The notes under the pieces: generated by a model
Told to the model about the DNA's origin: nothing
Seen by the model: the letters and a program-made list of their open reading frames with translations, nothing else
Databases searched by the model: none
Translations under genes and position numbers: made by a program
Part shown: one piece after another, positions 1 through 64,000 of the stretch
Layout of the letters: each line of letters opens with the position of its first letter
How positions within the stretch are numbered: the stretch's first letter is position 1
NCBI GenBank assembly: GCA_965217115.1
Contig: OZ244239.1
Span: forward strand, 1,888,001 to 1,952,000
Source: Bdellovibrionales bacterium
Lineage (GTDB): Bacteria; Bdellovibrionota; Bdellovibrionia; Bdellovibrionales; CAYMLA01
DNA length: 64,000 bases
Direction: 5' to 3'

Positions 1-31
1 GTCAACTCTTGTTAAATAGGGGTACTTTTCC

Positions 32-2446
32 GTGGAGACAGACTTAAAATCAGACGCTTCTAAAAATGTGAATGGAGAGGTTAAGAAGCTATCTAAAAGC
101 AGTCCCGTGCCTCAAAGGGGAGTGTTTACCGAAGAGGCGAGAAAGAAGAGATTGTCTTTTTTAACAAATCAAACAGGCTGTGATTTGAGTTCCCTGGAGG
201 AGATGAAACTTTTCCCAGAAGATCTTGCGGGAAACATAGAGTGTCTTGCTGGAGCAGTCGAGGTTCCTATTGGTATTGGTGGCCCACTTTTTATCCAGGG
301 GCAGGGCTGGAATGAAAATATTTATGCCCCTATTGCAACAACAGAAGGTGCCCTTATCTCCTCGGTGAATCGCGGAACAAGAGCTTTGAATATGAGTGGT
401 GGTGTGACCTCTCGAGTTTTGCGCCGTCGTATGAGTCGAGCACCTATTTTTGATTGTGGCTCTTTTATCCTGGCAATGAAATTAAAATCTTGGTTGCAGG
501 ATCACTTTGCCCAGTTACAAAATAAAATTAAGGAGTATTCCAATCATGGGACTCTGGTGGAGCTTGAATTTCGCCATGGAGGCCCTTGTCTACACGTTGT
601 TTTCTTATATGAAACAGGAGATGCGGCTGGGCAGAACATGACGACGGTTTGCACATGGCAGGCGAGTCAATGGATTCTGGCTCGCTACCAAGCTGAGACG
701 GGTGAGAAAATCATAGATTTTATGCTCGAAGCTAATATGAGTACGGATAAGAAAGCTTCGGTTCACTCCGCCTTGCAAGGCCGTGGGCGTGAAGCTATAG
801 CGGAGGTCTTAATTCCTGAGAAAGTTTTCTGTAGGGTGTTTCGTACAACTCCTGATCTCATTGTTAAAATGATGGCCCAGGCCCAGGCGGGACAAATATT
901 TACAGGAATGCAGGGGTTTAATATCAATGTGGCAAATATTATTGCGGGTCTTTTTACATCGACAGGTCAAGATATCGCCTGTGTCCATGAGTCGAGCATT
1001 GGGCAGTTTTATGTTGAAAAGAGAGACGAGGGTATTTATGCCAGTATGCATCTCCCTAATTTGGTGATTGGAACAGTTGGCGGCGGTGTGGGACTTCGGG
1101 TGCAACGGCAGATGCTTGAACTGATGGGTTGCTTTGGAAATGGAGGCGCAGATCGTTTAGCGGAAATTATCGCGAGCTATTGTTTGGCTTTAGACCTCTC
1201 AACGGCGACGTCTCTATTGAACGGACGTTTTGTGGGAGCCCATGAACGCTGGGGAAGGAATCGCACAAAAAATTGGTTGAAGAAATCGGAATTGAACACG
1301 GATTTTTTTAGTAACATTCTAAAATCCTCTTGTCTGGAAAAAGGGCCTGTTAAAAGAGTCACGGAGTTGGAGACAGTCAGTGGTGAGAGTTTTGTGATGA
1401 GTTTATCGACTGAAGTGACGAATCGACTTTGCGGACTTTGGATCTACGGCGTTAAATATGAAAATAATAGTTTTGAAGAACCTATATTTGTTAAATCAAA
1501 AGTGAAGGATGATGAACTTTTGCAGGCAACAGAGATGATGGCCCACCTTTGTGATAATGAGTTAGGAAAAAAAGTTGAGAGATTTCGGGCGTATAATCTC
1601 TTTAATAAATGTCATATTAAAGAATTGGAACTAGCTAGGTACGAGAGTGAATCTCTCAATGGAATTCGCCCTAAGACTTTGGGAGTTGAGTTACAAGAAG
1701 AGCGAGAGACCTATGTGTTAGTTCAAGAAATGATTCAAGGGGCTGAGTTATTAGATTGTGTCGATGAGAGAGAGGCTTGGTTAGAAGAGCACCTTAAAGA
1801 GGCTATTCGAGGAATATCCTGTGTCCATGGTGAGTACTTGGAGGCAACACAGGAGTTCATTACAAAAGAGTGGTTTGGGGTTATTCCATCGCGAGACTCA
1901 ATGGTTGAGATGACTCCCTTGTGGAAGGAACTGATCTCTTATATGAAAGAAGAATTCTGCGATTGGTTATCGCCTGAGATGGCTGTGAAGCATCAAAGCA
2001 TTATTGACTCGATCTCCACTTGGTGGGGAGAAATAGAATCAATGCCTAAGACATTGATTCACCACGATTTTAATTCTCGCAATATCACGTTTCAGCGTCG
2101 AGATGGAAAATTAAATTTATTGGCCTACGACTGGGAGTTGGCAACAGTTCATATCCCCCAAAGGGATGTGGTAGAGCTTCTGTGTTTTACATTGAATGGG
2201 GATTTTGATGTTTCTTTAGTTGATCAATTGATAGAATTTCATCGCCTGAATGTGGAAAGAGAGAGTGGGAAAAAAATCTGTTCTAAAAAATGGAGGCAAG
2301 GTTTTCTCTACTCGGCCTATGATTTTTTAATTTATCGCCTATCTCTTTATAGCATTGCCCATCGACACAGGGCTTGCTCGTTTTTAGAGCCATCTTATTG
2401 TACGACAATGAAATTGATTAACTTTTTGGAAATAGACGTAAAATGA
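32..2446 (+). CDS. Class I-like HMG-CoA reductase fused to a C-terminal APH/choline-kinase-like phosphotransferase domain
   Basis: HMGR motifs PIATTEG, GDAAGQN, TDKK, TGQD, GTVGGG and a C-terminal AH; after about aa 415, kinase motifs FVKSK, TLIHHDFNSRNI and AYDWELA. Confidence 0.9.
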   Translation: METDLKSDASKNVNGEVKKLSKSSPVPQRGVFTEEARKKRLSFLTNQTGCDLSSLEEMKLFPEDLAGNIECLAGAVEVPIGIGGPLFIQGQGWNENIYAPIATTEGALISSVNRGTRALNMSGGVTSRVLRRRMSRAPIFDCGSFILAMKLKSWLQDHFAQLQNKIKEYSNHGTLVELEFRHGGPCLHVVFLYETGDAAGQNMTTVCTWQASQWILARYQAETGEKIIDFMLEANMSTDKKASVHSALQGRGREAIAEVLIPEKVFCRVFRTTPDLIVKMMAQAQAGQIFTGMQGFNINVANIIAGLFTSTGQDIACVHESSIGQFYVEKRDEGIYASMHLPNLVIGTVGGGVGLRVQRQMLELMGCFGNGGADRLAEIIASYCLALDLSTATSLLNGRFVGAHERWGRNRTKNWLKKSELNTDFFSNILKSSCLEKGPVKRVTELETVSGESFVMSLSTEVTNRLCGLWIYGVKYENNSFEEPIFVKSKVKDDELLQATEMMAHLCDNELGKKVERFRAYNLFNKCHIKELELARYESESLNGIRPKTLGVELQEERETYVLVQEMIQGAELLDCVDEREAWLEEHLKEAIRGISCVHGEYLEATQEFITKEWFGVIPSRDSMVEMTPLWKELISYMKEEFCDWLSPEMAVKHQSIIDSISTWWGEIESMPKTLIHHDFNSRNITFQRRDGKLNLLAYDWELATVHIPQRDVVELLCFTLNGDFDVSLVDQLIEFHRLNVERESGKKICSKKWRQGFLYSAYDFLIYRLSLYSIAHRHRACSFLEPSYCTTMKLINFLEIDVK

Positions 2447-5064
2447 TTTTACAATCCTACAGAGATAAAGACACAGAGGTTGTAAATGAAGTGGGAGGCA
2501 AGGCAGCTAATTTAGCATGGCTGTCTGCCCGAGGATATCACGTCCCTAAATGGCGAGTGATACCAGCTAATTATTTCTTAGTAGATAAATCGAGCGAGAA
2601 ATCATTGGAGATAAATTCTGAAATTAAGGAATGGATGGATGGCTGTGGGTTGGACTCTATTGCTGTTCGTTCCTCTATGGTGGGAGAGGATAGCCGAGCT
2701 TGCTCTTTTGCGGGGCAGTTGAAATCTTACATGAATCTTAAAAATGCTGAGACCATTGAAAAAAAAATTGATGATTGTTATTTTAGCGCGTTCTCGGATT
2801 TGAATAAAAACTATCTAAAGAGACAGGAAATGAAGTCTGACTCTATTCGCATGTCAGTGATTCTCCAAGAGATGATTGAAGGTGAAAAATCAGGAGTTCT
2901 TTTTACGACAAATCCTGTCAACGGTTGTCGTGCAGAGTATGTGATTTCAGCAGGGTTTGGCTTAGGTGAAGGAATTGTCAGTGGTCAAGTTGATTGTGAT
3001 GAGTGGACTCTAAGCGCCTTAGATGGACAAGTGTTGAAATCAGAAATAACGACTAAGAAAAAAATAGTTAAGGCTGCAAGGGAAGGCATAGAGACAGAAG
3101 ATTTATCGACGGAACAGAGTTTGAGCCATGTTTTAAGCTCAGAGGAATTAGAAAAACTGTACCGCTTGGGAAAGAGTATAACCAAACAGAAGGGATACCC
3201 ACAAGATATCGAGTGGACGATAAAGGGCGAGAACCTGTACGTTTTGCAAACTCGTGATGTCGTGTCTCTAGCTGATGAAACTCCTGTAGGTGAGCCGTAT
3301 GTTTTTAATAACTCAAACATTCAAGAGAGCTTTTGTGGTTTAACGTCTCCGTTGACTTTTAGCTTTGCCCGAGAAGCTTACCATCAGGTGTATTCTCAAT
3401 TGATGGAGATTATGGGTTTTTCTCGTTTACAGGTTATGCAAGAAGATCGTCGCCATAGTCAGATGTTGGCTTTGGTTCGAGGACGGGTGTACTACAATAT
3501 CAATAGCTGGTATCGTGGTTTGTTGCTCTTGCCCTCTTTTGGACGGAATAAGAGAGATATGGAAAAAATGATGGGCATTGAAGAGCCCATTGATTTTGTT
3601 GTGGATTTAGAGTTGGGTTTTCTAGATAAAATCAAAAAAATCCCGCAGGTGCTTTTTTTGCTGATTCGGGTAGGAATCAAAATGGCTTTTATGCCGAAAC
3701 TTTTTTCACGCTTCCGTGCGCGCTTTTACACTGACTTAGAAGCTTTTAAGAAGGGTGGACTTTTTGGCCGCTCGGCAGAAGAGCTACAGGGAATTATAAA
3801 TGAAGCCAAAGAGTCTTTTCTAAAATCATGGGATGCTCCTGTGATTAATGATTTTTGCGTTATGATGTCCAGCGGTAAGGTGAGGCGTGAGTTAGAAAAG
3901 TTAGAGTCTGAAGAGCTCTATGGCGATGTTCTGGCAGGAGAAGATTTAGAGAGTGTAAACCCAACAAAAGAGTTAATTCGTATAAGTGATTATATTAAGT
4001 CAAAACCTGTTGTGAGATCGGCTTACTTAGAAAATGTAGACAATATGAGTGTTTGTCGATTAGAGAGAATAGATAAGAAATTGGCAGAGATGGTGGCGGG
4101 TTATATTGAAAAATATGGTGATCGAGTGATGGGGGAGCTGAAGTTAGAGTCCCTTTCATTACATGAAGACCCTAGTTTTGTTTTTCAGATAATAGGCTCT
4201 TTTTGTCAGGATGAAAAGTTAAACCTAAAAGACTGGCAATCAAGGGAACAGCAGAGAAGGGCGTCTTCGGAAAAACAGATCCGTCAGAAGATCGGTTTTT
4301 TGAAATGGTATTTTTTCAAGAAAAAATTAAATCAGTTAAGGCAGAGTGTTCGTTTTCGAGAGGCGATGCGTTTGGATCGAACACGGTCTTTTGGGTTTTT
4401 CCGTCAGGCTTATCGCGCTATGGGGTACGCTTTATTGAATCGTGGCTGTTTAGAGAAGTTAGAAGATATTTTTTATTTATCCACTGAAGAGATAGAGAGT
4501 TTTCTCTGTGGCCAAGCCTTCTTTGATAATCCAAAGAACTTGGTTCAACTACGAAAAGATCAGTATAAAAAGTGGGAAGAAGAGGATGCCCCCTGTCAGT
4601 TAGAGGGATGGGCGCCATTTTCCATGGAAAACTCTACAGAGAATCCATTGAATCCGTCATTACTGGATTCAGTGGAGTCGGAGGGTTTTCAGGGAGAAAA
4701 TTATTTCAAAGGCCTTGGTTGTTTTCCTGGGGTTGTTGAGGGGGAAGTGGTTGTTGTTCAAAATCCTCAACAGGCTCAAAATTTAAAAGGAAAAATTCTT
4801 TGTGCTGTGAGAACAGATCCAGGATGGACGCCTCTCTTTGTACAGATTAAGGGTCTATTAGTTGAGAGGGGTTCGAGTCTTTCACACTCGGCGATTGTTG
4901 CCCGTGAAATGGGTATCCCGACTGTTGTGGGAATTGCTAATTTAACAAAAATATTAAAGACAGGTGACCGTGTAAAGTTAGACGGTGCCCATGGTTTAGT
5001 TATAAAGGATGAAAGTGATGATGTTAGAACCTCGTCAAATCACAAAAACGAAACCACCCTATGA
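2443..5064 (+). CDS. PEP/pyruvate-binding (ATP-grasp) plus phospho-His swivel protein, RPH/PigC-like
   Basis: VGGKAANL, AVRSS, SFAGQ, GLGEGIVSG, QDIEW, LQTR; C-terminal TDPGWTPLF and LSHSAIVAREMGIP; ATGA overlap with the upstream gene. Confidence 0.9.
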   Translation: MILQSYRDKDTEVVNEVGGKAANLAWLSARGYHVPKWRVIPANYFLVDKSSEKSLEINSEIKEWMDGCGLDSIAVRSSMVGEDSRACSFAGQLKSYMNLKNAETIEKKIDDCYFSAFSDLNKNYLKRQEMKSDSIRMSVILQEMIEGEKSGVLFTTNPVNGCRAEYVISAGFGLGEGIVSGQVDCDEWTLSALDGQVLKSEITTKKKIVKAAREGIETEDLSTEQSLSHVLSSEELEKLYRLGKSITKQKGYPQDIEWTIKGENLYVLQTRDVVSLADETPVGEPYVFNNSNIQESFCGLTSPLTFSFAREAYHQVYSQLMEIMGFSRLQVMQEDRRHSQMLALVRGRVYYNINSWYRGLLLLPSFGRNKRDMEKMMGIEEPIDFVVDLELGFLDKIKKIPQVLFLLIRVGIKMAFMPKLFSRFRARFYTDLEAFKKGGLFGRSAEELQGIINEAKESFLKSWDAPVINDFCVMMSSGKVRRELEKLESEELYGDVLAGEDLESVNPTKELIRISDYIKSKPVVRSAYLENVDNMSVCRLERIDKKLAEMVAGYIEKYGDRVMGELKLESLSLHEDPSFVFQIIGSFCQDEKLNLKDWQSREQQRRASSEKQIRQKIGFLKWYFFKKKLNQLRQSVRFREAMRLDRTRSFGFFRQAYRAMGYALLNRGCLEKLEDIFYLSTEEIESFLCGQAFFDNPKNLVQLRKDQYKKWEEEDAPCQLEGWAPFSMENSTENPLNPSLLDSVESEGFQGENYFKGLGCFPGVVEGEVVVVQNPQQAQNLKGKILCAVRTDPGWTPLFVQIKGLLVERGSSLSHSAIVAREMGIPTVVGIANLTKILKTGDRVKLDGAHGLVIKDESDDVRTSSNHKNETTL

Positions 5065-7189
5065 GTTTGTAACAGATGAAACAGTTACAAACGGGATTAT
5101 TCCAGAGGAGAGTATTGCCTATCCTCTGTGGAAGGATCGTTTTTCTGAAGAAGATCGATTTTTCTTAGTTGCGGGTGGGCGGAGATCTTTGGCTCTGAGT
5201 CCGAAGCAAATATGGAGAGGAGCTTGCCGTTGGGCACAGCTCTTAGAGGCACAAACAGAGATGGGCGATAGAGTGTTAATTTCATTGGAAAATGGAAGAC
5301 ATTTTATTGAGATTTTCTTTGCATGCGTTCTCTCGGGAAGAATTGCGGTTCCTTTGGTTCATCATTTATTACTGGCAAAAAAAGAGTTCTACGATCTAAT
5401 ATTAGGAGTCCAGGGGGTTGTTGCAGGGAAGTTGATTGTTTCTGATCTATCAGCTTTTGAGTTTATTGATGGGACTCCATTGATTCATGTGGAAAAGCAG
5501 AAGCTCCCCTCTTTTGAAGAGCCCAAACAATGGAGAGGGCAGAACTCGCCTGAGGATCTGGCATTTATTCAATTTTCATCAGGAAGTACGTTACAACCCA
5601 AGGGAGTGATGCTTAGTCATCGAGCGGTTACTGAGAATATTCGACAGATCATAAAGGGGCTAGATGCAAGGCCTGATGATAAACTGGCGACATGGCTTCC
5701 TTTTTACCATGATATGGGGCTTATTGGTGGACTCTTAACTCCTATAACATATGGGAGTCCTGTTTTTCTTGCTGCCCCGACGGAGTTTATTCGATCACCA
5801 GAAGATTGGATGAGGCTAGTGAGTCAGGAGAGATGCACGGTTATCATGGGGCCTGACTTTTATTATCGGCAACTTGTTAAAAGAGTGTCCCAGCATTGCT
5901 TAGATGAAATTGATCTCTCTTGCGTGCGTGTTGCTATGTCAGGTGCTGAGCCTGTGAGTGCAAAGAACTGTCGAAATTTTCTTAGTTATTATTCCAAAAC
6001 AGGGCTAAAGAGTCATGTGATACTTCCTGTTTATGGCTTGGCTGAAAATTGTTTGGCTGTGACTTTTCCGAAGGTTGATGAAGAACTTCGAACCCTTCGC
6101 TTGAGTTCAGAATCCCTTATAAGGGGTCGAGGAACGAATCATTTTGTCGTTTTAAGTTCAGATATGAATAACTCCATTGAGATTGTGTCGTGTGGAAGAC
6201 CATTGCCTGGTGTTGAGGTGAGTATTGTAGATAGGGAAGGTCATTTATTAGTAGAGAGGCAATTAGGGGAAATTGTATTAGATTCTCAGAGCGCTGCCAG
6301 TGGGTATTATGGGCAGTCAATGGAGGGTGAGAGTTCTCTGTGTGATAATAGGATTGTGACAGGTGATCTTGGTTTTATGGACAGAGGAGAGCTTTTCATT
6401 GTCGGTCGAGTTAAAGATCAAATTATTTTAAATGGAAAAAACTTTGCCCCGATAGACTTTGAACGTCACCTTGTCGAATTAGATAAATCAGGATTTGGAA
6501 GAGTGGTTGCTGTGGGTTCTTCTTTGCAGGCAGGTGAAGAAGAGCGGGTAGTGATTCTTGTAGAGATGAAATCTCTTAACCCTTGGTTTCGTTTGCGAAT
6601 GAAGAGAAGGGCTAAAGAGGTCTTGAGAACCGTCGGGAACGGGACTCCCTGTGTGTATATTGTTCCATCAGGGGTGTTGCCGAGAACATCTAGTGGCAAA
6701 ATTAAGAGGTACAAGATTAAGGAGAGCATTCCCAGGGGGACCTATAGGTTTTATGACAGGTTTTTTGTATTAACTTGGTTGTTTACAAAGTTTAATCATT
6801 TGCCAGTGTATTTTCGTGTGTGGCAACGGTTGTCATCTCGACAGAATAGGAAATATTCTATGGAGCACTTAAAAAACTATTTTAAAAAATCAACCCGTGT
6901 AGAAGTAACGGGCAATGTGAACGAAAAAGAAGCTCTAGAGGTTTTTTTCCGCAATGAACTCGCCTCAGTGCTAAAGGTGAGGGCGTCTAAAATTCGACTT
7001 AAGCGTTCTTTTATAGATTATGATTTAGATTCTGTTGATGTTGTGGGCTTGAATGCTCGTTTAAAGGAGACTATTGTGAATATTCCTCTAGCGAGTTTCA
7101 TCCAATTTCAATCAGCAGAGGAGTTAATTAAATACCTGCTGAAGGAGTATAAAGATGAAGTTAGATGTTGGTATCAACGGAGAGCGTAA
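5009..7189 (+). CDS. Fatty acyl-AMP ligase (FAAL) with C-terminal acyl carrier domain
   Basis: FIQFSSGSTLQPKG, WLPFYHDMGLIG, YGLAE followed by a FAAL-type insertion, TGDLG, PRTSSGK; ACP-like DLDSVDVV near the C-terminus. Confidence 0.88.
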   Translation: MKVMMLEPRQITKTKPPYEFVTDETVTNGIIPEESIAYPLWKDRFSEEDRFFLVAGGRRSLALSPKQIWRGACRWAQLLEAQTEMGDRVLISLENGRHFIEIFFACVLSGRIAVPLVHHLLLAKKEFYDLILGVQGVVAGKLIVSDLSAFEFIDGTPLIHVEKQKLPSFEEPKQWRGQNSPEDLAFIQFSSGSTLQPKGVMLSHRAVTENIRQIIKGLDARPDDKLATWLPFYHDMGLIGGLLTPITYGSPVFLAAPTEFIRSPEDWMRLVSQERCTVIMGPDFYYRQLVKRVSQHCLDEIDLSCVRVAMSGAEPVSAKNCRNFLSYYSKTGLKSHVILPVYGLAENCLAVTFPKVDEELRTLRLSSESLIRGRGTNHFVVLSSDMNNSIEIVSCGRPLPGVEVSIVDREGHLLVERQLGEIVLDSQSAASGYYGQSMEGESSLCDNRIVTGDLGFMDRGELFIVGRVKDQIILNGKNFAPIDFERHLVELDKSGFGRVVAVGSSLQAGEEERVVILVEMKSLNPWFRLRMKRRAKEVLRTVGNGTPCVYIVPSGVLPRTSSGKIKRYKIKESIPRGTYRFYDRFFVLTWLFTKFNHLPVYFRVWQRLSSRQNRKYSMEHLKNYFKKSTRVEVTGNVNEKEALEVFFRNELASVLKVRASKIRLKRSFIDYDLDSVDVVGLNARLKETIVNIPLASFIQFQSAEELIKYLLKEYKDEVRCWYQRRA

Positions 7190-8120
7190 GAGAAAAGTTT
7201 TTTCTTTTTCATTAGAAGAACTGAATTATCGATCTGAGCATGAGTCCTTCGATTTAAAGAATATACAGTTTCAAGGAAGACCATCTCCTGATATTCCATG
7301 GATGCCTAATGATATGTTGCCAGTGTCGTATTTACCGGCTTTCAAGTTGTTGTCTGCTGAATTGAAAATGGTGTTTAATCAGGCTTATGCCCAAGCCATT
7401 TGTGAACAGTTTATATGGTTTGAGCAAGTTCTATTATGTAGCATTTTGAAAAAAACTCTTGATAAAAAACAATTACCTGCTGACTTAAGAACGTGTTTAC
7501 AGCATTTTTTTGACGAAGAGGATAAACATTCAGAACTTTTTTGGCGTGTATTAGAGTATTCTAATCCTGAGAGATATTTTGAGAGAAAGTTTTTTTATTA
7601 TCAGGCTAATATTGTGCAGACGAGCTTTATTAAGATGATAGCTAGCTATCCAGATAACTTTTTAGTTTGGATATGGTTGGCTATTTTCTTTGAAGAGAGA
7701 ACCATTGAGTTCAGTCGTAAGTATAAAGCTGTTGAAAAAACATTGGAACCCGTGTTTTCTCGGGCTCATTATTTACATCTCTTGGATGAATCTCGTCATG
7801 TCCAAATTGATCAGTACCTATTGGAGCAATTTTATAACAAAGCCTCTAAAAACAAACGTCGAGTCGCTTCTTGGATGTTAGAGTCAGTTTTAAAAGCCTA
7901 TATTTCTCCCCGGCGGGTGGCTTGCAATATTGTGAAGCACCTATCAACTAGATTTCCTGGGGAAAAGAAGGGGCTTGATAGGCTGGCATTGGAGCTGCCT
8001 CTCTTGCGCACCCATAGGGAATTTCAGTCAGCGACTTTTGGGCCAAGAGCTCTGCCGAGAACACACACTCTTTTGCGTAATTATGAAGAGATGTCTGATG
8101 TTCTTCATCTGCTGACCTGA
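7155..8120 (+). CDS. AurF/CylC-like ferritin-fold diiron oxygenase
   Basis: Metal-ligand pattern WFE...DEEDKH...FEE...HLLDESRH. Confidence 0.8.
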   Translation: MKLDVGINGERKRKVFSFSLEELNYRSEHESFDLKNIQFQGRPSPDIPWMPNDMLPVSYLPAFKLLSAELKMVFNQAYAQAICEQFIWFEQVLLCSILKKTLDKKQLPADLRTCLQHFFDEEDKHSELFWRVLEYSNPERYFERKFFYYQANIVQTSFIKMIASYPDNFLVWIWLAIFFEERTIEFSRKYKAVEKTLEPVFSRAHYLHLLDESRHVQIDQYLLEQFYNKASKNKRRVASWMLESVLKAYISPRRVACNIVKHLSTRFPGEKKGLDRLALELPLLRTHREFQSATFGPRALPRTHTLLRNYEEMSDVLHLLT

Positions 8121-8127
8121 TGTGCCG

Positions 8128-8280
8128 TTTTTTTTCTAGAGTCTCTCCCAAAAGAATCTAGCCCTTTTCTTGCTCAAACATCCGTTTGTCACCTTCCATT
8201 GCAGAGAAATGCAATGGAAGTCGCCAAGCCAAACTCGCCGAAAAGAACTGGATTCTTTTGGGAGAGACTCTAGAAAAAAA
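8128..8280. repeat. Long hairpin element, divergent member of the conserved-core repeat family
   Basis: Arms ttttctagagtctctcccaaaagaatc / gattcttttgggagagactctagaaaa around GCTCAAACA...CCAAACTCGC, with inner hairpin cttccattgca/tgcaatggaag. Confidence 0.85.
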
Positions 8281-8524
8281 GGACGTATTCAATCAATTGA
8301 GTCAATGGATCTATCTCTATGACTGACCTCCATGTATAACAACGCTGTTATCCATGGATCGTTTTAGAAAGAGAGCCCTCAAGATGAGTCTCTTGGGAAC
8401 AGTTCCACTATTTATCACAAAGAACCATACTTTAAGCCAGAAAGTAACCAGCTATTTGAAAGGGTAACCCTCAATATGAGGCAATTCGGCGTCATTATAG
8501 TTTCACGGTGAAAGAATATATTTT

Positions 8525-8552
8525 TAAAGGAATGCCCCCCATATTCCGATGA
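8525..8552 (+). promoter_or_regulatory. Putative sigma28 (FliA) promoter
   Basis: TAAA-N16-TCCGATGA, 31 nt upstream of ORF 8584. Confidence 0.55.
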
Positions 8553-8583
8553 GTCATAGAGCCTTTAAGGGGGGTATTTTAAT

Positions 8584-8871
8584 ATGGTTTTACAGGGAAA
8601 TTTACAGAATATGTTTGATGCTCTCTATCTCTTAGGAGCTATAGACCCCGTGTTGCAAATGGATTGGATGGAGGCTCTTGATGAGCTTGAGGAACAGTAT
8701 GAGCAACAGGCCCATGTGGAGGAAGTTATTACGGTGGTTTCCGATCACAATGGAGATGTCAATGAGTTGGCAGAGTCTTTGAAAAAATTTGACGACAGAA
8801 CTCTGGCTTATCTAGCGATGGAAGTCGCCAGGGAGTTTGCTAATTTCCATACGCGTGAGTATGTGCATTAA
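8584..8871 (+). CDS. Small acidic hypothetical protein
   Basis: Clean 95-aa ORF with purine-rich RBS and promoter-like motif upstream. Confidence 0.7.
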   Translation: MVLQGNLQNMFDALYLLGAIDPVLQMDWMEALDELEEQYEQQAHVEEVITVVSDHNGDVNELAESLKKFDDRTLAYLAMEVAREFANFHTREYVH

Positions 8872-8936
8872 AAGAGAGGATGGCAGCAGGATTTTTTTTT
8901 AATATTAACCAACACCCCATTAAAACTGTGTGAACT

Positions 8937-10055
8937 ATGTCTAAAGATCAATTAGGAATTTACAGAGAAGCCATTAAAAGTTTTCTAGCTCCCGTTTGGG
9001 GTTTCATGGAAGACGATAATGTCTCAGAGATTTTAATCAACGGACCTGGCGAGGTCTTTATTGAGATGAATGGCAAATTGAAGAAAGCGGAGGTTTGTTT
9101 TGAGAGTGAAGATGCTTTACGTGCGGCAGTGAACAATATTGCCCAAAGTGTGAATCGTCGTATAGATGATGACAACCCTCGTCTAGACGCAAGATTGCCC
9201 GATGGGTCAAGAATTTCTGTGGTGATACCTCCCTGTTCTTTACAGGGAACAGTCGTGAGTATTCGTAAATTCACACAGACTGATATTTCTTTCCGCGATT
9301 ATATTAAATCTGGTTCGATCACTCAGGAAGGAGCCCAGTTTTTAGATGTGAGTATGTTTTTGGGAAAAAATATCTTAGTCAGCGGTGGTACGGGGTCAGG
9401 AAAGACAACTTTGTTAAGTCTTTTATGCAACCGTATTCCTAAGGGGCAAAGACTCATTGTGATTGAAGATTCGGCTGAGTTGCAGATCAATTATGAGCAT
9501 GTTTTAAAATTTGAAACGCGCATGGCTGATGAGCTGGGCAAGGGCGCGGTGACGATTCGTGATTTGGTAAAGAGCAGTTTGCGTTTGCGACCAGATCGTA
9601 TCATCGTGGGTGAGGTTCGTAGTGCTGAGGCCTTGGATCTTTTGAATGCGATGAACACGGGTCACAAGGGTTGCATGGGAACAGTTCATGCCAATTCTCC
9701 AGAGGATGCGATTGTGAGGTTGGAGGCTCTGGCTCAGGGCGGAGACTCTCAGATCAGTGAGAAAGCTCTGCGTTATCAGGTGGCAGCAGGAATTGAATTA
9801 ATCGTGCAGGTCTCAAGATATTCAGATGGCTCCCGTCGTATTGCTGCGATATCAGAAGTGTTGGGGTTTAACGATGATGGAAATTACCATGTAGAGCCTA
9901 TTTTTATGATGTCTCATTTGGTGCGCGGGACTGATGGAAAGTTGCAAGGACAATTGGAACCCGTGGGAAGATTGCCTTCGTATATGGATGAAATCGAGGA
10001 TAATCGCCTGCCCTTTGGCAGAGAGCTGCTTCTGAAACCGGAAAAAGCCGCCTAG
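8937..10055 (+). CDS. cpaF: CpaF/TadA-family secretion ATPase
   Basis: DARLPDGSR, Walker A GGTGSGKTT, LRLRPDRIIVGEVR, AMNTGH, TVHANS. Confidence 0.93.
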   Translation: MSKDQLGIYREAIKSFLAPVWGFMEDDNVSEILINGPGEVFIEMNGKLKKAEVCFESEDALRAAVNNIAQSVNRRIDDDNPRLDARLPDGSRISVVIPPCSLQGTVVSIRKFTQTDISFRDYIKSGSITQEGAQFLDVSMFLGKNILVSGGTGSGKTTLLSLLCNRIPKGQRLIVIEDSAELQINYEHVLKFETRMADELGKGAVTIRDLVKSSLRLRPDRIIVGEVRSAEALDLLNAMNTGHKGCMGTVHANSPEDAIVRLEALAQGGDSQISEKALRYQVAAGIELIVQVSRYSDGSRRIAAISEVLGFNDDGNYHVEPIFMMSHLVRGTDGKLQGQLEPVGRLPSYMDEIEDNRLPFGRELLLKPEKAA

Positions 10056-10209
10056 TCTCTGGAAGTTTCCTTGGGGGAACAGATTGAAGTGATAACTATC
10101 TGAAATTACTTTAGAAACTCCTTTTACCTGAGACCCCAAGACCCATTTGATGAAAAATGGTTTTCCATAAAAGATTGGAAAGTGTCGGTAAATAGGCTAC
10201 AAGTTTTTT

Positions 10210-11025
10210 GTGTATTTCAGTTGTAAAATCAGCCATTCTATTTTGACTTACCTAGAGCGTGAAGGAAATGACACAGGTTTTATTTATGACCTGGAGGATC
10301 TTCCCCATGAGTTTCTTAGAGATCCCTCCTATTGGTTAGAAGCTGAGGAGATGGAGATTTTCTTGGAAGAAGTGGTTCGTCATTGTGTTGATAACCGTGA
10401 TGAAAACAGAACTTTGGATAGGGTTATTGAAGATGCTGGGCGATATTGTTATGAGCTGAGTACGTGGGGGGTTTTGAACAGTGTTTTAAAAATCATGGAA
10501 AACCCTAGAGACGTTTGGATGCAGCCAGAGAAATTTTTGTCTTATTTCATAGCACCAGGTCCTCCAGTGAATAATTTTATTTCAACAGAGGAGAGTTTCG
10601 AATTTGATGCTCCCGTGAGTTCAGAGCAATTTCCCTATAGTACAAGTTTTCTTGCCTCAGCGTTTGAATCTTTGCCTTTTTACATATGTAAGGATTCAGT
10701 CTCAGTGAGCTGGCAGGGTTGTCACTTGTTTATACGTTGGCAAGATAATCAGAAAAGTCTTTTTCCAGAAGAGAATTCTGCTCGCAATATGAGCCCTGAG
10801 TTAATGCGTTCTATTGTGGCAGAGTTAGAAGCGGGACAAAAAACTTTAGAAAATCGTAATCGAGAGTTACTTGAGAAAAATCAAGAATTACTAGAAGCTA
10901 AAGAACGGTTGGAGAGAATTATTAAAGGCGATGGGAGCGGTGGAGTGATAAATCAAACAAAAAATAAACGGAGAAGAATGGAAAAAAATGAATCTCAAAA
11001 ATCACAAATCGAGTTACCTATTTAA
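10210..11025 (+). CDS. Hypothetical protein with C-terminal coiled coil
   Basis: 271-aa ORF; heptad-like LENRNRELLEKNQELLEAKERL. Confidence 0.7.
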   Translation: MYFSCKISHSILTYLEREGNDTGFIYDLEDLPHEFLRDPSYWLEAEEMEIFLEEVVRHCVDNRDENRTLDRVIEDAGRYCYELSTWGVLNSVLKIMENPRDVWMQPEKFLSYFIAPGPPVNNFISTEESFEFDAPVSSEQFPYSTSFLASAFESLPFYICKDSVSVSWQGCHLFIRWQDNQKSLFPEENSARNMSPELMRSIVAELEAGQKTLENRNRELLEKNQELLEAKERLERIIKGDGSGGVINQTKNKRRRMEKNESQKSQIELPI

Positions 11026-11085
11026 AATTATCAAAACCTAATAAAGAAAATAAATTTTTAAAATTTGATAAATCAGGAGAAGAAT

Positions 11086-12351
11086 GTGTCAGAAATTATT
11101 GATGTTAGAGGGAGAGAGATTTTAGACAGTCGAGGAAATCCTACGGTAGAGGTGGATGTGTACACGTTGGGTGCAATGGGAAGAGCGGCTGTGCCTTCGG
11201 GAGCTTCGACGGGGGCCCATGAAGCCTGTGAATTGCGTGATGGCGATAGTGATCGCTATTTTGGGAAAGGTGTTGAGAAGGCGATTGATAATGTGAACGG
11301 GCCTATTTTTGATGAACTTATTGGAACCGATGTTACAGATCAGGTTTTGATTGATAAAACTTTAAGAGAGCTTGATGGGACAGAGAATAAATCTAAATTG
11401 GGAGCGAATGCTATTTTAGGTGTGTCATTGGCTTGTTCTAAGGCTGGGGCTTTGGAGTCGGAGTTGCCTTTGTATAAATATGTTGGTGGTGCCCATGCCT
11501 GTTGGTTACCAGTGCCTTTGATGAATGTTTTAAATGGCGGGGTCCATGCGGATAATGGCTTAGATGTGCAGGAGTTTATGATTGCTCCTATCTGCGGGGG
11601 GAGTTTTTCGGAAGCTTTGCGTGCAGGGAGTGAAGTCTTTCACACGTTAAAGAAGGTTTTATCAAAAAAGGGGTTCTCAACGAGTGTTGGAGATGAGGGG
11701 GGCTTTGCTCCAGTGTTAAAAAACAATGGGCACGCCTTGGAACTGTTAACTGAAGCGATTGAAAAAGCAGGTTATCATTTGGGAGAGGATATCTCTATTG
11801 CTCTTGATGTGGCGGCGACAGAGATTTTTAAGGACGGGTCTTATGGTTGGGAAGGAGAGAAAATATCTGGTGAAGAGTTAGCGAGTGTTTACGATGGTTG
11901 GAAGAAAAAATTTCCTCTGGTGAGTATTGAAGATGGTTTTTCAGAGGATGATTGGGAGAGTTGGGTGAACTTCACGCAGAAATCAGGAAGTGATTTACAG
12001 GTGGTGGGCGACGATCTCTTTGTCACAAATCCTAAACGCTTAGAGGTGGGGATTGAAAAAGGAGCTGCCAATGCCTTATTAGTTAAGGTGAACCAAATAG
12101 GCACGTTGACGGAGACTTGGAATGCGGTGAATTTAGCTCAGCGTAATCGTATGCGTACAGTGATGTCCCACAGAAGTGGTGAGACTGAAGATAGTATGAT
12201 TGCGGATCTATCGGTAGGCATGGGTTGTCAGCAGATTAAGACAGGGGGGCTGTGTCGAGGTGAGAGAACGGCGAAGTACAATCAGCTTTTACGTATAGAG
12301 GAAGAATTGGGGGAAGTGGCAAATTTTTGGGGAAAATCAGCGTTTCATTAG
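11086..12351 (+). CDS. eno: Enolase (GTG start inferred at 11086)
   Basis: [47 protein letters not shown]. Confidence 0.98.
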
Positions 12352-12575
12352 ACGACGCTGAAGAATCACAGGGTAAATCAATAAAAAGCGACGAACTTTT
12401 TGACACTATCACGCCTCTACTAGCCCTTAGTGAAAGGGCTTTCAGCGAGTTTTCCTAGATAGATTACCAGATATTTGAGAGAGGGTATCGAGTTGTCATA
12501 AGATTTTTGTTACAATTATTAATCTACTTTAACTTTAATTTTATGAAACGATTTGATAATGAGAGTCGAGTGAGG

Positions 12576-12872
12576 ATGGACATTTTTTTTATTTTAGATA
12601 TTTTTAATTCACCCAAGAAAGTATTATTGGTGTGTGGTGTTAGTTTATTTATGGCTTTGGCTGCAAATGGCAGTCTGTTTGAGCTGTGGAAACTGCATGG
12701 AGAGAGAGAGAAGATATTCTTAAAAATAGAAAAGGCAAAACGTCAAATACAGGATTTAAGTCAGGAGTTGCGTCTGGCTCAAGATCCAGAGTTTATTAAA
12801 CGGCAGGCTAGAGATCGTTTTAATATGGTGGGAAAGGATGATTTGTTGTTTCTTTTTCCTTCAGAGAGTTAG
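12576..12872 (+). CDS. ftsB: Septum formation initiator, FtsB/DivIC family (start uncertain)
   Basis: TM helix, coiled coil, ARDRFNMV motif; typical position after eno. Confidence 0.75.
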   Translation: MDIFFILDIFNSPKKVLLVCGVSLFMALAANGSLFELWKLHGEREKIFLKIEKAKRQIQDLSQELRLAQDPEFIKRQARDRFNMVGKDDLLFLFPSES

Positions 12873-12922
12873 ATTGGCTTGCACTGGTCAGAGGTGAATT
12901 GTCGATAAGGTCTTATCATCTG

Positions 12923-13018
12923 ACTTATTAGTAATTCATAGGCATTGATTGATACGAATTGATTAATACGCTAATGATTAAAACAGCTAATAAATTGACC
13001 TCAAGATATGAGTTTCAT
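12923..13018 (-). pseudogene. Degenerate 5' fragment of a second copy of the 13719-17171 metalloprotease gene
   Basis: Reverse strand reads ATGAAACTCATATCT(TGA)...TTAGCTGTTTTAATCATTAGCGTA...AATGCCTATGAATTACTAATAAGT, matching MKLIS...LAVLVIGVSVNAYELLTS, with a stop and frameshifts. Confidence 0.75.
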
Positions 13019-13587
13019 TGATTTAAAATACCGTTAATTCTTGATTTAAAATCACTGAGATTACTTGTCGTGTTCAGGCCTTGAGATGGGTTGGGGGAGA
13101 GTTTACTACTTGGGTTTGGGTCATATTCAGCTTCTGAGGTGAGTTTTTCAACTGTTTTACCGCCATTAGCATCGCTCTTAACTAAATAATGCCCCTGATG
13201 CCAGCCGTACAACGGATTAACTAATCTGCGAGTCGTGCTCTCAACAAAATAAACCCCTTCCTCGCCTACTTCGGGCATTTTTAAATCAGAGACTACCATA
13301 GTCCTGTCGTTAATCTTGCCGCCAGAAAAGCCTAACTCTATTGTTTTTGAGGCATACCTGCCTTTTATTAAATCGGTTATGTTAAAAGTGATAAAAGTCA
13401 TCGGTCGCCCATTCGGCAAACTGCGAACGCTCTTAGAGATAGCCTGACCTTGAAAGATAATTTCAGAGGCGTTAACCACAACATCAAAATCCACCTTGAG
13501 AATTGTGCTGGCGACAGATTGCGCACTCACTGCAAGCATTAAGACTGCAAAGGTGAGTTTCATTCTATTCGTACTGGCGTTCTTCAT
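13015..13587 (-). CDS. Secreted hypothetical protein, putative protease partner (start inferred at 13587)
   Basis: Signal peptide MKLTFAVLMLAVSAQSVA; AAGAGGAAG RBS; its stop overlaps the ATG of the downstream relic. Confidence 0.75.
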   Translation of the reverse strand: MKNASTNRMKLTFAVLMLAVSAQSVASTILKVDFDVVVNASEIIFQGQAISKSVRSLPNGRPMTFITFNITDLIKGRYASKTIELGFSGGKINDRTMVVSDLKMPEVGEEGVYFVESTTRRLVNPLYGWHQGHYLVKSDANGGKTVEKLTSEAEYDPNPSSKLSPNPSQGLNTTSNLSDFKSRINGILNQ

Positions 13588-13630
13588 CTTACTCTTCCTC
13601 TTGTTTAATCTTACTTTTCGGTTTAAAAAC

Positions 13631-13658
13631 TTATCGGAATTTTTAACTAAGATGTTTA
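13631..13658 (-). promoter_or_regulatory. Putative sigma28 promoter
   Basis: TAAA-N16-TCCGATAA on the minus strand. Confidence 0.55.
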
Positions 13659-13718
13659 GCAATGTGCAAACAAGGGCAAACAAGGGCAAACAACGGCAAA
13701 TAAGAAAGTAATATTTTT

Positions 13719-16700
13719 TTATCTATATGCATCTAAATAAGTTTTCAGCTCTTTGGTTGTCTTTCTGCCGTCAATCGCACCAGGAGAGATAGTAGTATGT
13801 AAATTGTTAGCATTAGAGTTCAATAAATATTTAAAGATAATCAATCCATCATTAGGGGCAGAGAGAACTCCATCGCCATCAACATCTAAAATATCTATTG
13901 CAGCATCTAAATAAGCTTTCAATTCTTCGCTTGTCTTTCTGTCGTCAGCCGCATCAGCCCTGATAGTAGTATGTAAATTGTTAGCATTAGGATTCGATAA
14001 ATATTTAAAGATAATCAATCCATCATTAGAGGCAGTGAGAACTCCATTGCCATCAACATCTAAGGAAAAAGTTGGAGCAAATGGTGTAGTGATGTCATTA
14101 AACTGATAACCAGAGTCTGTTGGTGCACCACTGCCGCCATGACTAGAACCACCCCAAGCAGTGATTGAGCCATCAGCTTTTAGAGCGGCAAAGGCAGAGA
14201 CAGTTGAATAAATTTCTACATAATCAGAGTCTGTTGGTGCACCACTGCCGCCATGATCAGAGCCACCCCAAGCAGTGATTGAGCCGTCAGTTTTTAGAGC
14301 GGCAAAGGCAGAGGCCGTTGAATAAACCTTTACATAACCAGAGTCTGTTGGTGAACCACTGCCACCATGACCAGAGCCACCCCAAGCATTGATTGAGCCA
14401 TCAGCTTTTAGAGCGGCAAAGGCAGAGGCCGTTGAATAAACCTTTACATAACCAGAGTCTGTTGGCGCACCACTGCCGCCATGATCAGAGCCACCCCAAG
14501 CGGTGATTGAACCATCAGCTTTTAGAGCGGCAAAGGCAGAGGCCGTTGAATGAACCTTTACATAACCAGTGCCTGTTGGTGCGCCACTGCCGCCATGATC
14601 AGAGCCACCCCAAGCAGTGATTGAGCCATCAGCTTTTAGAGCGGCAAAGGCGTTTTCAGTTGAATAAATATTTATATAACCAGAGTCTACCGGAGCACCA
14701 GTGTCGCCCCCGCCCCAAGCAGTGATTGAACCATCAGCTTTTAGAGCTGCAAAGGCTTTGGCAATTGAATAAATTTTTACATAACCAGAGTCTGTTGGTG
14801 CCTCAGTGCCACTAGCAAAAGATCCGCCCCAAGCAGTGATTGAGCCATCAGCTTTTAAAGCGGCAAAGGCAACATCGTTTGAATAAATTTTTACATAACC
14901 AGAGTCTGTTGGTGCACCACTGCCACCATAATCAGTTTCACCCCAAACAGTGATTGAACCATCAGCTTTTAGAGCTGCAAAGGCTTGGACAGTTGAATAA
15001 ATATTTGCATAACCAGAGTCTGTTGGTGCATTGACACTAGAGTCACCCCAAGCAGTGATTGAGCCATCAGCTTTTAGAGCGGCAAAGGCAGAGGAAGAGG
15101 GATGAACCTTTACATAACCAGAGTCTGTTGGCGCATCATCACTAAATTCACCCCAAGCAGTGATTGAGCCATCAGCTTTTAAGGCAGCAAAGGCAGAACT
15201 AGCAGTATTTGGTGCATTAAAAACACCTCCGTATTGGTTATAGATGGTAGAATAATCAATATAAGAATTAGGACTGTCATTGCTATTGTTTAAATTAGTA
15301 CCAGCATTATATTCTTCTAAATTACTAAAGCCATCACCATCTGAATCGCCATTAGCATCAGAGGCATCTAGCGAGTTTAAACCATTATTTGCTTCAAAAC
15401 TATCAGGAATGCCATCGTTATCATCATCAATATCAATAGCATCAGGTGTGCCGTCGGTGTCGGTATCGATCTCGATAAAATGAGCATCGCAAGATTTATC
15501 ACTGTCCATCACAATAGTTAGTGGGTTATCTGAACTTGATGAACAATCACTCCAATGGGTAAAGGTATAACCATCATTTGCGTTGGCGGTGAGTTGGATC
15601 TGGGTGTTTTCATTATAAGATTGGCTACAATCAGTGCCACAGTCGATGCCAGTAGCTGTAACAATGCCATCGCTTGCTGAGGTGCTTAGAGTCCATTTAG
15701 TGACAGCGACTCTGTGGACTGCTGCTGAAGCTTCAGAACAAGTGCTGATATCATTATTGATACAAGCTTTTAGGGTGTAAGAATAGTTAGTACCGCTACT
15801 CAATCCAGTATGACTATAACTTAGGTTACTGCCCCCATAAATCTGTATGCCATCATTATATAAGAGATAATAAGTTGCGACACTAACGCTTGGCCATGAA
15901 AGGTTGATTTGGTTAGCACTTTGGACTGTGGCACTGGGGGCAGCTGGAGCTACAAGAGCACGATACCCTGAATCAGAATAACTATAATCACCACAGCGGT
16001 CAGTGCCACTTGAGTTTTCGCAAGCCTTTACTTTGTATGAATAAATTATACCTTCTGCTGCTGAGCTGTCATCATAAGGTGAAGATGAAGTGCTTGCAAT
16101 TTGTGAGTAAACCCCTTCTGAACCATTGGAACGATAAACTGTATAACTTGAAGCATTGCTAACATCACTCCAAGAGACTTCCACATAGGAGGTATAGCTG
16201 CCATCTGAGGCACTAACCCCAGATGGAGCTGGGATTGTATTAGTAATATCAGCCCTAAGGGTGTAATCGCCCGTTGTGGAGAGAAAATATCCTTTAACGC
16301 GAATATAATAAGTGCCAGCGCTAAGAGTTTGTCTAATGTTAAAATTTCCATTTATTGTAGATATATTATTATGTTCGGCAATAACATTACCAGAACTGTC
16401 TAATAAATAACCATAGGTGTTTGTAATACCTGTGCTATAAATATCCAAATCACCGCCGCCGACAGGCACGTGAATACTAAAATAATCATCATCACCGTCA
16501 CCTCTAATATTACCACTGACATCGGTATTAAAACTAATAGCAGTGGCAGTGCTGGTGTCGTCTCCATGATCGTCTGTTGAGTTATCAAGACCATATATTG
16601 CCCTAATTGCATTTATATCATCTGTTTGCAGTGTTTTTACACTGTTACTATATGTCGGGTTCATTATTGCAGAATTAGTCTCTTCATGGCCTATCCCAAG

Positions 16701-17171
16701 GGTGTGGCCGACTTCGTGCAAGGCAACGCGTTTAAAATCAATTGGAGAGTTGGTGCTATTGTCGTGAATGCCCCATGTTCGTGATGAATTAAAAACAATA
16801 TAAGCTGAAGCTTTGGTAGTGCCAGCACTCCAACCACTGGCTATTGCAAGTGTAGTATCGCCAAAATCTGTACCGCATATGTCACTGCTAAACCTGACAC
16901 TACTGTATAGATCAAGTATATTAATTCCACAGGGGTCTTTATATGCTGAAATAGGGTTATATTGAAAGTTAGAATTATCACCCCAAGAAGTCATTGCATT
17001 ATTTAGGGCTGATTGGTAATCAGCAGCACTGATATTATCCTCGCTGCCACCAAATCCTATATAAAATTCGACATCATTGCTTGTCCAACTACTTGTTAGC
17101 AACTCATAAGCATTGACTGATACGCCAATGACTAAGACAGCTAAGAAACTTATCTTAGAGATGAGTTTCAT
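13719..17171 (-). CDS. Secreted multidomain matrixin (M10-like) metalloprotease with PPC, FN3, Asp-rich Ca-binding, RCC1-like repeat and duplicated C-terminal EF-hand/dockerin-like domains
   Basis: Signal peptide; HEVGHTLGIGH plus Met-turn AIMNP; DDHGD/GTYYIRV; DTDTDGTPD..DDDNDG; 10 AFAALKADGSITAWG repeats; 2x LDVDGxGVL...NDGLIIFKYL. Confidence 0.88.
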   Translation of the reverse strand: MKLISKISFLAVLVIGVSVNAYELLTSSWTSNDVEFYIGFGGSEDNISAADYQSALNNAMTSWGDNSNFQYNPISAYKDPCGINILDLYSSVRFSSDICGTDFGDTTLAIASGWSAGTTKASAYIVFNSSRTWGIHDNSTNSPIDFKRVALHEVGHTLGIGHEETNSAIMNPTYSNSVKTLQTDDINAIRAIYGLDNSTDDHGDDTSTATAISFNTDVSGNIRGDGDDDYFSIHVPVGGGDLDIYSTGITNTYGYLLDSSGNVIAEHNNISTINGNFNIRQTLSAGTYYIRVKGYFLSTTGDYTLRADITNTIPAPSGVSASDGSYTSYVEVSWSDVSNASSYTVYRSNGSEGVYSQIASTSSSPYDDSSAAEGIIYSYKVKACENSSGTDRCGDYSYSDSGYRALVAPAAPSATVQSANQINLSWPSVSVATYYLLYNDGIQIYGGSNLSYSHTGLSSGTNYSYTLKACINNDISTCSEASAAVHRVAVTKWTLSTSASDGIVTATGIDCGTDCSQSYNENTQIQLTANANDGYTFTHWSDCSSSSDNPLTIVMDSDKSCDAHFIEIDTDTDGTPDAIDIDDDNDGIPDSFEANNGLNSLDASDANGDSDGDGFSNLEEYNAGTNLNNSNDSPNSYIDYSTIYNQYGGVFNAPNTASSAFAALKADGSITAWGEFSDDAPTDSGYVKVHPSSSAFAALKADGSITAWGDSSVNAPTDSGYANIYSTVQAFAALKADGSITVWGETDYGGSGAPTDSGYVKIYSNDVAFAALKADGSITAWGGSFASGTEAPTDSGYVKIYSIAKAFAALKADGSITAWGGGDTGAPVDSGYINIYSTENAFAALKADGSITAWGGSDHGGSGAPTGTGYVKVHSTASAFAALKADGSITAWGGSDHGGSGAPTDSGYVKVYSTASAFAALKADGSINAWGGSGHGGSGSPTDSGYVKVYSTASAFAALKTDGSITAWGGSDHGGSGAPTDSDYVEIYSTVSAFAALKADGSITAWGGSSHGGSGAPTDSGYQFNDITTPFAPTFSLDVDGNGVLTASNDGLIIFKYLSNPNANNLHTTIRADAADDRKTSEELKAYLDAAIDILDVDGDGVLSAPNDGLIIFKYLLNSNANNLHTTISPGAIDGRKTTKELKTYLDAYR
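14105..15205 (-). repeat. Ten intragenic 35-38 aa RCC1-like repeats
   Basis: Recurrent ccccaagcagtgattgagccatcagcttttagagcggcaaaggc. Confidence 0.95.
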
Positions 17172-17338
17172 TGATCACCCCAAGCAGTGATTGAGCCGCC
17201 GGCTTTAAATATAGGCGAAAGCGTCACTGGCAGTCTTCTGCTGCTTCTTCTTCTGCTTTTTCTTCTTAGAGCATACGCCATAGCCATGCTAGACATAAAC
17301 AGAGTCGACACTACAGAGAGATTTGATACTTTCTTCAC
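17168..17338 (-). pseudogene. 56-codon relic ORF: signal-peptide-like start joined to one RCC1-like repeat fragment
   Basis: GTG start with AAGGAAG RBS; MKKVSNLSVVSTLFMSSMAMA...FKAGGSITAWGDQ*; stop overlaps the protease ATG. Confidence 0.55.
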
Positions 17339-17528
17339 CGTATTCTTCCTTTTATTTAGTCACAACTATTCATAAGCATGGATGACTGTCTTTTTCAGGT
17401 AGACTCTCCACGCAAAATAAAATTTATTTACACCGTAAGACTCTTGAGGTTTTTGAAATACTGAGATGTTTTGAAACAAAGAAGTGACTACTAGTTAAAC
17501 ACTCGCTCTTACTTTTTAGATTAAAAAC

Positions 17529-17556
17529 TCATCGGACTTTTCAAGTAAAAGATTTA
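17529..17556 (-). promoter_or_regulatory. Putative sigma28 promoter, paralogous to 13631-13658
   Basis: TAAA-N16-TCCGATGA; flanking sequence resembles 13609-13660. Confidence 0.5.
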
Positions 17557-17732
17557 ACGGTTTTTTTTTAACAGGCTCTCTTCCAGCTCCTCCGATAAAA
17601 GATGCCTTGAAAATAACTGACCCCCGTGATCACAAAGAACTATAAAGACGGGCAATGAGTTAAAAAATAGTTACACCAAAGCGCCCTTGAATCGACTGTG
17701 AGCGGATTTTTATTTAAGCCCTTGTGAATATC

Positions 17733-17816
17733 TGTCTCATCCATTGTCTCATCCATTGTCTCATCTATTGTCTCATTCATTGTCTCATCTATTGTCTCAT
17801 TCATTGTCTCATTCAT
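17733..17816. repeat. 12-bp tandem repeat x7 (TGTCTCATYYAT)
   Basis: Direct reading upstream of polA. Confidence 0.9.
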
Positions 17817-18021
17817 AGACATGTGTTCACAAGGAAGGCTGGCACAAGGCCATAAATAAGTCTTATACTATAATCTAATTTGTCTGTAGATGGGTTTAAA
17901 ATTTGTCATGGCCCTGTAGCTGTGGTCTACAAAAAACATGGCAGAGTTCACTGGTCATGGGCCTAAATCAAGTACATGTATCACTTGCTTTGGACTGCTT
18001 AGGAAGTGTATATCCATATGT

Positions 18022-20589
18022 ATGAAAAAAAAATTATTCATTGTTGATGTGAGTTCCTGGTTTTTCCGTGCGTTTTATGCCGTTCGCCCTCTGTCGACAG
18101 CCAGTGGTTTGCCGACAAACGCTGTCTATGGTTATTTGCAAATGGTGTCAAAGCTGATTAAAGAAAAAAATCCAGAGTACATTGCTTTTTGCTATGATCG
18201 CAAAGAGCCCTCTTTTCGTAGGGACATAGACCCTAATTACAAGGCAAATCGGGGTGAGATGCCTGAAGAGCTGGTTCCACAAATGCCCTACATAAAAAAA
18301 GTGGCTCCGCTCATGGGAATTGCGTCCTTTGAAAAAAAAGGTTTTGAGGCGGATGACTTGATAGGCACCCTTTGCCATAGAGCTGAGCAGTGGGGGCTAG
18401 ATGTGGTCATTGCAAGCGGCGACAAGGACTTTGGGCAGTTGATTAATAAAAGTGTAACCATGCTCGATACGATGAAGGGTATTTGTTACGATGAAAAAGG
18501 TGTGCTGGAGAAGTGGGGCATTAGACCTGAACAGTTCATCGATTACTTGGCTCTTGTTGGAGATGCTTCAGATAATATTCCTGGGGTTAGGGGAGTTGGC
18601 CCTAAAGGGGCACAGAAACTAATTGTCGAGTATGAAACACTAGATGGTATCTATAAAAATTTAGATAAAATCAAAAGCCAGAGTGTTAGAGATAAATTGA
18701 GCGAAAACAAAGAGAATGCTTATCTCTCGAAGAAATTAGTGACGATTGTGACAGATATTGAATTGAATGTGGAGCTTGATGATTTAAAGAAGCAACCATT
18801 GGATGAGGATGGGTTGCGCTCTTTTCTAAAAGAGTTGGAATTTGAGAAGTTAGAAAAAAATCTTTTAAATCAGAAGAGTGCTGTCAAAGGGGAGAGTAAA
18901 AAAACTAAGGAGACAGCAGTCGTTAATAAACCCCAAGATAAGATTTCATTGATTGAGAGAAAGGTTAATTTGAAGGAGTTAGAGCGCTTAATTGACGCAA
19001 GAGGTGAGTATTGGGTTTTTAATCAAGAAGAAGATTTTGTCGTCGCTTCTGATAAAGAGGTGTTTTTAATAGAAGAGAACTCTACAGAAGTGAAAGGGTT
19101 TTTATCTACACAGAGCTTTGGCTGGAAGGGTTTTGGTTTAAAAGAATTGTGGACTCGATTGGAAATTAAAAAACCAGTGGCAGCTTGGGACAGTCAAGTG
19201 GCGGCCTATGTTGTGAGAGCTGGAAACGTCGGTGATTTTGCTAAAGTTTTTGAGCAGTACACAGGAGGTATCTTGCCAGACGAACAATCAGAGCAAGAAA
19301 TTGGGGGGAGTTCATTAGTGAATCAAGTGAAGAATCATATTCTTCTACAAAATTGTTTACGTGCAGAATTAAAAAAAGTGGGAGGAGATGAAATATTTCA
19401 GGATATGGAGATGCCTTTGATAGAAATCCTCTACCGTATGGAGCGAGCAGGGGTGTCTCTAGATGTGAAAGATTTGAAGGTTTTTAGTGAAGAGTTGGGA
19501 CAGGAGATCGCACGGTCTCAAAAAAAAATATGGGATATTGCGGGAGAAGAGTTTAATGTGGCAAGCCCTAAACAGTTGGCCGTGGTGTTGTTTGACAAAT
19601 TGGGTTTACCACCGAGTAAAAAAACTAAAACAGGGTATTCAACAAAGACGGAAGTTTTAAATAAATTAGCAAAAGAGCATCCCATCTGCGAAAAAGTTTT
19701 GAGCTTTAGGGAAAACTCAAAACTAAAATCTACTTACGTCGATGCTCTCCCTCAATTGGTGGATGGGAAGACGTTAAGATTACACACGACTTATAATCAG
19801 GCTTTGACGACGACGGGTCGTCTATCGAGCCACAACCCCAATTTGCAGAATATCCCCATCCGAACATCGAAGGGGCATCGAGTGCGTCGATCTTTTGTTG
19901 CGGGGAAGGGTCAGCAATTACTTTCAGTGGATTATAGTCAAATTGAGCTGAGAATTTTAGCCCATATAACGGGTGATAAGGGTTTGATTCAGGCTTTTGA
20001 AAATGACTTGGATATTCATGCGGCAACGGCCAGTGAGGTTTTTTCAGTCTCTCTTGATGGGGTGACACCTGATTTGCGACGTAAGGCCAAAGCCATTAAT
20101 TTTGGTATTGCCTATGGGCAGGGAGCTTTTGGCTTGGCGGAGACCCTGGGGGTTTCCCGTGGGGAGTCTAAAGAAATTATTACGAATTATTTTGAGAAAT
20201 TTTCGGGTGTGTCGACTTACATGACTGATATTGTGGAATCAGCTAAAGAGAGGGGTTTTGTAGAAACCTTGTTGGGTCGTCGTCGTTACATTGATGAGTT
20301 AAAATCCAGTAATGGCATGATCCGTAAGTTTGGTGAGAGGGCGGCAATCAATGCGCCTATCCAGGGAACAGCCAGTGATATTATAAAAAAAGCAATGGTG
20401 GAGTTGTCTGACAAGATTTGTTCTAAAATGATTTTGCAGGTTCATGATGAATTGATTTTTGAAGGTTCGAAGGATGAGCTAAAAAAAGATATTCCTATTA
20501 TTAAAGAGATCATGAGCGGGGCTGTTGATTTGAAGGTTCCTTTGAAGGTTAATGTGGGGGTGGGGGGGGATTGGGCCCAAACCCATTAG
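18022..20589 (+). CDS. polA: DNA polymerase I (start inferred at 18022)
   Basis: 5'-3' exo FRAFYA, EADDLIGTL, GDASDNIPGV; polymerase TGRLSS..PNLQNIP, DYSQIELR, KAINFGIAYG, QVHDEL. Confidence 0.97.
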   Translation: MKKKLFIVDVSSWFFRAFYAVRPLSTASGLPTNAVYGYLQMVSKLIKEKNPEYIAFCYDRKEPSFRRDIDPNYKANRGEMPEELVPQMPYIKKVAPLMGIASFEKKGFEADDLIGTLCHRAEQWGLDVVIASGDKDFGQLINKSVTMLDTMKGICYDEKGVLEKWGIRPEQFIDYLALVGDASDNIPGVRGVGPKGAQKLIVEYETLDGIYKNLDKIKSQSVRDKLSENKENAYLSKKLVTIVTDIELNVELDDLKKQPLDEDGLRSFLKELEFEKLEKNLLNQKSAVKGESKKTKETAVVNKPQDKISLIERKVNLKELERLIDARGEYWVFNQEEDFVVASDKEVFLIEENSTEVKGFLSTQSFGWKGFGLKELWTRLEIKKPVAAWDSQVAAYVVRAGNVGDFAKVFEQYTGGILPDEQSEQEIGGSSLVNQVKNHILLQNCLRAELKKVGGDEIFQDMEMPLIEILYRMERAGVSLDVKDLKVFSEELGQEIARSQKKIWDIAGEEFNVASPKQLAVVLFDKLGLPPSKKTKTGYSTKTEVLNKLAKEHPICEKVLSFRENSKLKSTYVDALPQLVDGKTLRLHTTYNQALTTTGRLSSHNPNLQNIPIRTSKGHRVRRSFVAGKGQQLLSVDYSQIELRILAHITGDKGLIQAFENDLDIHAATASEVFSVSLDGVTPDLRRKAKAINFGIAYGQGAFGLAETLGVSRGESKEIITNYFEKFSGVSTYMTDIVESAKERGFVETLLGRRRYIDELKSSNGMIRKFGERAAINAPIQGTASDIIKKAMVELSDKICSKMILQVHDELIFEGSKDELKKDIPIIKEIMSGAVDLKVPLKVNVGVGGDWAQTH

Positions 20590-20600
20590 CTTGATTTTCG

Positions 20601-20736
20601 CGAGTAAGAACTTCTTAGGAAGGTCTTCACCGTAAAGCTCAGACATGCGGTTGGCAGCACGGCTCACTGAAAAGTGAGCAGCGCACCAATCCGAACTCGC
20701 TTTACGGTAAAGACCTTCCTAAGAAGTTCTTACTCG
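20601..20736. repeat. Conserved-core hairpin element, copy A (family 1)
   Basis: 36-nt arms with one mismatch around GCTCAGACA...GCACCAATCCGAACTCGC; inner hairpin gctcact-gaaa-agtgagc. Confidence 0.92.
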
Positions 20737-20916
20737 AAACCTGCGGCTGGGCTGGGAACAACGGAGGTTGGAGGCAGTGGGCTTTGGGTTTAGACTCGCT
20801 TTACGGTGAATATCTGCCTAAGAAACTCTTATTGAAACCTGCGGCTGGGCTGGGAACAACGGGGGGGGAGTGGTCACGGAGGTTGAGGAGCTTTATTGAA
20901 ATCTGTGATTGAGTCC

Positions 20917-20976
20917 TATGGTTTTGGTTATTATTCCGAGATAGATGGAAGTGAGTTTGGAGATGGCATTAACTGA
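20917..20976 (+). pseudogene. 3'-end relic of a paralog of the 21358/22260 genes
   Basis: YGFGYYSE...GIN* resembles GGFGSHPE and VGPGYHPV...VIN*; downstream DNA is nearly identical to that after 22883. Confidence 0.55.
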
Positions 20977-20991
20977 GTTCTTGGTTTTGTA

Positions 20992-21124
20992 AATAAGGCG
21001 TTTCTTAGGCAGATCTTCACCGTAAAGCTCAGACATTCGGTTGGCAGCACTGCTCACTGAAAAGTGAGCAGTGCACCAATCCGAACTCGCTTTACGGTGA
21101 AGATCTGCCTAAGAAACTCTTATT
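20992..21124. repeat. Conserved-core hairpin element, copy B
   Basis: gtttcttaggcagatcttcaccgtaaa / tttacggtgaagatctgcctaagaaac around the core. Confidence 0.92.
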
Positions 21125-21164
21125 GAAACCTGCGATTGGACTGGGAACAGCGGAGATTGGAGGA

Positions 21165-21232
21165 CAACGGAAGGGGCAACGGAAAAGGGGCGACGGAAGG
21201 GGCGACGGAAGGGGTGACGGAAGGGGTGAAGG
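21165..21232. repeat. G-rich ~12-bp microrepeat (GACGGAAGGGGY)
   Basis: Direct reading. Confidence 0.75.
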
Positions 21233-21357
21233 AGTGGGCTTATAGGTCTAGGACTTATGCTTGAAACTGCTACTATGTCCAGTTTGGACTCTTTTTGAGT
21301 TTTCTTTTCAAAAGGTTAAGTTATGATTTATGTGAAGATAATGCCTATTGGAGGTCG

Positions 21358-22110
21358 ATGATGTTAAAGATTTTTTGTACAGTGTTTATATTTTGTTCCT
21401 CACTTGCAGCTGAAAACAGGTTGGGTATTGGTGGGTCCAAGGGTGTTGATGGGTCCCCGGGTATTGGTGGGTCCCCGGGTATTGGTGGGTCCACGGGTGC
21501 TACATTCCCGGGTAGTGTATTCCCGAGTGGTGCATTTGGGGGTAGTCTATTCGGGGGTAGTCTATTCGGGGGTAGTCTATTCCCGAGTGGTGCATTCGGG
21601 GGTGGTCTATTCATTGCTGGTATGGTCAAGGGATTTTTAGCATCAAACCTTGAGACCTGTTCAGAGAGGCTTATGGATATAAATGGTATGGATGCAGATT
21701 TAAGAATAGCTTATAAGCCTCATACCTACAATCCAGTTCCCATTTTCAAAAAGGTCGCAAATGGTATTGTGACAGTGACAACTCCATCCGGAACAATGAC
21801 AATTACGGGACGAAACTGTCAAACGGCAAAGGAGCCAACAAGTATAAAAGTGATTTCAGATTTGATTTCTGAATTACCTGAAAAAGTTGGTAAACGTCTT
21901 AAAGAGATGATAGCTAGGGATGAACCTTACAAAAAGTTACTAGAAGTATCTAAAGGATATTTAGGATTTTTAAAGGACGAATGCTCGATGACGGGTGTAG
22001 AAGAGATAGATGCCTCTGCTAGGAGAGCTGTAGAAATAATTTCTTCCCGTGGTGGTTTTGGTTCTCATCCTGAATATCATAAACAAGAAAAGGGTGTTAA
22101 CGATGGGTAA
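21358..22110 (+). CDS. Secreted hypothetical protein with Gly-rich tandem repeats, paralog 1
   Basis: GGAGG RBS before ATG 21358; signal peptide MMLKIFCTVFIFCSSLAA; GIGGSP and FGGSL repeats; IVTVTTPSGT..ITGR.C. Confidence 0.8.
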   Translation: MMLKIFCTVFIFCSSLAAENRLGIGGSKGVDGSPGIGGSPGIGGSTGATFPGSVFPSGAFGGSLFGGSLFGGSLFPSGAFGGGLFIAGMVKGFLASNLETCSERLMDINGMDADLRIAYKPHTYNPVPIFKKVANGIVTVTTPSGTMTITGRNCQTAKEPTSIKVISDLISELPEKVGKRLKEMIARDEPYKKLLEVSKGYLGFLKDECSMTGVEEIDASARRAVEIISSRGGFGSHPEYHKQEKGVNDG

Positions 22111-22259
22111 GGGAAGGGACAACGGAGGTTGAAGGCAGTGGGCTTTGGGTCTAGGGCTTATGGTTGAAGCTGTTATTATGTCCAGTCTTGACTCTTTTTG
22201 AGTTTTTTTTAAAAAGGTTAAGTTATAATTTATGTGAAGATAATGCCTATTGGAGGTCG

Positions 22260-22883
22260 ATGATGTTAAAGGTTTTTTGTACAGTGTTTATATTTTGTTC
22301 CGCACTTGTAGCTGAAAATAATTTGAGTGAACATGGTGGATACGCCGGTGGTGGTGGATTCACGGAAGGTGGATTCACGAAGGGTGCAGGTCAAAAAATA
22401 TCTCTTAGCGATAAAAAGGCTTTAACAGACAACCTTGTAAACTGTATAGGGAGTCTGAAAAAGATCAGTGATATGGGTGATGTCGAGTTAGAAATAGATC
22501 CTAGCTCCAAAGAAGGGGTATGGCCCGTTTTCACAAAGATCCAAAATGATATTGTGACAGTGACAACTCCAAGCGGAACAACGAAAATTACGGGACGAAA
22601 ATGTCAATCGTCAAAGAAGCCAACAAGTATGAAAATGATTTCAGATTTAATTTCTGAATCACCTGAAAATCTTGATCAACATCTTAAGGGAAGTAAGGTA
22701 AGCTCTAACAAAAAAATATCGGGAAAGACTGGAGAATATTTAAAAATTCTAAAGGAACAATGCTCGAAGACGAGTATAAAAGATATAAATAGATCTGCTA
22801 GGATAGCTGTGGAAGAAATTTCTTCCCGTGTTGGTCCTGGTTATCATCCCGTACATAAGAAAAATAGAAGTGTCATTAACTGA
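22260..22883 (+). CDS. Secreted hypothetical protein, paralog 2
   Basis: Near-identical upstream region and signal peptide; shared IVTVTTPSGT, PTS.K.ISDLISE and Cys pattern. Confidence 0.8.
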   Translation: MMLKVFCTVFIFCSALVAENNLSEHGGYAGGGGFTEGGFTKGAGQKISLSDKKALTDNLVNCIGSLKKISDMGDVELEIDPSSKEGVWPVFTKIQNDIVTVTTPSGTTKITGRKCQSSKKPTSMKMISDLISESPENLDQHLKGSKVSSNKKISGKTGEYLKILKEQCSKTSIKDINRSARIAVEEISSRVGPGYHPVHKKNRSVIN

Positions 22884-22898
22884 GTTCTTGGTTTTGTA

Positions 22899-23031
22899 AA
22901 TAAGGCGTTTCTTAGGCAGATCTTCACCGTAAAGCTCAGACATTCGGTTGGCAGCACGGCTCACTGAAAAGTGAGCAGTGCACCAATCCGAACTCGCTTT
23001 ACGGTGAAGATCTGCCTAAGAAACTCTTATT
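22899..23031. repeat. Conserved-core hairpin element, copy C; half copies follow near 23088 and 23184
   Basis: Nearly identical to copy B. Confidence 0.92.
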
Positions 23032-23239
23032 GAAACCTGCGATTGGACTGGGAACAGCGGAGGTTGGAGGCAGTGGGCTTTGGGTTTGACTCGCTTTAGG
23101 GTGAAGAATTGGCTAAGAGACTCCTATGAAATCTGCGATTGGACTGGGGACAGCGGAAGGTGGAGGCAGTGGGCTTTGGGTTTGACTCGTTTTAGGGTGA
23201 AGAATTGGCTAAGAGACTGTTACCTAGTTCATTCCAAGT

Positions 23240-23920
23240 TTAGTATGGATCAATAAGTACAAAGCCATTTTCCGTGAGTAAAATGTTATCTGGTTTAAAC
23301 ATAATATCTCCCTGAAACTTCTTGACGGTAGTCGCCGTGGAAATAATCTGATACATTCCAGTGGGTACAAGCTTTAAATCTTTATAAGTTTTATATTCTG
23401 ATATGCTAATATCATTCCCATAAGATCTTAAAAAGACAGCAACCTCCTCAACAAGCCTATTATATTTAGAGATGGACTCCGCATCAAGGTGGCCATCGAG
23501 CCATAGTTTCTCTAAGTCTGTACCACGGTGGTATTCGAGATCAACTATAAGGCGCTTCATATGGGGGAACCTTGGATCAGTGACTTGTTTTGTTTGAATT
23601 ACTTTTACAACATTCAAGCCTTCTATGCCTGAAGCCCTAAACATATCGAGTATCTTTAAGTCTTCCAGAGAACGTGCCTTCTGCGGCCATTGGAATTTTT
23701 TAATGTCTGTACTATATATCTTTCTTGCAAAAGGCCCATTGGGGCCATCAACTAAGTATACTGAGGCTCCCCAACCTTTACCTAACAAAACCGCGGACTC
23801 TCCATCTAAAACAGTTAACTTTCCCCCATGAACAAAGAGGGAAGAAAACAAAGATTCACAAGTATTTGCAAAAGAGAATAATGGACAGAAGAAAAAAAAG
23901 ATAAGAAGTTGTTTTTTCAT
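23240..23920 (-). CDS. Secreted protein-kinase-like protein, truncated or atypical
   Basis: Signal peptide; LLGKGWGASVY, FARK, MFKPDNILL, terminal LIDPY. Confidence 0.65.
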   Translation of the reverse strand: MKKQLLIFFFFCPLFSFANTCESLFSSLFVHGGKLTVLDGESAVLLGKGWGASVYLVDGPNGPFARKIYSTDIKKFQWPQKARSLEDLKILDMFRASGIEGLNVVKVIQTKQVTDPRFPHMKRLIVDLEYHRGTDLEKLWLDGHLDAESISKYNRLVEEVAVFLRSYGNDISISEYKTYKDLKLVPTGMYQIISTATTVKKFQGDIMFKPDNILLTENGFVLIDPY

Positions 23921-24279
23921 TTATAAACCTACCTTAAGCAAGGTTTCTGTCAGGGTTATCTCTCTATTACGATTCACTAAGTAAAACTTCTGTTTAAGTA
24001 ACCAACACTTTGACAGTTTTGTGAAATTTTTAAAGTAATAGTCTGGTATCGTTCTATTTTCTTGGGAGACCCATTCTCCTGAATCAGATTGAGACCGTTA
24101 GTTTCAAGGGTCTAGAGTACATATTCTATGCCATCGAGAAAACAGTTCAAATATCAGTTTATCAGTGCTTGAGGCTTTTTGAGATGTCTACCCCCTTGCG
24201 TAGATTGTCAGTTTAGAGTTTTAAAAAGAGACTTCTCCTGCGGTAGAGTTTAGTTGCACGGCTTAACTACTGCCACAGG

Positions 24280-24360
24280 GCACCAATCCGAACTCGCTTT
24301 ACGGTGAAGACCTGCCTAAGAGACTCTTGTGAAATCTGCGATTGGGCTGAGGACAGTGGA
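24280..24360. repeat. Partial (right-half) hairpin element with conserved tail
   Basis: gcaccaatccgaactcgctttacggtgaagacctgcctaag...gaaatctgcgattgg. Confidence 0.85.
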
Positions 24361-24499
24361 GATTGAAGGACAACGGAGGTTGAGGGGTGCTATTGAAACT
24401 TGCGATTGGCTTGGGAAGAGCGGAGGTTGAGGGGCAACGGAGGTTGAAGGAGTGGGCTTTGGGTTTTTTGGGACTTATGGTTGAGACTGTTATTATAGT

Positions 24500-24563
24500 A
24501 TGGATGCAGATTTAAAAGTAGATTATATGCCTCAGACCAAAGAGGTATGGCCGTTTTCACAAA
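24500..24563 (+). pseudogene. Internal relic of the 21358/22260 paralog family
   Basis: atggatgcagattta matches 21688; ccaaagaggtatggccgttttcacaaa resembles 22507; preceded by the same upstream motif. Confidence 0.6.
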
Positions 24564-24777
24564 ACCACCTTGTGTTATCCAGTTTCAATGGAATAGTGAT
24601 CAGCAGTCTTTAGAGGTTGGCAGTATTGTCACAAAAGACCGTTTTAAATAGCAAGTTTTCCTGAAAATATAGAAATGGCCTCCGTATGAGGAAACCATTT
24701 TAAATCTCTGAGTTTTGTGATTTTTAATTCGTCTTAGATACTAGAGTTAAAAAAACATATTTACGCAAATGACAAAA

Positions 24778-25533
24778 TCAATGAATTGCTTTTTTTTGTT
24801 GATTTACGCCTTGTGAATGTCCACTCTTCTGTTTGCCTAAACCCAGTGAAACTTGGCACTTATTGCTTAAAACAACACTCTTGTTATTAATCAAACAGCC
24901 ACGGTCATATGTTTTTGAGCAATATTTTTTCATCTCTAATTTACAGTTTTCATGCTCCGATAGGTCAAATTCGTATCTTTCATTAAGGTTTATACACTGA
25001 GCCTTAACAGATGCCTCAATTTTATATGTTTTTTTAACTTTAGGGTCACGTAATGCTCGACTTAACATCAAAGTATTATTTTTTTTGTCATAGATAAAAA
25101 AACCAGACCCACCATTATGTCCCCCTGAAACTTTAATTGTTTGATCAGTCTCTTTAGCTGGAGTCATTGGCCAGTTTCCATAGTCAAGGGCCGCCCCTAC
25201 TCCGACATACAGCTTCCCTTTGTCGCCTTCGACATAACCAAGCAGTTCTATTTCCTTATTCTCATTACTAGATTGATTGCCTGTTTCTGCTCGAAAAATA
25301 CAGACGTCTATCTTCTTGGGGCTTCGAGCGGCAGTTGGATTAACCTTATTAACCTTTAAAACATTACAGGCTGCTACGATATGGGTTGTTCTATAAAAGT
25401 CATTGTGTCTCTTATTGGGGCGAAATTTTTTGCAGCCTTTAATTAACTGTTTCTTCTCTGTGTCCTTTGCAATCGAATGAAAAGGGAGACTAAAAATTAA
25501 AAGCAAACATGATAATCTTGTAAAAATAGACAT
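24778..25533 (-). CDS. Secreted Cys-rich basic hypothetical protein
   Basis: Signal peptide MSIFTRLSCLLLIFSLPFHSIA; AAGGAG RBS. Confidence 0.8.
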   Translation of the reverse strand: MSIFTRLSCLLLIFSLPFHSIAKDTEKKQLIKGCKKFRPNKRHNDFYRTTHIVAACNVLKVNKVNPTAARSPKKIDVCIFRAETGNQSSNENKEIELLGYVEGDKGKLYVGVGAALDYGNWPMTPAKETDQTIKVSGGHNGGSGFFIYDKKNNTLMLSRALRDPKVKKTYKIEASVKAQCINLNERYEFDLSEHENCKLEMKKYCSKTYDRGCLINNKSVVLSNKCQVSLGLGKQKSGHSQGVNQQKKAIH

Positions 25534-25561
25534 AATCAAAAACTCCTTAGGTTATAATCCC

Positions 25562-25588
25562 TTATCGGAAAAAATTACTGGTCCTTTA
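25562..25588 (-). promoter_or_regulatory. Putative sigma28 promoter
   Basis: TAAA-N15-TCCGATAA upstream of the 24778 gene. Confidence 0.6.
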
Positions 25589-25591
25589 ATG

Positions 25592-25765
25592 TGGGAACAG
25601 CGGAGGTTGGAGGCAGTGAGCTTTGGGTTTGACTCGCTTTACGGTGAAGACCTGCCTAAGAAACTCTTATTGAAACCTGCGATTGGACTGGGAACAGCGG
25701 AGGTTGAAGGGCAGCGGAGGTTGAAGGGCAGCGGAGGTTGAAGGGCAGTGGAGGTTGGGGGGCAA
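25592..25765. repeat. Half hairpin element plus 17-bp G-rich tandem repeat (AGCGGAGGTTGAAGGGC, about x4)
   Basis: gactcgctttacggtgaagacctgcctaagaaac plus tail, then the tandem units. Confidence 0.85.
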
Positions 25766-25797
25766 GGGTAAAAGGAGAAGGAGGGGGGGGGGCTTAT

Positions 25798-25812
25798 TGA
25801 TAATGATTATTA
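25798..25812 (+). promoter_or_regulatory. Fur-box-like 7-1-7 site upstream of fur (possible autoregulation)
   Basis: TGATAAT-G-ATTATTA versus consensus TGATAAT-N-ATTATCA. Confidence 0.55.
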
Positions 25813-25828
25813 ATTAGCTTGACGGTGG

Positions 25829-26344
25829 GTGGGGCGAGTTGTTAGACAGGGGGGCATGAACAAAAGAGATTCTATGTTGCCCCGGCAAAATTCTATAGCT
25901 GAGACGATTATTAATCGTGAGAGAATGGAAGAAGAAGATTTTAGGGACATGATTCGTCAGATGGGGTTGAAGGTGACCTATCAGAGGGTGACGATTCTCA
26001 ATGCTCTCTACGTTGGACATAATCATATGACGGCCCAGGAACTTTTTGAAAAGGTGAGGAAGGTTTTTTCAGAGATTGGTTTTGCCACGGTTTATCGTTT
26101 TTTACGTAAATTGACAGATCATCAATTGGTGACAGAAGTTCGTATGGGCGGATTGCCTGCCCGTTATGAATTAACGCCTAAAAATCATCACGATCATTTG
26201 ACTTGTGTGGTGTGTGGTAAAATTTGTGAATTTGAAAATCCAGAGATAGAGAGTCTGCAAGAAGAGGTGGCCAAGTTTTATGGGTTTCAACTCACTCACC
26301 ATGTTTTGGAACTATACGGGCATTGCTCTAATTGTTCTGTTTAA
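25829..26344 (+). CDS. fur: Fur-family transcriptional regulator (start uncertain)
   Basis: GLKVTYQR, ATVYRFL, HHDHLTCVVCG, GHCSNC. Confidence 0.93.
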   Translation: MGRVVRQGGMNKRDSMLPRQNSIAETIINRERMEEEDFRDMIRQMGLKVTYQRVTILNALYVGHNHMTAQELFEKVRKVFSEIGFATVYRFLRKLTDHQLVTEVRMGGLPARYELTPKNHHDHLTCVVCGKICEFENPEIESLQEEVAKFYGFQLTHHVLELYGHCSNCSV

Positions 26345-26368
26345 TTCTTTTTAGGAAAAGGTCTGAGA

Positions 26369-28975
26369 ATGGGAAGAGAGCAAGACGGAATAGTCGTCAA
26401 AGGAGCTTCTGAGAACAATCTCAAATCGGTGGATGTCTTTATTCCTCGCAATAAAGTCACTGTGATCACTGGCCTGAGTGGTAGTGGAAAATCCAGTTTG
26501 GCTTTTGACACCATATATGCCGAAGGCCAACGTCGTTATGTGGAAGGTTTATCAACTTATGCTAGAAATTTTTTGGTGCAACTGGAAAAACCAGATGTCG
26601 AAACGATCACTGGTCTATCTCCTTCAATCGCCATCCATCAGGGTGCGATTTCAACAAATCCACGTTCTACAGTGGGAACGGTGACAGAGGTTTATGATTA
26701 TTTGCGTTTATTATTTGCTAAAGTGGGAGTTCCCCATTGTCCAGTGCATCAGATACCAGTGGAGAGTCAAAAGCCTGAACAAATTATAAAGAGCATTTTA
26801 CAGCATAAAGAAGGGACAAAAATTTATATTTTATCTCCTGTGGCGAGAGAGAAAAAAGGGGAATTTACTAAAGAGTTTCAAAAATGGATGGGACAAGGTT
26901 TTGTTAAAGCTAAAATAGACAGTCGATTGGAGGAGTTGTCAGAAAATAGAAAGCTAGCAAAGACAAAGGCCCATAATATAGATTTAGTTGTCGATCAGAT
27001 TGTAATAAAAAAGGGAATTAAAAATCGCTTGGCCGAAAGCGTGAACCGCGCTCTTATTGTAAGCGGTGGTCGTGTGATAGTAGACTGCCTAGAAAACGGT
27101 GTCGGTGATGAGGGAGGTAGTTACTCAATTCACTCGGCGTGTCCTGTTTGCCAGTTTTCTTTTCCTGAGTTAGATCCCCGTATGTTTAGTTTTAACAATC
27201 CGATGGGAGCTTGTTCGACCTGTCATGGGTTGGGGAGTTTGGATTTTGATGAGATTGAGAATAATGAATCTCAAAATATGAGTGGTAATAAATGGACTTT
27301 CAGAGGTCAGAGCGTCGATGAGCAGGATGATTTTGAAGGGATTGATGAATTAGGTGTGAATATTTGTTCCGACTGTGATGGTTCTAGGTTGCGGTTGGAA
27401 TCAAGAAGTATTCTTGTTGGCGAGAGAAACATTCATCAACTATCAAGTGCTCCGATTGATCAGCTGGTTTCGACTTTGGAGATGTTCGAGTTTCAGAAGA
27501 AGAACAATGTCATCGCTAAGAAGATTTTAGTTCAATTATTCCAGAGGCTTCGTTATCTTCTCAGGGTTGGCGTAGGTTATTTGAGCTTAGATCGTCCAGC
27601 CAGAACTTTATCTGGGGGCGAGGCCCAGAGGATTCGTTTGGCCAGTCAGGTGGGATCGGCGCTCATTGGTGTGCTATATGTTTTAGATGAACCAAGTATT
27701 GGCTTGCATCCGAGGGATCATCATCAGCTATTGGAAATTATTGGTGAGTTGAGGGACAAAGGCAATACGGTGCTTCTCGTTGAACACGATGAGGACACCA
27801 TTCGTTTTGCTGATCACGTGATTGACATGGGACTGCGTGCGGGAAATTTAGGGGGGGAGGTGATCGCCTACGGTTCTCCAGAAGCAGTGGCTAAAAACAA
27901 GCAAAGTCTCACAGGTGCTTATCTATCGGGGAAGAAATTTATTTCTATTCCCTCCCATCGAAGACCGGGGATGGGTCAGCAGATTGAGCTTCAAGGGGCA
28001 ACGGGAAATAATCTTAAGAATGTGGATTTGAAACTCCCCCTTGGAACTCTTATTGGAGTTACGGGTGTTTCAGGCAGTGGAAAAAGCACATTGGTCGTTG
28101 ATACATTTTGTCGTATTATTGCAAAACAGTTCTATCGCTCTAAGAGAATCCCTTATGCTTACAGAAAAATAACGGGACTTGAACACATAGATAAAGTGAT
28201 TCAAATCAATCAGTACCCCATCGGACGAACTTCGAGGTCGACTCCTGGAACTTATGTGGGTTTGCTGCCGTTGATTCGTGAGCTATTCTCACAAACATCC
28301 GAGGCGAGGATGCGTGGTTACAGACCAGGACGTTTTAGTTTCAATGTGCCTGAAGGTCGCTGTGAGGAATGTCGAGGGTTAGGAAGAATCCGTTTGGAGA
28401 TGAATTTTCTTTCCGATGTTTTTGTCTCTTGTGAACAGTGTGGAGGAAGGCGCTATAATAGGGAGACTTTAATTATTAAGTACAGAGACAAAAATATTTC
28501 CGATGTTTTGGAAATGACAGTGCTTGAGGCGTTGGATTTTTTTAAGAATCATAAGACGATTTTTCGTAAATTAGAGACTTTGCATAAAGTCGGTTTAGAT
28601 TATATGACTTTAGGCCAGAGTTCGACGACTCTGTCAGGAGGAGAGGCTCAAAGAGTGAAGTTATCTAAGGAACTATCAAAAAAAAGCACAGGTAAAACTT
28701 TTTATGTTTTGGATGAACCAACAACGGGGTTGCATTTTGAGGATGTCGCTAAACTGGTGGAGCTTTTGCATAGTTTAGTGAATCAATTTAATACAGTTTT
28801 GGTGATTGAACACAATATGGATGTGATAAAAAACTGTGATTATGTTGTTGATTTAGGTCCAGAAGGTGGGGTCGGTGGCGGAGAGGTCATTGCAGAAGGG
28901 ACTCCAGAGGAGATTAAAAAAGTGTCTCAAAGTTATACGGGCTCTTTTTTAAAGCTAGACTCAAAGAGCCTCTAA
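26369..28975 (+). CDS. uvrA: Excinuclease ABC subunit A
   Basis: GLSGSGKSSLAFDTIYAEGQRRY, two LSGGEAQR signatures, zinc-finger Cys pairs. Confidence 0.97.
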   Translation: MGREQDGIVVKGASENNLKSVDVFIPRNKVTVITGLSGSGKSSLAFDTIYAEGQRRYVEGLSTYARNFLVQLEKPDVETITGLSPSIAIHQGAISTNPRSTVGTVTEVYDYLRLLFAKVGVPHCPVHQIPVESQKPEQIIKSILQHKEGTKIYILSPVAREKKGEFTKEFQKWMGQGFVKAKIDSRLEELSENRKLAKTKAHNIDLVVDQIVIKKGIKNRLAESVNRALIVSGGRVIVDCLENGVGDEGGSYSIHSACPVCQFSFPELDPRMFSFNNPMGACSTCHGLGSLDFDEIENNESQNMSGNKWTFRGQSVDEQDDFEGIDELGVNICSDCDGSRLRLESRSILVGERNIHQLSSAPIDQLVSTLEMFEFQKKNNVIAKKILVQLFQRLRYLLRVGVGYLSLDRPARTLSGGEAQRIRLASQVGSALIGVLYVLDEPSIGLHPRDHHQLLEIIGELRDKGNTVLLVEHDEDTIRFADHVIDMGLRAGNLGGEVIAYGSPEAVAKNKQSLTGAYLSGKKFISIPSHRRPGMGQQIELQGATGNNLKNVDLKLPLGTLIGVTGVSGSGKSTLVVDTFCRIIAKQFYRSKRIPYAYRKITGLEHIDKVIQINQYPIGRTSRSTPGTYVGLLPLIRELFSQTSEARMRGYRPGRFSFNVPEGRCEECRGLGRIRLEMNFLSDVFVSCEQCGGRRYNRETLIIKYRDKNISDVLEMTVLEALDFFKNHKTIFRKLETLHKVGLDYMTLGQSSTTLSGGEAQRVKLSKELSKKSTGKTFYVLDEPTTGLHFEDVAKLVELLHSLVNQFNTVLVIEHNMDVIKNCDYVVDLGPEGGVGGGEVIAEGTPEEIKKVSQSYTGSFLKLDSKSL

Positions 28976-28981
28976 ATTATT

Positions 28982-29008
28982 TAAAAAAAAACACCATAAG
29001 CCCGATAG
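28982..29008 (+). promoter_or_regulatory. Putative sigma28 promoter
   Basis: TAAA-N15-CCCGATAG upstream of the HD-GYP gene. Confidence 0.5.
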
Positions 29009-29032
29009 ACCGTATGTACTGACTATTTTAGA

Positions 29033-29692
29033 TTGGGAGTGTGCGCATTTATGTGGGGTGATATACCAAATTGGGTGGAGAGTGTCGCTAGAGCATTGAT
29101 GATATCTTTAAGGGTAAAGGACCCGTTGACGTTTGATCACTGTTGTCGAGTGGGTAAGACTTCAAGACTGTTGGCTAAGGCGATGGGCCTTAACGAGTAT
29201 GAGCAGAGAGTCGCTGAGTTTTCAGGTCTATTCCATGACATTGGTAAAATAGGAATTTCCAATGATATTATTTGTAAGCCTGAGAAATTAACAGATGAAG
29301 AGTATCAAGAGATGAAAAAACACCCGTTAAAAAGTGTAGAGATAATATCTTCTGTGGACCATGCTTTTTTTAAAGATCTGCTTCCGGGAGTGCAGCATCA
29401 CCATGAGAGAGTAGATGGTCTGGGTTATCCTTTTAATTTAAAAGGGGATAGTATCCCTCTGATGGCTCGGCTGAATCTTGTTGCTGACACTTATGATGCC
29501 ATGACTGAGAACCGTTCTTATCGTAAGGGCTTGTCAAAAGAAATCGTGTACAAGGAAATAGAGGAACTCTCTGGGCGGCAATTTGATTCTCAAATCGGGA
29601 AGATTTTTATAGAGGCACACCCCCATTGGAAAAGAGAAGAGGGTGAAAGTGAAATAAGTATCATTGAAGGTCTATTTAAAAAAGTCGATTGA
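29033..29692 (+). CDS. HD-GYP domain cyclic-dinucleotide phosphodiesterase
   Basis: HDIGK, HHERVDGLGYP, ADTYDAMT, GRQFD. Confidence 0.92.
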   Translation: MGVCAFMWGDIPNWVESVARALMISLRVKDPLTFDHCCRVGKTSRLLAKAMGLNEYEQRVAEFSGLFHDIGKIGISNDIICKPEKLTDEEYQEMKKHPLKSVEIISSVDHAFFKDLLPGVQHHHERVDGLGYPFNLKGDSIPLMARLNLVADTYDAMTENRSYRKGLSKEIVYKEIEELSGRQFDSQIGKIFIEAHPHWKREEGESEISIIEGLFKKVD

Positions 29693-29869
29693 AAAAATGC
29701 CATTGAGGTTGATTATTTAGTGTGATCAATTATCAATAAATTCAGGAATTAAGGTCGTATTTGAAAATTTTACTCGATCTCTGAAGTCTTTTACTTATGC
29801 ATAGGCGTGGGGTATTGAGTGATTGTCCTTGATTTTAATATGGTTTCCATGGGAATTTGACATAGCTTA

Positions 29870-30787
29870 TTGCAGGTTTTTTTGAGGGTGAGAATGAAGT
29901 CGTTATTTAATAAAGATCAAGGACAGTCTTCTCAGTTAGAGTTATCTCTGAAGCGTTCTCAAGAGAAGGATCGCAACCATCATTTAGGTGGGCGAAGTTT
30001 CTATTTTTTTGATTTTGATGATAACCTTGTCTTTTTAAATACACCACTTATTTTATTTCATAAAGAAACTCAGAAGGAGTTGCCTGTTACCAGCGAACAG
30101 TGGGTGATTCATTATCCTGATGTTGGAAAAAGAGGTCCGTATAAGAATTACGAAATGATTGATGACAATGCCGTAGGCACTTTTCGTTATTTCCGTGACC
30201 ATAATATGAGTTGGATAAAAAAAATACTAGGAGGGCAGCAGGCTTTTGTTCGTGATATCATGGCGGCTCTAGGTCGGCCTGATTTTCATTGGAAGGGGCC
30301 TTCGTGGAATTGTTTTTATCATGCGACTTTTAATAAAAGGCCGACGTCTATAATCACTGCTAGGGGGCATAAACCTGATACGGTGAAGGCGGGGATCAGT
30401 CGTTTTGTGAAATCTAGACACTTGCCACATCAACCAAATATTTTGAGCATTTATCCTGTGAGTTATGATAAAACTCGGAGAGAGTTGGGGGATGTAAATT
30501 TGAGTGCCTCTATCCCAGAGCTTAAGAAAAGAGCTATTCGAGCATCGGTGGAAGAGGCGAAGAGAGTTTATGGTGATAGCCCTCACCATCGTTTTGGTAT
30601 GTCAGATGATGATCCAAAAAATATTGAACTGATTATTAATAGTATGAAAGAGCTTAAAGTTGAAAACCCACAAATGTCTTTCTTTGTAGTCGATACCCAT
30701 AAGAGCCAATTTGTAAAGTGGGAGATATTTGAGAATAAGAATAATGTTGAGTATTTTGATAGGCAAGAGCAATTAGTCTTGAGCTAA
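29870..30787 (+). CDS. HAD-like hypothetical protein
   Basis: FFDFDDN motif I, ITARGH, GMSDDD. Confidence 0.65.
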   Translation: MQVFLRVRMKSLFNKDQGQSSQLELSLKRSQEKDRNHHLGGRSFYFFDFDDNLVFLNTPLILFHKETQKELPVTSEQWVIHYPDVGKRGPYKNYEMIDDNAVGTFRYFRDHNMSWIKKILGGQQAFVRDIMAALGRPDFHWKGPSWNCFYHATFNKRPTSIITARGHKPDTVKAGISRFVKSRHLPHQPNILSIYPVSYDKTRRELGDVNLSASIPELKKRAIRASVEEAKRVYGDSPHHRFGMSDDDPKNIELIINSMKELKVENPQMSFFVVDTHKSQFVKWEIFENKNNVEYFDRQEQLVLS

Positions 30788-30957
30788 ATAACAAAAATCG
30801 CAGCCATTCTCAAGGGTCTTCTTGAGTCTAAAATAATAAGAATCCATAAAAAAAGCCTCTCTTTGCCCAAACATAAGTCTGGTAAAGGGAGGGAACTCAC
30901 TGCGTCTTTATCTTTTATCTCGCCTAATATTTCTAGATTGAACATAATTTAGAGAGG

Positions 30958-33213
30958 TTGAGTGGAATATGGATAATGGTGAAGAGAGGTTGTGATTTTA
31001 TGAGACGTTTATTTATTAAAAAATTATGTTTGTTTATATGTTCAAGTGTCCTATTTTTTCAATCTAGTGCAAAGTCATTGGATAAAAACAAACCTTCTTT
31101 GAACTGCCATTTGGTTTCAGCGATTGAGCAAGGGTATTTACGTCAACACATTATTCATTCATCTATGACAAAAGAAATAAAAAATCGAGCGATACATCAG
31201 TACATTAAACGCTTGGACCCTGCAAAAATTTATTTTGACCAGAAAGATATCAAAACGATCAATGTTTTAATGAATGATTTCTACAAGGTTAGTTCTGGTA
31301 AGAATTGTAATCAGTATGTTGAAAATTGCTCCGATTCAGTGAGAACTTGTGTAGCTCGAAAACAGGCTTGTTTAAGGCCTTTACGCCGCTGCCATGCACT
31401 GGGGAAGATACAAGATATTTATCTCTCTCGTGTTAAGAAGAGAGTTAAAAATGCTAAAATGGTTTTAAATAAGAAGTTTAAGATTAACAAGAAAACATCT
31501 ATACAACTGTCTTCAGATAAAAGGGGATATCCTAAAACTCAAAAAGACGCCGATAGGTTTCAGAATAAATATCTACAGTTTCAAGTCGCTAATTTTGTAG
31601 CTATAGGTAAGAAACTTGAAGAGGCCAAGGAAATGGTTATACGCAGTTACGAGAGAAACTTACGCCGTTTAAAGGACATAAAGACAAATGATATTTTAGC
31701 GTCATATTTGGATGCCTATGCGATGGCATTGGACCCCCATTCACGATTTTTTTCTAGTGATGCTCTAGAGGATTTTGAGATCAGTATGAAACTGTCGTTG
31801 CAAGGTATTGGTGCGACATTGAGTTCCCAAGATGGGTTTACTGTGATTGAACAGCTGATTACGGGGGGGGCGGCTTATAGGAGTGGTCGCTTGCGTGAAA
31901 AGGATAGGATTGTATCTGTAGGGCAGGGTCGATCTGGAAAAATGAAAAATGTGATTGAGATGGATCTACGAGATGTCGTGCGTAAGATTCGCGGTAAAAA
32001 AGGGACAGTGGTGCGTTTGGCTATTCTCCGCAAAACCGATGAGGGGAGTGAGAATTTTATAATCCCCATTGTTCGAGATAAAATTAAATTAGAGGATGAA
32101 GCGGCGGCTGTGGATTACATAGAGCGTCAAAGAAGAGGAAAAAAACAAACAGTGGCTTTAGTGCATTTGCCCTCTTTTTATGCTGATTCCCGTCAGGGAG
32201 GCCGCTCAAGTGCTGGTGATCTTAAGAAAATTTTAAAGGATGTGAAGAAGAAGAAGGTAGATGCGATGGTCTTAGATTTGTCTACTAACGGCGGCGGGAG
32301 CCTTGATGATGCCGTGAAGATAGCAGGACTCTTTTTTAAGACAGGTAATGTGGTCAAGCAGAGCTCTCGTCAGAGAAAGCCGATTATTCTTAAAGACACT
32401 GATGAAGATGTGAACTACACAGGTCCATTAGTTATTTTGACCAGTCGTCTAAGCGCGAGTGCGTCTGAGATTGTGGCAGGAACGTTGAAGGATTATAATC
32501 GTGCTGTGATTGTGGGGAATGATCAAACTTTTGGCAAGGGAAGTGTGCAATCGGTGGCTCCTATTGCCAAAGAGATTGGGGCATTGAAGGTCACTGTGGG
32601 AATGTTTTTTGTGCCTGGTGGTTATAGCACTCAGCATCAAGGGGTTATCTCTGATATAAAACTTCCCAGTGTCTATACGGTAGAAGATGTTGGAGAAGAT
32701 CGCTTAGATTATTCTCTACCAGCAAAGAAGATTCCCCAGTTTTTATCAAAGAAAGCTTATGTGCGAAAAGGTTCTAAGCGCTGGAGTGAGATCACTCTTA
32801 AAGTTATTAAGGACTTAAGAAAAAAATCACAAAAGCGTGTAGCTAGAAATAAGGATTTTAAAAAGATTAGAGATGATATAAAAGAGGCTTTAGCTAAGAA
32901 GAACAAAAAAACAGTTCTTAGTGAAATATTAAAGAAGAAAGAAGATAAGAAGAAATTGACTCAAAAAACAACTGTCACCGCAAAAGGAAAAAATATTGGG
33001 AAGCAGGGAAAACAAGGCGTCTCCAAAGATGTGCCTGACAAGGTCCTAACCACCTATGAAGCGAGAAAGGAGCGTAAGAAGCGTAAGGCGCTTAAGAAGA
33101 AGGAATATCTTAAGAGAGCTGATATCAACGAGGCCATAGAGGTTGTTTTGGACTTGGCAGGAACAGAGTATAAAGTGATTTCTTCAAAGCTAAAAGCGGG
33201 AATAACGCACTAG
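30958..33213 (+). CDS. prc: Tail-specific carboxy-terminal processing protease (S41)
   Basis: LDPHS, PDZ GIGATL, NGGGSL, SASASEIVAG, FGKGSVQ. Confidence 0.93.
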   Translation: MSGIWIMVKRGCDFMRRLFIKKLCLFICSSVLFFQSSAKSLDKNKPSLNCHLVSAIEQGYLRQHIIHSSMTKEIKNRAIHQYIKRLDPAKIYFDQKDIKTINVLMNDFYKVSSGKNCNQYVENCSDSVRTCVARKQACLRPLRRCHALGKIQDIYLSRVKKRVKNAKMVLNKKFKINKKTSIQLSSDKRGYPKTQKDADRFQNKYLQFQVANFVAIGKKLEEAKEMVIRSYERNLRRLKDIKTNDILASYLDAYAMALDPHSRFFSSDALEDFEISMKLSLQGIGATLSSQDGFTVIEQLITGGAAYRSGRLREKDRIVSVGQGRSGKMKNVIEMDLRDVVRKIRGKKGTVVRLAILRKTDEGSENFIIPIVRDKIKLEDEAAAVDYIERQRRGKKQTVALVHLPSFYADSRQGGRSSAGDLKKILKDVKKKKVDAMVLDLSTNGGGSLDDAVKIAGLFFKTGNVVKQSSRQRKPIILKDTDEDVNYTGPLVILTSRLSASASEIVAGTLKDYNRAVIVGNDQTFGKGSVQSVAPIAKEIGALKVTVGMFFVPGGYSTQHQGVISDIKLPSVYTVEDVGEDRLDYSLPAKKIPQFLSKKAYVRKGSKRWSEITLKVIKDLRKKSQKRVARNKDFKKIRDDIKEALAKKNKKTVLSEILKKKEDKKKLTQKTTVTAKGKNIGKQGKQGVSKDVPDKVLTTYEARKERKKRKALKKKEYLKRADINEAIEVVLDLAGTEYKVISSKLKAGITH

Positions 33214-33324
33214 GTCGACAACTTTCAACCCCTCTTCTCCTTCCTAATACTGTCGACTATTTGACAAATATGGGGTGTCTCAGTATTTTCTCGGGGGCTA
33301 GAAGTTGTTTTAAAACAGCTTCTT

Positions 33325-34353
33325 ATGGGAGAGACGGCCATGGTCGGGGCAGCAGAGAGAGATCTCAAAAAAATAGCTAAGAGAGAAGTGTTGAGAATCC
33401 ATGATTACATGGTGAAGGCACGGGTTTTAGAGGATCGCTTGATTCGTATTTACAAGAAGGGAGATGCGTTTTTTTGGATTGGTGGCCCAGGGGAAGAGGC
33501 ACTTGGAGTTCCCCTTGGTTTGCATGTTAATGCTGGCAAAGGGTTTGATCACGACTGGTTGCATTTGCATTATCGTTGCACACCGACTTTGGTGGCTATG
33601 GGTATGGATATGGTTCATGCCATTCGTTTGATTATGAATCGCTCGACAGATCAGTGTACGGGAGGGCGAAACTTTAGCAATCATTATGCCTTCCCTGAGT
33701 ACAATGTAGCGCCAGTAACTTCACCCATTGAAATTCAGTACAGTGTCGCTATCGGAACGGCCCATGCCCAGTCGAGGTGTTCGGCTAAGGGCATTACGAT
33801 TGTTACAGGTGGAGATGCAGGAACGGCAGAGGGAGATTTTGCCAGTGCTTTGGTCTGGTCTTCGCGCAAAGGATCTGAGCTACCTATGTATATGATCGTG
33901 ACTAACAATCGTTGGGGAATTTCTACGAATTACTCAGGACAGCACGGAGAGGAATTTATTGCCGACCGTGGACGTGCTTTTGGAATAAAAGTGCAGACTT
34001 GTAATGGCAATGATCCCATTGAGAGTTATTTAAAATTACAAGAGGGGATGGAGTATATTCGCAAAACGGGTAAGCCTGTTTTAATGGAGGCATCTGTCTC
34101 TCGATTGTTCGGCCATTCGTCAGCTGATGGAGCTAATCGCCGTGAGGAGGAGTGTTCATTGGATACTTTTGAAAGTCGTTTGTTGAAGGCGGGGTATTTA
34201 AAAGAAGATGAAATAAAAAGCATTTGGAAAAAATACGATGAAGAAGCTAAGAGAGTAGAGGTGGAAGTTCGTCAGGAGCCATTGCCCAAAGCTGATTCTA
34301 TCTGGCAACATATCTATGTGAATTCTCAGAATGCAGATTGGAGGGGCTTCTAA
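33325..34353 (+). CDS. 2-oxoacid dehydrogenase E1 alpha subunit
   Basis: TPP motif GDAGTAEGDF...NN, GHSSAD. Confidence 0.9.
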   Translation: MGETAMVGAAERDLKKIAKREVLRIHDYMVKARVLEDRLIRIYKKGDAFFWIGGPGEEALGVPLGLHVNAGKGFDHDWLHLHYRCTPTLVAMGMDMVHAIRLIMNRSTDQCTGGRNFSNHYAFPEYNVAPVTSPIEIQYSVAIGTAHAQSRCSAKGITIVTGGDAGTAEGDFASALVWSSRKGSELPMYMIVTNNRWGISTNYSGQHGEEFIADRGRAFGIKVQTCNGNDPIESYLKLQEGMEYIRKTGKPVLMEASVSRLFGHSSADGANRREEECSLDTFESRLLKAGYLKEDEIKSIWKKYDEEAKRVEVEVRQEPLPKADSIWQHIYVNSQNADWRGF

Positions 34354-35408
34354 TGGCAAATATGGCCCAATCCATTCGCATGGCTTTGCATAAAGCTGAG
34401 AGAGATCTGCAGTTGAAAGATATTTTTGGTCAAGATGTTGGAGAGCCGTTGGGCGGAGTCTTTACGGCCACTCAGGGTTTAGAAACCTCATGGAATACCC
34501 CACTTGATGAGAGGGGGATCATTGGCGCTGCCATTGGTATCGCGATGACAGGGGATCGTTGTGTTGCGGAGATTCAGTTCGTTGATTATATTTTTAATAC
34601 GATTGATTTGCTTAAATTAGCGGGAAATACTTTATGGTCCTCTAATGGTCAGTTCGCTCTACCCTTGACTGTAATGACTCCTGTAGGGGCGGGAATCTTT
34701 GGTTCTATTTATCACAGTCACAGTTTTGATGCCTGGGCGACGAGATTGCCTGGCTGGAAGGTGGTGATGCCCTCGAATCCAATGGATGCCTATGGCTTGC
34801 TTTTATCTGCCATAGAAGATCCAAACCCTGTGTTGTATTTGAAGCCTAAGGCTTTAATGAGGGTGCGTGGAGATGAATTACTTCCCGGTGAGCCAGAGGA
34901 TTTGAAAAAGTTAAAAGCTATGATTGATGCTCCTATTGGCGAGCGTTCTGGGTGGAAGGCTAAATGGCCAGAGATCAAGGATTTTCGAACACCTATTGGT
35001 GAGGGAAAGATAGTCCGTCAGGGGGAAAGTGCAACAGTTGTGACCTATGGTCGTCATGTTTTAATCTGCAAGGAAGCAGCTGATGAGTTGGCGCAAGAAG
35101 GGATGTCAGTGGAAGTCATTGATTTACGTTCGCTCTATCCTTACGATTGGCAATTGATAAAAAAATCAGTGACCAAGACAGGGCGTGTGCTTTTTGTGAA
35201 CGAAGACACTGAAGTGACTAATTTTGGTGAACATCTGTCCTATCGTGTGACCCAAGATTTATTCTATCAGTTAATGGCACGACCGAAAGTCTTAGCCGCT
35301 AAGAATATACCGGGTATTGGATTGCACCCTCACTTAGAAAATGCAACGATACCGCAAAAAAGTGATGTGATCAGAGAATTAAAAGATTTATTAGCGGAAG
35401 TTCCGTGA
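34353..35408 (+). CDS. 2-oxoacid dehydrogenase E1 beta subunit
   Basis: GGVFTATQGL, NTPLDE, AEIQFVDY, EVIDLRSL. Confidence 0.92.
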   Translation: MANMAQSIRMALHKAERDLQLKDIFGQDVGEPLGGVFTATQGLETSWNTPLDERGIIGAAIGIAMTGDRCVAEIQFVDYIFNTIDLLKLAGNTLWSSNGQFALPLTVMTPVGAGIFGSIYHSHSFDAWATRLPGWKVVMPSNPMDAYGLLLSAIEDPNPVLYLKPKALMRVRGDELLPGEPEDLKKLKAMIDAPIGERSGWKAKWPEIKDFRTPIGEGKIVRQGESATVVTYGRHVLICKEAADELAQEGMSVEVIDLRSLYPYDWQLIKKSVTKTGRVLFVNEDTEVTNFGEHLSYRVTQDLFYQLMARPKVLAAKNIPGIGLHPHLENATIPQKSDVIRELKDLLAEVP

Positions 35409-35444
35409 GTTGTTCTGGAGAATAATAAAGATGAGAAAGAAGAG

Positions 35445-36272
35445 ATGAGAAAGAAGAAAAGAGAAAGCAATGACAAATTGGAGCAGGGCTCTTTTGATAA
35501 GTATTATTATTATCAAAAATCAGTTCAGGGGCCTGAGGGTGATGTCATTTTTTTAAAGGATACTTATAAAGAATTGAGAAAAAAAAGCCCAAGAACAATG
35601 TGTGAGGATTTTTGTGGAACTTTTTCAATTTCCTGTGAGTGGGTGAAGTTAGGCTCTGAGTTTAAGGCTGTCTCAGTGGATATTGATTCTGATCCTATTG
35701 AATATGGCCGACAAAATTACCTGTCTCTTTTGAATGAAGATGAGAAGAGTCGAATTCAGGTTTTTGTATCCAGTGTTTTAGACAAAGCTTTACCTAAGGT
35801 GGATATCGTTTCGGCGATGAACTTCTCATATTTTCTTTTTAAGAAGAGATCGGAGTTAAAAGCTTATTTTGCTAGCGCTTATAGTAGAATTAATAATGAT
35901 GGTATTTTTCTTGTTGATTGTTTTGGCGGGAGCCAATGTCAGCAGTCTATCGAAGAGGAGACGGAGCATAAAGAGGAGAAATTCAGCTATTTTTGGGATC
36001 AAGATAGTTTTAATCCCGTAACCAATGAAGCTCAGTTTTACATCCATTTTAAACGCAAGGGTGAGAAAAAAAGAGAAAAAGTCTTTTCTTATGATTGGCG
36101 TATGTGGAGTATTTCAGAAATCCGTGAGGTCATGGAGGAAGTGGGTTTTAGTAAAACCTATGTTTATTGGGAAGGCACAACCAAAGATGGCGATGGGGAT
36201 GGCAAGTTTGTACAAACTCAAGTAGGGGAGGAGTGTGAGGCTTGGATTTCCTACATTGTCGCCAAAAAATGA
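35445..36272 (+). CDS. Class I SAM-dependent methyltransferase
   Basis: EDFCGT motif I-like, VDID, AMNFSY. Confidence 0.75.
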   Translation: MRKKKRESNDKLEQGSFDKYYYYQKSVQGPEGDVIFLKDTYKELRKKSPRTMCEDFCGTFSISCEWVKLGSEFKAVSVDIDSDPIEYGRQNYLSLLNEDEKSRIQVFVSSVLDKALPKVDIVSAMNFSYFLFKKRSELKAYFASAYSRINNDGIFLVDCFGGSQCQQSIEEETEHKEEKFSYFWDQDSFNPVTNEAQFYIHFKRKGEKKREKVFSYDWRMWSISEIREVMEEVGFSKTYVYWEGTTKDGDGDGKFVQTQVGEECEAWISYIVAKK

Positions 36273-37935
36273 TCTGAGATTTTGGCAAATGACGGCGTTT
36301 TTTAATGGGGCTTTATTATTAGGCTCAGACATTCGTTCGGCAGCGATGCTCGCAGGGAGAGCATGCGCACCAATCCGAACTCGCCGAATAACAAAACCCC
36401 ATTAAAAAACTTTCACTTGAAATCTAAGATTGACTGGGAACAGTGGGGTTTAAGAATAGAAAAAGGGACTTTAGTGGTCTGAGACTTGGACAAATGATCT
36501 GAGGTTTGGGCAAATGACGGCGTTTTTTAATGGGGCTTTATTATTAGGCTCAGACATTCGTTCGGCAGCGATGCTCGCAGGGCGAGCGTCGCACCAATCC
36601 GAACTCGCCTAATAACAAAACCCCATTAAAAAACTTTTATTTGAAATCTAAGATTGACTGGGAACAGTGGGGTTTAAGAACAAAAAAAAGGGACTTTAAT
36701 AATTCGAACTCATCTAATGATCTGAGATTTGGGCAAATGACGGCGTTTTTTAATGGGGCTTTATTATTAGGCTCAGACATTCGTTCGGCAGCGATGCTCG
36801 CGCTGCGAGCATGCGCACCAATCCGAACTCGCCGAATAACAAAACCCCATTAAAAAACTTTCACTTGAAATCTAAGATTGACTGGGAACAGTGGGATTTA
36901 AGAACAAAAAAAAGGGACTTTAATAATTCGAACTCATCTAATGATCTGAGATTTGGGGAAATGATGCGTTTTTTAATGCCCTCTCTTATTAAGCCCAAAT
37001 AAATGTTTAGGCGCACCGCCTACGCCGTTTTCAAAGGAGAGTTTTTTTAGATGGGATTTTATTATTAGGCTCAGACATTCGTTTGGCAGCGCTGCTCGCG
37101 CTGCGAGCGTCGCACCAATCCGAACTCGCCTAATAACAAAACCCCATTAAAAAACTTTTATTTGAAATCTAAGATTGACTGGGAACAGTGGGGTTTAAGA
37201 ACAAAAAAAAGGGACTTTAATAATTCGAACTCATCTAATGATCTGAGATTTGGGGAAATGATGCGTTTTTTAATGCCCTCTCTTATTAAGCCCAAATAAA
37301 TGTTTAGGCGCACCGCCTACGCCGTTTTCAAAGGAGAGTTTTTTTAGATGGGATTTTATTATTAGGCTCAGACATTCGTTTGGTAGCGATGCTCGCGCTG
37401 CGAGCATTGCACCAATCCGAACTCGCCGAATAACAAAACCCCATTAAAAAACTTTCACTTGAAATCTAAGATTGACTGGGGACAGCGGGGTTTAAGAATA
37501 GAAAAAGGGACTTTAATGGTCTGAGATTTGGGGAAATGATGCGTTTTTTTAATGCCCTCTCTTATTAATCCCAAATAAATGTTTAGGCGCACCGCCTACG
37601 CCGTTTTCAAAGGAGAGTTTTTTTAGATGGGGCTTTATTATTAAGCGAGTTCGGATTGGTGCGTATGCTCGCCCTGCGAGCATCGCTGCCGAACGAATGT
37701 CTGAGCGTAATAATGAAGGTCCATCTAAAAAAGCGGTTCATTTGCCAGAAACAAGCATGTTTGGGTGGACCGCCTACGCCGTTTTCAAAGGAGAGTTTTT
37801 TTAGATGGGGCTTTATTATTAAGCGAGTTCGGATTGGTGCGTATGCTCGCCCTGCGAGCATCGCTGCCGAACGAATGTGTGAGCGTAATAATGAAGGTCC
37901 ATCTAAAAAAACGGGTCATTGGCCAGAAACAAGCT
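36268..37935. repeat. Array of seven conserved-core hairpin elements (five forward, two inverted) between convergent genes
   Basis: Forward cores at 36323, 36548, 36771, 37069, 37366; reverse cores at 37645 and 37823; linkers are themselves repeated. Confidence 0.95.
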
Positions 37936-38437
37936 CAGACATTGTGAAGAGCGGAGAGAGCTGCAAGTTTAGGTCATCGATTTTTTGAGAATCTTTTCCA
38001 CGATGTATAACACATAGGACGTGATCGATAATGGCATTTTGTTGGCGAAGAACTTTCGTGCTTTCAATGACTTGCCCTCCTGTGGTGATGACATCTTCTA
38101 TGATACAAACTTTTTTTCCGGAAAAATCAAAACCTTCGGCACTTTTACAAGTGCCATATTCTTTGGCAGATTTTCGAACAAAGATACAAGGAATTCCTGT
38201 GTGTAGGGAGAGAGCTGTACCAATGGGGATTCCTCCCATTTCTAAGGCAGCCAGAGCTTCTGTGTCTTGAGGTATGAGTTTAGCCATGTGTTGGGCGATT
38301 TCTTTTAGGAGGTGGGGTTGAGCTTCAAAACGATATTTATCAAAATACTCGCTTGAGCGTTGCCCTGATCGCAGGAGAAAATCCCCTGTAAGATAGGAGG
38401 CTTTGTGAATCTCTTGACCGAGTGTGTGTTTATTCAT
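37916..38437 (-). CDS. pyrE: Orotate phosphoribosyltransferase
   Basis: GDFLLRSG, RKSAKEYGT, IIEDVITTGG. Confidence 0.95.
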   Translation of the reverse strand: MNKHTLGQEIHKASYLTGDFLLRSGQRSSEYFDKYRFEAQPHLLKEIAQHMAKLIPQDTEALAALEMGGIPIGTALSLHTGIPCIFVRKSAKEYGTCKSAEGFDFSGKKVCIIEDVITTGGQVIESTKVLRQQNAIIDHVLCVIHRGKDSQKIDDLNLQLSPLFTMSELVSGQ

Positions 38438-39489
38438 TTTTTTACCTCATGTTTTTGTGAGTGTTGGGTTTTTTTTTGCTTTTGCCATTTTTCGAGTGCG
38501 TATTGTCTTAAGTCTGCAACTGAATCTAATTCATCGACGATTTCAACACCGAGTAGAGTTTCGATGGCATCCTCTAAGGTTACAATGCCAGTTGTATTTC
38601 CTTGGTTATCAATGACGAGAAACATATGTTCTTTTGTTTGGATAAAACGCCTGAGAGCATTTGCCACTGAGATACCTTCATCAACTTGTTTAATAGGGAT
38701 TTTTAATTGCTTTAGAGAGGTTTGATGTTTGTCTTGGGATGAAGCATCCATAATGGAATAGCGTAAAACTTGCCCTGTGACTTGATCAAGATGCTCGCTA
38801 TAAATAGGGATGCGTGAAAAGCGTATAGGTCGATGTTTTTGGATGGTTTGATCTACGGTGGTGTTTTCCTCCATAGCAAGAATGACTGAACGTGGAGTCA
38901 TAATGTCAGAGACATAAATCATATCTAATAGAAGTAGATTTTTAATGATGAGTGATTCCTTTTGATCGATGGCTCCTTCTTTAGAACTCATCTCAGCAGT
39001 GACAATGACTTCTTGCCTGGTAACAGATTGGCTTTCTGAATTAGAGATAGATTTAGAAATAATTTCTAAAAGAAGGACAACGGGGTAGGTAAAAAAGATC
39101 AATGCTTGAATGAGATAGGCACAACTCGGAGCTAGAGTTTTCCAGTAAGTGACCCCTAAGGTCTTAGGGATTATTTCAGAGAAAACAAGAATAGTTAGAG
39201 TGAGCACTCCTGAAGCTATGGCAACAAGTTCACTCCCGTATAATGAATGGACTTGTGCGCCAACTCCAGTGGCACCCACCATATTGGCGGCTGTATTGAC
39301 AGATAGAATAGCGGCAAGGGAGCGATCAATATTATCTTTGAGTTGTTGTAGGATAAAACCGCTTTTTCGACCCTCATTAGTGGCAACTTTTATATAAGCA
39401 GGGCTGGTGGATAGAATAACAGATTCTAAAGTGGAACATATAAAAGAAATACAGACAGTGATGAAGATGTAAATTACTAGAAGAGTCAT
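38434..39489 (-). CDS. CNNM (DUF21)/CBS-domain membrane protein
   Basis: AAILSVNT, FSEIIPKT, IMTPR, FSRIP, GIVTLED. Confidence 0.92.
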   Translation of the reverse strand: MTLLVIYIFITVCISFICSTLESVILSTSPAYIKVATNEGRKSGFILQQLKDNIDRSLAAILSVNTAANMVGATGVGAQVHSLYGSELVAIASGVLTLTILVFSEIIPKTLGVTYWKTLAPSCAYLIQALIFFTYPVVLLLEIISKSISNSESQSVTRQEVIVTAEMSSKEGAIDQKESLIIKNLLLLDMIYVSDIMTPRSVILAMEENTTVDQTIQKHRPIRFSRIPIYSEHLDQVTGQVLRYSIMDASSQDKHQTSLKQLKIPIKQVDEGISVANALRRFIQTKEHMFLVIDNQGNTTGIVTLEDAIETLLGVEIVDELDSVADLRQYALEKWQKQKKTQHSQKHEVKK

Positions 39490-39623
39490 TTGTTAATGAC
39501 TCTTCTGTGAGTGCCAAATTGAAAAATTATCTTGTTCATACACTCCTAAATTTTAAATTCACAAGAAAACATTAGAAAAGATATTCTGTGAGAAGGGTCC
39601 ATCGTTATTAATGTTTGAAGACC

Positions 39624-41729
39624 CTATTTTTTTTCCTCTTCTCTTTTCTTTTGGTATTCCTTTGAGAGTTCTTCTTGAACGTTTCGAGGGCATTGGGAAT
39701 AACGAGTGAATTCCATAGTAAATTCCCCCTTACCTTGGGTTGCTGAACGAAGATCAGTAGAATAACCAAACATTTCGCTCAAAGGAATATCTGCTGTCAC
39801 GGTGACAAAGCCTTCGAGAGTCGTTGTGCCGCCAATGATACCACGGCGTTGATTGATTTGTCCCATGATAGAACCTTGGAACTCATCAGGAGCTTGAACT
39901 TCAAGCTTCATAAGAGGTTCTAGAGCAACTGGTTTAGCGTCTGCAACGGCTTGTTTCATCGCCTGTGCGGCGCATATTTTAAAGGCCATTTCACTGGAAT
40001 CGACATCGTGGTAGGCGCCATCTTCTAAGTCGACTTCAACGTTAACGACAGGGAAGCCAATAAGTTCCCCTTTAACCAAGGCCTCTTGAAAACCTTTTTC
40101 ACAGGAGGAAATATATTCTTTAGGGATACGACCGCCAGTGACTTTGTTGTTAAAGCGGAAGTTGGTTTCTTCGCCGTCACTAATAGGGCGAATATGACCG
40201 AGAACTTTTGCAAACTGCCCAGAACCACCCGTTTGTTTTTTATGAGTGTAGTCTAGGACGGCTTCAGAACCGATGGATTCACGGTAGGCGACTTGTGGTG
40301 CTCCCGTGATAACTTCGCACTCAAATTCCCGTTTCATACGTTCGACATAGACTTCTAAATGAAGCTCTCCCATGCCTTGAATAATGGTTTCGTTAGATTC
40401 TTCATCTCTTGATACGCGAAAGGTAGGATCTTCACGACGGAATTTTTGTAGGGCTTTAGAAAATTTAGCGGCTCCAGATTTTTCTTTAGGAGCGATGGCC
40501 AGAGAGATCACGGCATCTGGAACGTGCATAGAGGTCATACTGAAATTAACCTTGCCATCGGTGAACGTATCCCCAGAGGAACATTCGATACCAAAGAGGG
40601 CGACAATATCTCCAGATTCTGCTTGTTCAAGATCTTGCATCTCTTCAGAGTGCATGCGCACGAGTCGGGGGATTTTTACTTTTTTGCCGTTGGCGACGTT
40701 AATAATAAAATCACCTTTTGTCATTTTACCTTGGTAGATACGCATATAAGTGAGCTGACCAAAACGGCCGTCTTCTAGTTTAAAGGCTAAGGCCACAAGA
40801 GGTTTACTGGAGTCAGAGGCGAGTGTGACTTTTTCCTCATCCTTGTCTAGATCGAGCGCCGTGTTCTCTCTATCTTGTGGAGTGGGGAGATAGCGATTAA
40901 CACCATCGAGAAGAAGTTGAACTCCCTTGTTTTTAAAAGCTGAGCCACAGTAAACAGGGCAAAGTTTAAGGGCTAAAACTCCCTTACGAATAGCTCTGTC
41001 TAAGTCATCAGGACCAACTTCTTCTTCCATTAGAAATTTTTCACCAACTTCATCATCAAAATCAGCAGCGGCAGCGACAAGTTCTTGGCGAGCTGTTTTA
41101 GCGGCGTCAAGGATGTCCTCTGGAACATCAGTTTCAATGATCTCTTCTCCATCATCACCTTTAAAAGTGTAACCTTTCATGCGCACAAGGTCGACGACTC
41201 CTTGATGATTGTCCTCAAGACCAATAGGTAATTGTGCCATGACAGCGTTGAGTTTAAGTTTTTCAACCAAGGCATTCTTGACGCGAATAGGGTCTGCGCC
41301 TTGACGATCAAGTTTATTTATAAAAGCAATTCGCGGAACATTGTATCGTTTCATTTGACGATCGACAGTGATGGATTGTGATTGAACTCCTGATACGCCA
41401 CAGAGAACAAGAATAGCACCATCAAGAACACGCAAAGCTCTCTCCACCTCAATGGTGAAATCCACGTGGCCCGGGGTATCAATAATATTAACTGTGTGAT
41501 CTTTCCAGTGGACCTGTGTTGCGGCTGATTGGATGGTGATTCCTTTCTCTCTCTCTAAATCCATGGAATCCATTTTAGCGCCGACACCATCTTTACCTCT
41601 TACATCGTGTATAGAGTGAATGCGTCCACCGTAGAATAAAATACGCTCGGTAAGAGTTGTTTTTCCAGAGTCAATATGGGCGGAGATACCGATATTTCTA
41701 ACTTTTTCTAGATTCCATTCTGTTGTCAT
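39624..41729 (-). CDS. fusA: Elongation factor G, standalone copy
   Basis: [39 protein letters not shown]. Confidence 0.97.
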
Positions 41730-41949
41730 TCTTGCAGTCCTCAATTAATTAATATGGGTTAATAGTTAAACGAGAATATCGTCAAAAAAATTATTTGTTG
41801 AAATTCTCTATAAAAAAACATAAGGAAGAGGGATAGCATAGGCCTGAACAAAGTGCAAAGCGAGTATAGCCCATAGTGGAGTCGCATTTTTATTAAAAAC
41901 CATTTGTTTTAGGGAATACCATAGTATTTTTAATAACTTAGAGGTCTTT

Positions 41950-42606
41950 GTGTTTAGGCAGAAAAAAGATTTAGAACCTTGCAAATACGGGTTTCCCAGT
42001 GTGGATCAGGCAGATAGTGATGGCGTGGTGTGTGTTGGTGGCGATCTTATGCCATCTACTCTGGTGGAGGCTTATTCCCGAGGGATTTTCCCCTGGCCCT
42101 TTGATAATGATGAGACCCAAATTCCTTGGTTCAGTCCTGAGGAGAGGGGGGTTTTGGAGTTCAAGGATCTTCACATACCGAGGAGTCTCCAAAAGAAGAT
42201 CGGTAAATCCCATTGGAAAATCACTTACGATAGGGCCTTTGACGAAGTTATTTCTGGTTGTTCGAGATCATCATCTTCTGATCAGAAGGGGACATGGCTT
42301 TATCCGTTTATGAAAAAGGCCTATATGAGTCTTCACGAAATGGGTTACGCCCACAGTGTTGAGTGCTGGAGTGGTGAGAAGTTGGTAGGAGGTTTGTACG
42401 GGGTTTTGACTGAGAATTTTTTCAGTGCTGAGAGTATGTTTTATTTAGAGTCAGGAGCTTCTAAATATTGCCTAGTAAAAACGGTGGAGCATTTGCAGAG
42501 CATTGGCCACCAGTGGATGGACATTCAAATGGTGACACCTGTGACAGAAAGTTTTGGAGGAAAGTACATCAGTCGTCAGAGTTTCTTGGAAAAGGTGTTT
42601 TTTTAA
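41950..42606 (+). CDS. aat: Leucyl/phenylalanyl-tRNA--protein transferase
   Basis: GGDL, AYSRGIFPW, AHSVECW, LVGGLYG, ESMF. Confidence 0.93.
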   Translation: MFRQKKDLEPCKYGFPSVDQADSDGVVCVGGDLMPSTLVEAYSRGIFPWPFDNDETQIPWFSPEERGVLEFKDLHIPRSLQKKIGKSHWKITYDRAFDEVISGCSRSSSSDQKGTWLYPFMKKAYMSLHEMGYAHSVECWSGEKLVGGLYGVLTENFFSAESMFYLESGASKYCLVKTVEHLQSIGHQWMDIQMVTPVTESFGGKYISRQSFLEKVFF

Positions 42607-42616
42607 AGTGGCCTGT

Positions 42617-44026
42617 TTATTGGTTATAACCAAAGAGGTTTTTGGCTTTAATGACTTTTGCAATCTCCTCGGGAACAAATTCCTCCCACATGGGGTTATT
42701 CTCTTGCAGGAGCTGGCGAACTTTGGAAGAGTGCATAGAAACTTGTGTCAAGTCACAACCTAGAAGATTAACAATTTTATTGTTCTCCATAAGATAGTTG
42801 TAGAGATGTTTTAGCTGCGAGGGAGGGTTGAAGGTGCTGGCTGTTTGGCAACTCTCTTTAGTGTGTAGAGGGTAGACGTAGACAGTGGATTTTCCATTGA
42901 TCAACTTCCCAAAGGCTTCAAGAATTCCACCATTAAGATGGGAGTAGAACTCTTCATCAAAAAGTTTTTCTAGATGTCCAGCACCTATGACCATGCCAAT
43001 AGCATTTTGCGTGAAACGTCCAAGATAGTTTTTAACATCAACAAATAAAACGTAGTTTGAGATTAAGATCGTGTGCCCTAGGGAGGTGAGTGATTCTACC
43101 CGTTCGAGAAAATCTTGTATAGGGGTGTCTTTTGAACCCCCTTTGAGGCTTTGCATGGTGATCTCATTAACAATAATGATGTCTTCATGAGTGTCCGTGA
43201 GATTGTAGTCTTTTATAAATTGTTTTTCACCGTGGTTGAGGATATCCAAATTAACTTTAGTGAATGGCCTGAAGGACCCTCTTTGCAAGAGGATGGGTTT
43301 TTTATAGAAAACATCAGATGGTTGTTTTACGTTGCCATCGGACCCAAATAAGACAGCGTCAGTGAACCCTTGCTCAATGAGTTCCAAGCTCAATAACCGA
43401 TTATTAAAGTGATTGAGATTGGGACCGTCGGTGTGAATCATATCAATTTCAATTCTCTGCCGGTTGAGGTTTCCTGTTAGCGATGAAATAAAGTCACGAC
43501 TATTATCTAATTGATAAAAAGCGGCGTGGGTGAGATTAACGCCGAGTATCCCTATGGCCTCTTGTTGTTGCTGGTTATTGGTATCGTGTAGACGAACGTG
43601 AATGACGATTTGGTTACAAGGGGTGTTGGGCTGGGTTTGGAAACGAACTCCTAGCCAACCATGGCATTCGTTTGTGCCCTTAAAATTACGAGCGGCAACA
43701 GTGTCGGCAAAGGCAAAGAAGCATGTGTTATCTCCGCGAGTTTCGGAGAGTCTCTCTTGCAGGAGATTGAATTCATGTTCGAGCATTTTGTTAAGACGTG
43801 ACTCAACGACGTATCGGCCAGAGTCTTCTTTCCCGTAGATGTCATCGCTGAATTTCATATCGTAGGCGGAAATCGTCTTAGCAACGGTACCGGCGGCGCC
43901 TCCTGCTTGGAAAAAATAACGTGCGACTTCTTGGCCGGCACCAATTTCAGCAATACTGCCATAGATGTTGGAGTCGAGGTTGAGAGCAAGAGCTTTCTCT
44001 ATGGTGGAAGTATTGTGTGTATCCAT
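42617..44026 (-). CDS. Conserved protein of uncertain function (nucleotidyltransferase-like GSFRP motif)
   Basis: KALALNL...YGSIAEIGAGQEVAR, ECHGWLGVRFQ, RGSFRP. Confidence 0.7.
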   Translation of the reverse strand: MDTHNTSTIEKALALNLDSNIYGSIAEIGAGQEVARYFFQAGGAAGTVAKTISAYDMKFSDDIYGKEDSGRYVVESRLNKMLEHEFNLLQERLSETRGDNTCFFAFADTVAARNFKGTNECHGWLGVRFQTQPNTPCNQIVIHVRLHDTNNQQQQEAIGILGVNLTHAAFYQLDNSRDFISSLTGNLNRQRIEIDMIHTDGPNLNHFNNRLLSLELIEQGFTDAVLFGSDGNVKQPSDVFYKKPILLQRGSFRPFTKVNLDILNHGEKQFIKDYNLTDTHEDIIIVNEITMQSLKGGSKDTPIQDFLERVESLTSLGHTILISNYVLFVDVKNYLGRFTQNAIGMVIGAGHLEKLFDEEFYSHLNGGILEAFGKLINGKSTVYVYPLHTKESCQTASTFNPPSQLKHLYNYLMENNKIVNLLGCDLTQVSMHSSKVRQLLQENNPMWEEFVPEEIAKVIKAKNLFGYNQ

Positions 44027-44243
44027 GGTTACTTTATCGGTAAAAAGTGACTTAATATGACCTTCTACTAGATGTTTTCATGAATAGAATAGAGTTTAGT
44101 CTCATTTTGAGACGCTATGCTTCGTGGCTGTGCAGGTGCTTAACAGGTTGAATAATGACGGCTTAAATGAATAGCCGTGGAAAGATATTTGACCTAATTA
44201 TGAAGAAAAAGTAGAAACTGATGTGGGTTTTTGTAATTAATAA

Positions 44244-45371
44244 TTGGGAGCAATTATGGGTTTTCTTTTAGAAGGTTTGTGGATTTATGGAGCCGTTGGT
44301 GGGGTTTTTCTCCTAGGGCTAATATTTTTTTTCCAACGAACCCGAGCGAAGTTAAAAACAAAACAGCGGACGTTGTTATCGCCAGAAGAAAATCCATTGG
44401 ATCAATCCCCAGGGGAGAGAGCTCCTGAAGAGGTTCCATCTCAAGAAGCCTCACTAGATGAAGCATTAAAGAGCACAAAATCTCATTTCTTTGGACGTAT
44501 CCAGTCTTTGTTTTCTTCTAAGTCTGAATTGTCTTCTGATGATTTGGAAAGTTTGGAAGAGATTCTTTACACCAGTGATTTGGGTCCTCAAACGGTTCAG
44601 AAGTTACAGATGTCTCTTGAGGAGCAATTAGAAGGGAGTGATAAGTCTGACTTGCCCAGCGTTTGTAAGGCTATTGCTCAGTCGATGGAAGGTATTTTCT
44701 CTAAGGTGACGATTGATTTAGAGAATGAATTCAGTGTAGAGGATTTGCGTCAAGGGCCCCATGGGCTGTCTGTGTGGATGATTGTGGGAGTTAATGGTGC
44801 TGGCAAAACGACAACGATTGGTAAATTAGCATCACAGATGACGAGTCGTGGGAAAAAAGTTTTGGTGGCTGCGGGTGATACGTTCAGGGCAGCGGCTGAT
44901 ACGCAATTAAAGGTTTGGACTCAGAGAGCAGGGGCAGAGATGTTTAGTCCAGAAGGGGTTAAGGACCCTAGCGCCGTGGCTTTTGATGCTTGTCAAATGG
45001 CTCAAAGCCGAGGCTTTGAAGTGTTAATCATTGATACGGCAGGACGCCTGCACACCCAGGAAAATTTGATGGAAGAGTTAAAGAAAATGAAGAGAGTTAT
45101 TCAAAAGGTCATTCCAGACGGCCCCCAAGAGACTTTGATTGTTTTGGATGCCAATTCTGGACAGAATGCCCTCACTCAGGCGAGACAATTTCACGATGCG
45201 TTAGATTTGACAGGAGCTATTTTAACCAAGCTCGATGGTTCAGCCAAGGGAGGTGTGGCAGTGGGTTTGGCTTGTGAGCTAGGCCTACCCGTGCGCTTGA
45301 TCGGTGTAGGTGAAGGCATCGGTGATTTACGGGGCTTTGCAGCAAGAGAATTTGTCAATTCTATTCTCTAG
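44244..45371 (+). CDS. ftsY: Signal recognition particle receptor
   Basis: GVNGAGKTTTIGKLA, DTFRAAA, DTAGR, TKLDGSAKGG; N-terminal TM segment. Confidence 0.96.
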   Translation: MGAIMGFLLEGLWIYGAVGGVFLLGLIFFFQRTRAKLKTKQRTLLSPEENPLDQSPGERAPEEVPSQEASLDEALKSTKSHFFGRIQSLFSSKSELSSDDLESLEEILYTSDLGPQTVQKLQMSLEEQLEGSDKSDLPSVCKAIAQSMEGIFSKVTIDLENEFSVEDLRQGPHGLSVWMIVGVNGAGKTTTIGKLASQMTSRGKKVLVAAGDTFRAAADTQLKVWTQRAGAEMFSPEGVKDPSAVAFDACQMAQSRGFEVLIIDTAGRLHTQENLMEELKKMKRVIQKVIPDGPQETLIVLDANSGQNALTQARQFHDALDLTGAILTKLDGSAKGGVAVGLACELGLPVRLIGVGEGIGDLRGFAAREFVNSIL

Positions 45372-45478
45372 AAATACGAGGCCAGTTGACGCAGATGAAT
45401 ATCTCCGTTATCTATATATAGTGGTTTAGTTCCCATTAATGATCCATAAGCTGTTTTTTTTGGATCTAGGAGGAAATT

Positions 45479-45853
45479 TTGGAAAACGACTCTAAAAAGG
45501 ATAAAACGGTTTTCGAAACACAAATTGCAGGAATGAGTTTTAAGTTACGAACAGCTCACAATGAAGAAACAGTTAATGAGCTGGTAGATTTTGTAAATAA
45601 TAAGTTTCAACAGGCGTTGAAGGGAACAAAGAGCGGATCTGTAGCGAATGCCATTGTGTTGGCATCCCTTAATATTGCTGAAGAGTATATGATACTCAAA
45701 AAGAAGGCGAGCTTGGAACTTGATAATTTATTAGAAGAAACTCAAAAGATTTCCTCCGATTTGGAACTAGCCCACTGTTCTCAAAATGAGCAAGACAAGG
45801 TGTTGGAGACGGATCAGAGTGAAAGTAATAATAATTCATTTGCGAGTTGTTAG
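45479..45853 (+). CDS. zapA: Cell division protein ZapA
   Basis: IAGMSFKL, LASLNIAEEY; synteny with 5-FCL and rny. Confidence 0.85.
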   Translation: MENDSKKDKTVFETQIAGMSFKLRTAHNEETVNELVDFVNNKFQQALKGTKSGSVANAIVLASLNIAEEYMILKKKASLELDNLLEETQKISSDLELAHCSQNEQDKVLETDQSESNNNSFASC

Positions 45854-45909
45854 CTCCTCTGGGTTTTTTTTGATCTGAATTCATCTGTCATTATGCTTTT
45901 TTAGAGAAC
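45777..45909 (+). ncRNA. Candidate 6S RNA-like rod overlapping the zapA 3' end
   Basis: Nested pairings found by eye (GTTCTC/GAGAAC, GACAAGGTG/CATCTGTC, GGATCAGAG/TTTTGATCT, TAATAATTC/GAGTTGTTA) at the usual ssrS locus. Confidence 0.3.
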
Positions 45910-45953
45910 TCTTATAACGACTGTCACTGCTTGTCAGTCCTAGGGGTTTTTGT

Positions 45954-46595
45954 ATGTCTTTGAAAGTAGACAAAGAGGTTTTAAGAAAGGCTTATCGACA
46001 AAAGCGTCGGGCCTTTGTTGAGAAATGTAAAATAAACAGTTCAGTTCAAGGGCTGCCTCAAGAATTGTCGATTCATAAAAGAGTTATTAAACAACTCAGT
46101 GGAGTGCTCACTGCCTTAGGGACAGATGGAAGTGTTTGGGGTTCTTATTTGGGCCATTTAAACAGTGAGTTGAATCTGGGATTGTTATCTCCATCGGATT
46201 TTGACGGCAAGTTGATAAGATGGGCGTATCCAGTGGTTGAGGGACAGAGACTACGGTTTTTTATTCCTCAAGATGGAGAGAAAAGCTTAAGGGTTGGGGC
46301 TTTGGGTATTTTAGAGCCAAATCCAGAATCATCAAAAGAAGTTTTTTTGCAAGATTTAGAAGGAGTCTTGGTTCCAGGTTTGGCTTTTGATTCCCATGGT
46401 GGACGATTGGGACAGGGAAAAGGGTTTTACGATAGATTTTTAAAAAATTTTAAAGGTGTAAAGGCAGGAATTGCTTATTCGGTACAGGTGAGTCAGGATT
46501 TTTTACCTGTTTCTGAGAGCGATATTCCTATGGATGTGTTGATAACAGAAGATGGGGTTATATCCCCGTCGCATAGGGTTCCATTGGGAGCCTAG
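45954..46595 (+). CDS. 5-formyltetrahydrofolate cyclo-ligase
   Basis: GILEP, VPGLAFD...RLGQGKGFYDRFL, DIPMD. Confidence 0.93.
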   Translation: MSLKVDKEVLRKAYRQKRRAFVEKCKINSSVQGLPQELSIHKRVIKQLSGVLTALGTDGSVWGSYLGHLNSELNLGLLSPSDFDGKLIRWAYPVVEGQRLRFFIPQDGEKSLRVGALGILEPNPESSKEVFLQDLEGVLVPGLAFDSHGGRLGQGKGFYDRFLKNFKGVKAGIAYSVQVSQDFLPVSESDIPMDVLITEDGVISPSHRVPLGA

Positions 46596-46614
46596 ACAAA
46601 GAAGGTAGAGAGAT

Positions 46615-48198
46615 ATGGAAAGCATAAGTATGATAATGATGATTTTAGTTGGGATAGTAGGGTCCGTTGCTGGAGCGGGAATTGTTTTTTTAGTTAAAAA
46701 GAAACAGGAAAAGGATAACAAGAGGTCGGCAAAAGTAGAAGCTAATCGAATTGTGAACCGTGCAAAGTCAGAAGTGTCGCGTATGGAACGTGATGCTAAG
46801 AATAAGGCCAAAGATTTTGAATCTCGCGCACGTAAGAATGCAGAGACAGAGATTCAAAAGCAAAAGCAAAAATTGCAAAATATTGAGAAAGATCTCGATA
46901 GTAAGAAGAAACATATTGCAAGCAAGATGGAATCTTGTGATGAAGAGATTGCTCAGAAGATTCAAGATGTGGAAGAGAGAGAGAAATTGGTTAAATCGGC
47001 CAAGATTCGCTTGAAAGAGTTGGAAGATCAATCAGAGAAGAAGTTAGTTTCTCTAAGAGAGAAACTTGTTGTGGCTGCAGGAATGTCACCTGAGGAAGCT
47101 AAAAGAGAATTGGTAGAGGCAATGAAGGGCGAGGCTAAGAAAGAAGCTGATAAGTTGGCCTTGCAAATTGAAGTAGAGACGAATGCTGAGGCTGAGAAGA
47201 ATGCGAAGAAGATATTGAGCTTAGCTATATCCCGTTACGCGGGAGATTATGTTGCTGAACGCACGGTGACGGTGGTGGCACTGCCCTCGGATGAGATTAA
47301 GGGTAAGATCATCGGTCGAGAGGGAAGAAATATTCGAACTCTAGAGTCTCTGTGTGGTGTTGATTTAATTGTGGACGATACGCCAGAGGCGGTGGTGATC
47401 GCGGGTTTTGATCCTGTTCGTCGTGTGGTGGCTAAGGAGGCTTTGACTCGTTTGATTGAAGATGGTCGTGTTCACCCTGCCCGTATTGAAGAGATTGTAG
47501 AGAAGGTTAAAACTGAAATATTCCGTGGAATTCGTGAAGCTGGTGAACGGGCGATGATGGATCTTGGTCTTCAAGATGTGCATCCTGAGATTGTGAATCT
47601 TGTTGGTGCCTTGAAATACAGAACGTCCTACACACAGAATCAATACACCCATGTGCTTGAAGTGGGTTTTTTCTGTGGAATTATGGCCGCTGAGTTAGGA
47701 TTGAGTGTGAAGAAGGCGAGACGTGCAGGAGTGTTCCACGATATCGGTAAGGCATTGGATCACAGTATTGAAGGAAGTCATGCTGTGATTGGAGCTGATT
47801 TTATTAAAAAATATGGAGAAGCTCCAGATATTGTCCATGCAGTGAGGGCGCATCATGAGGATGTTCAGCCAGAGACGGCCTTGGCTTTTCTGGTTATTGC
47901 TGGGGATAAATTATCAGGTGCGCGTCCAGGGGCTCGTCGCTCGATGATGCAATCTTATATTCAGCGCTTAGAGGATTTAGAATCCATTGCCAATAGCTTT
48001 GATGGCGTAATTCGTAGTTTTGCTTTGCAGGCAGGCCGTGAAATCCGTGTGATGGTGGAGGGCGCCCGTGTGACTGATGAACATGCTTTAATGATGAGTC
48101 GTGATATTGCTCGCAAGATTGAGAGTGAATTAGTTTATCCTGGACAGATCAAGGTGACAGTGGTGAGAGAGACACGCGCGGTTGAACATGCGAGGTAA
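46615..48198 (+). CDS. rny: Ribonuclease Y
   Basis: N-terminal TM, coiled coil, [20 protein letters not shown]. Confidence 0.97.
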
Positions 48199-48200
48199 TC

Positions 48201-49427
48201 GTGGCATTTCAAGAGCCTAATGAACAATTGCGACAGCTTAAGAAAGGAGCTGTCGATCTTGTTTCTGAACAGGAATTATTAAAGAAGCTAGAAATATCTT
48301 TTAAGGAAAATCGCCCGCTTCGTATCAAGGCGGGGTTTGATCCCACTCGTCCTGATTTACATTTAGGACATACGGTATTGTTGAATAAAATGCGTCAGTT
48401 TCAGAATTTGGGACATCATTGTATTTTTCTAATTGGTGATTTTACGGGGATGATTGGTGATCCCAGTGGGCGCAATGAAGCACGACCAGCGTTAACGAAG
48501 AGAGATGTGGCGGAGAATGCTAAAACTTATGCCAGACAGGTTTTTAAAATTCTCGACTCTAAGAAAACAGAGGTGTCCTACAATTCCCATTGGATGGATA
48601 AGTTTCAGGCTCAGGATTTTATTAAGCTCTCCTCTCAATACACAGTGGCGCGTATGTTAGAGAGAGATGATTTTGAAAAGCGTTACAAAGGTGGCATGGC
48701 GATTAATATCCATGAATTCTTATATCCCCTTGTGCAAGGTTATGATTCGGTGGCTTTAAAAGCCGATGTGGAGTTGGGGGGAACGGATCAGAAGTTTAAT
48801 TTACTTTTAGGTCGTGATATTCAAAAATCTTATGCTCATAGCCCTCAGTGTATTTTAACGGTTCCTATCTTAGAGGGCTTGGATGGAGTGCAGAAAATGT
48901 CTAAGAGTTATGACAATTACATTGGTGTTGAGGACTCTCCTAAAGACATGTTTGGTAAAACGATGCGGGTGTCTGATGAATTGATGATTCGTTACTACGA
49001 GCTTTTAACGGATATTGATGTGGATGGGTTGGAAAAATTAAAAAATGAAATTTCTAATGGAACAAAGCACCCTCGTCAGGCCAAGGTGGAATTGGCTCAA
49101 ACTCTTATTGAGCGGTTTTACGATAAAAAAGCGGCTGTGAATGCACTTGTGGAATTTGAAAGAATTTTTATAAAGAAGGGCTTACCCGATGATATCCCTG
49201 AGATGACCGTATCTGTGGAAAAAGAGATCTGGATTTGCAAATTAATGGTGGATGCTCAGTTAGCGGGGTCAACCAGTGAGGCTAGGCGTTTGGTAAAAGG
49301 TAATGCTGTGGAGAGAGATGGTAAAAAGTGTTTAGACCCTCAAGTTAAATGGAATTTAGAAGAAGGGCAGGAATTTGTTTTAAAGGCTGGAAAAAAGAAA
49401 TTTGTTAAGATTATGGTGCGGGCCTAA
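48201..49427 (+). CDS. tyrS: Tyrosine--tRNA ligase
   Basis: GFDPT..HLGH, GGTDQ, KMSKS, S4 domain. Confidence 0.97.
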
Positions 49428-49459
49428 GCTCACATAACAAACGTAGAGGATTTTTAATA

Positions 49460-50224
49460 ATGAAGATAAAATTTGTTCCTCAAGATAAAGAGTTTGAAAT
49501 TGATTCTAATGAGAGTGTTCTTGAAGTCGCTAAGAGAAACGGTATTTTTATTAAGTATTTGTGCAATGGTCAGGCGAGTTGTGCTGAATGTCGTATTCGC
49601 ATCACTAAGGGTGAACATAATGTTGTGAGTCCTAATGCTAAGGAAATCAGTCAAATCGGTTCTATGTATTATGTTGATAACCGTCGTTTGGCTTGTCAAA
49701 TTAAGTGTTTTGGAGATGTTGAAATTGACACCTCTGACCATGTTGGCAAGGAGGGGACAACGGTTAAAAAGGCCCGTGGCGCTAAGGAAGAGTCCAGTGC
49801 TGTCACAGGTCAGATGTTTGCTTCTCGTAGTGCAGTGGATGAAGATGAAAGACAGGCCAATGAATTGGTGATGAAGCAGGAGAGAGAGCAGCTTCTGCGA
49901 AAGTTAAAGACAGAGAGGGGAAGCCAGAGCAGTGGTTTTTATGATAGTCTGAAATCTGGTGTGGATTACCGAGAGTATGATGCTGACAAAGACCAACGTA
50001 AAAATAAAAATCATCGTAATAACAATAGCAGTAGAAACGACAAGTGGGATGACGATGAGAAAGAATTGGATCTGAGTAAAGTGGATGAGAATAAAGATTT
50101 AGATGTGACAGGTCAGGGAGCAAAGGGGCGTAACCGTCGTAACAACAATCGTCGTCGTCGTAACCATACTGCGAGCAATAGAAATAATAAAAACAGCAGC
50201 ACTAAGAATGATCGTAAAAAATAA
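49460..50224 (+). CDS. 2Fe-2S ferredoxin-domain protein with long charged low-complexity tail
   Basis: CNGQASCAEC...RLACQ; Asn/Arg/Asp-rich C-terminus. Confidence 0.85.
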   Translation: MKIKFVPQDKEFEIDSNESVLEVAKRNGIFIKYLCNGQASCAECRIRITKGEHNVVSPNAKEISQIGSMYYVDNRRLACQIKCFGDVEIDTSDHVGKEGTTVKKARGAKEESSAVTGQMFASRSAVDEDERQANELVMKQEREQLLRKLKTERGSQSSGFYDSLKSGVDYREYDADKDQRKNKNHRNNNSSRNDKWDDDEKELDLSKVDENKDLDVTGQGAKGRNRRNNNRRRRNHTASNRNNKNSSTKNDRKK

Positions 50225-50277
50225 CTAACATCTGCATAACGCTCGATAGTGTATTGCAGACGTGGCTGTATAAGTTG

Positions 50278-51012
50278 TTATGGGATATAATAAGTTTCAG
50301 CATCAAGATTTTCCCACGAGCCGTCTTTTTTTATCTTAGGAATAACTCGCCCTTTTTGGTAAAGAAGCTGTTTGTCTTTTTTTCTGAAGGTAAAATACAA
50401 AGGATCAACCAGCTTAGAAATAAGCCAGCTAGAGCCAGACATTTTAACGGTAATGACAGGTTCCCCATTGAGCTTGCCTTCCTTAATTTTTTTGTATGTG
50501 AAGCCAACGGTCTCTCGACGACTCATAACTCCAAATCTAGTTTTGACTGATTTACCTGAAAGTATCTTCTGCCAATGCTTTTGTAGATAGGGGACCATGG
50601 TTGGTCCAACAATAAAATTATCTGTTTTTTTCTCTCTAGATATTTTATTTCCACCATTCTGCTTTTTATAATGAAAGATAACCATCCCTTCTTTTATTTC
50701 TATTTTCCCCTTGGTGTTGATCTGTTTTTGCTCGAGAGTGAGACTTGAGAAGTTTCCTCTCTTATCATATTTCATGTCTTGTTCTAGGGCAATTCCACCG
50801 GTGGCATTTTTATAAACAGTCTTTACCTTTATTCCCGTAGCGCCCTTAGAAAAGTTCCTATACATCTTAAAAAGAACGTCTTTCTTGTGAGAGTCCATCT
50901 TATAAATAGTTCCTATTAATTTTTCTTTAGCAGATTGACCTTCAAAAGAAAAAGAAATTAAAACAAGGAAGGCGAATGTTTTTAAATAGATTGTCACGTC
51001 AATACTCTCCAA
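50278..51012 (-). CDS. Secreted basic hypothetical protein
   Basis: Signal-peptide-like N-terminus; beta-rich sequence. Confidence 0.7.
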   Translation of the reverse strand: MESIDVTIYLKTFAFLVLISFSFEGQSAKEKLIGTIYKMDSHKKDVLFKMYRNFSKGATGIKVKTVYKNATGGIALEQDMKYDKRGNFSSLTLEQKQINTKGKIEIKEGMVIFHYKKQNGGNKISREKKTDNFIVGPTMVPYLQKHWQKILSGKSVKTRFGVMSRRETVGFTYKKIKEGKLNGEPVITVKMSGSSWLISKLVDPLYFTFRKKDKQLLYQKGRVIPKIKKDGSWENLDAETYYIP

Positions 51013-51085
51013 AAAGTTAAAAAGGTTATTCTCTATAAAGAGTATAGCCTTGTTTTAATTAAAATCTCAAGTAATGAAGGAAAAG

Positions 51086-51415
51086 TTAAACACTGAAAGA
51101 AATGCCGCATCCACAGGACTTAGCAGCATTTGGATTCTCAAAAGTAAACCCATTGCCGTTTAAGCCACCATCGTAATCTAAGGTCATTCCTATAAGGTAA
51201 AGATAGCTCTCTTGATCGACCACGACCTTCTCACCGTCATGTTCAAACTCATGATCCTTCGAGTCTTTCTCATTTCCAAAATCCATTTTATAGGACATTC
51301 CTGAACACCCCCCTTTCTTAATCAACACTCTGATAAAAGAGTCTGGTGTTAAAGAAGAGTCTTCTTCTTTGAGATTTTTGATTTTTTTAATAGCTTTTTC
51401 AGTCAAATGAATCAT
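51086..51415 (-). CDS. HesB/IscA-family Fe-S assembly protein
   Basis: GGCSGMSY, NPNA..SCGCG.SF. Confidence 0.93.
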   Translation of the reverse strand: MIHLTEKAIKKIKNLKEEDSSLTPDSFIRVLIKKGGCSGMSYKMDFGNEKDSKDHEFEHDGEKVVVDQESYLYLIGMTLDYDGGLNGNGFTFENPNAAKSCGCGISFSV

Positions 51416-51484
51416 AGCTCGACTCTACCATGATTGGGAATAAAGGTAAAATATAAAAGAATAATATAAAAGAATAATAGAAAA

Positions 51485-52645
51485 TTAGACTGTTTTCCGG
51501 CTTTTAGTATAAGCATTAATTAAAACCTCAGCAGCTTTCTCAATGTGTGCTGCCGTTGTCCAGCGTCCCAGCCCAAGGCGATAGGTTGTTCGTGTAGAAT
51601 CATCGCTGAGGCCAATGGCTTTGAGGACGTAGCTTCCGGCCGTTGAGGCTGAGGAACAGGCTGAGCCAGTGCTCACAGCGATAGGACTCAAGTGGAGAAG
51701 CATCTCGTCAGGGTTGACGCCAGAAAACGAGAGATTTGCGTTATGGGAGAGGCGCTTCGTAGGATGGCCATTTACTTTTATGTCAGGAATAGAATTTCGT
51801 ACTTTCTCGACAAGTAGGTTTCGAAGGCCTTCAAGTCGACTATTCTCTTCAGCCATTTTTTCTATGGCTATTTCACAGGCTTTACCAAGACCTACAATAC
51901 CGGGAACATTGACAGTCCCTGAACGTAAATCCCTCTCCTGACCACCGCCGATAATTAATGGTTCTAAAAAACATTTAGGAGATTGGCTGCGGATAAAGAG
52001 AGCGCCACTCCCTTTAGGCCCGTAGATCTTATGCGCAGAGAGAGAGAGGAAATCGATTCCTAAGTCATTTACATCTATAAATATCTTCCCAATAGCTTGG
52101 GTGGCATCTGTGTGAAAAAAAACATCATTGGCTTTTGCGACCTTACCAATCTCTTTAATGGGATTAATAGTACCAATTTCATTATTGGCAAAAATAACAC
52201 TTATAAGAATAGTGTTGCTCTTTATGGCATTTTTAATTTGTTCAGCTGAGATTTGTCCATACTGATCTACAGGGAGAATGGTGAGTTCTGCACCTTGCTT
52301 ATGGGCTCTAGAAAATGGTTGTAGAATCGATTTGTGCTCGGCATTGGTGGTTATGATATGAGGTTTTCCCGGTCCTGCCCATTGATTTAAAATGCCTTGT
52401 AAAACCCAATTATTAGCTTCTGTAGCTCCGCTAGTAAAAGTAATCTCTTTGGGTTTAGCTCCGAGAATATTGGAAACCTGTTTACGTGCAGTATTGATAG
52501 CTGTATTTCCATCCCAACCATAGGAGTGCATGGAGCTTGATGGGTTGCCAAAAATTTTTGTAAAAAATGGGAGCATAGTTTCAAGAACGAGAGGGTCTAC
52601 GGGGGTAGTTGCGTGGTAGTCCAAGTAAATTGGCATATCAGTCAT
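51485..52645 (-). CDS. iscS: Cysteine desulfurase
   Basis: YLDYHATTP, NNEIG, SAHKIYGPKG, STGSACSS. Confidence 0.93.
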   Translation of the reverse strand: MTDMPIYLDYHATTPVDPLVLETMLPFFTKIFGNPSSSMHSYGWDGNTAINTARKQVSNILGAKPKEITFTSGATEANNWVLQGILNQWAGPGKPHIITTNAEHKSILQPFSRAHKQGAELTILPVDQYGQISAEQIKNAIKSNTILISVIFANNEIGTINPIKEIGKVAKANDVFFHTDATQAIGKIFIDVNDLGIDFLSLSAHKIYGPKGSGALFIRSQSPKCFLEPLIIGGGQERDLRSGTVNVPGIVGLGKACEIAIEKMAEENSRLEGLRNLLVEKVRNSIPDIKVNGHPTKRLSHNANLSFSGVNPDEMLLHLSPIAVSTGSACSSASTAGSYVLKAIGLSDDSTRTTYRLGLGRWTTAAHIEKAAEVLINAYTKSRKTV

Positions 52646-52864
52646 TCGTTTTCCCTCAGTGTGTCAATATCTAATTTGTAACCACTTCAACGTGTTTTTA
52701 ACCGAAAGACTTTAAAAACAGGCCTAAGACGTGACTCTATTCTAATATCTGGTGGAGGTTTTTTTGACAAGATAAAAGAGCTTTTTTTGCCAGAGGTTTG
52801 CAGGATAAAAGAAGGTGTGAATTGTTTAGGAATCGTTGGCAAGGACTTGTCATTTTAGATCTTT

Positions 52865-54115
52865 GTGTTATATCCCATGTGTCAATTCCCTATTAATTTG
52901 GAGATGATTGTGAATGATTTTCGTGAATTAGACCTCTTTAATCCCACAGAAGAACACACAATGTTGCGTGAAATGGTTGCGACTTTCACCCAAACGGAAG
53001 TAGAGCCGCAGGCCGAGGAATATGATCGAGAGGAAAAATTTAATCTAAAGTTATTTAGAAAACTAGGCACACTGGGTTTATTGGGAATCACCGTTCCTGA
53101 AGAGTTTGGTGGCTCAGGGATGGATGCAGTGGCGGCTGTTATTGCCCATGAAGAGATATCCTATTCTGATCCAGGGTTTTGCTTAGCCTACCTGGCCCAT
53201 GCGATGCTTTGTACAAATAACATAGCTGTTAACGCTAGTGATGAGCAAAAGAGAAAATACCTACCAAAGCTTTGTTCAGGGGAATTTATTGGCGCCATGG
53301 CAATATCTGAGCCCCATGTAGGTACGGATGTCTTGGGCATGAGCACGACGGCTGTTAAAAACACTGAGGGTTATCTTATAAATGGTGAAAAAATGTGGAT
53401 TACTAATGGGGCTGTCGATGACCAAAAGACCCTCTGTGATTGTGTGTTAGTTTATGCCAAAACAGGTGAAAAAAATGGCAGAGCATTACTCTCAACATTC
53501 ATTGTCGATAAGAGAGATTCTGGATTTTTAGTTGGACAAAAGATAAAGGGAAAACTGGGAATGCGAGGTTCCAATACGGCTGAGTTGGTTTTTCAAAACT
53601 GCAATGTTTCATCGAAGTCCATTATTGGAGAAGAAGGCGACTCTATGTTACACATGATGAAAAATCTAGAGATTGAGAGATTAACCCTGGCTGCTCAAAG
53701 TATTGGTATAGCCCGTCGTTGCATAGATGTGATGGTGAAGTACTCTAATGAGCGAATTGCTTTTGGCAAGGAGCTATCTTATTTTGGTCAGATACAAAAA
53801 TATATTGGTGAGAGTTACGCTGAGTATAAGGCGGCAAAGACCTATGTGTACAATACGGCAAGGGCCTTAAGTCTTTCAAATCATGGTCATCGTTTGGATT
53901 CGGACGGAGTAAAACTTGTTGCAACGACGATGGCTAAGAGTGTAGCTGATCGAGCGATTCAAGTTCTAGGTGGTTATGGTTACGTGTCAGAGTATGTGGT
54001 GGAAAGACTTTGGAGAGATGCTAAACTATTAGAAATCGGTGGAGGAACTTTAGAGGCTCATCAGAAAAACATCACCTATGATTTATCTAAAAGTGACTTA
54101 AAAAGTGTTCTTTGA
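52865..54115 (+). CDS. Acyl-CoA dehydrogenase (isovaleryl-CoA type; start probably later)
   Basis: KMWITNG, KLGMRGSNT, GGYGY, RDAKLLEIGGGT. Confidence 0.92.
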   Translation: MLYPMCQFPINLEMIVNDFRELDLFNPTEEHTMLREMVATFTQTEVEPQAEEYDREEKFNLKLFRKLGTLGLLGITVPEEFGGSGMDAVAAVIAHEEISYSDPGFCLAYLAHAMLCTNNIAVNASDEQKRKYLPKLCSGEFIGAMAISEPHVGTDVLGMSTTAVKNTEGYLINGEKMWITNGAVDDQKTLCDCVLVYAKTGEKNGRALLSTFIVDKRDSGFLVGQKIKGKLGMRGSNTAELVFQNCNVSSKSIIGEEGDSMLHMMKNLEIERLTLAAQSIGIARRCIDVMVKYSNERIAFGKELSYFGQIQKYIGESYAEYKAAKTYVYNTARALSLSNHGHRLDSDGVKLVATTMAKSVADRAIQVLGGYGYVSEYVVERLWRDAKLLEIGGGTLEAHQKNITYDLSKSDLKSVL

Positions 54116-55031
54116 GGGGCCTGAAAAGAAGGTTGAAGTTATTATTAAAAAATCGTGGGGGTCTCTACGAGAAATACCTAAGAGGACTTGGAAAGATATT
54201 GTTCACAAAGCTAAGGCTTGTATCCTATCTCAAGTGAGTAACGAACATTGTGACGCTTATCTTTTGTCAGAGTCTAGTTTGTTTGTGTACAATGACCATT
54301 TTGTGATGATCACCTGTGGAACGACAACTCTGGTGGAAGCTGTTACGGAGTTTCTAAAAACAGTGCCAGTGGATAATATCGAGACTCTTATCTATGAGCG
54401 TAAGAACGAGCATTTTCCCCATTACCAGAAGTCAAATTTTTTTGAAGACATATATAAATTAGAAAAAATCTTACCAGGAAAAGCATGGCAGTTTGGTGAT
54501 GAAGACAACCATCACCTTCTATTATTCCAGATGGGCAGTTCGTATCAGCCTGAAGAGGATGATATGACCGTAGAGGTTTTAATGCATGGGATTCAAGGGG
54601 AAGCTAAAACTTTTTTTAAAGATATACATCAGTCTAAAGAAAAAATAAAAAAATTAAAAATAGCGGATATTTTTTCTGGTTTCTTGGTAGATGACCATTT
54701 GTTTGAGCCATTGGGTTATTCTTTGAATGCCATAAAAGAAAACTGGTATTACACAATTCATGTGACTCCAGAAGAACTAGGTTCCTATGTGAGCTTTGAG
54801 ACTAATTATTTTTTACAAGAAAGCTTGCACGAGATTGTCGAAAAGGTTTTAGCGATATTTCAGCCAGAATCTTGTGATGTGATTGTTTTCCATAAAGAGC
54901 AGAGAGGTGTTGAGGATTTAAAAGGTTATCGTTTACGAAGTCACATCGAAGAATATTTAGGTGGATACAGTGTTTCATTTAAGCATTTTTATCAACCACA
55001 GTTGGGGCCGAAAAGGGCATTTAGGGTTTAA
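54105..55031 (+). CDS. speD: Eukaryote-type (class 2) S-adenosylmethionine decarboxylase proenzyme
   Basis: FEGPEK, YLLSESSLFV (cleavage E-S), TCGTT, GYSLN, TIHVTPE, SFETN. Confidence 0.88.
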   Translation: MFFEGPEKKVEVIIKKSWGSLREIPKRTWKDIVHKAKACILSQVSNEHCDAYLLSESSLFVYNDHFVMITCGTTTLVEAVTEFLKTVPVDNIETLIYERKNEHFPHYQKSNFFEDIYKLEKILPGKAWQFGDEDNHHLLLFQMGSSYQPEEDDMTVEVLMHGIQGEAKTFFKDIHQSKEKIKKLKIADIFSGFLVDDHLFEPLGYSLNAIKENWYYTIHVTPEELGSYVSFETNYFLQESLHEIVEKVLAIFQPESCDVIVFHKEQRGVEDLKGYRLRSHIEEYLGGYSVSFKHFYQPQLGPKRAFRV

Positions 55032-55040
55032 TCTTCTATT

Positions 55041-55078
55041 AAAAATAAAAAAGGCCTCGATCTTAACGATCGAAGCCT
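55041..55078 (-). terminator. Intrinsic terminator, copy 1
   Basis: aggcctcgatc-ttaac-gatcgaagcct hairpin; U-tract on the minus strand. Confidence 0.7.
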
Positions 55079-55110
55079 AAGAAGATTATTTAAACAAGAC
55101 CAATGGGAAC

Positions 55111-55482
55111 CTACCAGTCTCCAAATTTTTTATCGATGGCGTCACCAATAAGATCTCCAAGACCACTGTCGGTGCCTTCCTGCTCACAAACCATGTAGTC
55201 TTCATTATTTTTAAGTCTACGACAGACATTAGCATCAGATTTACTCCAGAAATCCACATGACCGCTGCATGCAGACGCCGCTTTGGATCTAGCTACAGCT
55301 AAAGTTTTGCCCTTACCTTCATAGTAGGATCTTCGACCAAAAGTATTAATTGGAGGATCATAGTGGCAGACCCACTCTCCTTCATCACCATCTATAAGTT
55401 TACCAAAAACATCTCCTAGTTTGTTAGCAAAAACGCTTCCTGATACCAAAAGAACACTTAATACGATTAATGCTTTTTTCAT
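55111..55482 (-). CDS. Small secreted Cys-containing protein
   Basis: Signal peptide MKKALIVLSVLLVSGSVFA; GGAGG RBS. Confidence 0.8.
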   Translation of the reverse strand: MKKALIVLSVLLVSGSVFANKLGDVFGKLIDGDEGEWVCHYDPPINTFGRRSYYEGKGKTLAVARSKAASACSGHVDFWSKSDANVCRRLKNNEDYMVCEQEGTDSGLGDLIGDAIDKKFGDW

Positions 55483-55726
55483 TTACATGCCTCCCATGTT
55501 TTTTTATAAGTTAAGCCAAGGGTTGTAGTCTAAAAAAAATTTTGAGCCAAGTTATTCTGGTTATTCTGGAGGCTTTGAATTTTTTACAAAAAACGGGGTG
55601 TACATACCTCCATGTCTTCTCTATGATGGGAAGCAAATTGAAGGGCCATTTTTTTAATGCACTTTATTAGAGAACTAACCTAAGGTAGAACGTCAATGAT
55701 TTCTTTGTTTAATAGAGGTTTGATTT

Positions 55727-56629
55727 ATGGATAATGAGAATGAAATGCTTTATCGACATGCCGATATGTGGGTGACAGAGAAGTACAAAGATCTCTTGAG
55801 AATATCCTACCGTATTAAGAAAACTTTATATTCTGAGCGAAGTGATTTTCAACAAATAGATATGGTAGACACTTTGGGATATGGTAAAATGTTACTCAAT
55901 GATGGGCTGGTTATGGTGACAGAGCGTGATGAATTTGCCTATCACGACATGATAGCACATGTGCCTTTATTTGTGCATCCCGATCCTAAAAAGGTTCTGG
56001 TGATTGGTGGAGGTGATGGCGGAACGATTCGTGAAGTTTTGCGCCATAAGAGTGTCGAGAAAGCTTGTTTAATCGAAATAGACCCTTGCGTCTTAGAGGC
56101 CTGTGAAAAACATATACCGCAGATGGCTAGTGCCTTAAAAGATAAACGATGCGTGGTTCGAGTAGAGGATGGGGTTAAGTTTGTCTCTGAGACAAAGGAT
56201 AGGTTTGATGTTATTATTATAGATTCAACCGATCCTATTGGACCAGCAACACCCTTGTTCGGCGAAGAGTTCTATAAAAACGTGAAGGGAATTCTTAAAG
56301 ATAAAAATGGCATTGTTGTCTCTCAGGGAGAATCACCTTTTTATGGTGTTGTAGAACAGAAATCCTTATTAAAGGTCTTGAAGACACAGTTTGAGAGAGT
56401 TCATATGTATAATTTTTCTAATATGACTTATCCAGGGGGGTTGTGGTCCTTTACATTTTCCTCTGATGCCATTTGTCCTATTGCTGATTTTAAGAGAGAG
56501 CGAGTGAAGTTATCTAAAATGGAGTTTCAATACTATAATGCAGATATTCACAAAGGGGCATTTTTTCTACCACAATTTCAGAGAGAAAACTTTAAGGGTA
56601 TTTTGTCAGATCTACCAGGGGAATTTTAA
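55727..56629 (+). CDS. speE: Polyamine aminopropyltransferase (spermidine synthase)
   Basis: VLVIGGGDGG, EID, DSTDP, YPGG. Confidence 0.95.
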   Translation: MDNENEMLYRHADMWVTEKYKDLLRISYRIKKTLYSERSDFQQIDMVDTLGYGKMLLNDGLVMVTERDEFAYHDMIAHVPLFVHPDPKKVLVIGGGDGGTIREVLRHKSVEKACLIEIDPCVLEACEKHIPQMASALKDKRCVVRVEDGVKFVSETKDRFDVIIIDSTDPIGPATPLFGEEFYKNVKGILKDKNGIVVSQGESPFYGVVEQKSLLKVLKTQFERVHMYNFSNMTYPGGLWSFTFSSDAICPIADFKRERVKLSKMEFQYYNADIHKGAFFLPQFQRENFKGILSDLPGEF

Positions 56630-57325
56630 TTGGCGAATCTTCGTTTTCCCTATAGCGATCCTCTAAAATATCAAGGGTATAGTTTTAGTGTAGATAAGGT
56701 GTTGTCCACTGTTGGCGAGATGCTCACGCAAGAGCGTCGACAGAAAATCACCGAAATCGTAGAGGACCGTACCTACAATGTGTGCCTTGTTCTAGATCAG
56801 ATTTATGACAGGGGAAATGCCAGTGCAGTTATGCGTTCGGCGGAAGCGATGGGGTATCAAACGATTCATGTGATTGAAACAGATGAAAAATTTAAGGAAG
56901 CCAATCGCGTGACTCAAGGAGCTGATAAGTGGCTTCATATTGAAAGGTGGAAGACCCCTATGGGTTGTGTTCAGCGTTTGAAAGCAGAGGGGTATCAAAT
57001 TTGCGCGACAAGCCTGGAGGCGAGTGTACCTATATCAGAGGTTGACTTCACTCAACCGACAGCGTTGGTTCTGGGTAACGAAAAAGAGGGAGTGTGTCAG
57101 GAGATATTAACTCATTCTGATGTTAATGTGATTTTGCCAATGCAAGGCTTTGTTCAGAGTTACAATATTTCGGTTGCAGGAGCTTTATGTTGTTATCATA
57201 TATATCAAGATCGTGTGAGACGTCAGGGCTTCCATGGGGACTTAAGTTCTCAAGAAAAGGAAATATTAAAAGCCCATTATTTTTTACGTTCTCAACCATT
57301 AGGGGTTGATGTTTTAAATCTATAG
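56630..57325 (+). CDS. TrmH/SpoU-family RNA methyltransferase
   Basis: [23 protein letters not shown]. Confidence 0.92.
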
Positions 57326-57333
57326 GAGTTTTT

Positions 57334-57723
57334 ATGTCTAAAGAGAGTCAAGAAGCAAATAAATATGGAACGGAAATAATTAAAAATAATAGATTGGAGG
57401 CCTTTGAGAATAGGACCCAGGTTCGTCGGTACACGGTTGATTTTAATTGTCCTGAGTTTACGTGTCTTTGTCCAATATCAGGCTTTCCAGATTTTGCAAC
57501 AATCAATATATCTTATGTTCCTGACAAGCAATGCGTGGAGTTGAAATCGTTAAAACTTTATCTTAATAGTTTTAGAGATAAAAATATTTACCACGAGGAT
57601 GTAACAAATATTATCCTACAGGATTTAATAGATCTACTGGACCCTTGGGAGGTTAAGGTAGAGGGAGACTTTAATGTGCGTGGTAATATTAAAACTGTTG
57701 TTACGGCATCCCATGCAAAATAA
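57334..57723 (+). CDS. queF: preQ0 reductase, short type
   Basis: [28 protein letters not shown]. Confidence 0.95.
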
Positions 57724-57762
57724 ATGCACTCACTTTAGAGGGGAGCGGTTTAATCTTCTATT

Positions 57763-57800
57763 AAAAACAAAAAAGGCCTCGATCTTAATAATCGAAGCCT
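57763..57800 (-). terminator. Intrinsic terminator, copy 2
   Basis: Near-identical to 55041-55078. Confidence 0.65.
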
Positions 57801-57843
57801 AAAGACATTAAATCAGTCAGTGTGACCTTGAGAAACTAAAATA

Positions 57844-58290
57844 TTAGTCGTCTTCATTTTTAAGGATGAGTTTTACATATTTAGTCGATATTGCAACCCC
57901 CTCACTATGAAGACAGATATAGTGTTTTCCATCAGAAGGCAGTATGGTGACAGCTTTGTCTTGATCAATGATGAGATCATCGGCTTGATCTTGCTCCTCA
58001 TACTGCAAAATATTAAGTTCGTTGTCGCTATCACACGGGCCTTCAATATTATTCTTCTGATTGTAAGTGCATTCGTCAACTGCAGAGTAGAGAGAATAGC
58101 CTCGTAGAAACGCAACTTTTTTATCATTCACTTTCTTTATGAGAAGAGTGCAATAATTCTTCTTATAACCCGGCGGTTCGTCTGGATTGCTTGAATCAGT
58201 CGCAGAGGAGCCTCCTCCTGAACAATGGGTAAGAAAAACTGTGAGACCTATGTATAGGATCGTTTTTGTTAAATAACTTGTCGCTTTCAC
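57844..58290 (-). CDS. Putative lipoprotein
   Basis: Lipobox-like LTHC followed by SGGGSS; AAGGAG RBS. Confidence 0.75.
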   Translation of the reverse strand: MKATSYLTKTILYIGLTVFLTHCSGGGSSATDSSNPDEPPGYKKNYCTLLIKKVNDKKVAFLRGYSLYSAVDECTYNQKNNIEGPCDSDNELNILQYEEQDQADDLIIDQDKAVTILPSDGKHYICLHSEGVAISTKYVKLILKNEDD

Positions 58291-58639
58291 TGTATTAAAC
58301 TCCTTAGTCGAAATCCCAGTCGTTGAGACTTATAAAAGCAAAGAGTGTACCAAGTGAAAATGGACCTAAGGCTAAGAAAGTCTGGTTTTTTGTTTAAAGA
58401 CTCTCAGGTGTATAAAAGATATTTGTTTTTCTTAAGATTTCAGGAGTTATTCCCGTTGTTTTTCCATATAACTGGCTTCCTTTAATGGGCAACCCTATGA
58501 TTAGAGAGTGCCTGTCGTTTAGATCTGCGACGAAAGTCTCGTTAATTTTGAAAAAAACCTGGGCAAACTGTAATTTTTTGTCGATTTATTGCACTTACTT
58601 GGGTAGAGACTAAATATAATTAAAAACAAGGGAGATATC

Positions 58640-61098
<2,459 letters not shown>

Positions 61099-61130
61099 TT
61101 AGATGAATAGGCAAGATGTCGTTCGGAGAT

Positions 61131-62126
61131 TCATGCTATGTCGCAATGGGCAATTGATGATGAATGTCTTCGGTACCATTGCCTGTCAGGAGGGAGAAGA
61201 TCATCTAAGGATTCGTTGTTGAAGTGGGCTTCAACTTTGTTAAGGGATTCTAAAGAAGATTTTCTGAGTGCTTCGTTCGTTGTCACTCCTAGATGGGGTG
61301 AGAGGATGACATTGTCACAATGGAGTAGGGGGTGACCGAGAGGGAGAGGTTCCTGTTCAAACACATCTAAACAAGCACCTGCTATGATTTTTTTTTGCAG
61401 AGCTTCTACGAGGTGACCTTCGTGAACGGTAGAACCACGGCAAGCATTTATGAGAAGACACCGTGGGGGCATCTTAATTAAATTATTCTTATTTATCATG
61501 TGATGCGTTTCCTGGGTGAGGGGAACGTGAAGGGTGACGACATCAGAGTTTCTAAGCAGATCATCTAACTGTGAATAGCGCGTGTAGTTTAAGTTTTCCC
61601 CGTTCACATATGGGTCATGGTATTGAATTTGGCAGCCATAAGCTTTGAGTATACGGGCCACGTGCTGCCCGATGCGGCCCATGCCGACAACACCTATTTT
61701 TTTTCCTTCTAATTCAGAGCCTATTAACTGTGAGCGATCCCAGTGGGCTGAGTGAATTTGTTTCGTCGCTTGGAATATTTTTTTAAAGAAACAATGGAGT
61801 AATAACAAGGTGAGCTCTGCAGTGCTGGCAATATGAGCATTGGGCGTGTGCGCAGTGGCGATGTTAGATTTTCGTGTTGCATCTAAATCAATGTGATCAA
61901 AACCACTAGTGGCCGTAATAATAAGTTCTAGATGGGGGCAGAGTTTTAAAAAATCGGTTGTGATTTTTGTTTGTGAACGAATGATAATGGCGTTTGCAGT
62001 TTGCAATTGCCGTTGAATTTCTTTTTCTGTTGGCCCAGCGATTTCGATATCAAAGGGCCAGGGCTTCTCTTTAAGGAGTGTTTTATCAAAGCGGCCAATA
62101 ATAAGAGTTTTTGGTTGATTTTCCAT
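61131..62126 (-). CDS. D-2-hydroxyacid/phosphoglycerate dehydrogenase family
   Basis: GFDHID, GMGRIG, HVPLT, NACRG, DVFEQEP, SPH. Confidence 0.92.
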   Translation of the reverse strand: MENQPKTLIIGRFDKTLLKEKPWPFDIEIAGPTEKEIQRQLQTANAIIIRSQTKITTDFLKLCPHLELIITATSGFDHIDLDATRKSNIATAHTPNAHIASTAELTLLLLHCFFKKIFQATKQIHSAHWDRSQLIGSELEGKKIGVVGMGRIGQHVARILKAYGCQIQYHDPYVNGENLNYTRYSQLDDLLRNSDVVTLHVPLTQETHHMINKNNLIKMPPRCLLINACRGSTVHEGHLVEALQKKIIAGACLDVFEQEPLPLGHPLLHCDNVILSPHLGVTTNEALRKSSLESLNKVEAHFNNESLDDLLPPDRQWYRRHSSSIAHCDIA

Positions 62127-62132
62127 GGGTGC

Positions 62133-63275
62133 TTATTCGTACTGGCTTAGAGGTTTAAGGGTTAAGAGCGATTTTTCTAATTGATTCTCAGTGATACTAG
62201 GGATTGTTTTTTGTAGGGCGATAAACAAGAGTTCGTAATTTTTTTTAGTAATATATCCCATGTGTCCAATACGTAGAATTTTACCCTTTAACTGGTCTTG
62301 TCCTCCCATGGTAGTCATGTCATGAATTTGTTCTAATTGGGAACGAACAGTCTGGCTGTCTATGGAGCCTTCGGGAAGTTCAACGGCAGTTAAAGAGGGG
62401 CTTGGGTGAAGGGGGAAAATTTTAAACCCCATTTCTAAAAGTCCTTGGCGCACACACTGAGCTCTTAGGGAGACTTTATTAAGATGTTGTTTCAGAGATG
62501 GAGTTAATAGCTCCTGTAAAGCGGAATGTAGGCTTCTTATTAAAGTAACAGGAGAGCTAAAGTGAGTTTGTCTCTTCTTGTAAGATTTAAACTCAGCTTC
62601 GAGGTCCCAATAAAATTTAGGGCAGGAGGATTTTCGTGACGCTTGCCATGCTTTTTCTGAAAGGCAGATGAAGGAAAGCCCTGTCGGAAGCATGAAAGCT
62701 TTTTGTGAACCGGCAATTAAAACATCAATACCCCATTTATCAAATGGGAGATCATAGGCGCCGACAGCTGTGATACCATCGACAATGAAGAGGGTTGATT
62801 GATATTGATGCTGTAAAATTTGACCGATGTCTTTGATTGGATGAATAGCTCCTGTGCTTGTTTCGCAAGCTTGTGTGATGACGGCACGACACTGAGGATT
62901 TTCCTTAAGGAGGGATTTTATTTTCTCAATCTCTGCGCTCTCTCCCCAGGAAACAGCATAGGGGATGACTTCAACTCCGTAGGCTTGACATATCTGTGAC
63001 CAGCGTTGTCCAAACTTACCTGACTCAATAACGATGACTTGTTCTTTAGGTGATAGGGTATTAACTATGGCGGCTTCCATAGCTCCACTTCCAGTTGAAC
63101 ATAAAGTGAGAACGGGCTGTTCGGTTTGGAAAACCTTCTTGAGATTTTGTGCAACATTTTGAAAAATCTCTTCAAACTCTGGAGTGCGATGATGAATTAT
63201 TGGCTGAGATAAGGTCTCTAGAATTTTTGGTGAACAGGGAACTGGGCCTGGTGTGAGGAGATTTTTGTGACTCAT
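62133..63275 (-). CDS. Class V PLP aminotransferase (alanine-glyoxylate/serine-pyruvate type; start inferred at 63275)
   Basis: LLTPGP, GSGAMEA, ETSTG, GSQKA, RIGHMG. Confidence 0.92.
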   Translation of the reverse strand: MSHKNLLTPGPVPCSPKILETLSQPIIHHRTPEFEEIFQNVAQNLKKVFQTEQPVLTLCSTGSGAMEAAIVNTLSPKEQVIVIESGKFGQRWSQICQAYGVEVIPYAVSWGESAEIEKIKSLLKENPQCRAVITQACETSTGAIHPIKDIGQILQHQYQSTLFIVDGITAVGAYDLPFDKWGIDVLIAGSQKAFMLPTGLSFICLSEKAWQASRKSSCPKFYWDLEAEFKSYKKRQTHFSSPVTLIRSLHSALQELLTPSLKQHLNKVSLRAQCVRQGLLEMGFKIFPLHPSPSLTAVELPEGSIDSQTVRSQLEQIHDMTTMGGQDQLKGKILRIGHMGYITKKNYELLFIALQKTIPSITENQLEKSLLTLKPLSQYE

Positions 63276-63571
63276 TATCCCATTCTCATTGTTAGAGGAA
63301 AAGACGTCAAGTAGAGATGGTCCCATTTCCACGTCCAACACGCTCTATAGAGTTCTTTTATGGGGTCTTCCATCTTTAGTTCATATCAGACAATGACTGG
63401 ACTAATGTCGATAGCCAAGTCTAAAAATAGGCCCCATGTTCTCTATAGAGCAAGGGGTGTGCTCGACTCTTCTGAAACATACTGCGATGGGCATAGGCAA
63501 AATATTTTTCTTTAAAACACTCTGTCAGTTAGAGTAGTATATTGCATGTTTTGTGAAAAAAGGAGTTTTTA

Positions 63572-64000
63572 GTGCAACCGCAGAAAATATATTTAAAAGA
63601 TTATCAGAGATCAGATTTTCTTATTGAAACCGTGACGATTCAATTTGATCTTTACGAAAGTCATACGCGAGTTACGAATGAGATGGTTTTTTATCAAAAT
63701 AAAGAGATAGAGAGAATATCTAATGATCTCTCTCTGGATGGAGATGGTTTAGAAATTTTGAGTCTAAAAATAATGTCAATAGAGGATTCAGATGCGTCTA
63801 ATGGTGAATGGAATGTGTTAAAGGAAACAGAGTACAGCAAGTCTAAGAATGGGTTAAAGATATGTCATGTTCCAGAGAAATTTAAGTTGCAAGTGGTAAC
63901 AAAGATTTTTCCGGAGAAGAACACTTCCTGTGAGGGTCTTTATAAATCTGATGGATTTTATGTGACTCAAAATGAAGCTCAGGGTTTTCGTAAAATAACT
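63572..64000 (+). CDS. pepN: Aminopeptidase N, 5' part (runs off the window)
   Basis: AGGAG RBS, GTG start, QKIYLKDY...NTSCEGLYKS...TQNEAQGFRKIT. Confidence 0.9.
   Translation, partial: MQPQKIYLKDYQRSDFLIETVTIQFDLYESHTRVTNEMVFYQNKEIERISNDLSLDGDGLEILSLKIMSIEDSDASNGEWNVLKETEYSKSKNGLKICHVPEKFKLQVVTKIFPEKNTSCEGLYKSDGFYVTQNEAQGFRKIT

Follow-up and report, generated by a model that had tools for sequence, protein, structure and literature searches.

A bacterial reductase-kinase fusion gene that probably opens an undescribed membrane-lipid pathway

What does a protein make that joins an HMG-CoA reductase-like domain to an APH/choline-kinase-like domain? The gene for such a protein lies at the start of the window, by which we mean the whole 64,000-nucleotide stretch of Bdellovibrionales DNA analysed here (Table 1). 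The first-pass annotation left two alternatives: a reductase joined to a non-GHMP mevalonate kinase, or a reductase-kinase acting on a non-HMG thioester.

Table 1. Position and basis of assignment of the features discussed (aa, residues of the fusion protein).
Feature	Position in window (nt)	Strand	Basis
Predicted bifunctional reductase-kinase gene, 804 aa	32..2446	+	ORF list; GTG start
Predicted FcrA-type (class-I-HMGR-like) acyl-thioester reductase domain, aa 37-409	140..1258	+	PF00368 E=1e-95
APH/choline-kinase-fold kinase domain, aa 416-804	1277..2443	+	AF2 pLDDT 91.2, Foldseek PDB matches
Kinase catalytic loop HHDFNSRN	2060-2083	+	aa 677-684
Kinase motif DWE	2129-2137	+	aa 700-702
PEP-synthase-like swivel-His phosphotransferase	2443..5064	+	Pfam PPDK_N + PEP-utilizers mobile domain
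Fatty acyl-AMP ligase fused to acyl carrier domain (FAAL-ACP)	5009..7189	+	Pfam AMP-binding + PP-binding; NF006624 E=4e-104
AurF-like di-iron protein	7155..8120	+	PF11583 E=3.8e-16

The fusion described by the first-pass annotation is confirmed by the Pfam HMG-CoA_red match in the N-terminal half and a confident APH-fold model of the C-terminal half, and all of the motifs it had named are present, ECLAG at aa 70-74 and DAAG at aa 197-200 as well as the two kinase motifs. An assembly artefact had been named as what would count against the fusion. Among 80 genome loci fetched out of 361 relatives (species-level loci of the HMGR-fused form), the N-terminal half was matched in all 80 and the C-terminal half, over at least half its length, in 79. 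Both halves are kept across relatives, and the fusion is not an artefact. Full-length homologues are 40-68% identical to the 804-aa protein; the best 120 of 1310 homologues, the window's own protein among them, have a query coverage of at least 93%, and precomputed annotations name APH or EcKL in 112 of these 120. The open frame extends just four codons upstream of position 32 (808 aa), and the stop of the gene overlaps the ATG of the next gene at 2443-2446. A promoter and terminator scan of window positions 1-9000 gave no clear difference from shuffled sequences.

Many homologues have an N-terminal extension of approximately 100 aa that the window protein lacks. By eye, this extension contains RxxxR and DxSxxG-like motifs. 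PilZ was considered as its identity but is at most a tentative lead, with no Pfam PilZ match at E<=0.01 in the four extension-bearing homologues scanned (P0023, P0036, P0114 and P0051).

The reductase half has the archaeal enzyme 6hr7 as its top PDB sequence match (E=9e-71) and, as the first reading had stated, keeps the catalytic E, K, D and H of class I HMGRs: E105, K240, D314 and H404 are invariant in the 26 full-length homologues that we aligned. Stand-alone HMGR-like relatives share 42-52% identity with it, and one fragment is 68% identical. In class I HMGRs, a pocket Ser and Lys bind the HMG carboxylate. E233, Q283 and F400 of the window protein occupy the Ser, Lys and Leu positions of the solved class I enzymes 6hr7 and 8ecg. 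Throughout the alignment (26/26) the Ser position is Glu or Asp and Phe stands at the Leu position, which lies four residues N-terminal to the catalytic His; the Lys position holds Lys in only one of the 26 homologues. These substitutions thus remove the HMG-carboxylate ligands from the reductase half. Substitutions of this kind, with Glu in place of Ser, a residue other than the conserved Lys and a bulky aromatic in place of Leu, are described for FcrA, an HMGR-derived fatty acyl-CoA reductase (Grossi et al. 2025, ISME J 19:wraf035, PMC11948995). According to that paper, FcrA turns fatty acyl-CoA into alcohol and does not reduce HMG-CoA, it also occurs in bacteria with their own isoprenoid pathway, and ACP-fused forms are reported. 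The window protein has the retained tetrad and the three substitutions given there for FcrA. Judged from these diagnostic residues and from its context, the reductase half is predicted to be of the FcrA type and not a true HMGR.

A true HMG-CoA reductase joined to a non-GHMP mevalonate kinase would form a compact entry to mevalonate, but we consider this reading of the protein very improbable. The PF00368 match and the four catalytic residues would suit such an enzyme, but the HMG-binding Ser and Lys are replaced, the TIGR00533 score of the fusion is 262 bits against a curated equivalog cut-off of 441.8, and FcrA with the same changes is described as inactive on HMG-CoA (PMC11948995). Furthermore, the genome has the separate HMGR and GHMP kinases that the first-pass annotation proposed looking for. 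They are located in a mevalonate operon 1.55 Mb from the fusion gene, which encodes a class II HMGR (TIGR00532, 331 bits, cut-off 260), a GHMP mevalonate kinase, diphosphomevalonate decarboxylase and IDI-2. Of three GHMP matches in the genome, two are in this operon and none is at the fusion, in which Pfam finds no GHMP_kinases_N domain. The pathway is left partly unaccounted for by an unassigned 321-aa ORF in the operon and by HMG-CoA synthase, which was not found in the genome with PF01154; IspH was not found in the genome either. The fusion gene itself has no genomic association with the mevalonate pathway, and its conserved neighbours are lipid genes and not isoprenoid-precursor genes. With these neighbours and the genome's own mevalonate operon, the mevalonate-kinase alternative is not upheld.

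The kinase half is assigned on the basis of its fold. An AlphaFold2 model of aa 416-804 (mean pLDDT 91.2, pTM 0.91) gave 270 PDB matches in Foldseek at E<=0.001; the best were all APH/choline-kinase-fold small-molecule kinases (probability 1.00), as were all of the matches listed, and they include choline, ethanolamine and homoserine kinases. The C-terminal half, for which failure to model as an APH fold had been named as evidence against the first reading, thus has this bilobal eukaryotic-like kinase fold. Its Pfam APH match at aa 663-734 (E=4e-4, 20.6 bits) is just below the 23.2-bit cut-off. PF01636 scores 37-41 bits in the four longer homologues scanned for PilZ, 22.4 bits in P0013 and has no match in P0002; three of the same four also pass PF02958 (26-30 bits), with P0114 at 21.4, just under 22. 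Residues K488, K490, H677, D679, N684, D700, W701 and E702 do not vary in any of the 26 aligned homologues, and K488, K490, H677, D679, N684, D700 and E702 are at least 90% conserved across 150 kinase representatives. By analogy, these residues may be assigned to the HxDxxxxN loop, the acidic metal-binding motif and the N-lobe Lys roles.

The partners of the kinase may point to its substrate. We recovered 2287 representatives of the kinase family, 472 of them at E<=1e-30, and sorted the best 150 by architecture using purpose-built HMMs. Among these 150, 45 combine the HMGR-like domain with the kinase, 63 combine an SDR-type thioester reductase (PF07993) with the kinase and 42 are the kinase alone, so that in 108 the kinase is fused to a thioester reductase, which has one of two unrelated folds. 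The constant partner of the kinase is therefore a thioester reductase. An ACP or FAAL-ACP precedes the reductase in 34 of the SDR forms and two of the HMGR-like forms. In a FastTree phylogeny of 141 kinase domains, one change divides the HMGR-like from the SDR fusion type, and the two reductases appear to represent non-orthologous displacement beside the same kinase family. One relative, P0360 (1454 aa), carries FAAL, ACP, HMGR-like and kinase domains in one chain, and aligns with both the FAAL-ACP gene of the window (E=6e-62, 29% identity, FAAL part) and the fusion gene (E=6e-150). This protein is a Rosetta-stone link between the two window genes. Kinase relatives fused to a second, unrelated kind of thioester reductase that ACP or FAAL precedes, together with the FcrA-type substitutions, favour the second of the original alternatives, in which a reductase-kinase would work on a thioester other than HMG-CoA, and argue further against a mevalonate kinase.

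Alternatively, the reductase could yield an alcohol (or only an aldehyde) while the kinase acts on another hydroxyl, either a hydroxy group of an acyl chain on CoA or ACP or a polar head-group alcohol. The closest solved sequence relative of the kinase is the ACAD11 kinase domain (8v3v), with a profile E=7e-4 that covers the catalytic loop region only. In ACAD10/11, the hydroxy group is phosphorylated on an acyl chain still bound to CoA, and the ACAD11 kinase domain is not known to act on a free alcohol. Choline and ethanolamine kinases, which are among the fold matches along with homoserine kinase, act on head-group alcohols in the Kennedy pathway, and the CDP-alcohol transferases of related operons would also suit a head-group route. 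We nevertheless judge action on another hydroxyl unlikely. Fusion to either of two unrelated reductase folds, in 108 of the best 150 representatives, ties the kinase to the reductase product and not to a free head group. In addition, the cytidylyltransferase of the operons is of the membrane CarS type and not the soluble head-group type, and known CarS-type members act on lipid phosphates.

In the window, the fusion gene is the first of a four-gene same-strand run that is closed by the AurF-like gene. The product of the second gene has no Pfam match for the PEP/pyruvate domain, and its NCBIfam matches (PRK06241 'PEP synthase' models, rifamycin phosphotransferase and PigC/RedH) are all below cut-off. 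A PEP-synthase-like gene was matched by tblastn in 55 of the 80 related loci, in 52 of them over at least half of the query. In the Bdellovibrionales loci L005 and L006, an AurF-like gene comes after it. In the 44 loci with enough flanking sequence, the neighbours are genes for PEP-synthase-like proteins (33), acyl ligases (33), the tandem GNAT (30), UbiA (29), CarS-like (29) and MMPL (25) proteins; CDP-alcohol transferases and RND exporters are among the conserved neighbours. The UbiA proteins of related operons have a DGGGP synthase (6m31, E=9.5e-8) as their best solved relative, and the CarS-like matches range from E=1.7e-5 to 1.1e-9. Related operons also encode a PssA/archaetidylserine-synthase-like transferase, an MMPL/HAE3 exporter and a LolA-like protein. 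An operon of the SDR-type fusion similarly has PEP-synthase-like, CarS-like (PF01864, 34 bits), CDP-alcohol transferase, PlsC-like and FAAL genes.

The cluster in the window's genome holds BtaA-like DUF3419, FAAL-ACP and AurF-like genes, whereas those of other lineages hold CarS-like genes and CDP-alcohol transferases. This genome has no CarS-like gene, and its only two CDP-alcohol transferases are both away from the cluster; its downstream steps therefore cannot be the same as in Gammaproteobacteria. The Polyangium fusion gene overlaps a DUF3419 gene, with an MMPL gene close by. WS/DGAT (PF03007) had no match in the window's genome, nor in control genomes.

A link to aminoacyl-tRNA was considered, since a class II aminoacyl-tRNA synthetase adjoins some operons and the GNAT has a FemX/MprF-like fold. 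The synthetase is a genuine AsnRS, scoring above cut-off, and the GNAT model is closer to acetyl-CoA-type tandem GNATs (TM 0.45-0.54) than to tRNA-dependent ones (0.32-0.35), so the link was rejected. A profile search of the GNAT family against the PDB returned no matches.

The kinase family occurs in marine hydrocarbon degraders, soil Gemmatimonadota-like bacteria, Spirochaetota and predatory bacteria. This distribution is patchy, with the kinase found in only one of 30 genomes of the same order, and homologues of the fusion are also found in Streptomyces and Entotheonella. Along with the FAAL-ACP and AurF-like oxygenase genes and the resemblance of the PEP-synthase-like gene to PigC/RedH and rifamycin phosphotransferase, this could indicate that the product of the cluster is not a structural envelope lipid but a diffusible secondary metabolite, for example a fatty alcohol signal or antibiotic that is phosphorylated or prenylated. 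A point against the lipid reading preferred below is that no lipid operon was seen in Streptomyces: ORF clustering did not detect the PEP-synthase-like gene in eight Streptomyces loci, and at one of these, L073, the neighbouring genes examined are unrelated to lipids. We regard a diffusible product as quite unlikely, however, given the CarS-like, phosphatidylserine-synthase-like, MMPL/HAE3 exporter and LolA-like genes of related operons. Such gene sets are typical of membrane-lipid head-group assembly and outer-membrane transport. Likewise, no PKS or NRPS modules were present among the Pfam-scanned representatives of the conserved neighbour families.

The reading that we prefer is that the fusion protein probably converts a fatty acyl thioester to a fatty alcohol and then to an alkyl phosphate, as the signature enzyme of a conserved lipid cluster outside mevalonate synthesis. 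For substrates, products and order of steps, we infer the following. The FcrA-type domain most likely carries out the four-electron reduction of a long-chain acyl thioester to a primary fatty alcohol. The acyl ligase of the cluster could supply this thioester as acyl-CoA, or the FAAL-ACP encoded two genes further downstream could supply it as acyl-ACP. The fused kinase domain would then use ATP to phosphorylate the fatty alcohol to an alkyl phosphate, and the cluster probably builds and exports a lipid derived from the fatty alcohol.

More tentatively, the fusion may be the entry to a phospholipid pathway with archaeal or Kennedy-type logic that operates on fatty-acid-derived chains, and two routes are conceivable. 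In one, a CarS-like enzyme would activate the alkyl phosphate with CTP, and a CDP-alcohol transferase would add the head group to give a glycerol-free alkyl-phospho lipid. In the other, the swivel-His phosphotransferase would form an alkyl diphosphate, and the DGGGP-synthase-like UbiA would accept this non-isoprenoid alkyl donor to make ether lipids. By either route, an RND/LolA-like system could carry the product to the outer membrane.

FcrA is an already known enzyme type, and we found no description of its kinase fusion, of the pathway or of fatty alcohol kinase activity in the literature searched; the available portion of the Lipocone paper (bioRxiv 10.1101/2025.01.14.632903) does not deal with the cluster. 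Relatives are labelled in databases as 'hydroxymethylglutaryl-CoA reductase (NADPH)' or 'phosphotransferase', and such labels wrongly imply mevalonate metabolism in hundreds of genomes. If our proposal is correct, bacteria possess a dedicated fatty alcohol kinase coupled to conserved archaeal-like lipid genes. The cluster offers a way to test for a new envelope-lipid class and for a new biochemical route that turns fatty acids into lipids with phosphate or ether linkages, and direct lipidomics is possible because several named culturable strains carry it. Among the strains with such loci are Fluviicoccus keumensis DSM 105135, Atopomonas hussainii JCM 19513, Thalassolituus pacificus, Hahella sp. 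SMD15-11 and Marinobacter sp. SS5-14b.

Compared with known systems, the window protein shares with FcrA the class I HMGR fold, the catalytic Glu, Lys, Asp and His, and the three substitutions (Ser to acidic, Lys lost, Leu to bulky aromatic), as given in PMC11948995. It differs from FcrA as presented there in its C-terminal APH-fold kinase, in lacking the N-terminal Lad domain, in having Phe where FcrA has Trp as the bulky residue, and in context, a phospholipid-like cluster here and WS/DGAT wax-ester synthesis for FcrA. The terms 'kinase' and 'APH' do not occur in the main text of that paper. Class I HMGRs (archaeal 6hr7, plant 8ecg and 7uli, human 1dq8) have the same catalytic residues and overall domain, but their ENxIG motif becomes ECLAG, their DAMG becomes DAAG or DASG, and Glu, Gln and Phe take the place of their pocket Ser, Lys and Leu.

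The APH/choline-kinase-fold kinases compared (corramycin phosphotransferase 8agy, YtaA 2q83, PsiK, LicA, type II homoserine kinase 2ppq, choline kinases and the ACAD11 kinase domain) share with the window kinase the bilobal fold, the HxDxxxxN loop and the acidic metal-binding motif (DWE). Identity to solved members is only 10-14%, with query-normalised TM-scores of 0.35-0.52, and the window kinase differs in its thioester reductase partner and in its probable substrate, a long-chain alcohol.

The archaeal ether-lipid head-group route uses DGGGP synthase, the CDP-archaeol synthase CarS and archaetidylserine synthase, and the Kennedy pathway proceeds by an alcohol kinase, a cytidylyltransferase and a CDP-alcohol phosphotransferase. 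The UbiA, CarS-like and PssA-like proteins of related operons, together with the kinase, resemble this logic of kinase, CTP activation and transfer. No GGGP synthase of the archaeal route was seen here, and the window's genome has a BtaA-like DUF3419 gene in place of CarS. The lipid chain would be derived from a fatty acid by reduction, whereas in the archaeal route it comes from isoprenoid diphosphates.

The fusion joins an HMGR-like N-terminal half to a C-terminal kinase half. The HMG-CoA_red domain spans residues 37-409 (Pfam, E=1e-95), and a weak APH match lies at residues 663-734 (Pfam, E=4e-4, 20.6 bits against a cut-off of 23.2). All of the motifs quoted in the first-pass annotation (ECLAG, DAAG, HHDFNSRN and DWE) occur in the protein, and upstream of its start codon the frame is open for just four further codons. 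The C-terminal half, folded from an alignment of 28 homologous domains, gave a confident model (pLDDT 91.2, pTM 0.91) that Foldseek matched at probability 1.00 to small-molecule kinases of the APH/choline-kinase fold, including corramycin phosphotransferase, YtaA, PsiK, LicA, type II homoserine kinase and choline kinases. The top match in a profile search of PDB sequences was the ACAD11 kinase domain (E=7e-4). The best 120 of 1310 homologues, the window's own protein among them, align over at least 93% of the query; identity is 40-68% in the 119 others, and APH or EcKL is among the precomputed annotations of 112 of the 120. A relative is encoded in 361 stretches (contigs, one genome per species), and in the 80 loci fetched from these the N-terminal half was matched in all 80 and the C-terminal half in 79. 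The fusion of the two halves is real.

The residues of the reductase half assign it to the FcrA type. In the main text of the paper on FcrA, an HMGR-derived fatty acyl-CoA reductase, the enzyme is described as retaining the catalytic Glu/Lys/Asp/His of HMGR with three pocket changes: Ser684 to Glu, a conserved Lys, printed as Lys795, to a variable, generally small residue, and Leu862 to a bulky residue (Grossi et al. 2025, PMC11948995). The window protein matches both the catalytic tetrad and the three substitutions, with E233, Q283 and F400 aligned pairwise to Ser, Lys and Leu in two class I enzymes of solved structure, 6hr7 and 8ecg. The Lys printed as Lys795 is taken here as Lys735, which binds HMG in human HMGR. 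The catalytic residues do not vary among 26 full-length homologues, in which the Ser-equivalent position is always Glu or Asp, the Leu-equivalent position is always Phe, and the Lys-equivalent position is still Lys in just one. DAAG or DASG is common to the entire family in this alignment, and the fourth position of the ENxIG motif is Ile in 22 of the 26; the altered motif of the window protein is partly a local feature. Stand-alone relatives of the reductase half are common (389-460 aa, 43-50% identity).

The first-pass annotation had left two options, a non-GHMP mevalonate kinase or a reductase-kinase acting on a non-HMG thioester. A true HMGR joined to a mevalonate kinase would agree with the retained catalytic residues, but the protein scores 262 bits, far under the class I HMGR equivalog cut-off of 441.8. 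The genome also holds a second PF00368 gene, 1.55 Mb from the fusion, that is a class II HMGR by score (TIGR00532, 331 bits; cut-off 260), in an operon that also encodes a type 2 IPP isomerase, a GHMP mevalonate kinase and diphosphomevalonate decarboxylase. The mevalonate option is thereby set aside as very unlikely, and the fusion is very probably not part of mevalonate metabolism. IspH of the alternative isoprenoid pathway was not found in the genome, nor was HMG-CoA synthase with PF01154. Between the HMGR and decarboxylase genes of the operon is a 321-aa ORF with no Pfam or NCBIfam match, in the position expected for phosphomevalonate kinase.

Searching 1.84 billion representatives with a kinase-domain profile yielded 2287 matches (472 at E<=1e-30), the best 150 of which were sorted by our own HMMs, with twelve checked against Pfam. 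The kinase is joined to an HMGR-like domain in 45 (preceded by an ACP in one and a FAAL-ACP in one), and in 63 to an SDR-type thioester reductase (PF07993), a fold unrelated to the HMGR-like one, with an ACP in front of 33 and an AMP-binding domain in front of one. The remaining 42 are kinases only, some clearly fragments. In a FastTree of 141 kinase domains, with SH-like support only and no bootstrap, HMGR-fused and SDR-fused kinases are separated by a single change and stand-alone kinases are scattered. In both fusion types, then, the kinase keeps a thioester reductase as its constant partner, of one fold or the other, supplied by a carrier or a ligase. No other evidence argues as strongly that the substrate of the kinase is the alcohol made by the reductase. 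A less likely reading, which the variety of small-molecule kinases matched by the fold would accommodate, is that it acts on some other hydroxyl. One homologue, P0360 (1454 aa), contains FAAL, ACP, HMGR-like and kinase domains in one chain; its alignments reach E=6e-62 with the FAAL-ACP gene of the window and E=6e-150 with the fusion.

The fusion opens a four-gene run on one strand in which the gene ends overlap; after it come a PEP-synthase-like swivel-His phosphotransferase, FAAL-ACP and an AurF-like di-iron protein. Genes upstream of the window are listed below with the other features.

Features of the reductase-kinase region and the mevalonate operon (L004, DNA upstream of the window, G000:C1:1878001-1890500; L003, a locus elsewhere in the same genome)
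Feature	Location	Strand	Remarks
Reductase-kinase fusion	window 32-2446	+	804 aa, GTG start; from ORF list
Acidic ORF	window 8584-8871		95 aa, no family match
T2SSE-family (type II/IV secretion) ATPase	window 8937-10055		E=2e-53
Acyl-CoA-ligase-like	L004 149-1750	-
UbiA family	L004 1901-2800
Tandem GNAT by model	L004 2801-3862		353 aa; pLDDT 84; best match 7q3a
HAE3/HpnN-like RND transporter	L004 3911-6148	-
533-aa protein	L004 6233-7834	+	no family match
DUF3419 protein	L004 7838-8950	-
242-aa protein	L004 8996-9724	-	hydrophobic N-terminus, no family match
Mevalonate operon (IDI-2, class II HMGR, decarboxylase, GHMP mevalonate kinase)	G000:C1 about 327900-334400 = L003 5918-12383		outside window

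The 242-aa protein is possibly secreted. Relatives of the 533-aa protein accompany the RND transporter in L006, another Bdellovibrionales locus. Conservation of the lipid genes does not extend to the acidic ORF and the T2SSE ATPase gene, which lie 3' of them.

Over 44 related loci with enough flank, the recurring neighbours are the PEP-synthase-like gene and an acyl ligase (33 each), tandem GNAT (30), UbiA and a CarS-like membrane protein (29 each), an MMPL/HAE3 exporter (25), a separate PssA/archaetidylserine-synthase-like CDP-alcohol transferase (18) and a LolA-like protein (14). The best solved relative of the UbiA family is DGGGP synthase (E=9.5e-8). SDR-type fusions, sampled in 80 metagenome loci (L092-L171), occur in a well-ordered operon of nine genes: fatty acid desaturase, CarS-like (PF01864, 34 bits), PEP-synthase-like, an unknown 232-aa protein, methyltransferase, PlsC-like acyltransferase, FAAL, ACP-reductase-kinase and CDP-alcohol transferase; its named members are Gemmatimonadota. 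The two operon types are built differently but share a fatty acid activator, the reductase-kinase, the swivel-His phosphotransferase, CarS-like, CDP-alcohol transferase and an acyltransferase. Less probably, the cluster product could be a diffusible metabolite. The PEP-synthase-like gene scores below cut-off for all of its closest named NCBIfam models, among them rifamycin phosphotransferase and PigC/RedH; the CarS-like, PssA-like, exporter and LolA-like genes of related operons are typical of membrane-lipid assembly and transport.

DUF3419, to which the betaine-lipid synthase BTA1/BtaA belongs (PMC10685587), was matched in 6 of 80 loci. It is a second recurring partner of the fusion, in the window's genome, L006 and a Polyangium MAG (L017 8478-12349), where it and the start of the fusion gene overlap, with an MMPL gene nearby.

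Many carriers are Gammaproteobacteria (Marinobacter, Thalassolituus, Bermanella, Hahella, HdN1, Fluviicoccus and Pseudomonas MAGs), and others are Bdellovibrionales, Polyangium, Spirochaetota, Entotheonella and Streptomyces. The kinase occurs in only one of 30 genomes of the organism's own order, and the fusion is therefore a patchily distributed accessory gene. Most gammaproteobacterial and deltaproteobacterial homologues (P0023, P0031, P0036, P0042, P0048, P0051, P0053 and others) have an extra N-terminal stretch of ~100 aa (alignment A1, columns 1-140), absent from the window protein, with RxxxR and DxSxxG-like motifs by eye that recall PilZ; Pfam scans of four such homologues gave no PilZ match at E<=0.01.

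The literature searched yielded the FcrA paper itself, no description of a kinase-fused FcrA, and no mention of a fatty alcohol kinase, a long-chain alcohol kinase or CDP-alkanol. The words 'kinase' and 'APH' are absent from the main text of the FcrA paper, and its supplement may list such proteins. The enzyme type is already known; neither the kinase fusion, nor the displacement between two reductase folds, nor the pathway was described in any paper that we found.

We consider the most likely mechanism, and a probable one, to be that a ligase or FAAL-ACP would activate a fatty acid, the FcrA-type domain would reduce it to a primary alcohol, and the fused kinase would phosphorylate this to an alkyl phosphate that is then elaborated and exported. 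Kinase, CarS-like protein and CDP-alcohol transferase could assemble an alkyl-phospho head group by a logic of the Kennedy type. Alternatively, the swivel-His enzyme might phosphorylate again to an alkyl diphosphate, which the DGGGP-synthase-like UbiA could use to make an ether lipid. No CarS-like gene was found in the window's genome, and its only two CDP-alcohol transferases are both away from the cluster; the last steps to the lipid are probably different here and may run through the BtaA-like (DUF3419) protein. The proposed scheme would parallel the mevalonate pathway, in which HMG-CoA is converted to mevalonate and then phosphomevalonate, but on a fatty chain.

Follow-up and report, generated by a model that had tools for sequence, protein, structure and literature searches.

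Palindromic repeats with a conserved asymmetric core, resembling the REP/REPIN and Correia class, in the order Bdellovibrionales

The hairpins dispersed through the stretch of Bdellovibrionales DNA analysed here (64,000 nt, referred to as the window) are units of one non-coding repeat family. Each unit is a single hairpin of 150-200 nt, centred on a core that is asymmetric and consists of two parts, 5'-(G)CTCAGACAT.CG...(variable inner hairpin)...CCGAACTCG-3'. The core sequence is constant across families of the order, with the stems below and above it free to vary if paired, and the hairpin base, lying beyond the limits set in the initial annotation, is also conserved (GATTT-GGG-CAAAG pairs with CTTTG-AAATC). 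The best reading is a palindromic repeat that depends on its structure, falls in the REP/REPIN/Correia class and is so far undescribed, an apparently new form of a well-known kind of bacterial repeat. We give an even chance to the proposal that these non-coding palindromes, dependent on structure, make up one family spanning the lineage and of the same class as REP/REPIN, ERIC and Correia.

Covariance model R1 identified 108 matches in the 2.17-Mb source genome. Sixty-one have variable stems (type A) and about 40 are near-identical to one another and resemble the copy at 8128 of the window (type B), occupying approximately 39 and 36 intergenic regions, respectively; the family thus multiplies inside genomes. 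R1 matches were found in 20 of 151 genomes of the same order, representing eight of the 13 sampled families (f1, f4, f5, f7, f9, f10, f11, f12), and in none of 127 genomes drawn from a further 20 families of the phylum. The named matches were mostly to Bdellovibrionales MAGs and, among the genomes scanned, the repeat has so far been found only in relatives of the predatory Bdellovibrio. The distribution is patchy, with some genomes carrying 14 to 29 or more scored copies and sister genomes none, and no copy follows polA in relatives whose polA is 50-63% identical. No phage, plasmid or viral matches to the repeat were found. The conservation across the order, the MITE around the 8128 copy and the fixed polarity at stop codons had been missed by the initial annotation.

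The 18-mer GCACCAATCCGAACTCGC occurs exactly 11 times in the window (nine on the + strand, two on the - strand), versus 0.04 occurrences expected from shuffles. Ten of these belong to full copies and the remaining one (24280) to a partial copy. At least 11 full copies had been claimed previously, and the 18-mer scan together with R1 yields the 11 listed below, in addition to incomplete ones, of which one has lost its 5' half and four consist of the 3' half alone (ACTCGC, right arm and tail, at 20794, 23089, 23185 and 25632). Positions of full copies are those of R1 matches, taken as genome coordinate minus 1888000.

R1 match starts of the 11 full copies: 8160, 20625, 21015, 22922, 36311, 36536, 36759, 37057 and 37354 (+ strand); 37633 and 37811 (- strand)
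8117..8430, + strand: type B copy; core hairpin (R1 match 8160-8249) inside a MITE, with the right terminal inverted repeat ending near 8427
20593..20764, + strand: type A copy A; base GATTTTCGCGAG, left arm, core (R1 20625-20712), right arm and tail ..GGCTGGGAACAACGG
20794..20862, + strand: 3'-half copy; ACTCGC, right arm and tail
20981..21153, + strand: type A copy B; R1 match 21015-21102
22888..23060, + strand: type A copy C; R1 match 22922-23009, immediately 3' of ORF 22164..22883
23089..23219, + strand: two 3'-half copies (23089-23156 and 23185-23219) making up a 96-nt tandem array
24280..24440, + strand: 5'-truncated copy; first bases exactly GCACCAATCC, then right core, right arm and tails, without the left core
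25590..25757, + strand: tail, 3'-half copy (25632-25702) and 3.7 copies of the G-rich 17-nt tandem repeat CAGCGGAGGTTGAAGGG
36273..37560, + strand: five-copy type A array; R1 matches 36311-36396, 36536-36620, 36759-36844, 37057-37141 and 37354-37438
37600..37912, - strand: two inverted type A copies; R1 matches 37633-37718 and 37811-37896

The 8128 copy, singled out earlier as the divergent one, is too diverged to contain the 18-mer and was recovered by R1 at 8160-8249; it belongs to the separate near-identical subfamily of about 40 copies. Its left inverted repeat is absent. The compensatory pair described between copies A and B is present as written (ttaggAagGtct/agaCctTcctaa versus ttaggCagAtct/agaTctGcctaa), and the common tail (GAAAYCTGCG.TTGACTGGGAACAGCGG) was found at both the 20-25 kb and the 36-37 kb loci.

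Folding of two window segments gave -104.3 kcal/mol (z = -10.1 versus chance) for 20570-20780 and -58.1 kcal/mol (z = -3.7) for 36270-36460. Pairing and covariation within the source genome were counted on alignment A1, consisting of 25 non-redundant copies, in which 90.5% of cells are paired, compared with 73.0% in shuffles and 36-45% when partners were slid. Both sides have changed in 28 of 30 outer-stem pairs, and the covariation score was reached by none of 500 shuffles. For 35 copies from 19 other genomes, whose alignment was fitted to the model, 87.8% of cells are paired (61.7% in shuffles), with changes on both sides in 32 of 33 pairs. Double changes between genomes extend to the core helices, where reading of the alignment shows, for example, TTGG/CCAA replaced by TCGG/CCGA, TGGG/CCCA or CAAG/CTTG. 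The earlier proposal of stem variation that preserves structure around a conserved recognition-like core is thus upheld within the genome and across genomes, the covariance-model check having revealed strong stem covariation in both. This covariation is not by itself proof of selection on an RNA, since arm-to-arm copying in a DNA palindrome also yields paired double changes. The comparison with Rfam, proposed at the same time, left the family without a match to any of its models: the whole 64,000-nt window gave zero matches at gathering score, and the best hits of a permissive scan of 20550-21250 were microRNA hairpin models (33 bits versus a gathering score of 80, on both strands).

The two types differ in their ends. 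Type B elements are bounded by GGTTCTTTATGACAAACAATAGTGGAGCC and GGTTCTTTGTGATAAATAGTGGAACT, terminal inverted repeats of elements of 210-520 bp, and target duplications of 7-10 bp flank at least eight of the 19 complete elements read (among them AGATTAT, ATTTAAC, CTTGTAG, TCTATGAGA and CTTAAAAAG). The MITE features of terminal inverted repeats, target duplication and approximately 40 near-identical dispersed copies are found in type B only, where the core rides passively in a DDE-type MITE; the matching transposase is absent from the genome. Type A possesses a short, conserved inverted base, GATTT(GGG)CAAAG ... CTTTGAAATC, with termini TTGATTTGGGCAAAG and TTGACTGGGAACAG that are alike as direct repeats. 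Inspection of the flanks of the genome copies did not reveal a clear target duplication for type A, nor was an autonomous partner found in the genome. As the core occurs both with MITE ends (type B) and without them (type A), it is not simply a transposase binding site. Correia/NEMIS of Neisseria and ERIC/IRU of the enterobacteria are MITEs that form long hairpins. The family resembles both in being intergenic, non-coding, non-autonomous, 100-500 bp in size and folded end to end, with no known sequence relation to either. Type B shares with MITEs true terminal inverted repeats and target-site duplications, whereas in type A it is the centre and a short base that are conserved, the long stems varying from locus to locus.

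Copies lodge with fixed polarity directly at the stop codon of a co-oriented gene. At about 19 loci of the source genome the stop of a co-oriented ORF is followed by the first copy 0-26 nt on (counted to 30 nt before the left core), and the one case of a stop on the opposite side belongs to a spurious ORF within an array. In the window, copy A starts 4 nt past the polA stop codon (TAG, 20587-20589), the five-copy array begins at the TGA of ORF 35445..36272, the last inverted copy (37811-37896) adjoins the stop codon of minus-strand pyrE (37916..38437), and the CCTGATG of the type B element contains that of ORF 7155..8120. The TGA within the terminal TTGATTTGGGC motif itself serves as the stop at several loci. 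In other genomes a co-oriented stop lies within 15 nt of the hairpin start in eight of 31 copies, a convergent stop at the hairpin end in two of 31, and genes so placed include serS, atpE and uppP. Among type A regions, those between convergent genes are over-represented: 16 are convergent, 18 tandem and 5 divergent, where the background counts are 264, 913 and 277.

Polar placement at the stops of housekeeping genes in several genomes could indicate a cis role at transcript ends. The element would then be a cis-acting RNA, whose long hairpin with its conserved internal loop would serve to terminate or insulate transcription, to stabilise 3' ends or as a site of processing. It would be transcribed either along with the adjacent gene or antisense to it, the core would bind a conserved RNA-binding protein or nuclease, and the repeat would form a domesticated or modular 'portable gene end'. 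We regard this as a possible but rather unlikely explanation. It draws on the fixed polarity a few nt from co-oriented stops (polA, pyrE, serS, atpE and uppP included) and on the convergent enrichment; orientation to transcription is nonetheless not fixed, tandem gene contexts holding 17 type A copies opposite to the genes and 7 co-oriented, versus 7 and 16 for type B. Tandem arrays of 3-7 copies without an intervening gene also speak against it, as do copy numbers from 0 to 29 or more among related genomes and positions that are not conserved.

The strand-specific signals bear on this explanation and on that of a palindromic repeat. With RNA energy rules applied, 51 of 60 copies of the source genome and 27 of 30 elsewhere fold better as the reverse strand, a point in favour of the RNA explanation; much of this difference in folding energy is due to the common core, which counts against an RNA role. 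Forward-strand mismatches in the outer stem favour A.C over G.T, a signal on the side of the palindromic-repeat reading: 52 versus 10 in the source genome and 32 versus 13 in other genomes, where 14 copies have more A.C, two have more G.T and 14 show equal numbers. The asymmetry between strands is less marked than it first appears, which counts against that reading. In the source genome the mismatches are concentrated at stem positions 8-10, common to related subfamilies, and once the core is removed the reverse strand is the more stable one in just 37 of 58 copies (13 of 21 subfamilies) under RNA rules, with a split of 30 to 27 under DNA rules. Downstream of the source-genome copies the forward strand shows a skew of +0.34, positive in 52 of 62 copies, so that a reverse-strand RNA would have, 5' of the hairpin, a repeat tract rich in C and poor in G, a feature in keeping with the RNA explanation; the corresponding G-rich tail is not seen in other genomes, where the skew is positive downstream in 16 of 29 copies and upstream in 21 of 29. 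No T-run follows the hairpin or core in the source genome's copies, which therefore lack the U-tract that directly follows the GC-rich stem of an intrinsic terminator, a further point against. In other genomes, reading of the alignment shows at least four T right after the core and a matching A-run before it in approximately 15 of 26 copies, an arrangement reminiscent of an intrinsic terminator that works in both directions; next to the T-tract the core is closed by no more than 2-3 base pairs.

Type A expands by local tandem or segmental duplication, carrying with it a few dozen bases of the adjacent gene end. Copies B and C have a common upstream gene-end sequence, the ~45 nt upstream of copy B being a repeat of the end of ORF 22164..22883, and tandem periods of 96, 178, 224 and 297 nt occur in the window. 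Truncated units within arrays and the hybrid copy 529681 likewise point to local duplication. Arrays lie at about 20 or more separate loci; many are gene-free, and many copies are single. Other type A arrays bracket small orphan genes, with which copies alternate at 20.6-25.8 kb of the window and at 427-430k, 474-483k, 527-534k, 913-920k and 1814-1822k of the genome.

The search for a mobilising enzyme returned no match to PF01797, PF07282, PF01548, PF01610 or PF01609 in the source genome, nor any multi-copy IS; the genome holds one truncated resolvase and a type VI retron. Three PF00589 matches were identified, two Xer-sized and Xer-like and one a 367-aa phage-type integrase with an excisionase, located far from every array. 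The best integron-integrase score was 46 bits against a cut-off of 265. Neither a RAYT, an integron integrase nor any other tested transposase is present or linked in this genome, and the check for a linked RAYT, which the initial annotation had suggested, found none in it. Y1 genes are carried by 117 of 151 genomes of the order, unrelated to presence of the element: the element-rich genomes G000, G087, G089 and G142 are not among their bearers, and R1 found no element within ~2 kb at any of 22 Y1 loci (15 genomes).

The label REP-like accordingly stands as a class and fails as membership, with no Y1/RAYT in the genome and none of the 22 Y1 loci having the element. REP and REPIN sequences are described, in the passages cited, as high-copy intergenic hairpins clustered at gene ends (PMC3337134, PMC3116915, PMC3733652), a REP being a palindrome of 20-40 bp, one end of which bears a GTAG or CGTC tag (PMC3733652). 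The present family is likewise intergenic, multi-copy, hairpin-forming and clustered, is over-represented at the 3' ends of genes and where genes converge, and keeps a conserved sequence within its structure; recognition as folded single strands, put forward for REPs in those passages, is proposed here too. Unlike a REP, the unit is a 150-200 nt hairpin with an asymmetric centre, and its core is common to families of the order, not tied to the RAYT of one species. No GTAG or CGTC tag occupies a conserved position in alignments A1-A3; what is conserved is (G)CTCAGACAT.CG and CCGAACTCG.

Alternation with orphan genes is also what would be expected of a hairpin-type recombination site like attC, whose core is cut and rejoined by a site-specific recombinase, the arrays then being cassette arrays with orphan genes inserted between the copies. 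Sites of this kind, such as the Vibrio cholerae repeats, are imperfect palindromes of ~60-140 nt in which structure outweighs sequence and bulges set strand choice. The asymmetric unpaired bases of the core are reminiscent of those bulges. Arms common to the copies of one array recall attC homogeneity in sedentary integrons, truncations recur at two points (before GCACC and before ACTCGC), and hybrid arms occur in copy 529681, drawn from two different subfamilies, and in the G005 array, where the right arm of copy b matches the left arm of copy d. We consider this explanation very unlikely: the integron integrase is absent and the only non-Xer tyrosine recombinase is the distant phage-type one, the arrays are dispersed over many loci instead of lying beside one integrase, many arrays lack genes, many copies are single, most copies have matched arms, which in-core crossovers between subfamilies would not be expected to leave, and the conserved sequence is central in the hairpin, whereas that of attC lies at the base.

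Returning to a palindromic repeat of the REP class, the lopsided core would serve as a handle on one folded single strand, read by a protein acting in trans, and stem pairing would be maintained by selection for folding mixed with templated correction from arm to arm. This protein would be neither a RAYT nor an integron integrase, nor a member of any transposase family tested here. Purely selfish DNA would be an unusual explanation for a core kept in eight of 13 sampled families without a travelling transposase; a host function, or a host partner that is itself conserved, would account for it equally well or better. More speculatively, and in our estimation improbable, the internal loop, lopsided and invariant (CUCAGACAU / GAACUCG or, on the complementary strand, CGAGUUC / AUGUCUGAG), may be the functional element of a structured nucleic-acid module that is new and conserved across Bdellovibrionales, either a gene-end RNA motif docking a conserved protein or the site of an undescribed hairpin-specific DNA enzyme. 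The CGAGUUC / AUGUCUGAG loop could form tandem G.A pairs beside a bulge. If the former were true, the family would be a portable, polar 'gene-end' signal; if the latter, precise placement of copies at stops and cassette assembly would proceed without RAYT or integron integrase.

REPs were long seen as oddities until the RAYT transposase and effects on mRNA ends were found. The family described here bears the hallmarks of the REP class without the known machinery. With R1, annotators can label or mask over 100 loci per genome; at some of them spurious ORFs are now called. The repeats lie at the seams of small gene islands made up of orphans, which often look secreted, and the identity of the core reader would reveal either a new form of hairpin-DNA mobilisation or a new gene-end RNA signal.

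The hairpin family proposed in the initial annotation is real: the 18-mer of its right core occurs exactly 11 times in the window, against 0.04 occurrences expected by chance. Reading of the sequence bore out the layout of its copies, with three at 20.6-23.0 kb (copies A, B and C, at 20593..20764, 20981..21153 and 22888..23060), seven at 36.3-37.9 kb and a diverged one at 8.1 kb. The group of seven is a tandem and inverted array with periods of 224, 297 and 178 nt (Tandem Repeats Finder). The compensatory change at two positions between copies A and B was found exactly as quoted, and two hairpin regions of the window fold far more strongly than their shuffles (z = -10.1 and z = -3.7). No Rfam family reached its gathering score anywhere in the window, and a permissive scan of 20550-21250 returned just generic microRNA-hairpin models, far under threshold. 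Overlooked at first were four "3'-half" units (ACTCGC, right arm and tail) at 20794, 23089, 23185 and 25632 and, at 24280, a further copy whose start coincides with that of the right core.

The anatomy of the unit was derived from an alignment of all copies in the source genome (G000; a single contig of 2,170,531 bp, 39.6% GC, in which the window occupies positions 1888001-1952000). From 5' to 3' it consists of the following parts:

Base of the unit: (T)TGATTTGGGCAAAG, conserved
Left arm: variable, about 30 nt
Left core: GCTCAGACAT(T/G)CG(T/G)TTGGCAGC
Inner hairpin: usually GCGCTCGC-loop-GCGAGC; in some copies (e.g. at 427601) a nested palindrome makes it longer
Right core: GCACCAA(T/G)CCGAACTCGC
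Right arm: between the right core and CTTTGAAATC
CTTTGAAATC: partner of the conserved base, with GGG staying bulged
Tail: TGCG.TTGACTGGGAACA(G/A)CGG, often with G-rich tandem repeats of the GGGAACAGCGG type next to it

Pairing between the left and right cores is only partial: unpaired are an asymmetric internal loop that is conserved (UCAGACA versus ACUC), a bulge of 1-2 bases and a small upper loop. Across genomes (G)CTCAGACAT.CG ... CCGAACTCG, comprising the lower loop with its closing pairs, is invariant. A Rho-loading tract was rejected as a general feature because the G-rich tail is peculiar to G000.

Both arms of the hairpin covary. Among 25 non-redundant copies of G000, standard pairs fill 90.5% of pair cells, compared with 73.0% in shuffles and 36-45% when partners are slid; in the outer stem both sides change in 28 of 30 pairs, and the observed score was reached by none of 500 shuffles. 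A covariance model (R1; 85 positions, 33 pairs) was built from 33 copies of G000 and three other genomes. When 35 matches from 19 other genomes were fitted to R1, in itself a bias towards the structure, 87.8% of cells were paired versus 61.7% after shuffling, with double changes in 32 of 33 pairs. The core helices also vary by double changes between genomes, TTGG/CCAA being replaced by TCGG/CCGA, TGGG/CCCA or CAAG/CTTG. A small ORF in the core (reverse strand, ATG TCT GAG) was discarded, as it is not found in every genome (G007, G020 and G121 have CAG for CAT) and is at odds with the covariation of both arms.

Matches to R1 were found in 20 of the 151 genomes sampled from the order, G000 included, and in eight of the 13 sampled families (f1, f4, f5, f7, f9, f10, f11 and f12); many of these genomes carry from 7 to at least 29 scored copies, and complete genomes such as G005, G021, G074 and G085 are among the carriers. 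Elsewhere in the phylum, 127 genomes representing 20 further families gave no match. When 185,579 species genomes were scanned for the exact pattern, at least 126 loci were found; among the 80 matches listed, 70 lie in records titled Bdellovibrionales, Bdellovibrionaceae, Pseudobdellovibrionaceae or Oligoflexia, and the other ten are scattered single hits compatible with chance (by rough estimate, a few dozen for the pattern). Phage and plasmid collections gave no blastn match, and three pattern hits in IMG/VR were dismissed as chance (best model score 12.4 bits, E = 0.29). Positions are not retained: R1 had no hit past polA at eight loci of relatives whose polA is 41-63% identical (five at 50-63%), and synteny around the gene is lost there. 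Such patchy, multi-copy and positionally unstable occurrence is expected of a proliferating element. The core, even so, is conserved across families.

Within G000, R1 gave 108 matches at E <= 0.01, which fall into two main types. Type A comprises 61 matches (78-101 bits) with variable stems in 21 stem clusters; type B comprises 40 (42-56 bits), among them the copy at 8128 of the window, that are near-identical throughout, stems included. The remainder are three intermediates and four weak or broken copies. Type B hairpins are enclosed by a larger element with inverted repeats GGTTCTTTATGACAAACAATAGTGGAGCC and GGTTCTTTGTGATAAATAGTGGAACT, spaced 210-520 bp apart and flanked by direct duplications of 7-10 bp (e.g. 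AGATTAT, ATTTAAC, CTTGTAG, TCTATGAGA and CTTAAAAAG). Judged by these inverted-repeat ends and duplications, type B rides in a classical MITE, of the kind mobilised by a DDE-type transposase. Both its end sequence and its duplications of 8 bp resemble those of the ISL3 family, yet PF01610 is unmatched in G000. Since the hairpin module is found in type B within the MITE and in type A free of MITE ends, its core is not simply a transposase-binding end.

No autonomous type B element was found in G000. The sole long segment bounded by its terminal inverted repeats (G000 195659-200197, L186) was rejected as a candidate because it holds cargo genes without a transposase. Possibly a composite mobile unit flanked by MITEs, this 4.5-kb segment has one left and one right MITE end, each with a hairpin, around orphan genes and genes for a Spondin_N domain protein and an ODP-family metallo-beta-lactamase-fold protein. 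In assembled contigs of four runs, k-mer depth over window 23864-24431 exceeds that of the flanks by a factor of roughly 2-6, and one loose end there runs into the type B right inverted repeat. On this evidence a piece of another dispersed repeat lies here, probably from the variable portion of the type B MITE.

The family is placed at gene ends with a marked polarity. At about 19 loci of G000 the first copy begins 0-26 nt past the stop of a co-oriented ORF, the distance being taken to a point 30 nt before the left core, at or a few nucleotides before the conserved base; the reverse arrangement was seen once, with a spurious ORF within an array. The TGA of a terminal TTGATTTGGGC motif serves as this stop codon at several loci, and at others the stop lies 1-6 nt upstream. 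The C-terminus of polA is normal, and the element starts 4 nt beyond that gene. In other genomes of the order, the hairpin start coincides with the stop codons of serS and of atpE (G005) or lies 5 nt beyond uppP (G085). Across 31 copies in 19 genomes, with ORFs defined crudely, as stop-to-stop frames of 100 codons or more, a co-oriented stop falls within 15 nt of the hairpin start in eight cases and a convergent stop at the hairpin end in two. Intergenic regions with type A copies lie between convergent genes more often than the background does (16 of 39 regions, against 264 of 1454). At a locus of G021 (L042), a copy lies directly past the 3' end of a tRNA gene (...GGTTCAATTCC...CCACCA, then TTTTT), so this placement reaches RNA genes too.

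Which strand is folded was approached through the imperfections of the outer stem. On the strand as written, A.C mismatches outnumber G.T by 52 to 10 in G000 and by 32 to 13 in other genomes, and read on the complementary strand they would be G.T or G.U wobbles. By RNA energy rules the complementary strand is the more stable in 51 of 60 copies of G000 and in 27 of 30 elsewhere; with the core swapped for a neutral loop it is ahead by only 37 to 21 (13 to 8 by subfamily), and under DNA rules the strands split 30 to 27. The signal in G000 lies mainly at stem positions 8-10, which are common to related subfamilies. Taken together, this is a moderate hint that one strand would be the folded, read strand. 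The hint applies equally to RNA and to single-stranded DNA, and it would be inverted if repair of the folded strand were biased against G.T.

A cis-acting RNA module at gene ends would accord with the placement past stop codons and with the strand preference under RNA rules, and is a possible explanation, less probable than the reading favoured below. Copy orientation has no strict relation to transcription in the tandem gene contexts of G000, where type A is opposite to the genes in 17 cases and co-oriented in 7, and type B in 7 and 16, respectively. A strict replication bias is likewise absent, as a hand count in G000 gave 38 copies in leading-strand orientation and 24 in the opposite one.

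Type A copies are grouped in about 20 loci of G000, with arms that are uniform within an array and differ from locus to locus; copy 529681 has arms drawn from two different subfamilies. Insertion of the core in pre-existing local palindromes, or copying of the arms from the gene flank, is not supported in G000: arms occur there only with the family, and an empty arm-to-arm hairpin was not found. Small genes without a family match alternate with the copies in several arrays; those in the window are:

21295-22110, small gene among the copies
22164-22883, small gene among the copies
23240-23920, small gene among the copies
24778-25539, small gene among the copies

About 45 nt upstream are common to copies B and C, and in copy C they form the end of ORF 22164-22883. 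That the hairpin is a recombination site bounding cassettes of this kind is improbable: integron integrases are absent from the three tyrosine recombinases of G000 (two Xer-sized, one phage-type with an excisionase). Across genomes no protein family recurs beside the copies, the only shared ones being response regulators and ABC ATPases. Contigs of four DNA runs from one sample end at the hairpin repeats; their joints 21136>23228 and 24369>25783/4 have just 29-30 nt on the shorter side and so may be artefacts of the repeat graph instead of variants lacking the cassettes.

Further features of the window were noted. A G-rich 12-nt microsatellite (ACGGAAGGGGCG, 4.8 copies) lies 3' of copy B at 21167-21233, and 18-nt and 15/30-nt coding repeats at 21423-21612, inside the orphan ORF 21295-22110, encode a Gly-rich repeat protein. 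A 1150-aa ORF at 13719-17171 (-) has about ten tandem 114-nt (38-aa) units at 14106-15197, with a higher-order period of 333 nt, and only weak matches, to pilus-like and myxosortase-dependent protein families. The first half of an 804-aa ORF at 32-2446 (+) matches NADPH-dependent HMG-CoA reductase and the remainder is unassigned, so its product may be a fusion protein.

A partner enzyme was sought in G000, where Y1/RAYT, TnpB, IS110, ISL3 and DDE_Tnp_1 had no matches, self-blastn showed no multi-copy IS, and the resolvase is truncated. The earlier proposal of a REP-like element holds as to the class of palindromic repeat; a RAYT link was rejected in view of the absence of Y1 from G000, of the distribution of Y1-like genes (present in 117 of 151 genomes of the order irrespective of the hairpin family, and unmatched in the carriers G000, G087, G089 and G142) and of the lack of a copy within about 2 kb of any of 22 Y1 loci. 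Most genomes of the order carry several weakly scoring Y1_Tnp-like ORFs, about 170-260 aa long and as many as 27 scored in one genome, a large and apparently uncharacterised expansion unrelated to the hairpin family. An origin by reverse transcription was considered because of 5'-truncated units and simple-repeat tails. It was rejected, since R1 has no hit near the only reverse transcriptase of G000 and truncations in the type A arrays are two-sided (about 12 units retain the 3' part and about 4 the 5' part). That enzyme (315 aa; PADLOC RT_VI, E = 1e-71) belongs to a type VI retron at G000 1867.1-1870.7k (L190), some 19 kb ahead of the window, with an HTH_VI partner upstream (E = 7e-28).

REP/REPIN, ERIC, Correia and attC-like repeats are of the same class, and the family differs in the defining enzyme or tag from REP/REPIN and attC, and probably also from ERIC and Correia. 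A full-text search found no literature tying Bdellovibrio to REP, REPIN, RAYT or MITE terms, and "Bdellovibrio" does not occur in the main text of a MITE survey of 183,232 genomes (PMC11602168). The family is best filed as undescribed, order-wide, structure-dependent palindromic repeats of a familiar class. The reading we favour, with as much reserve as confidence, is selfish or duplicative DNA, the asymmetric core of which would be read on one folded strand by a putative partner. The interest of the family lies in a core that is conserved across families without a known enzyme, and in its exact, polar placement at stop codons.
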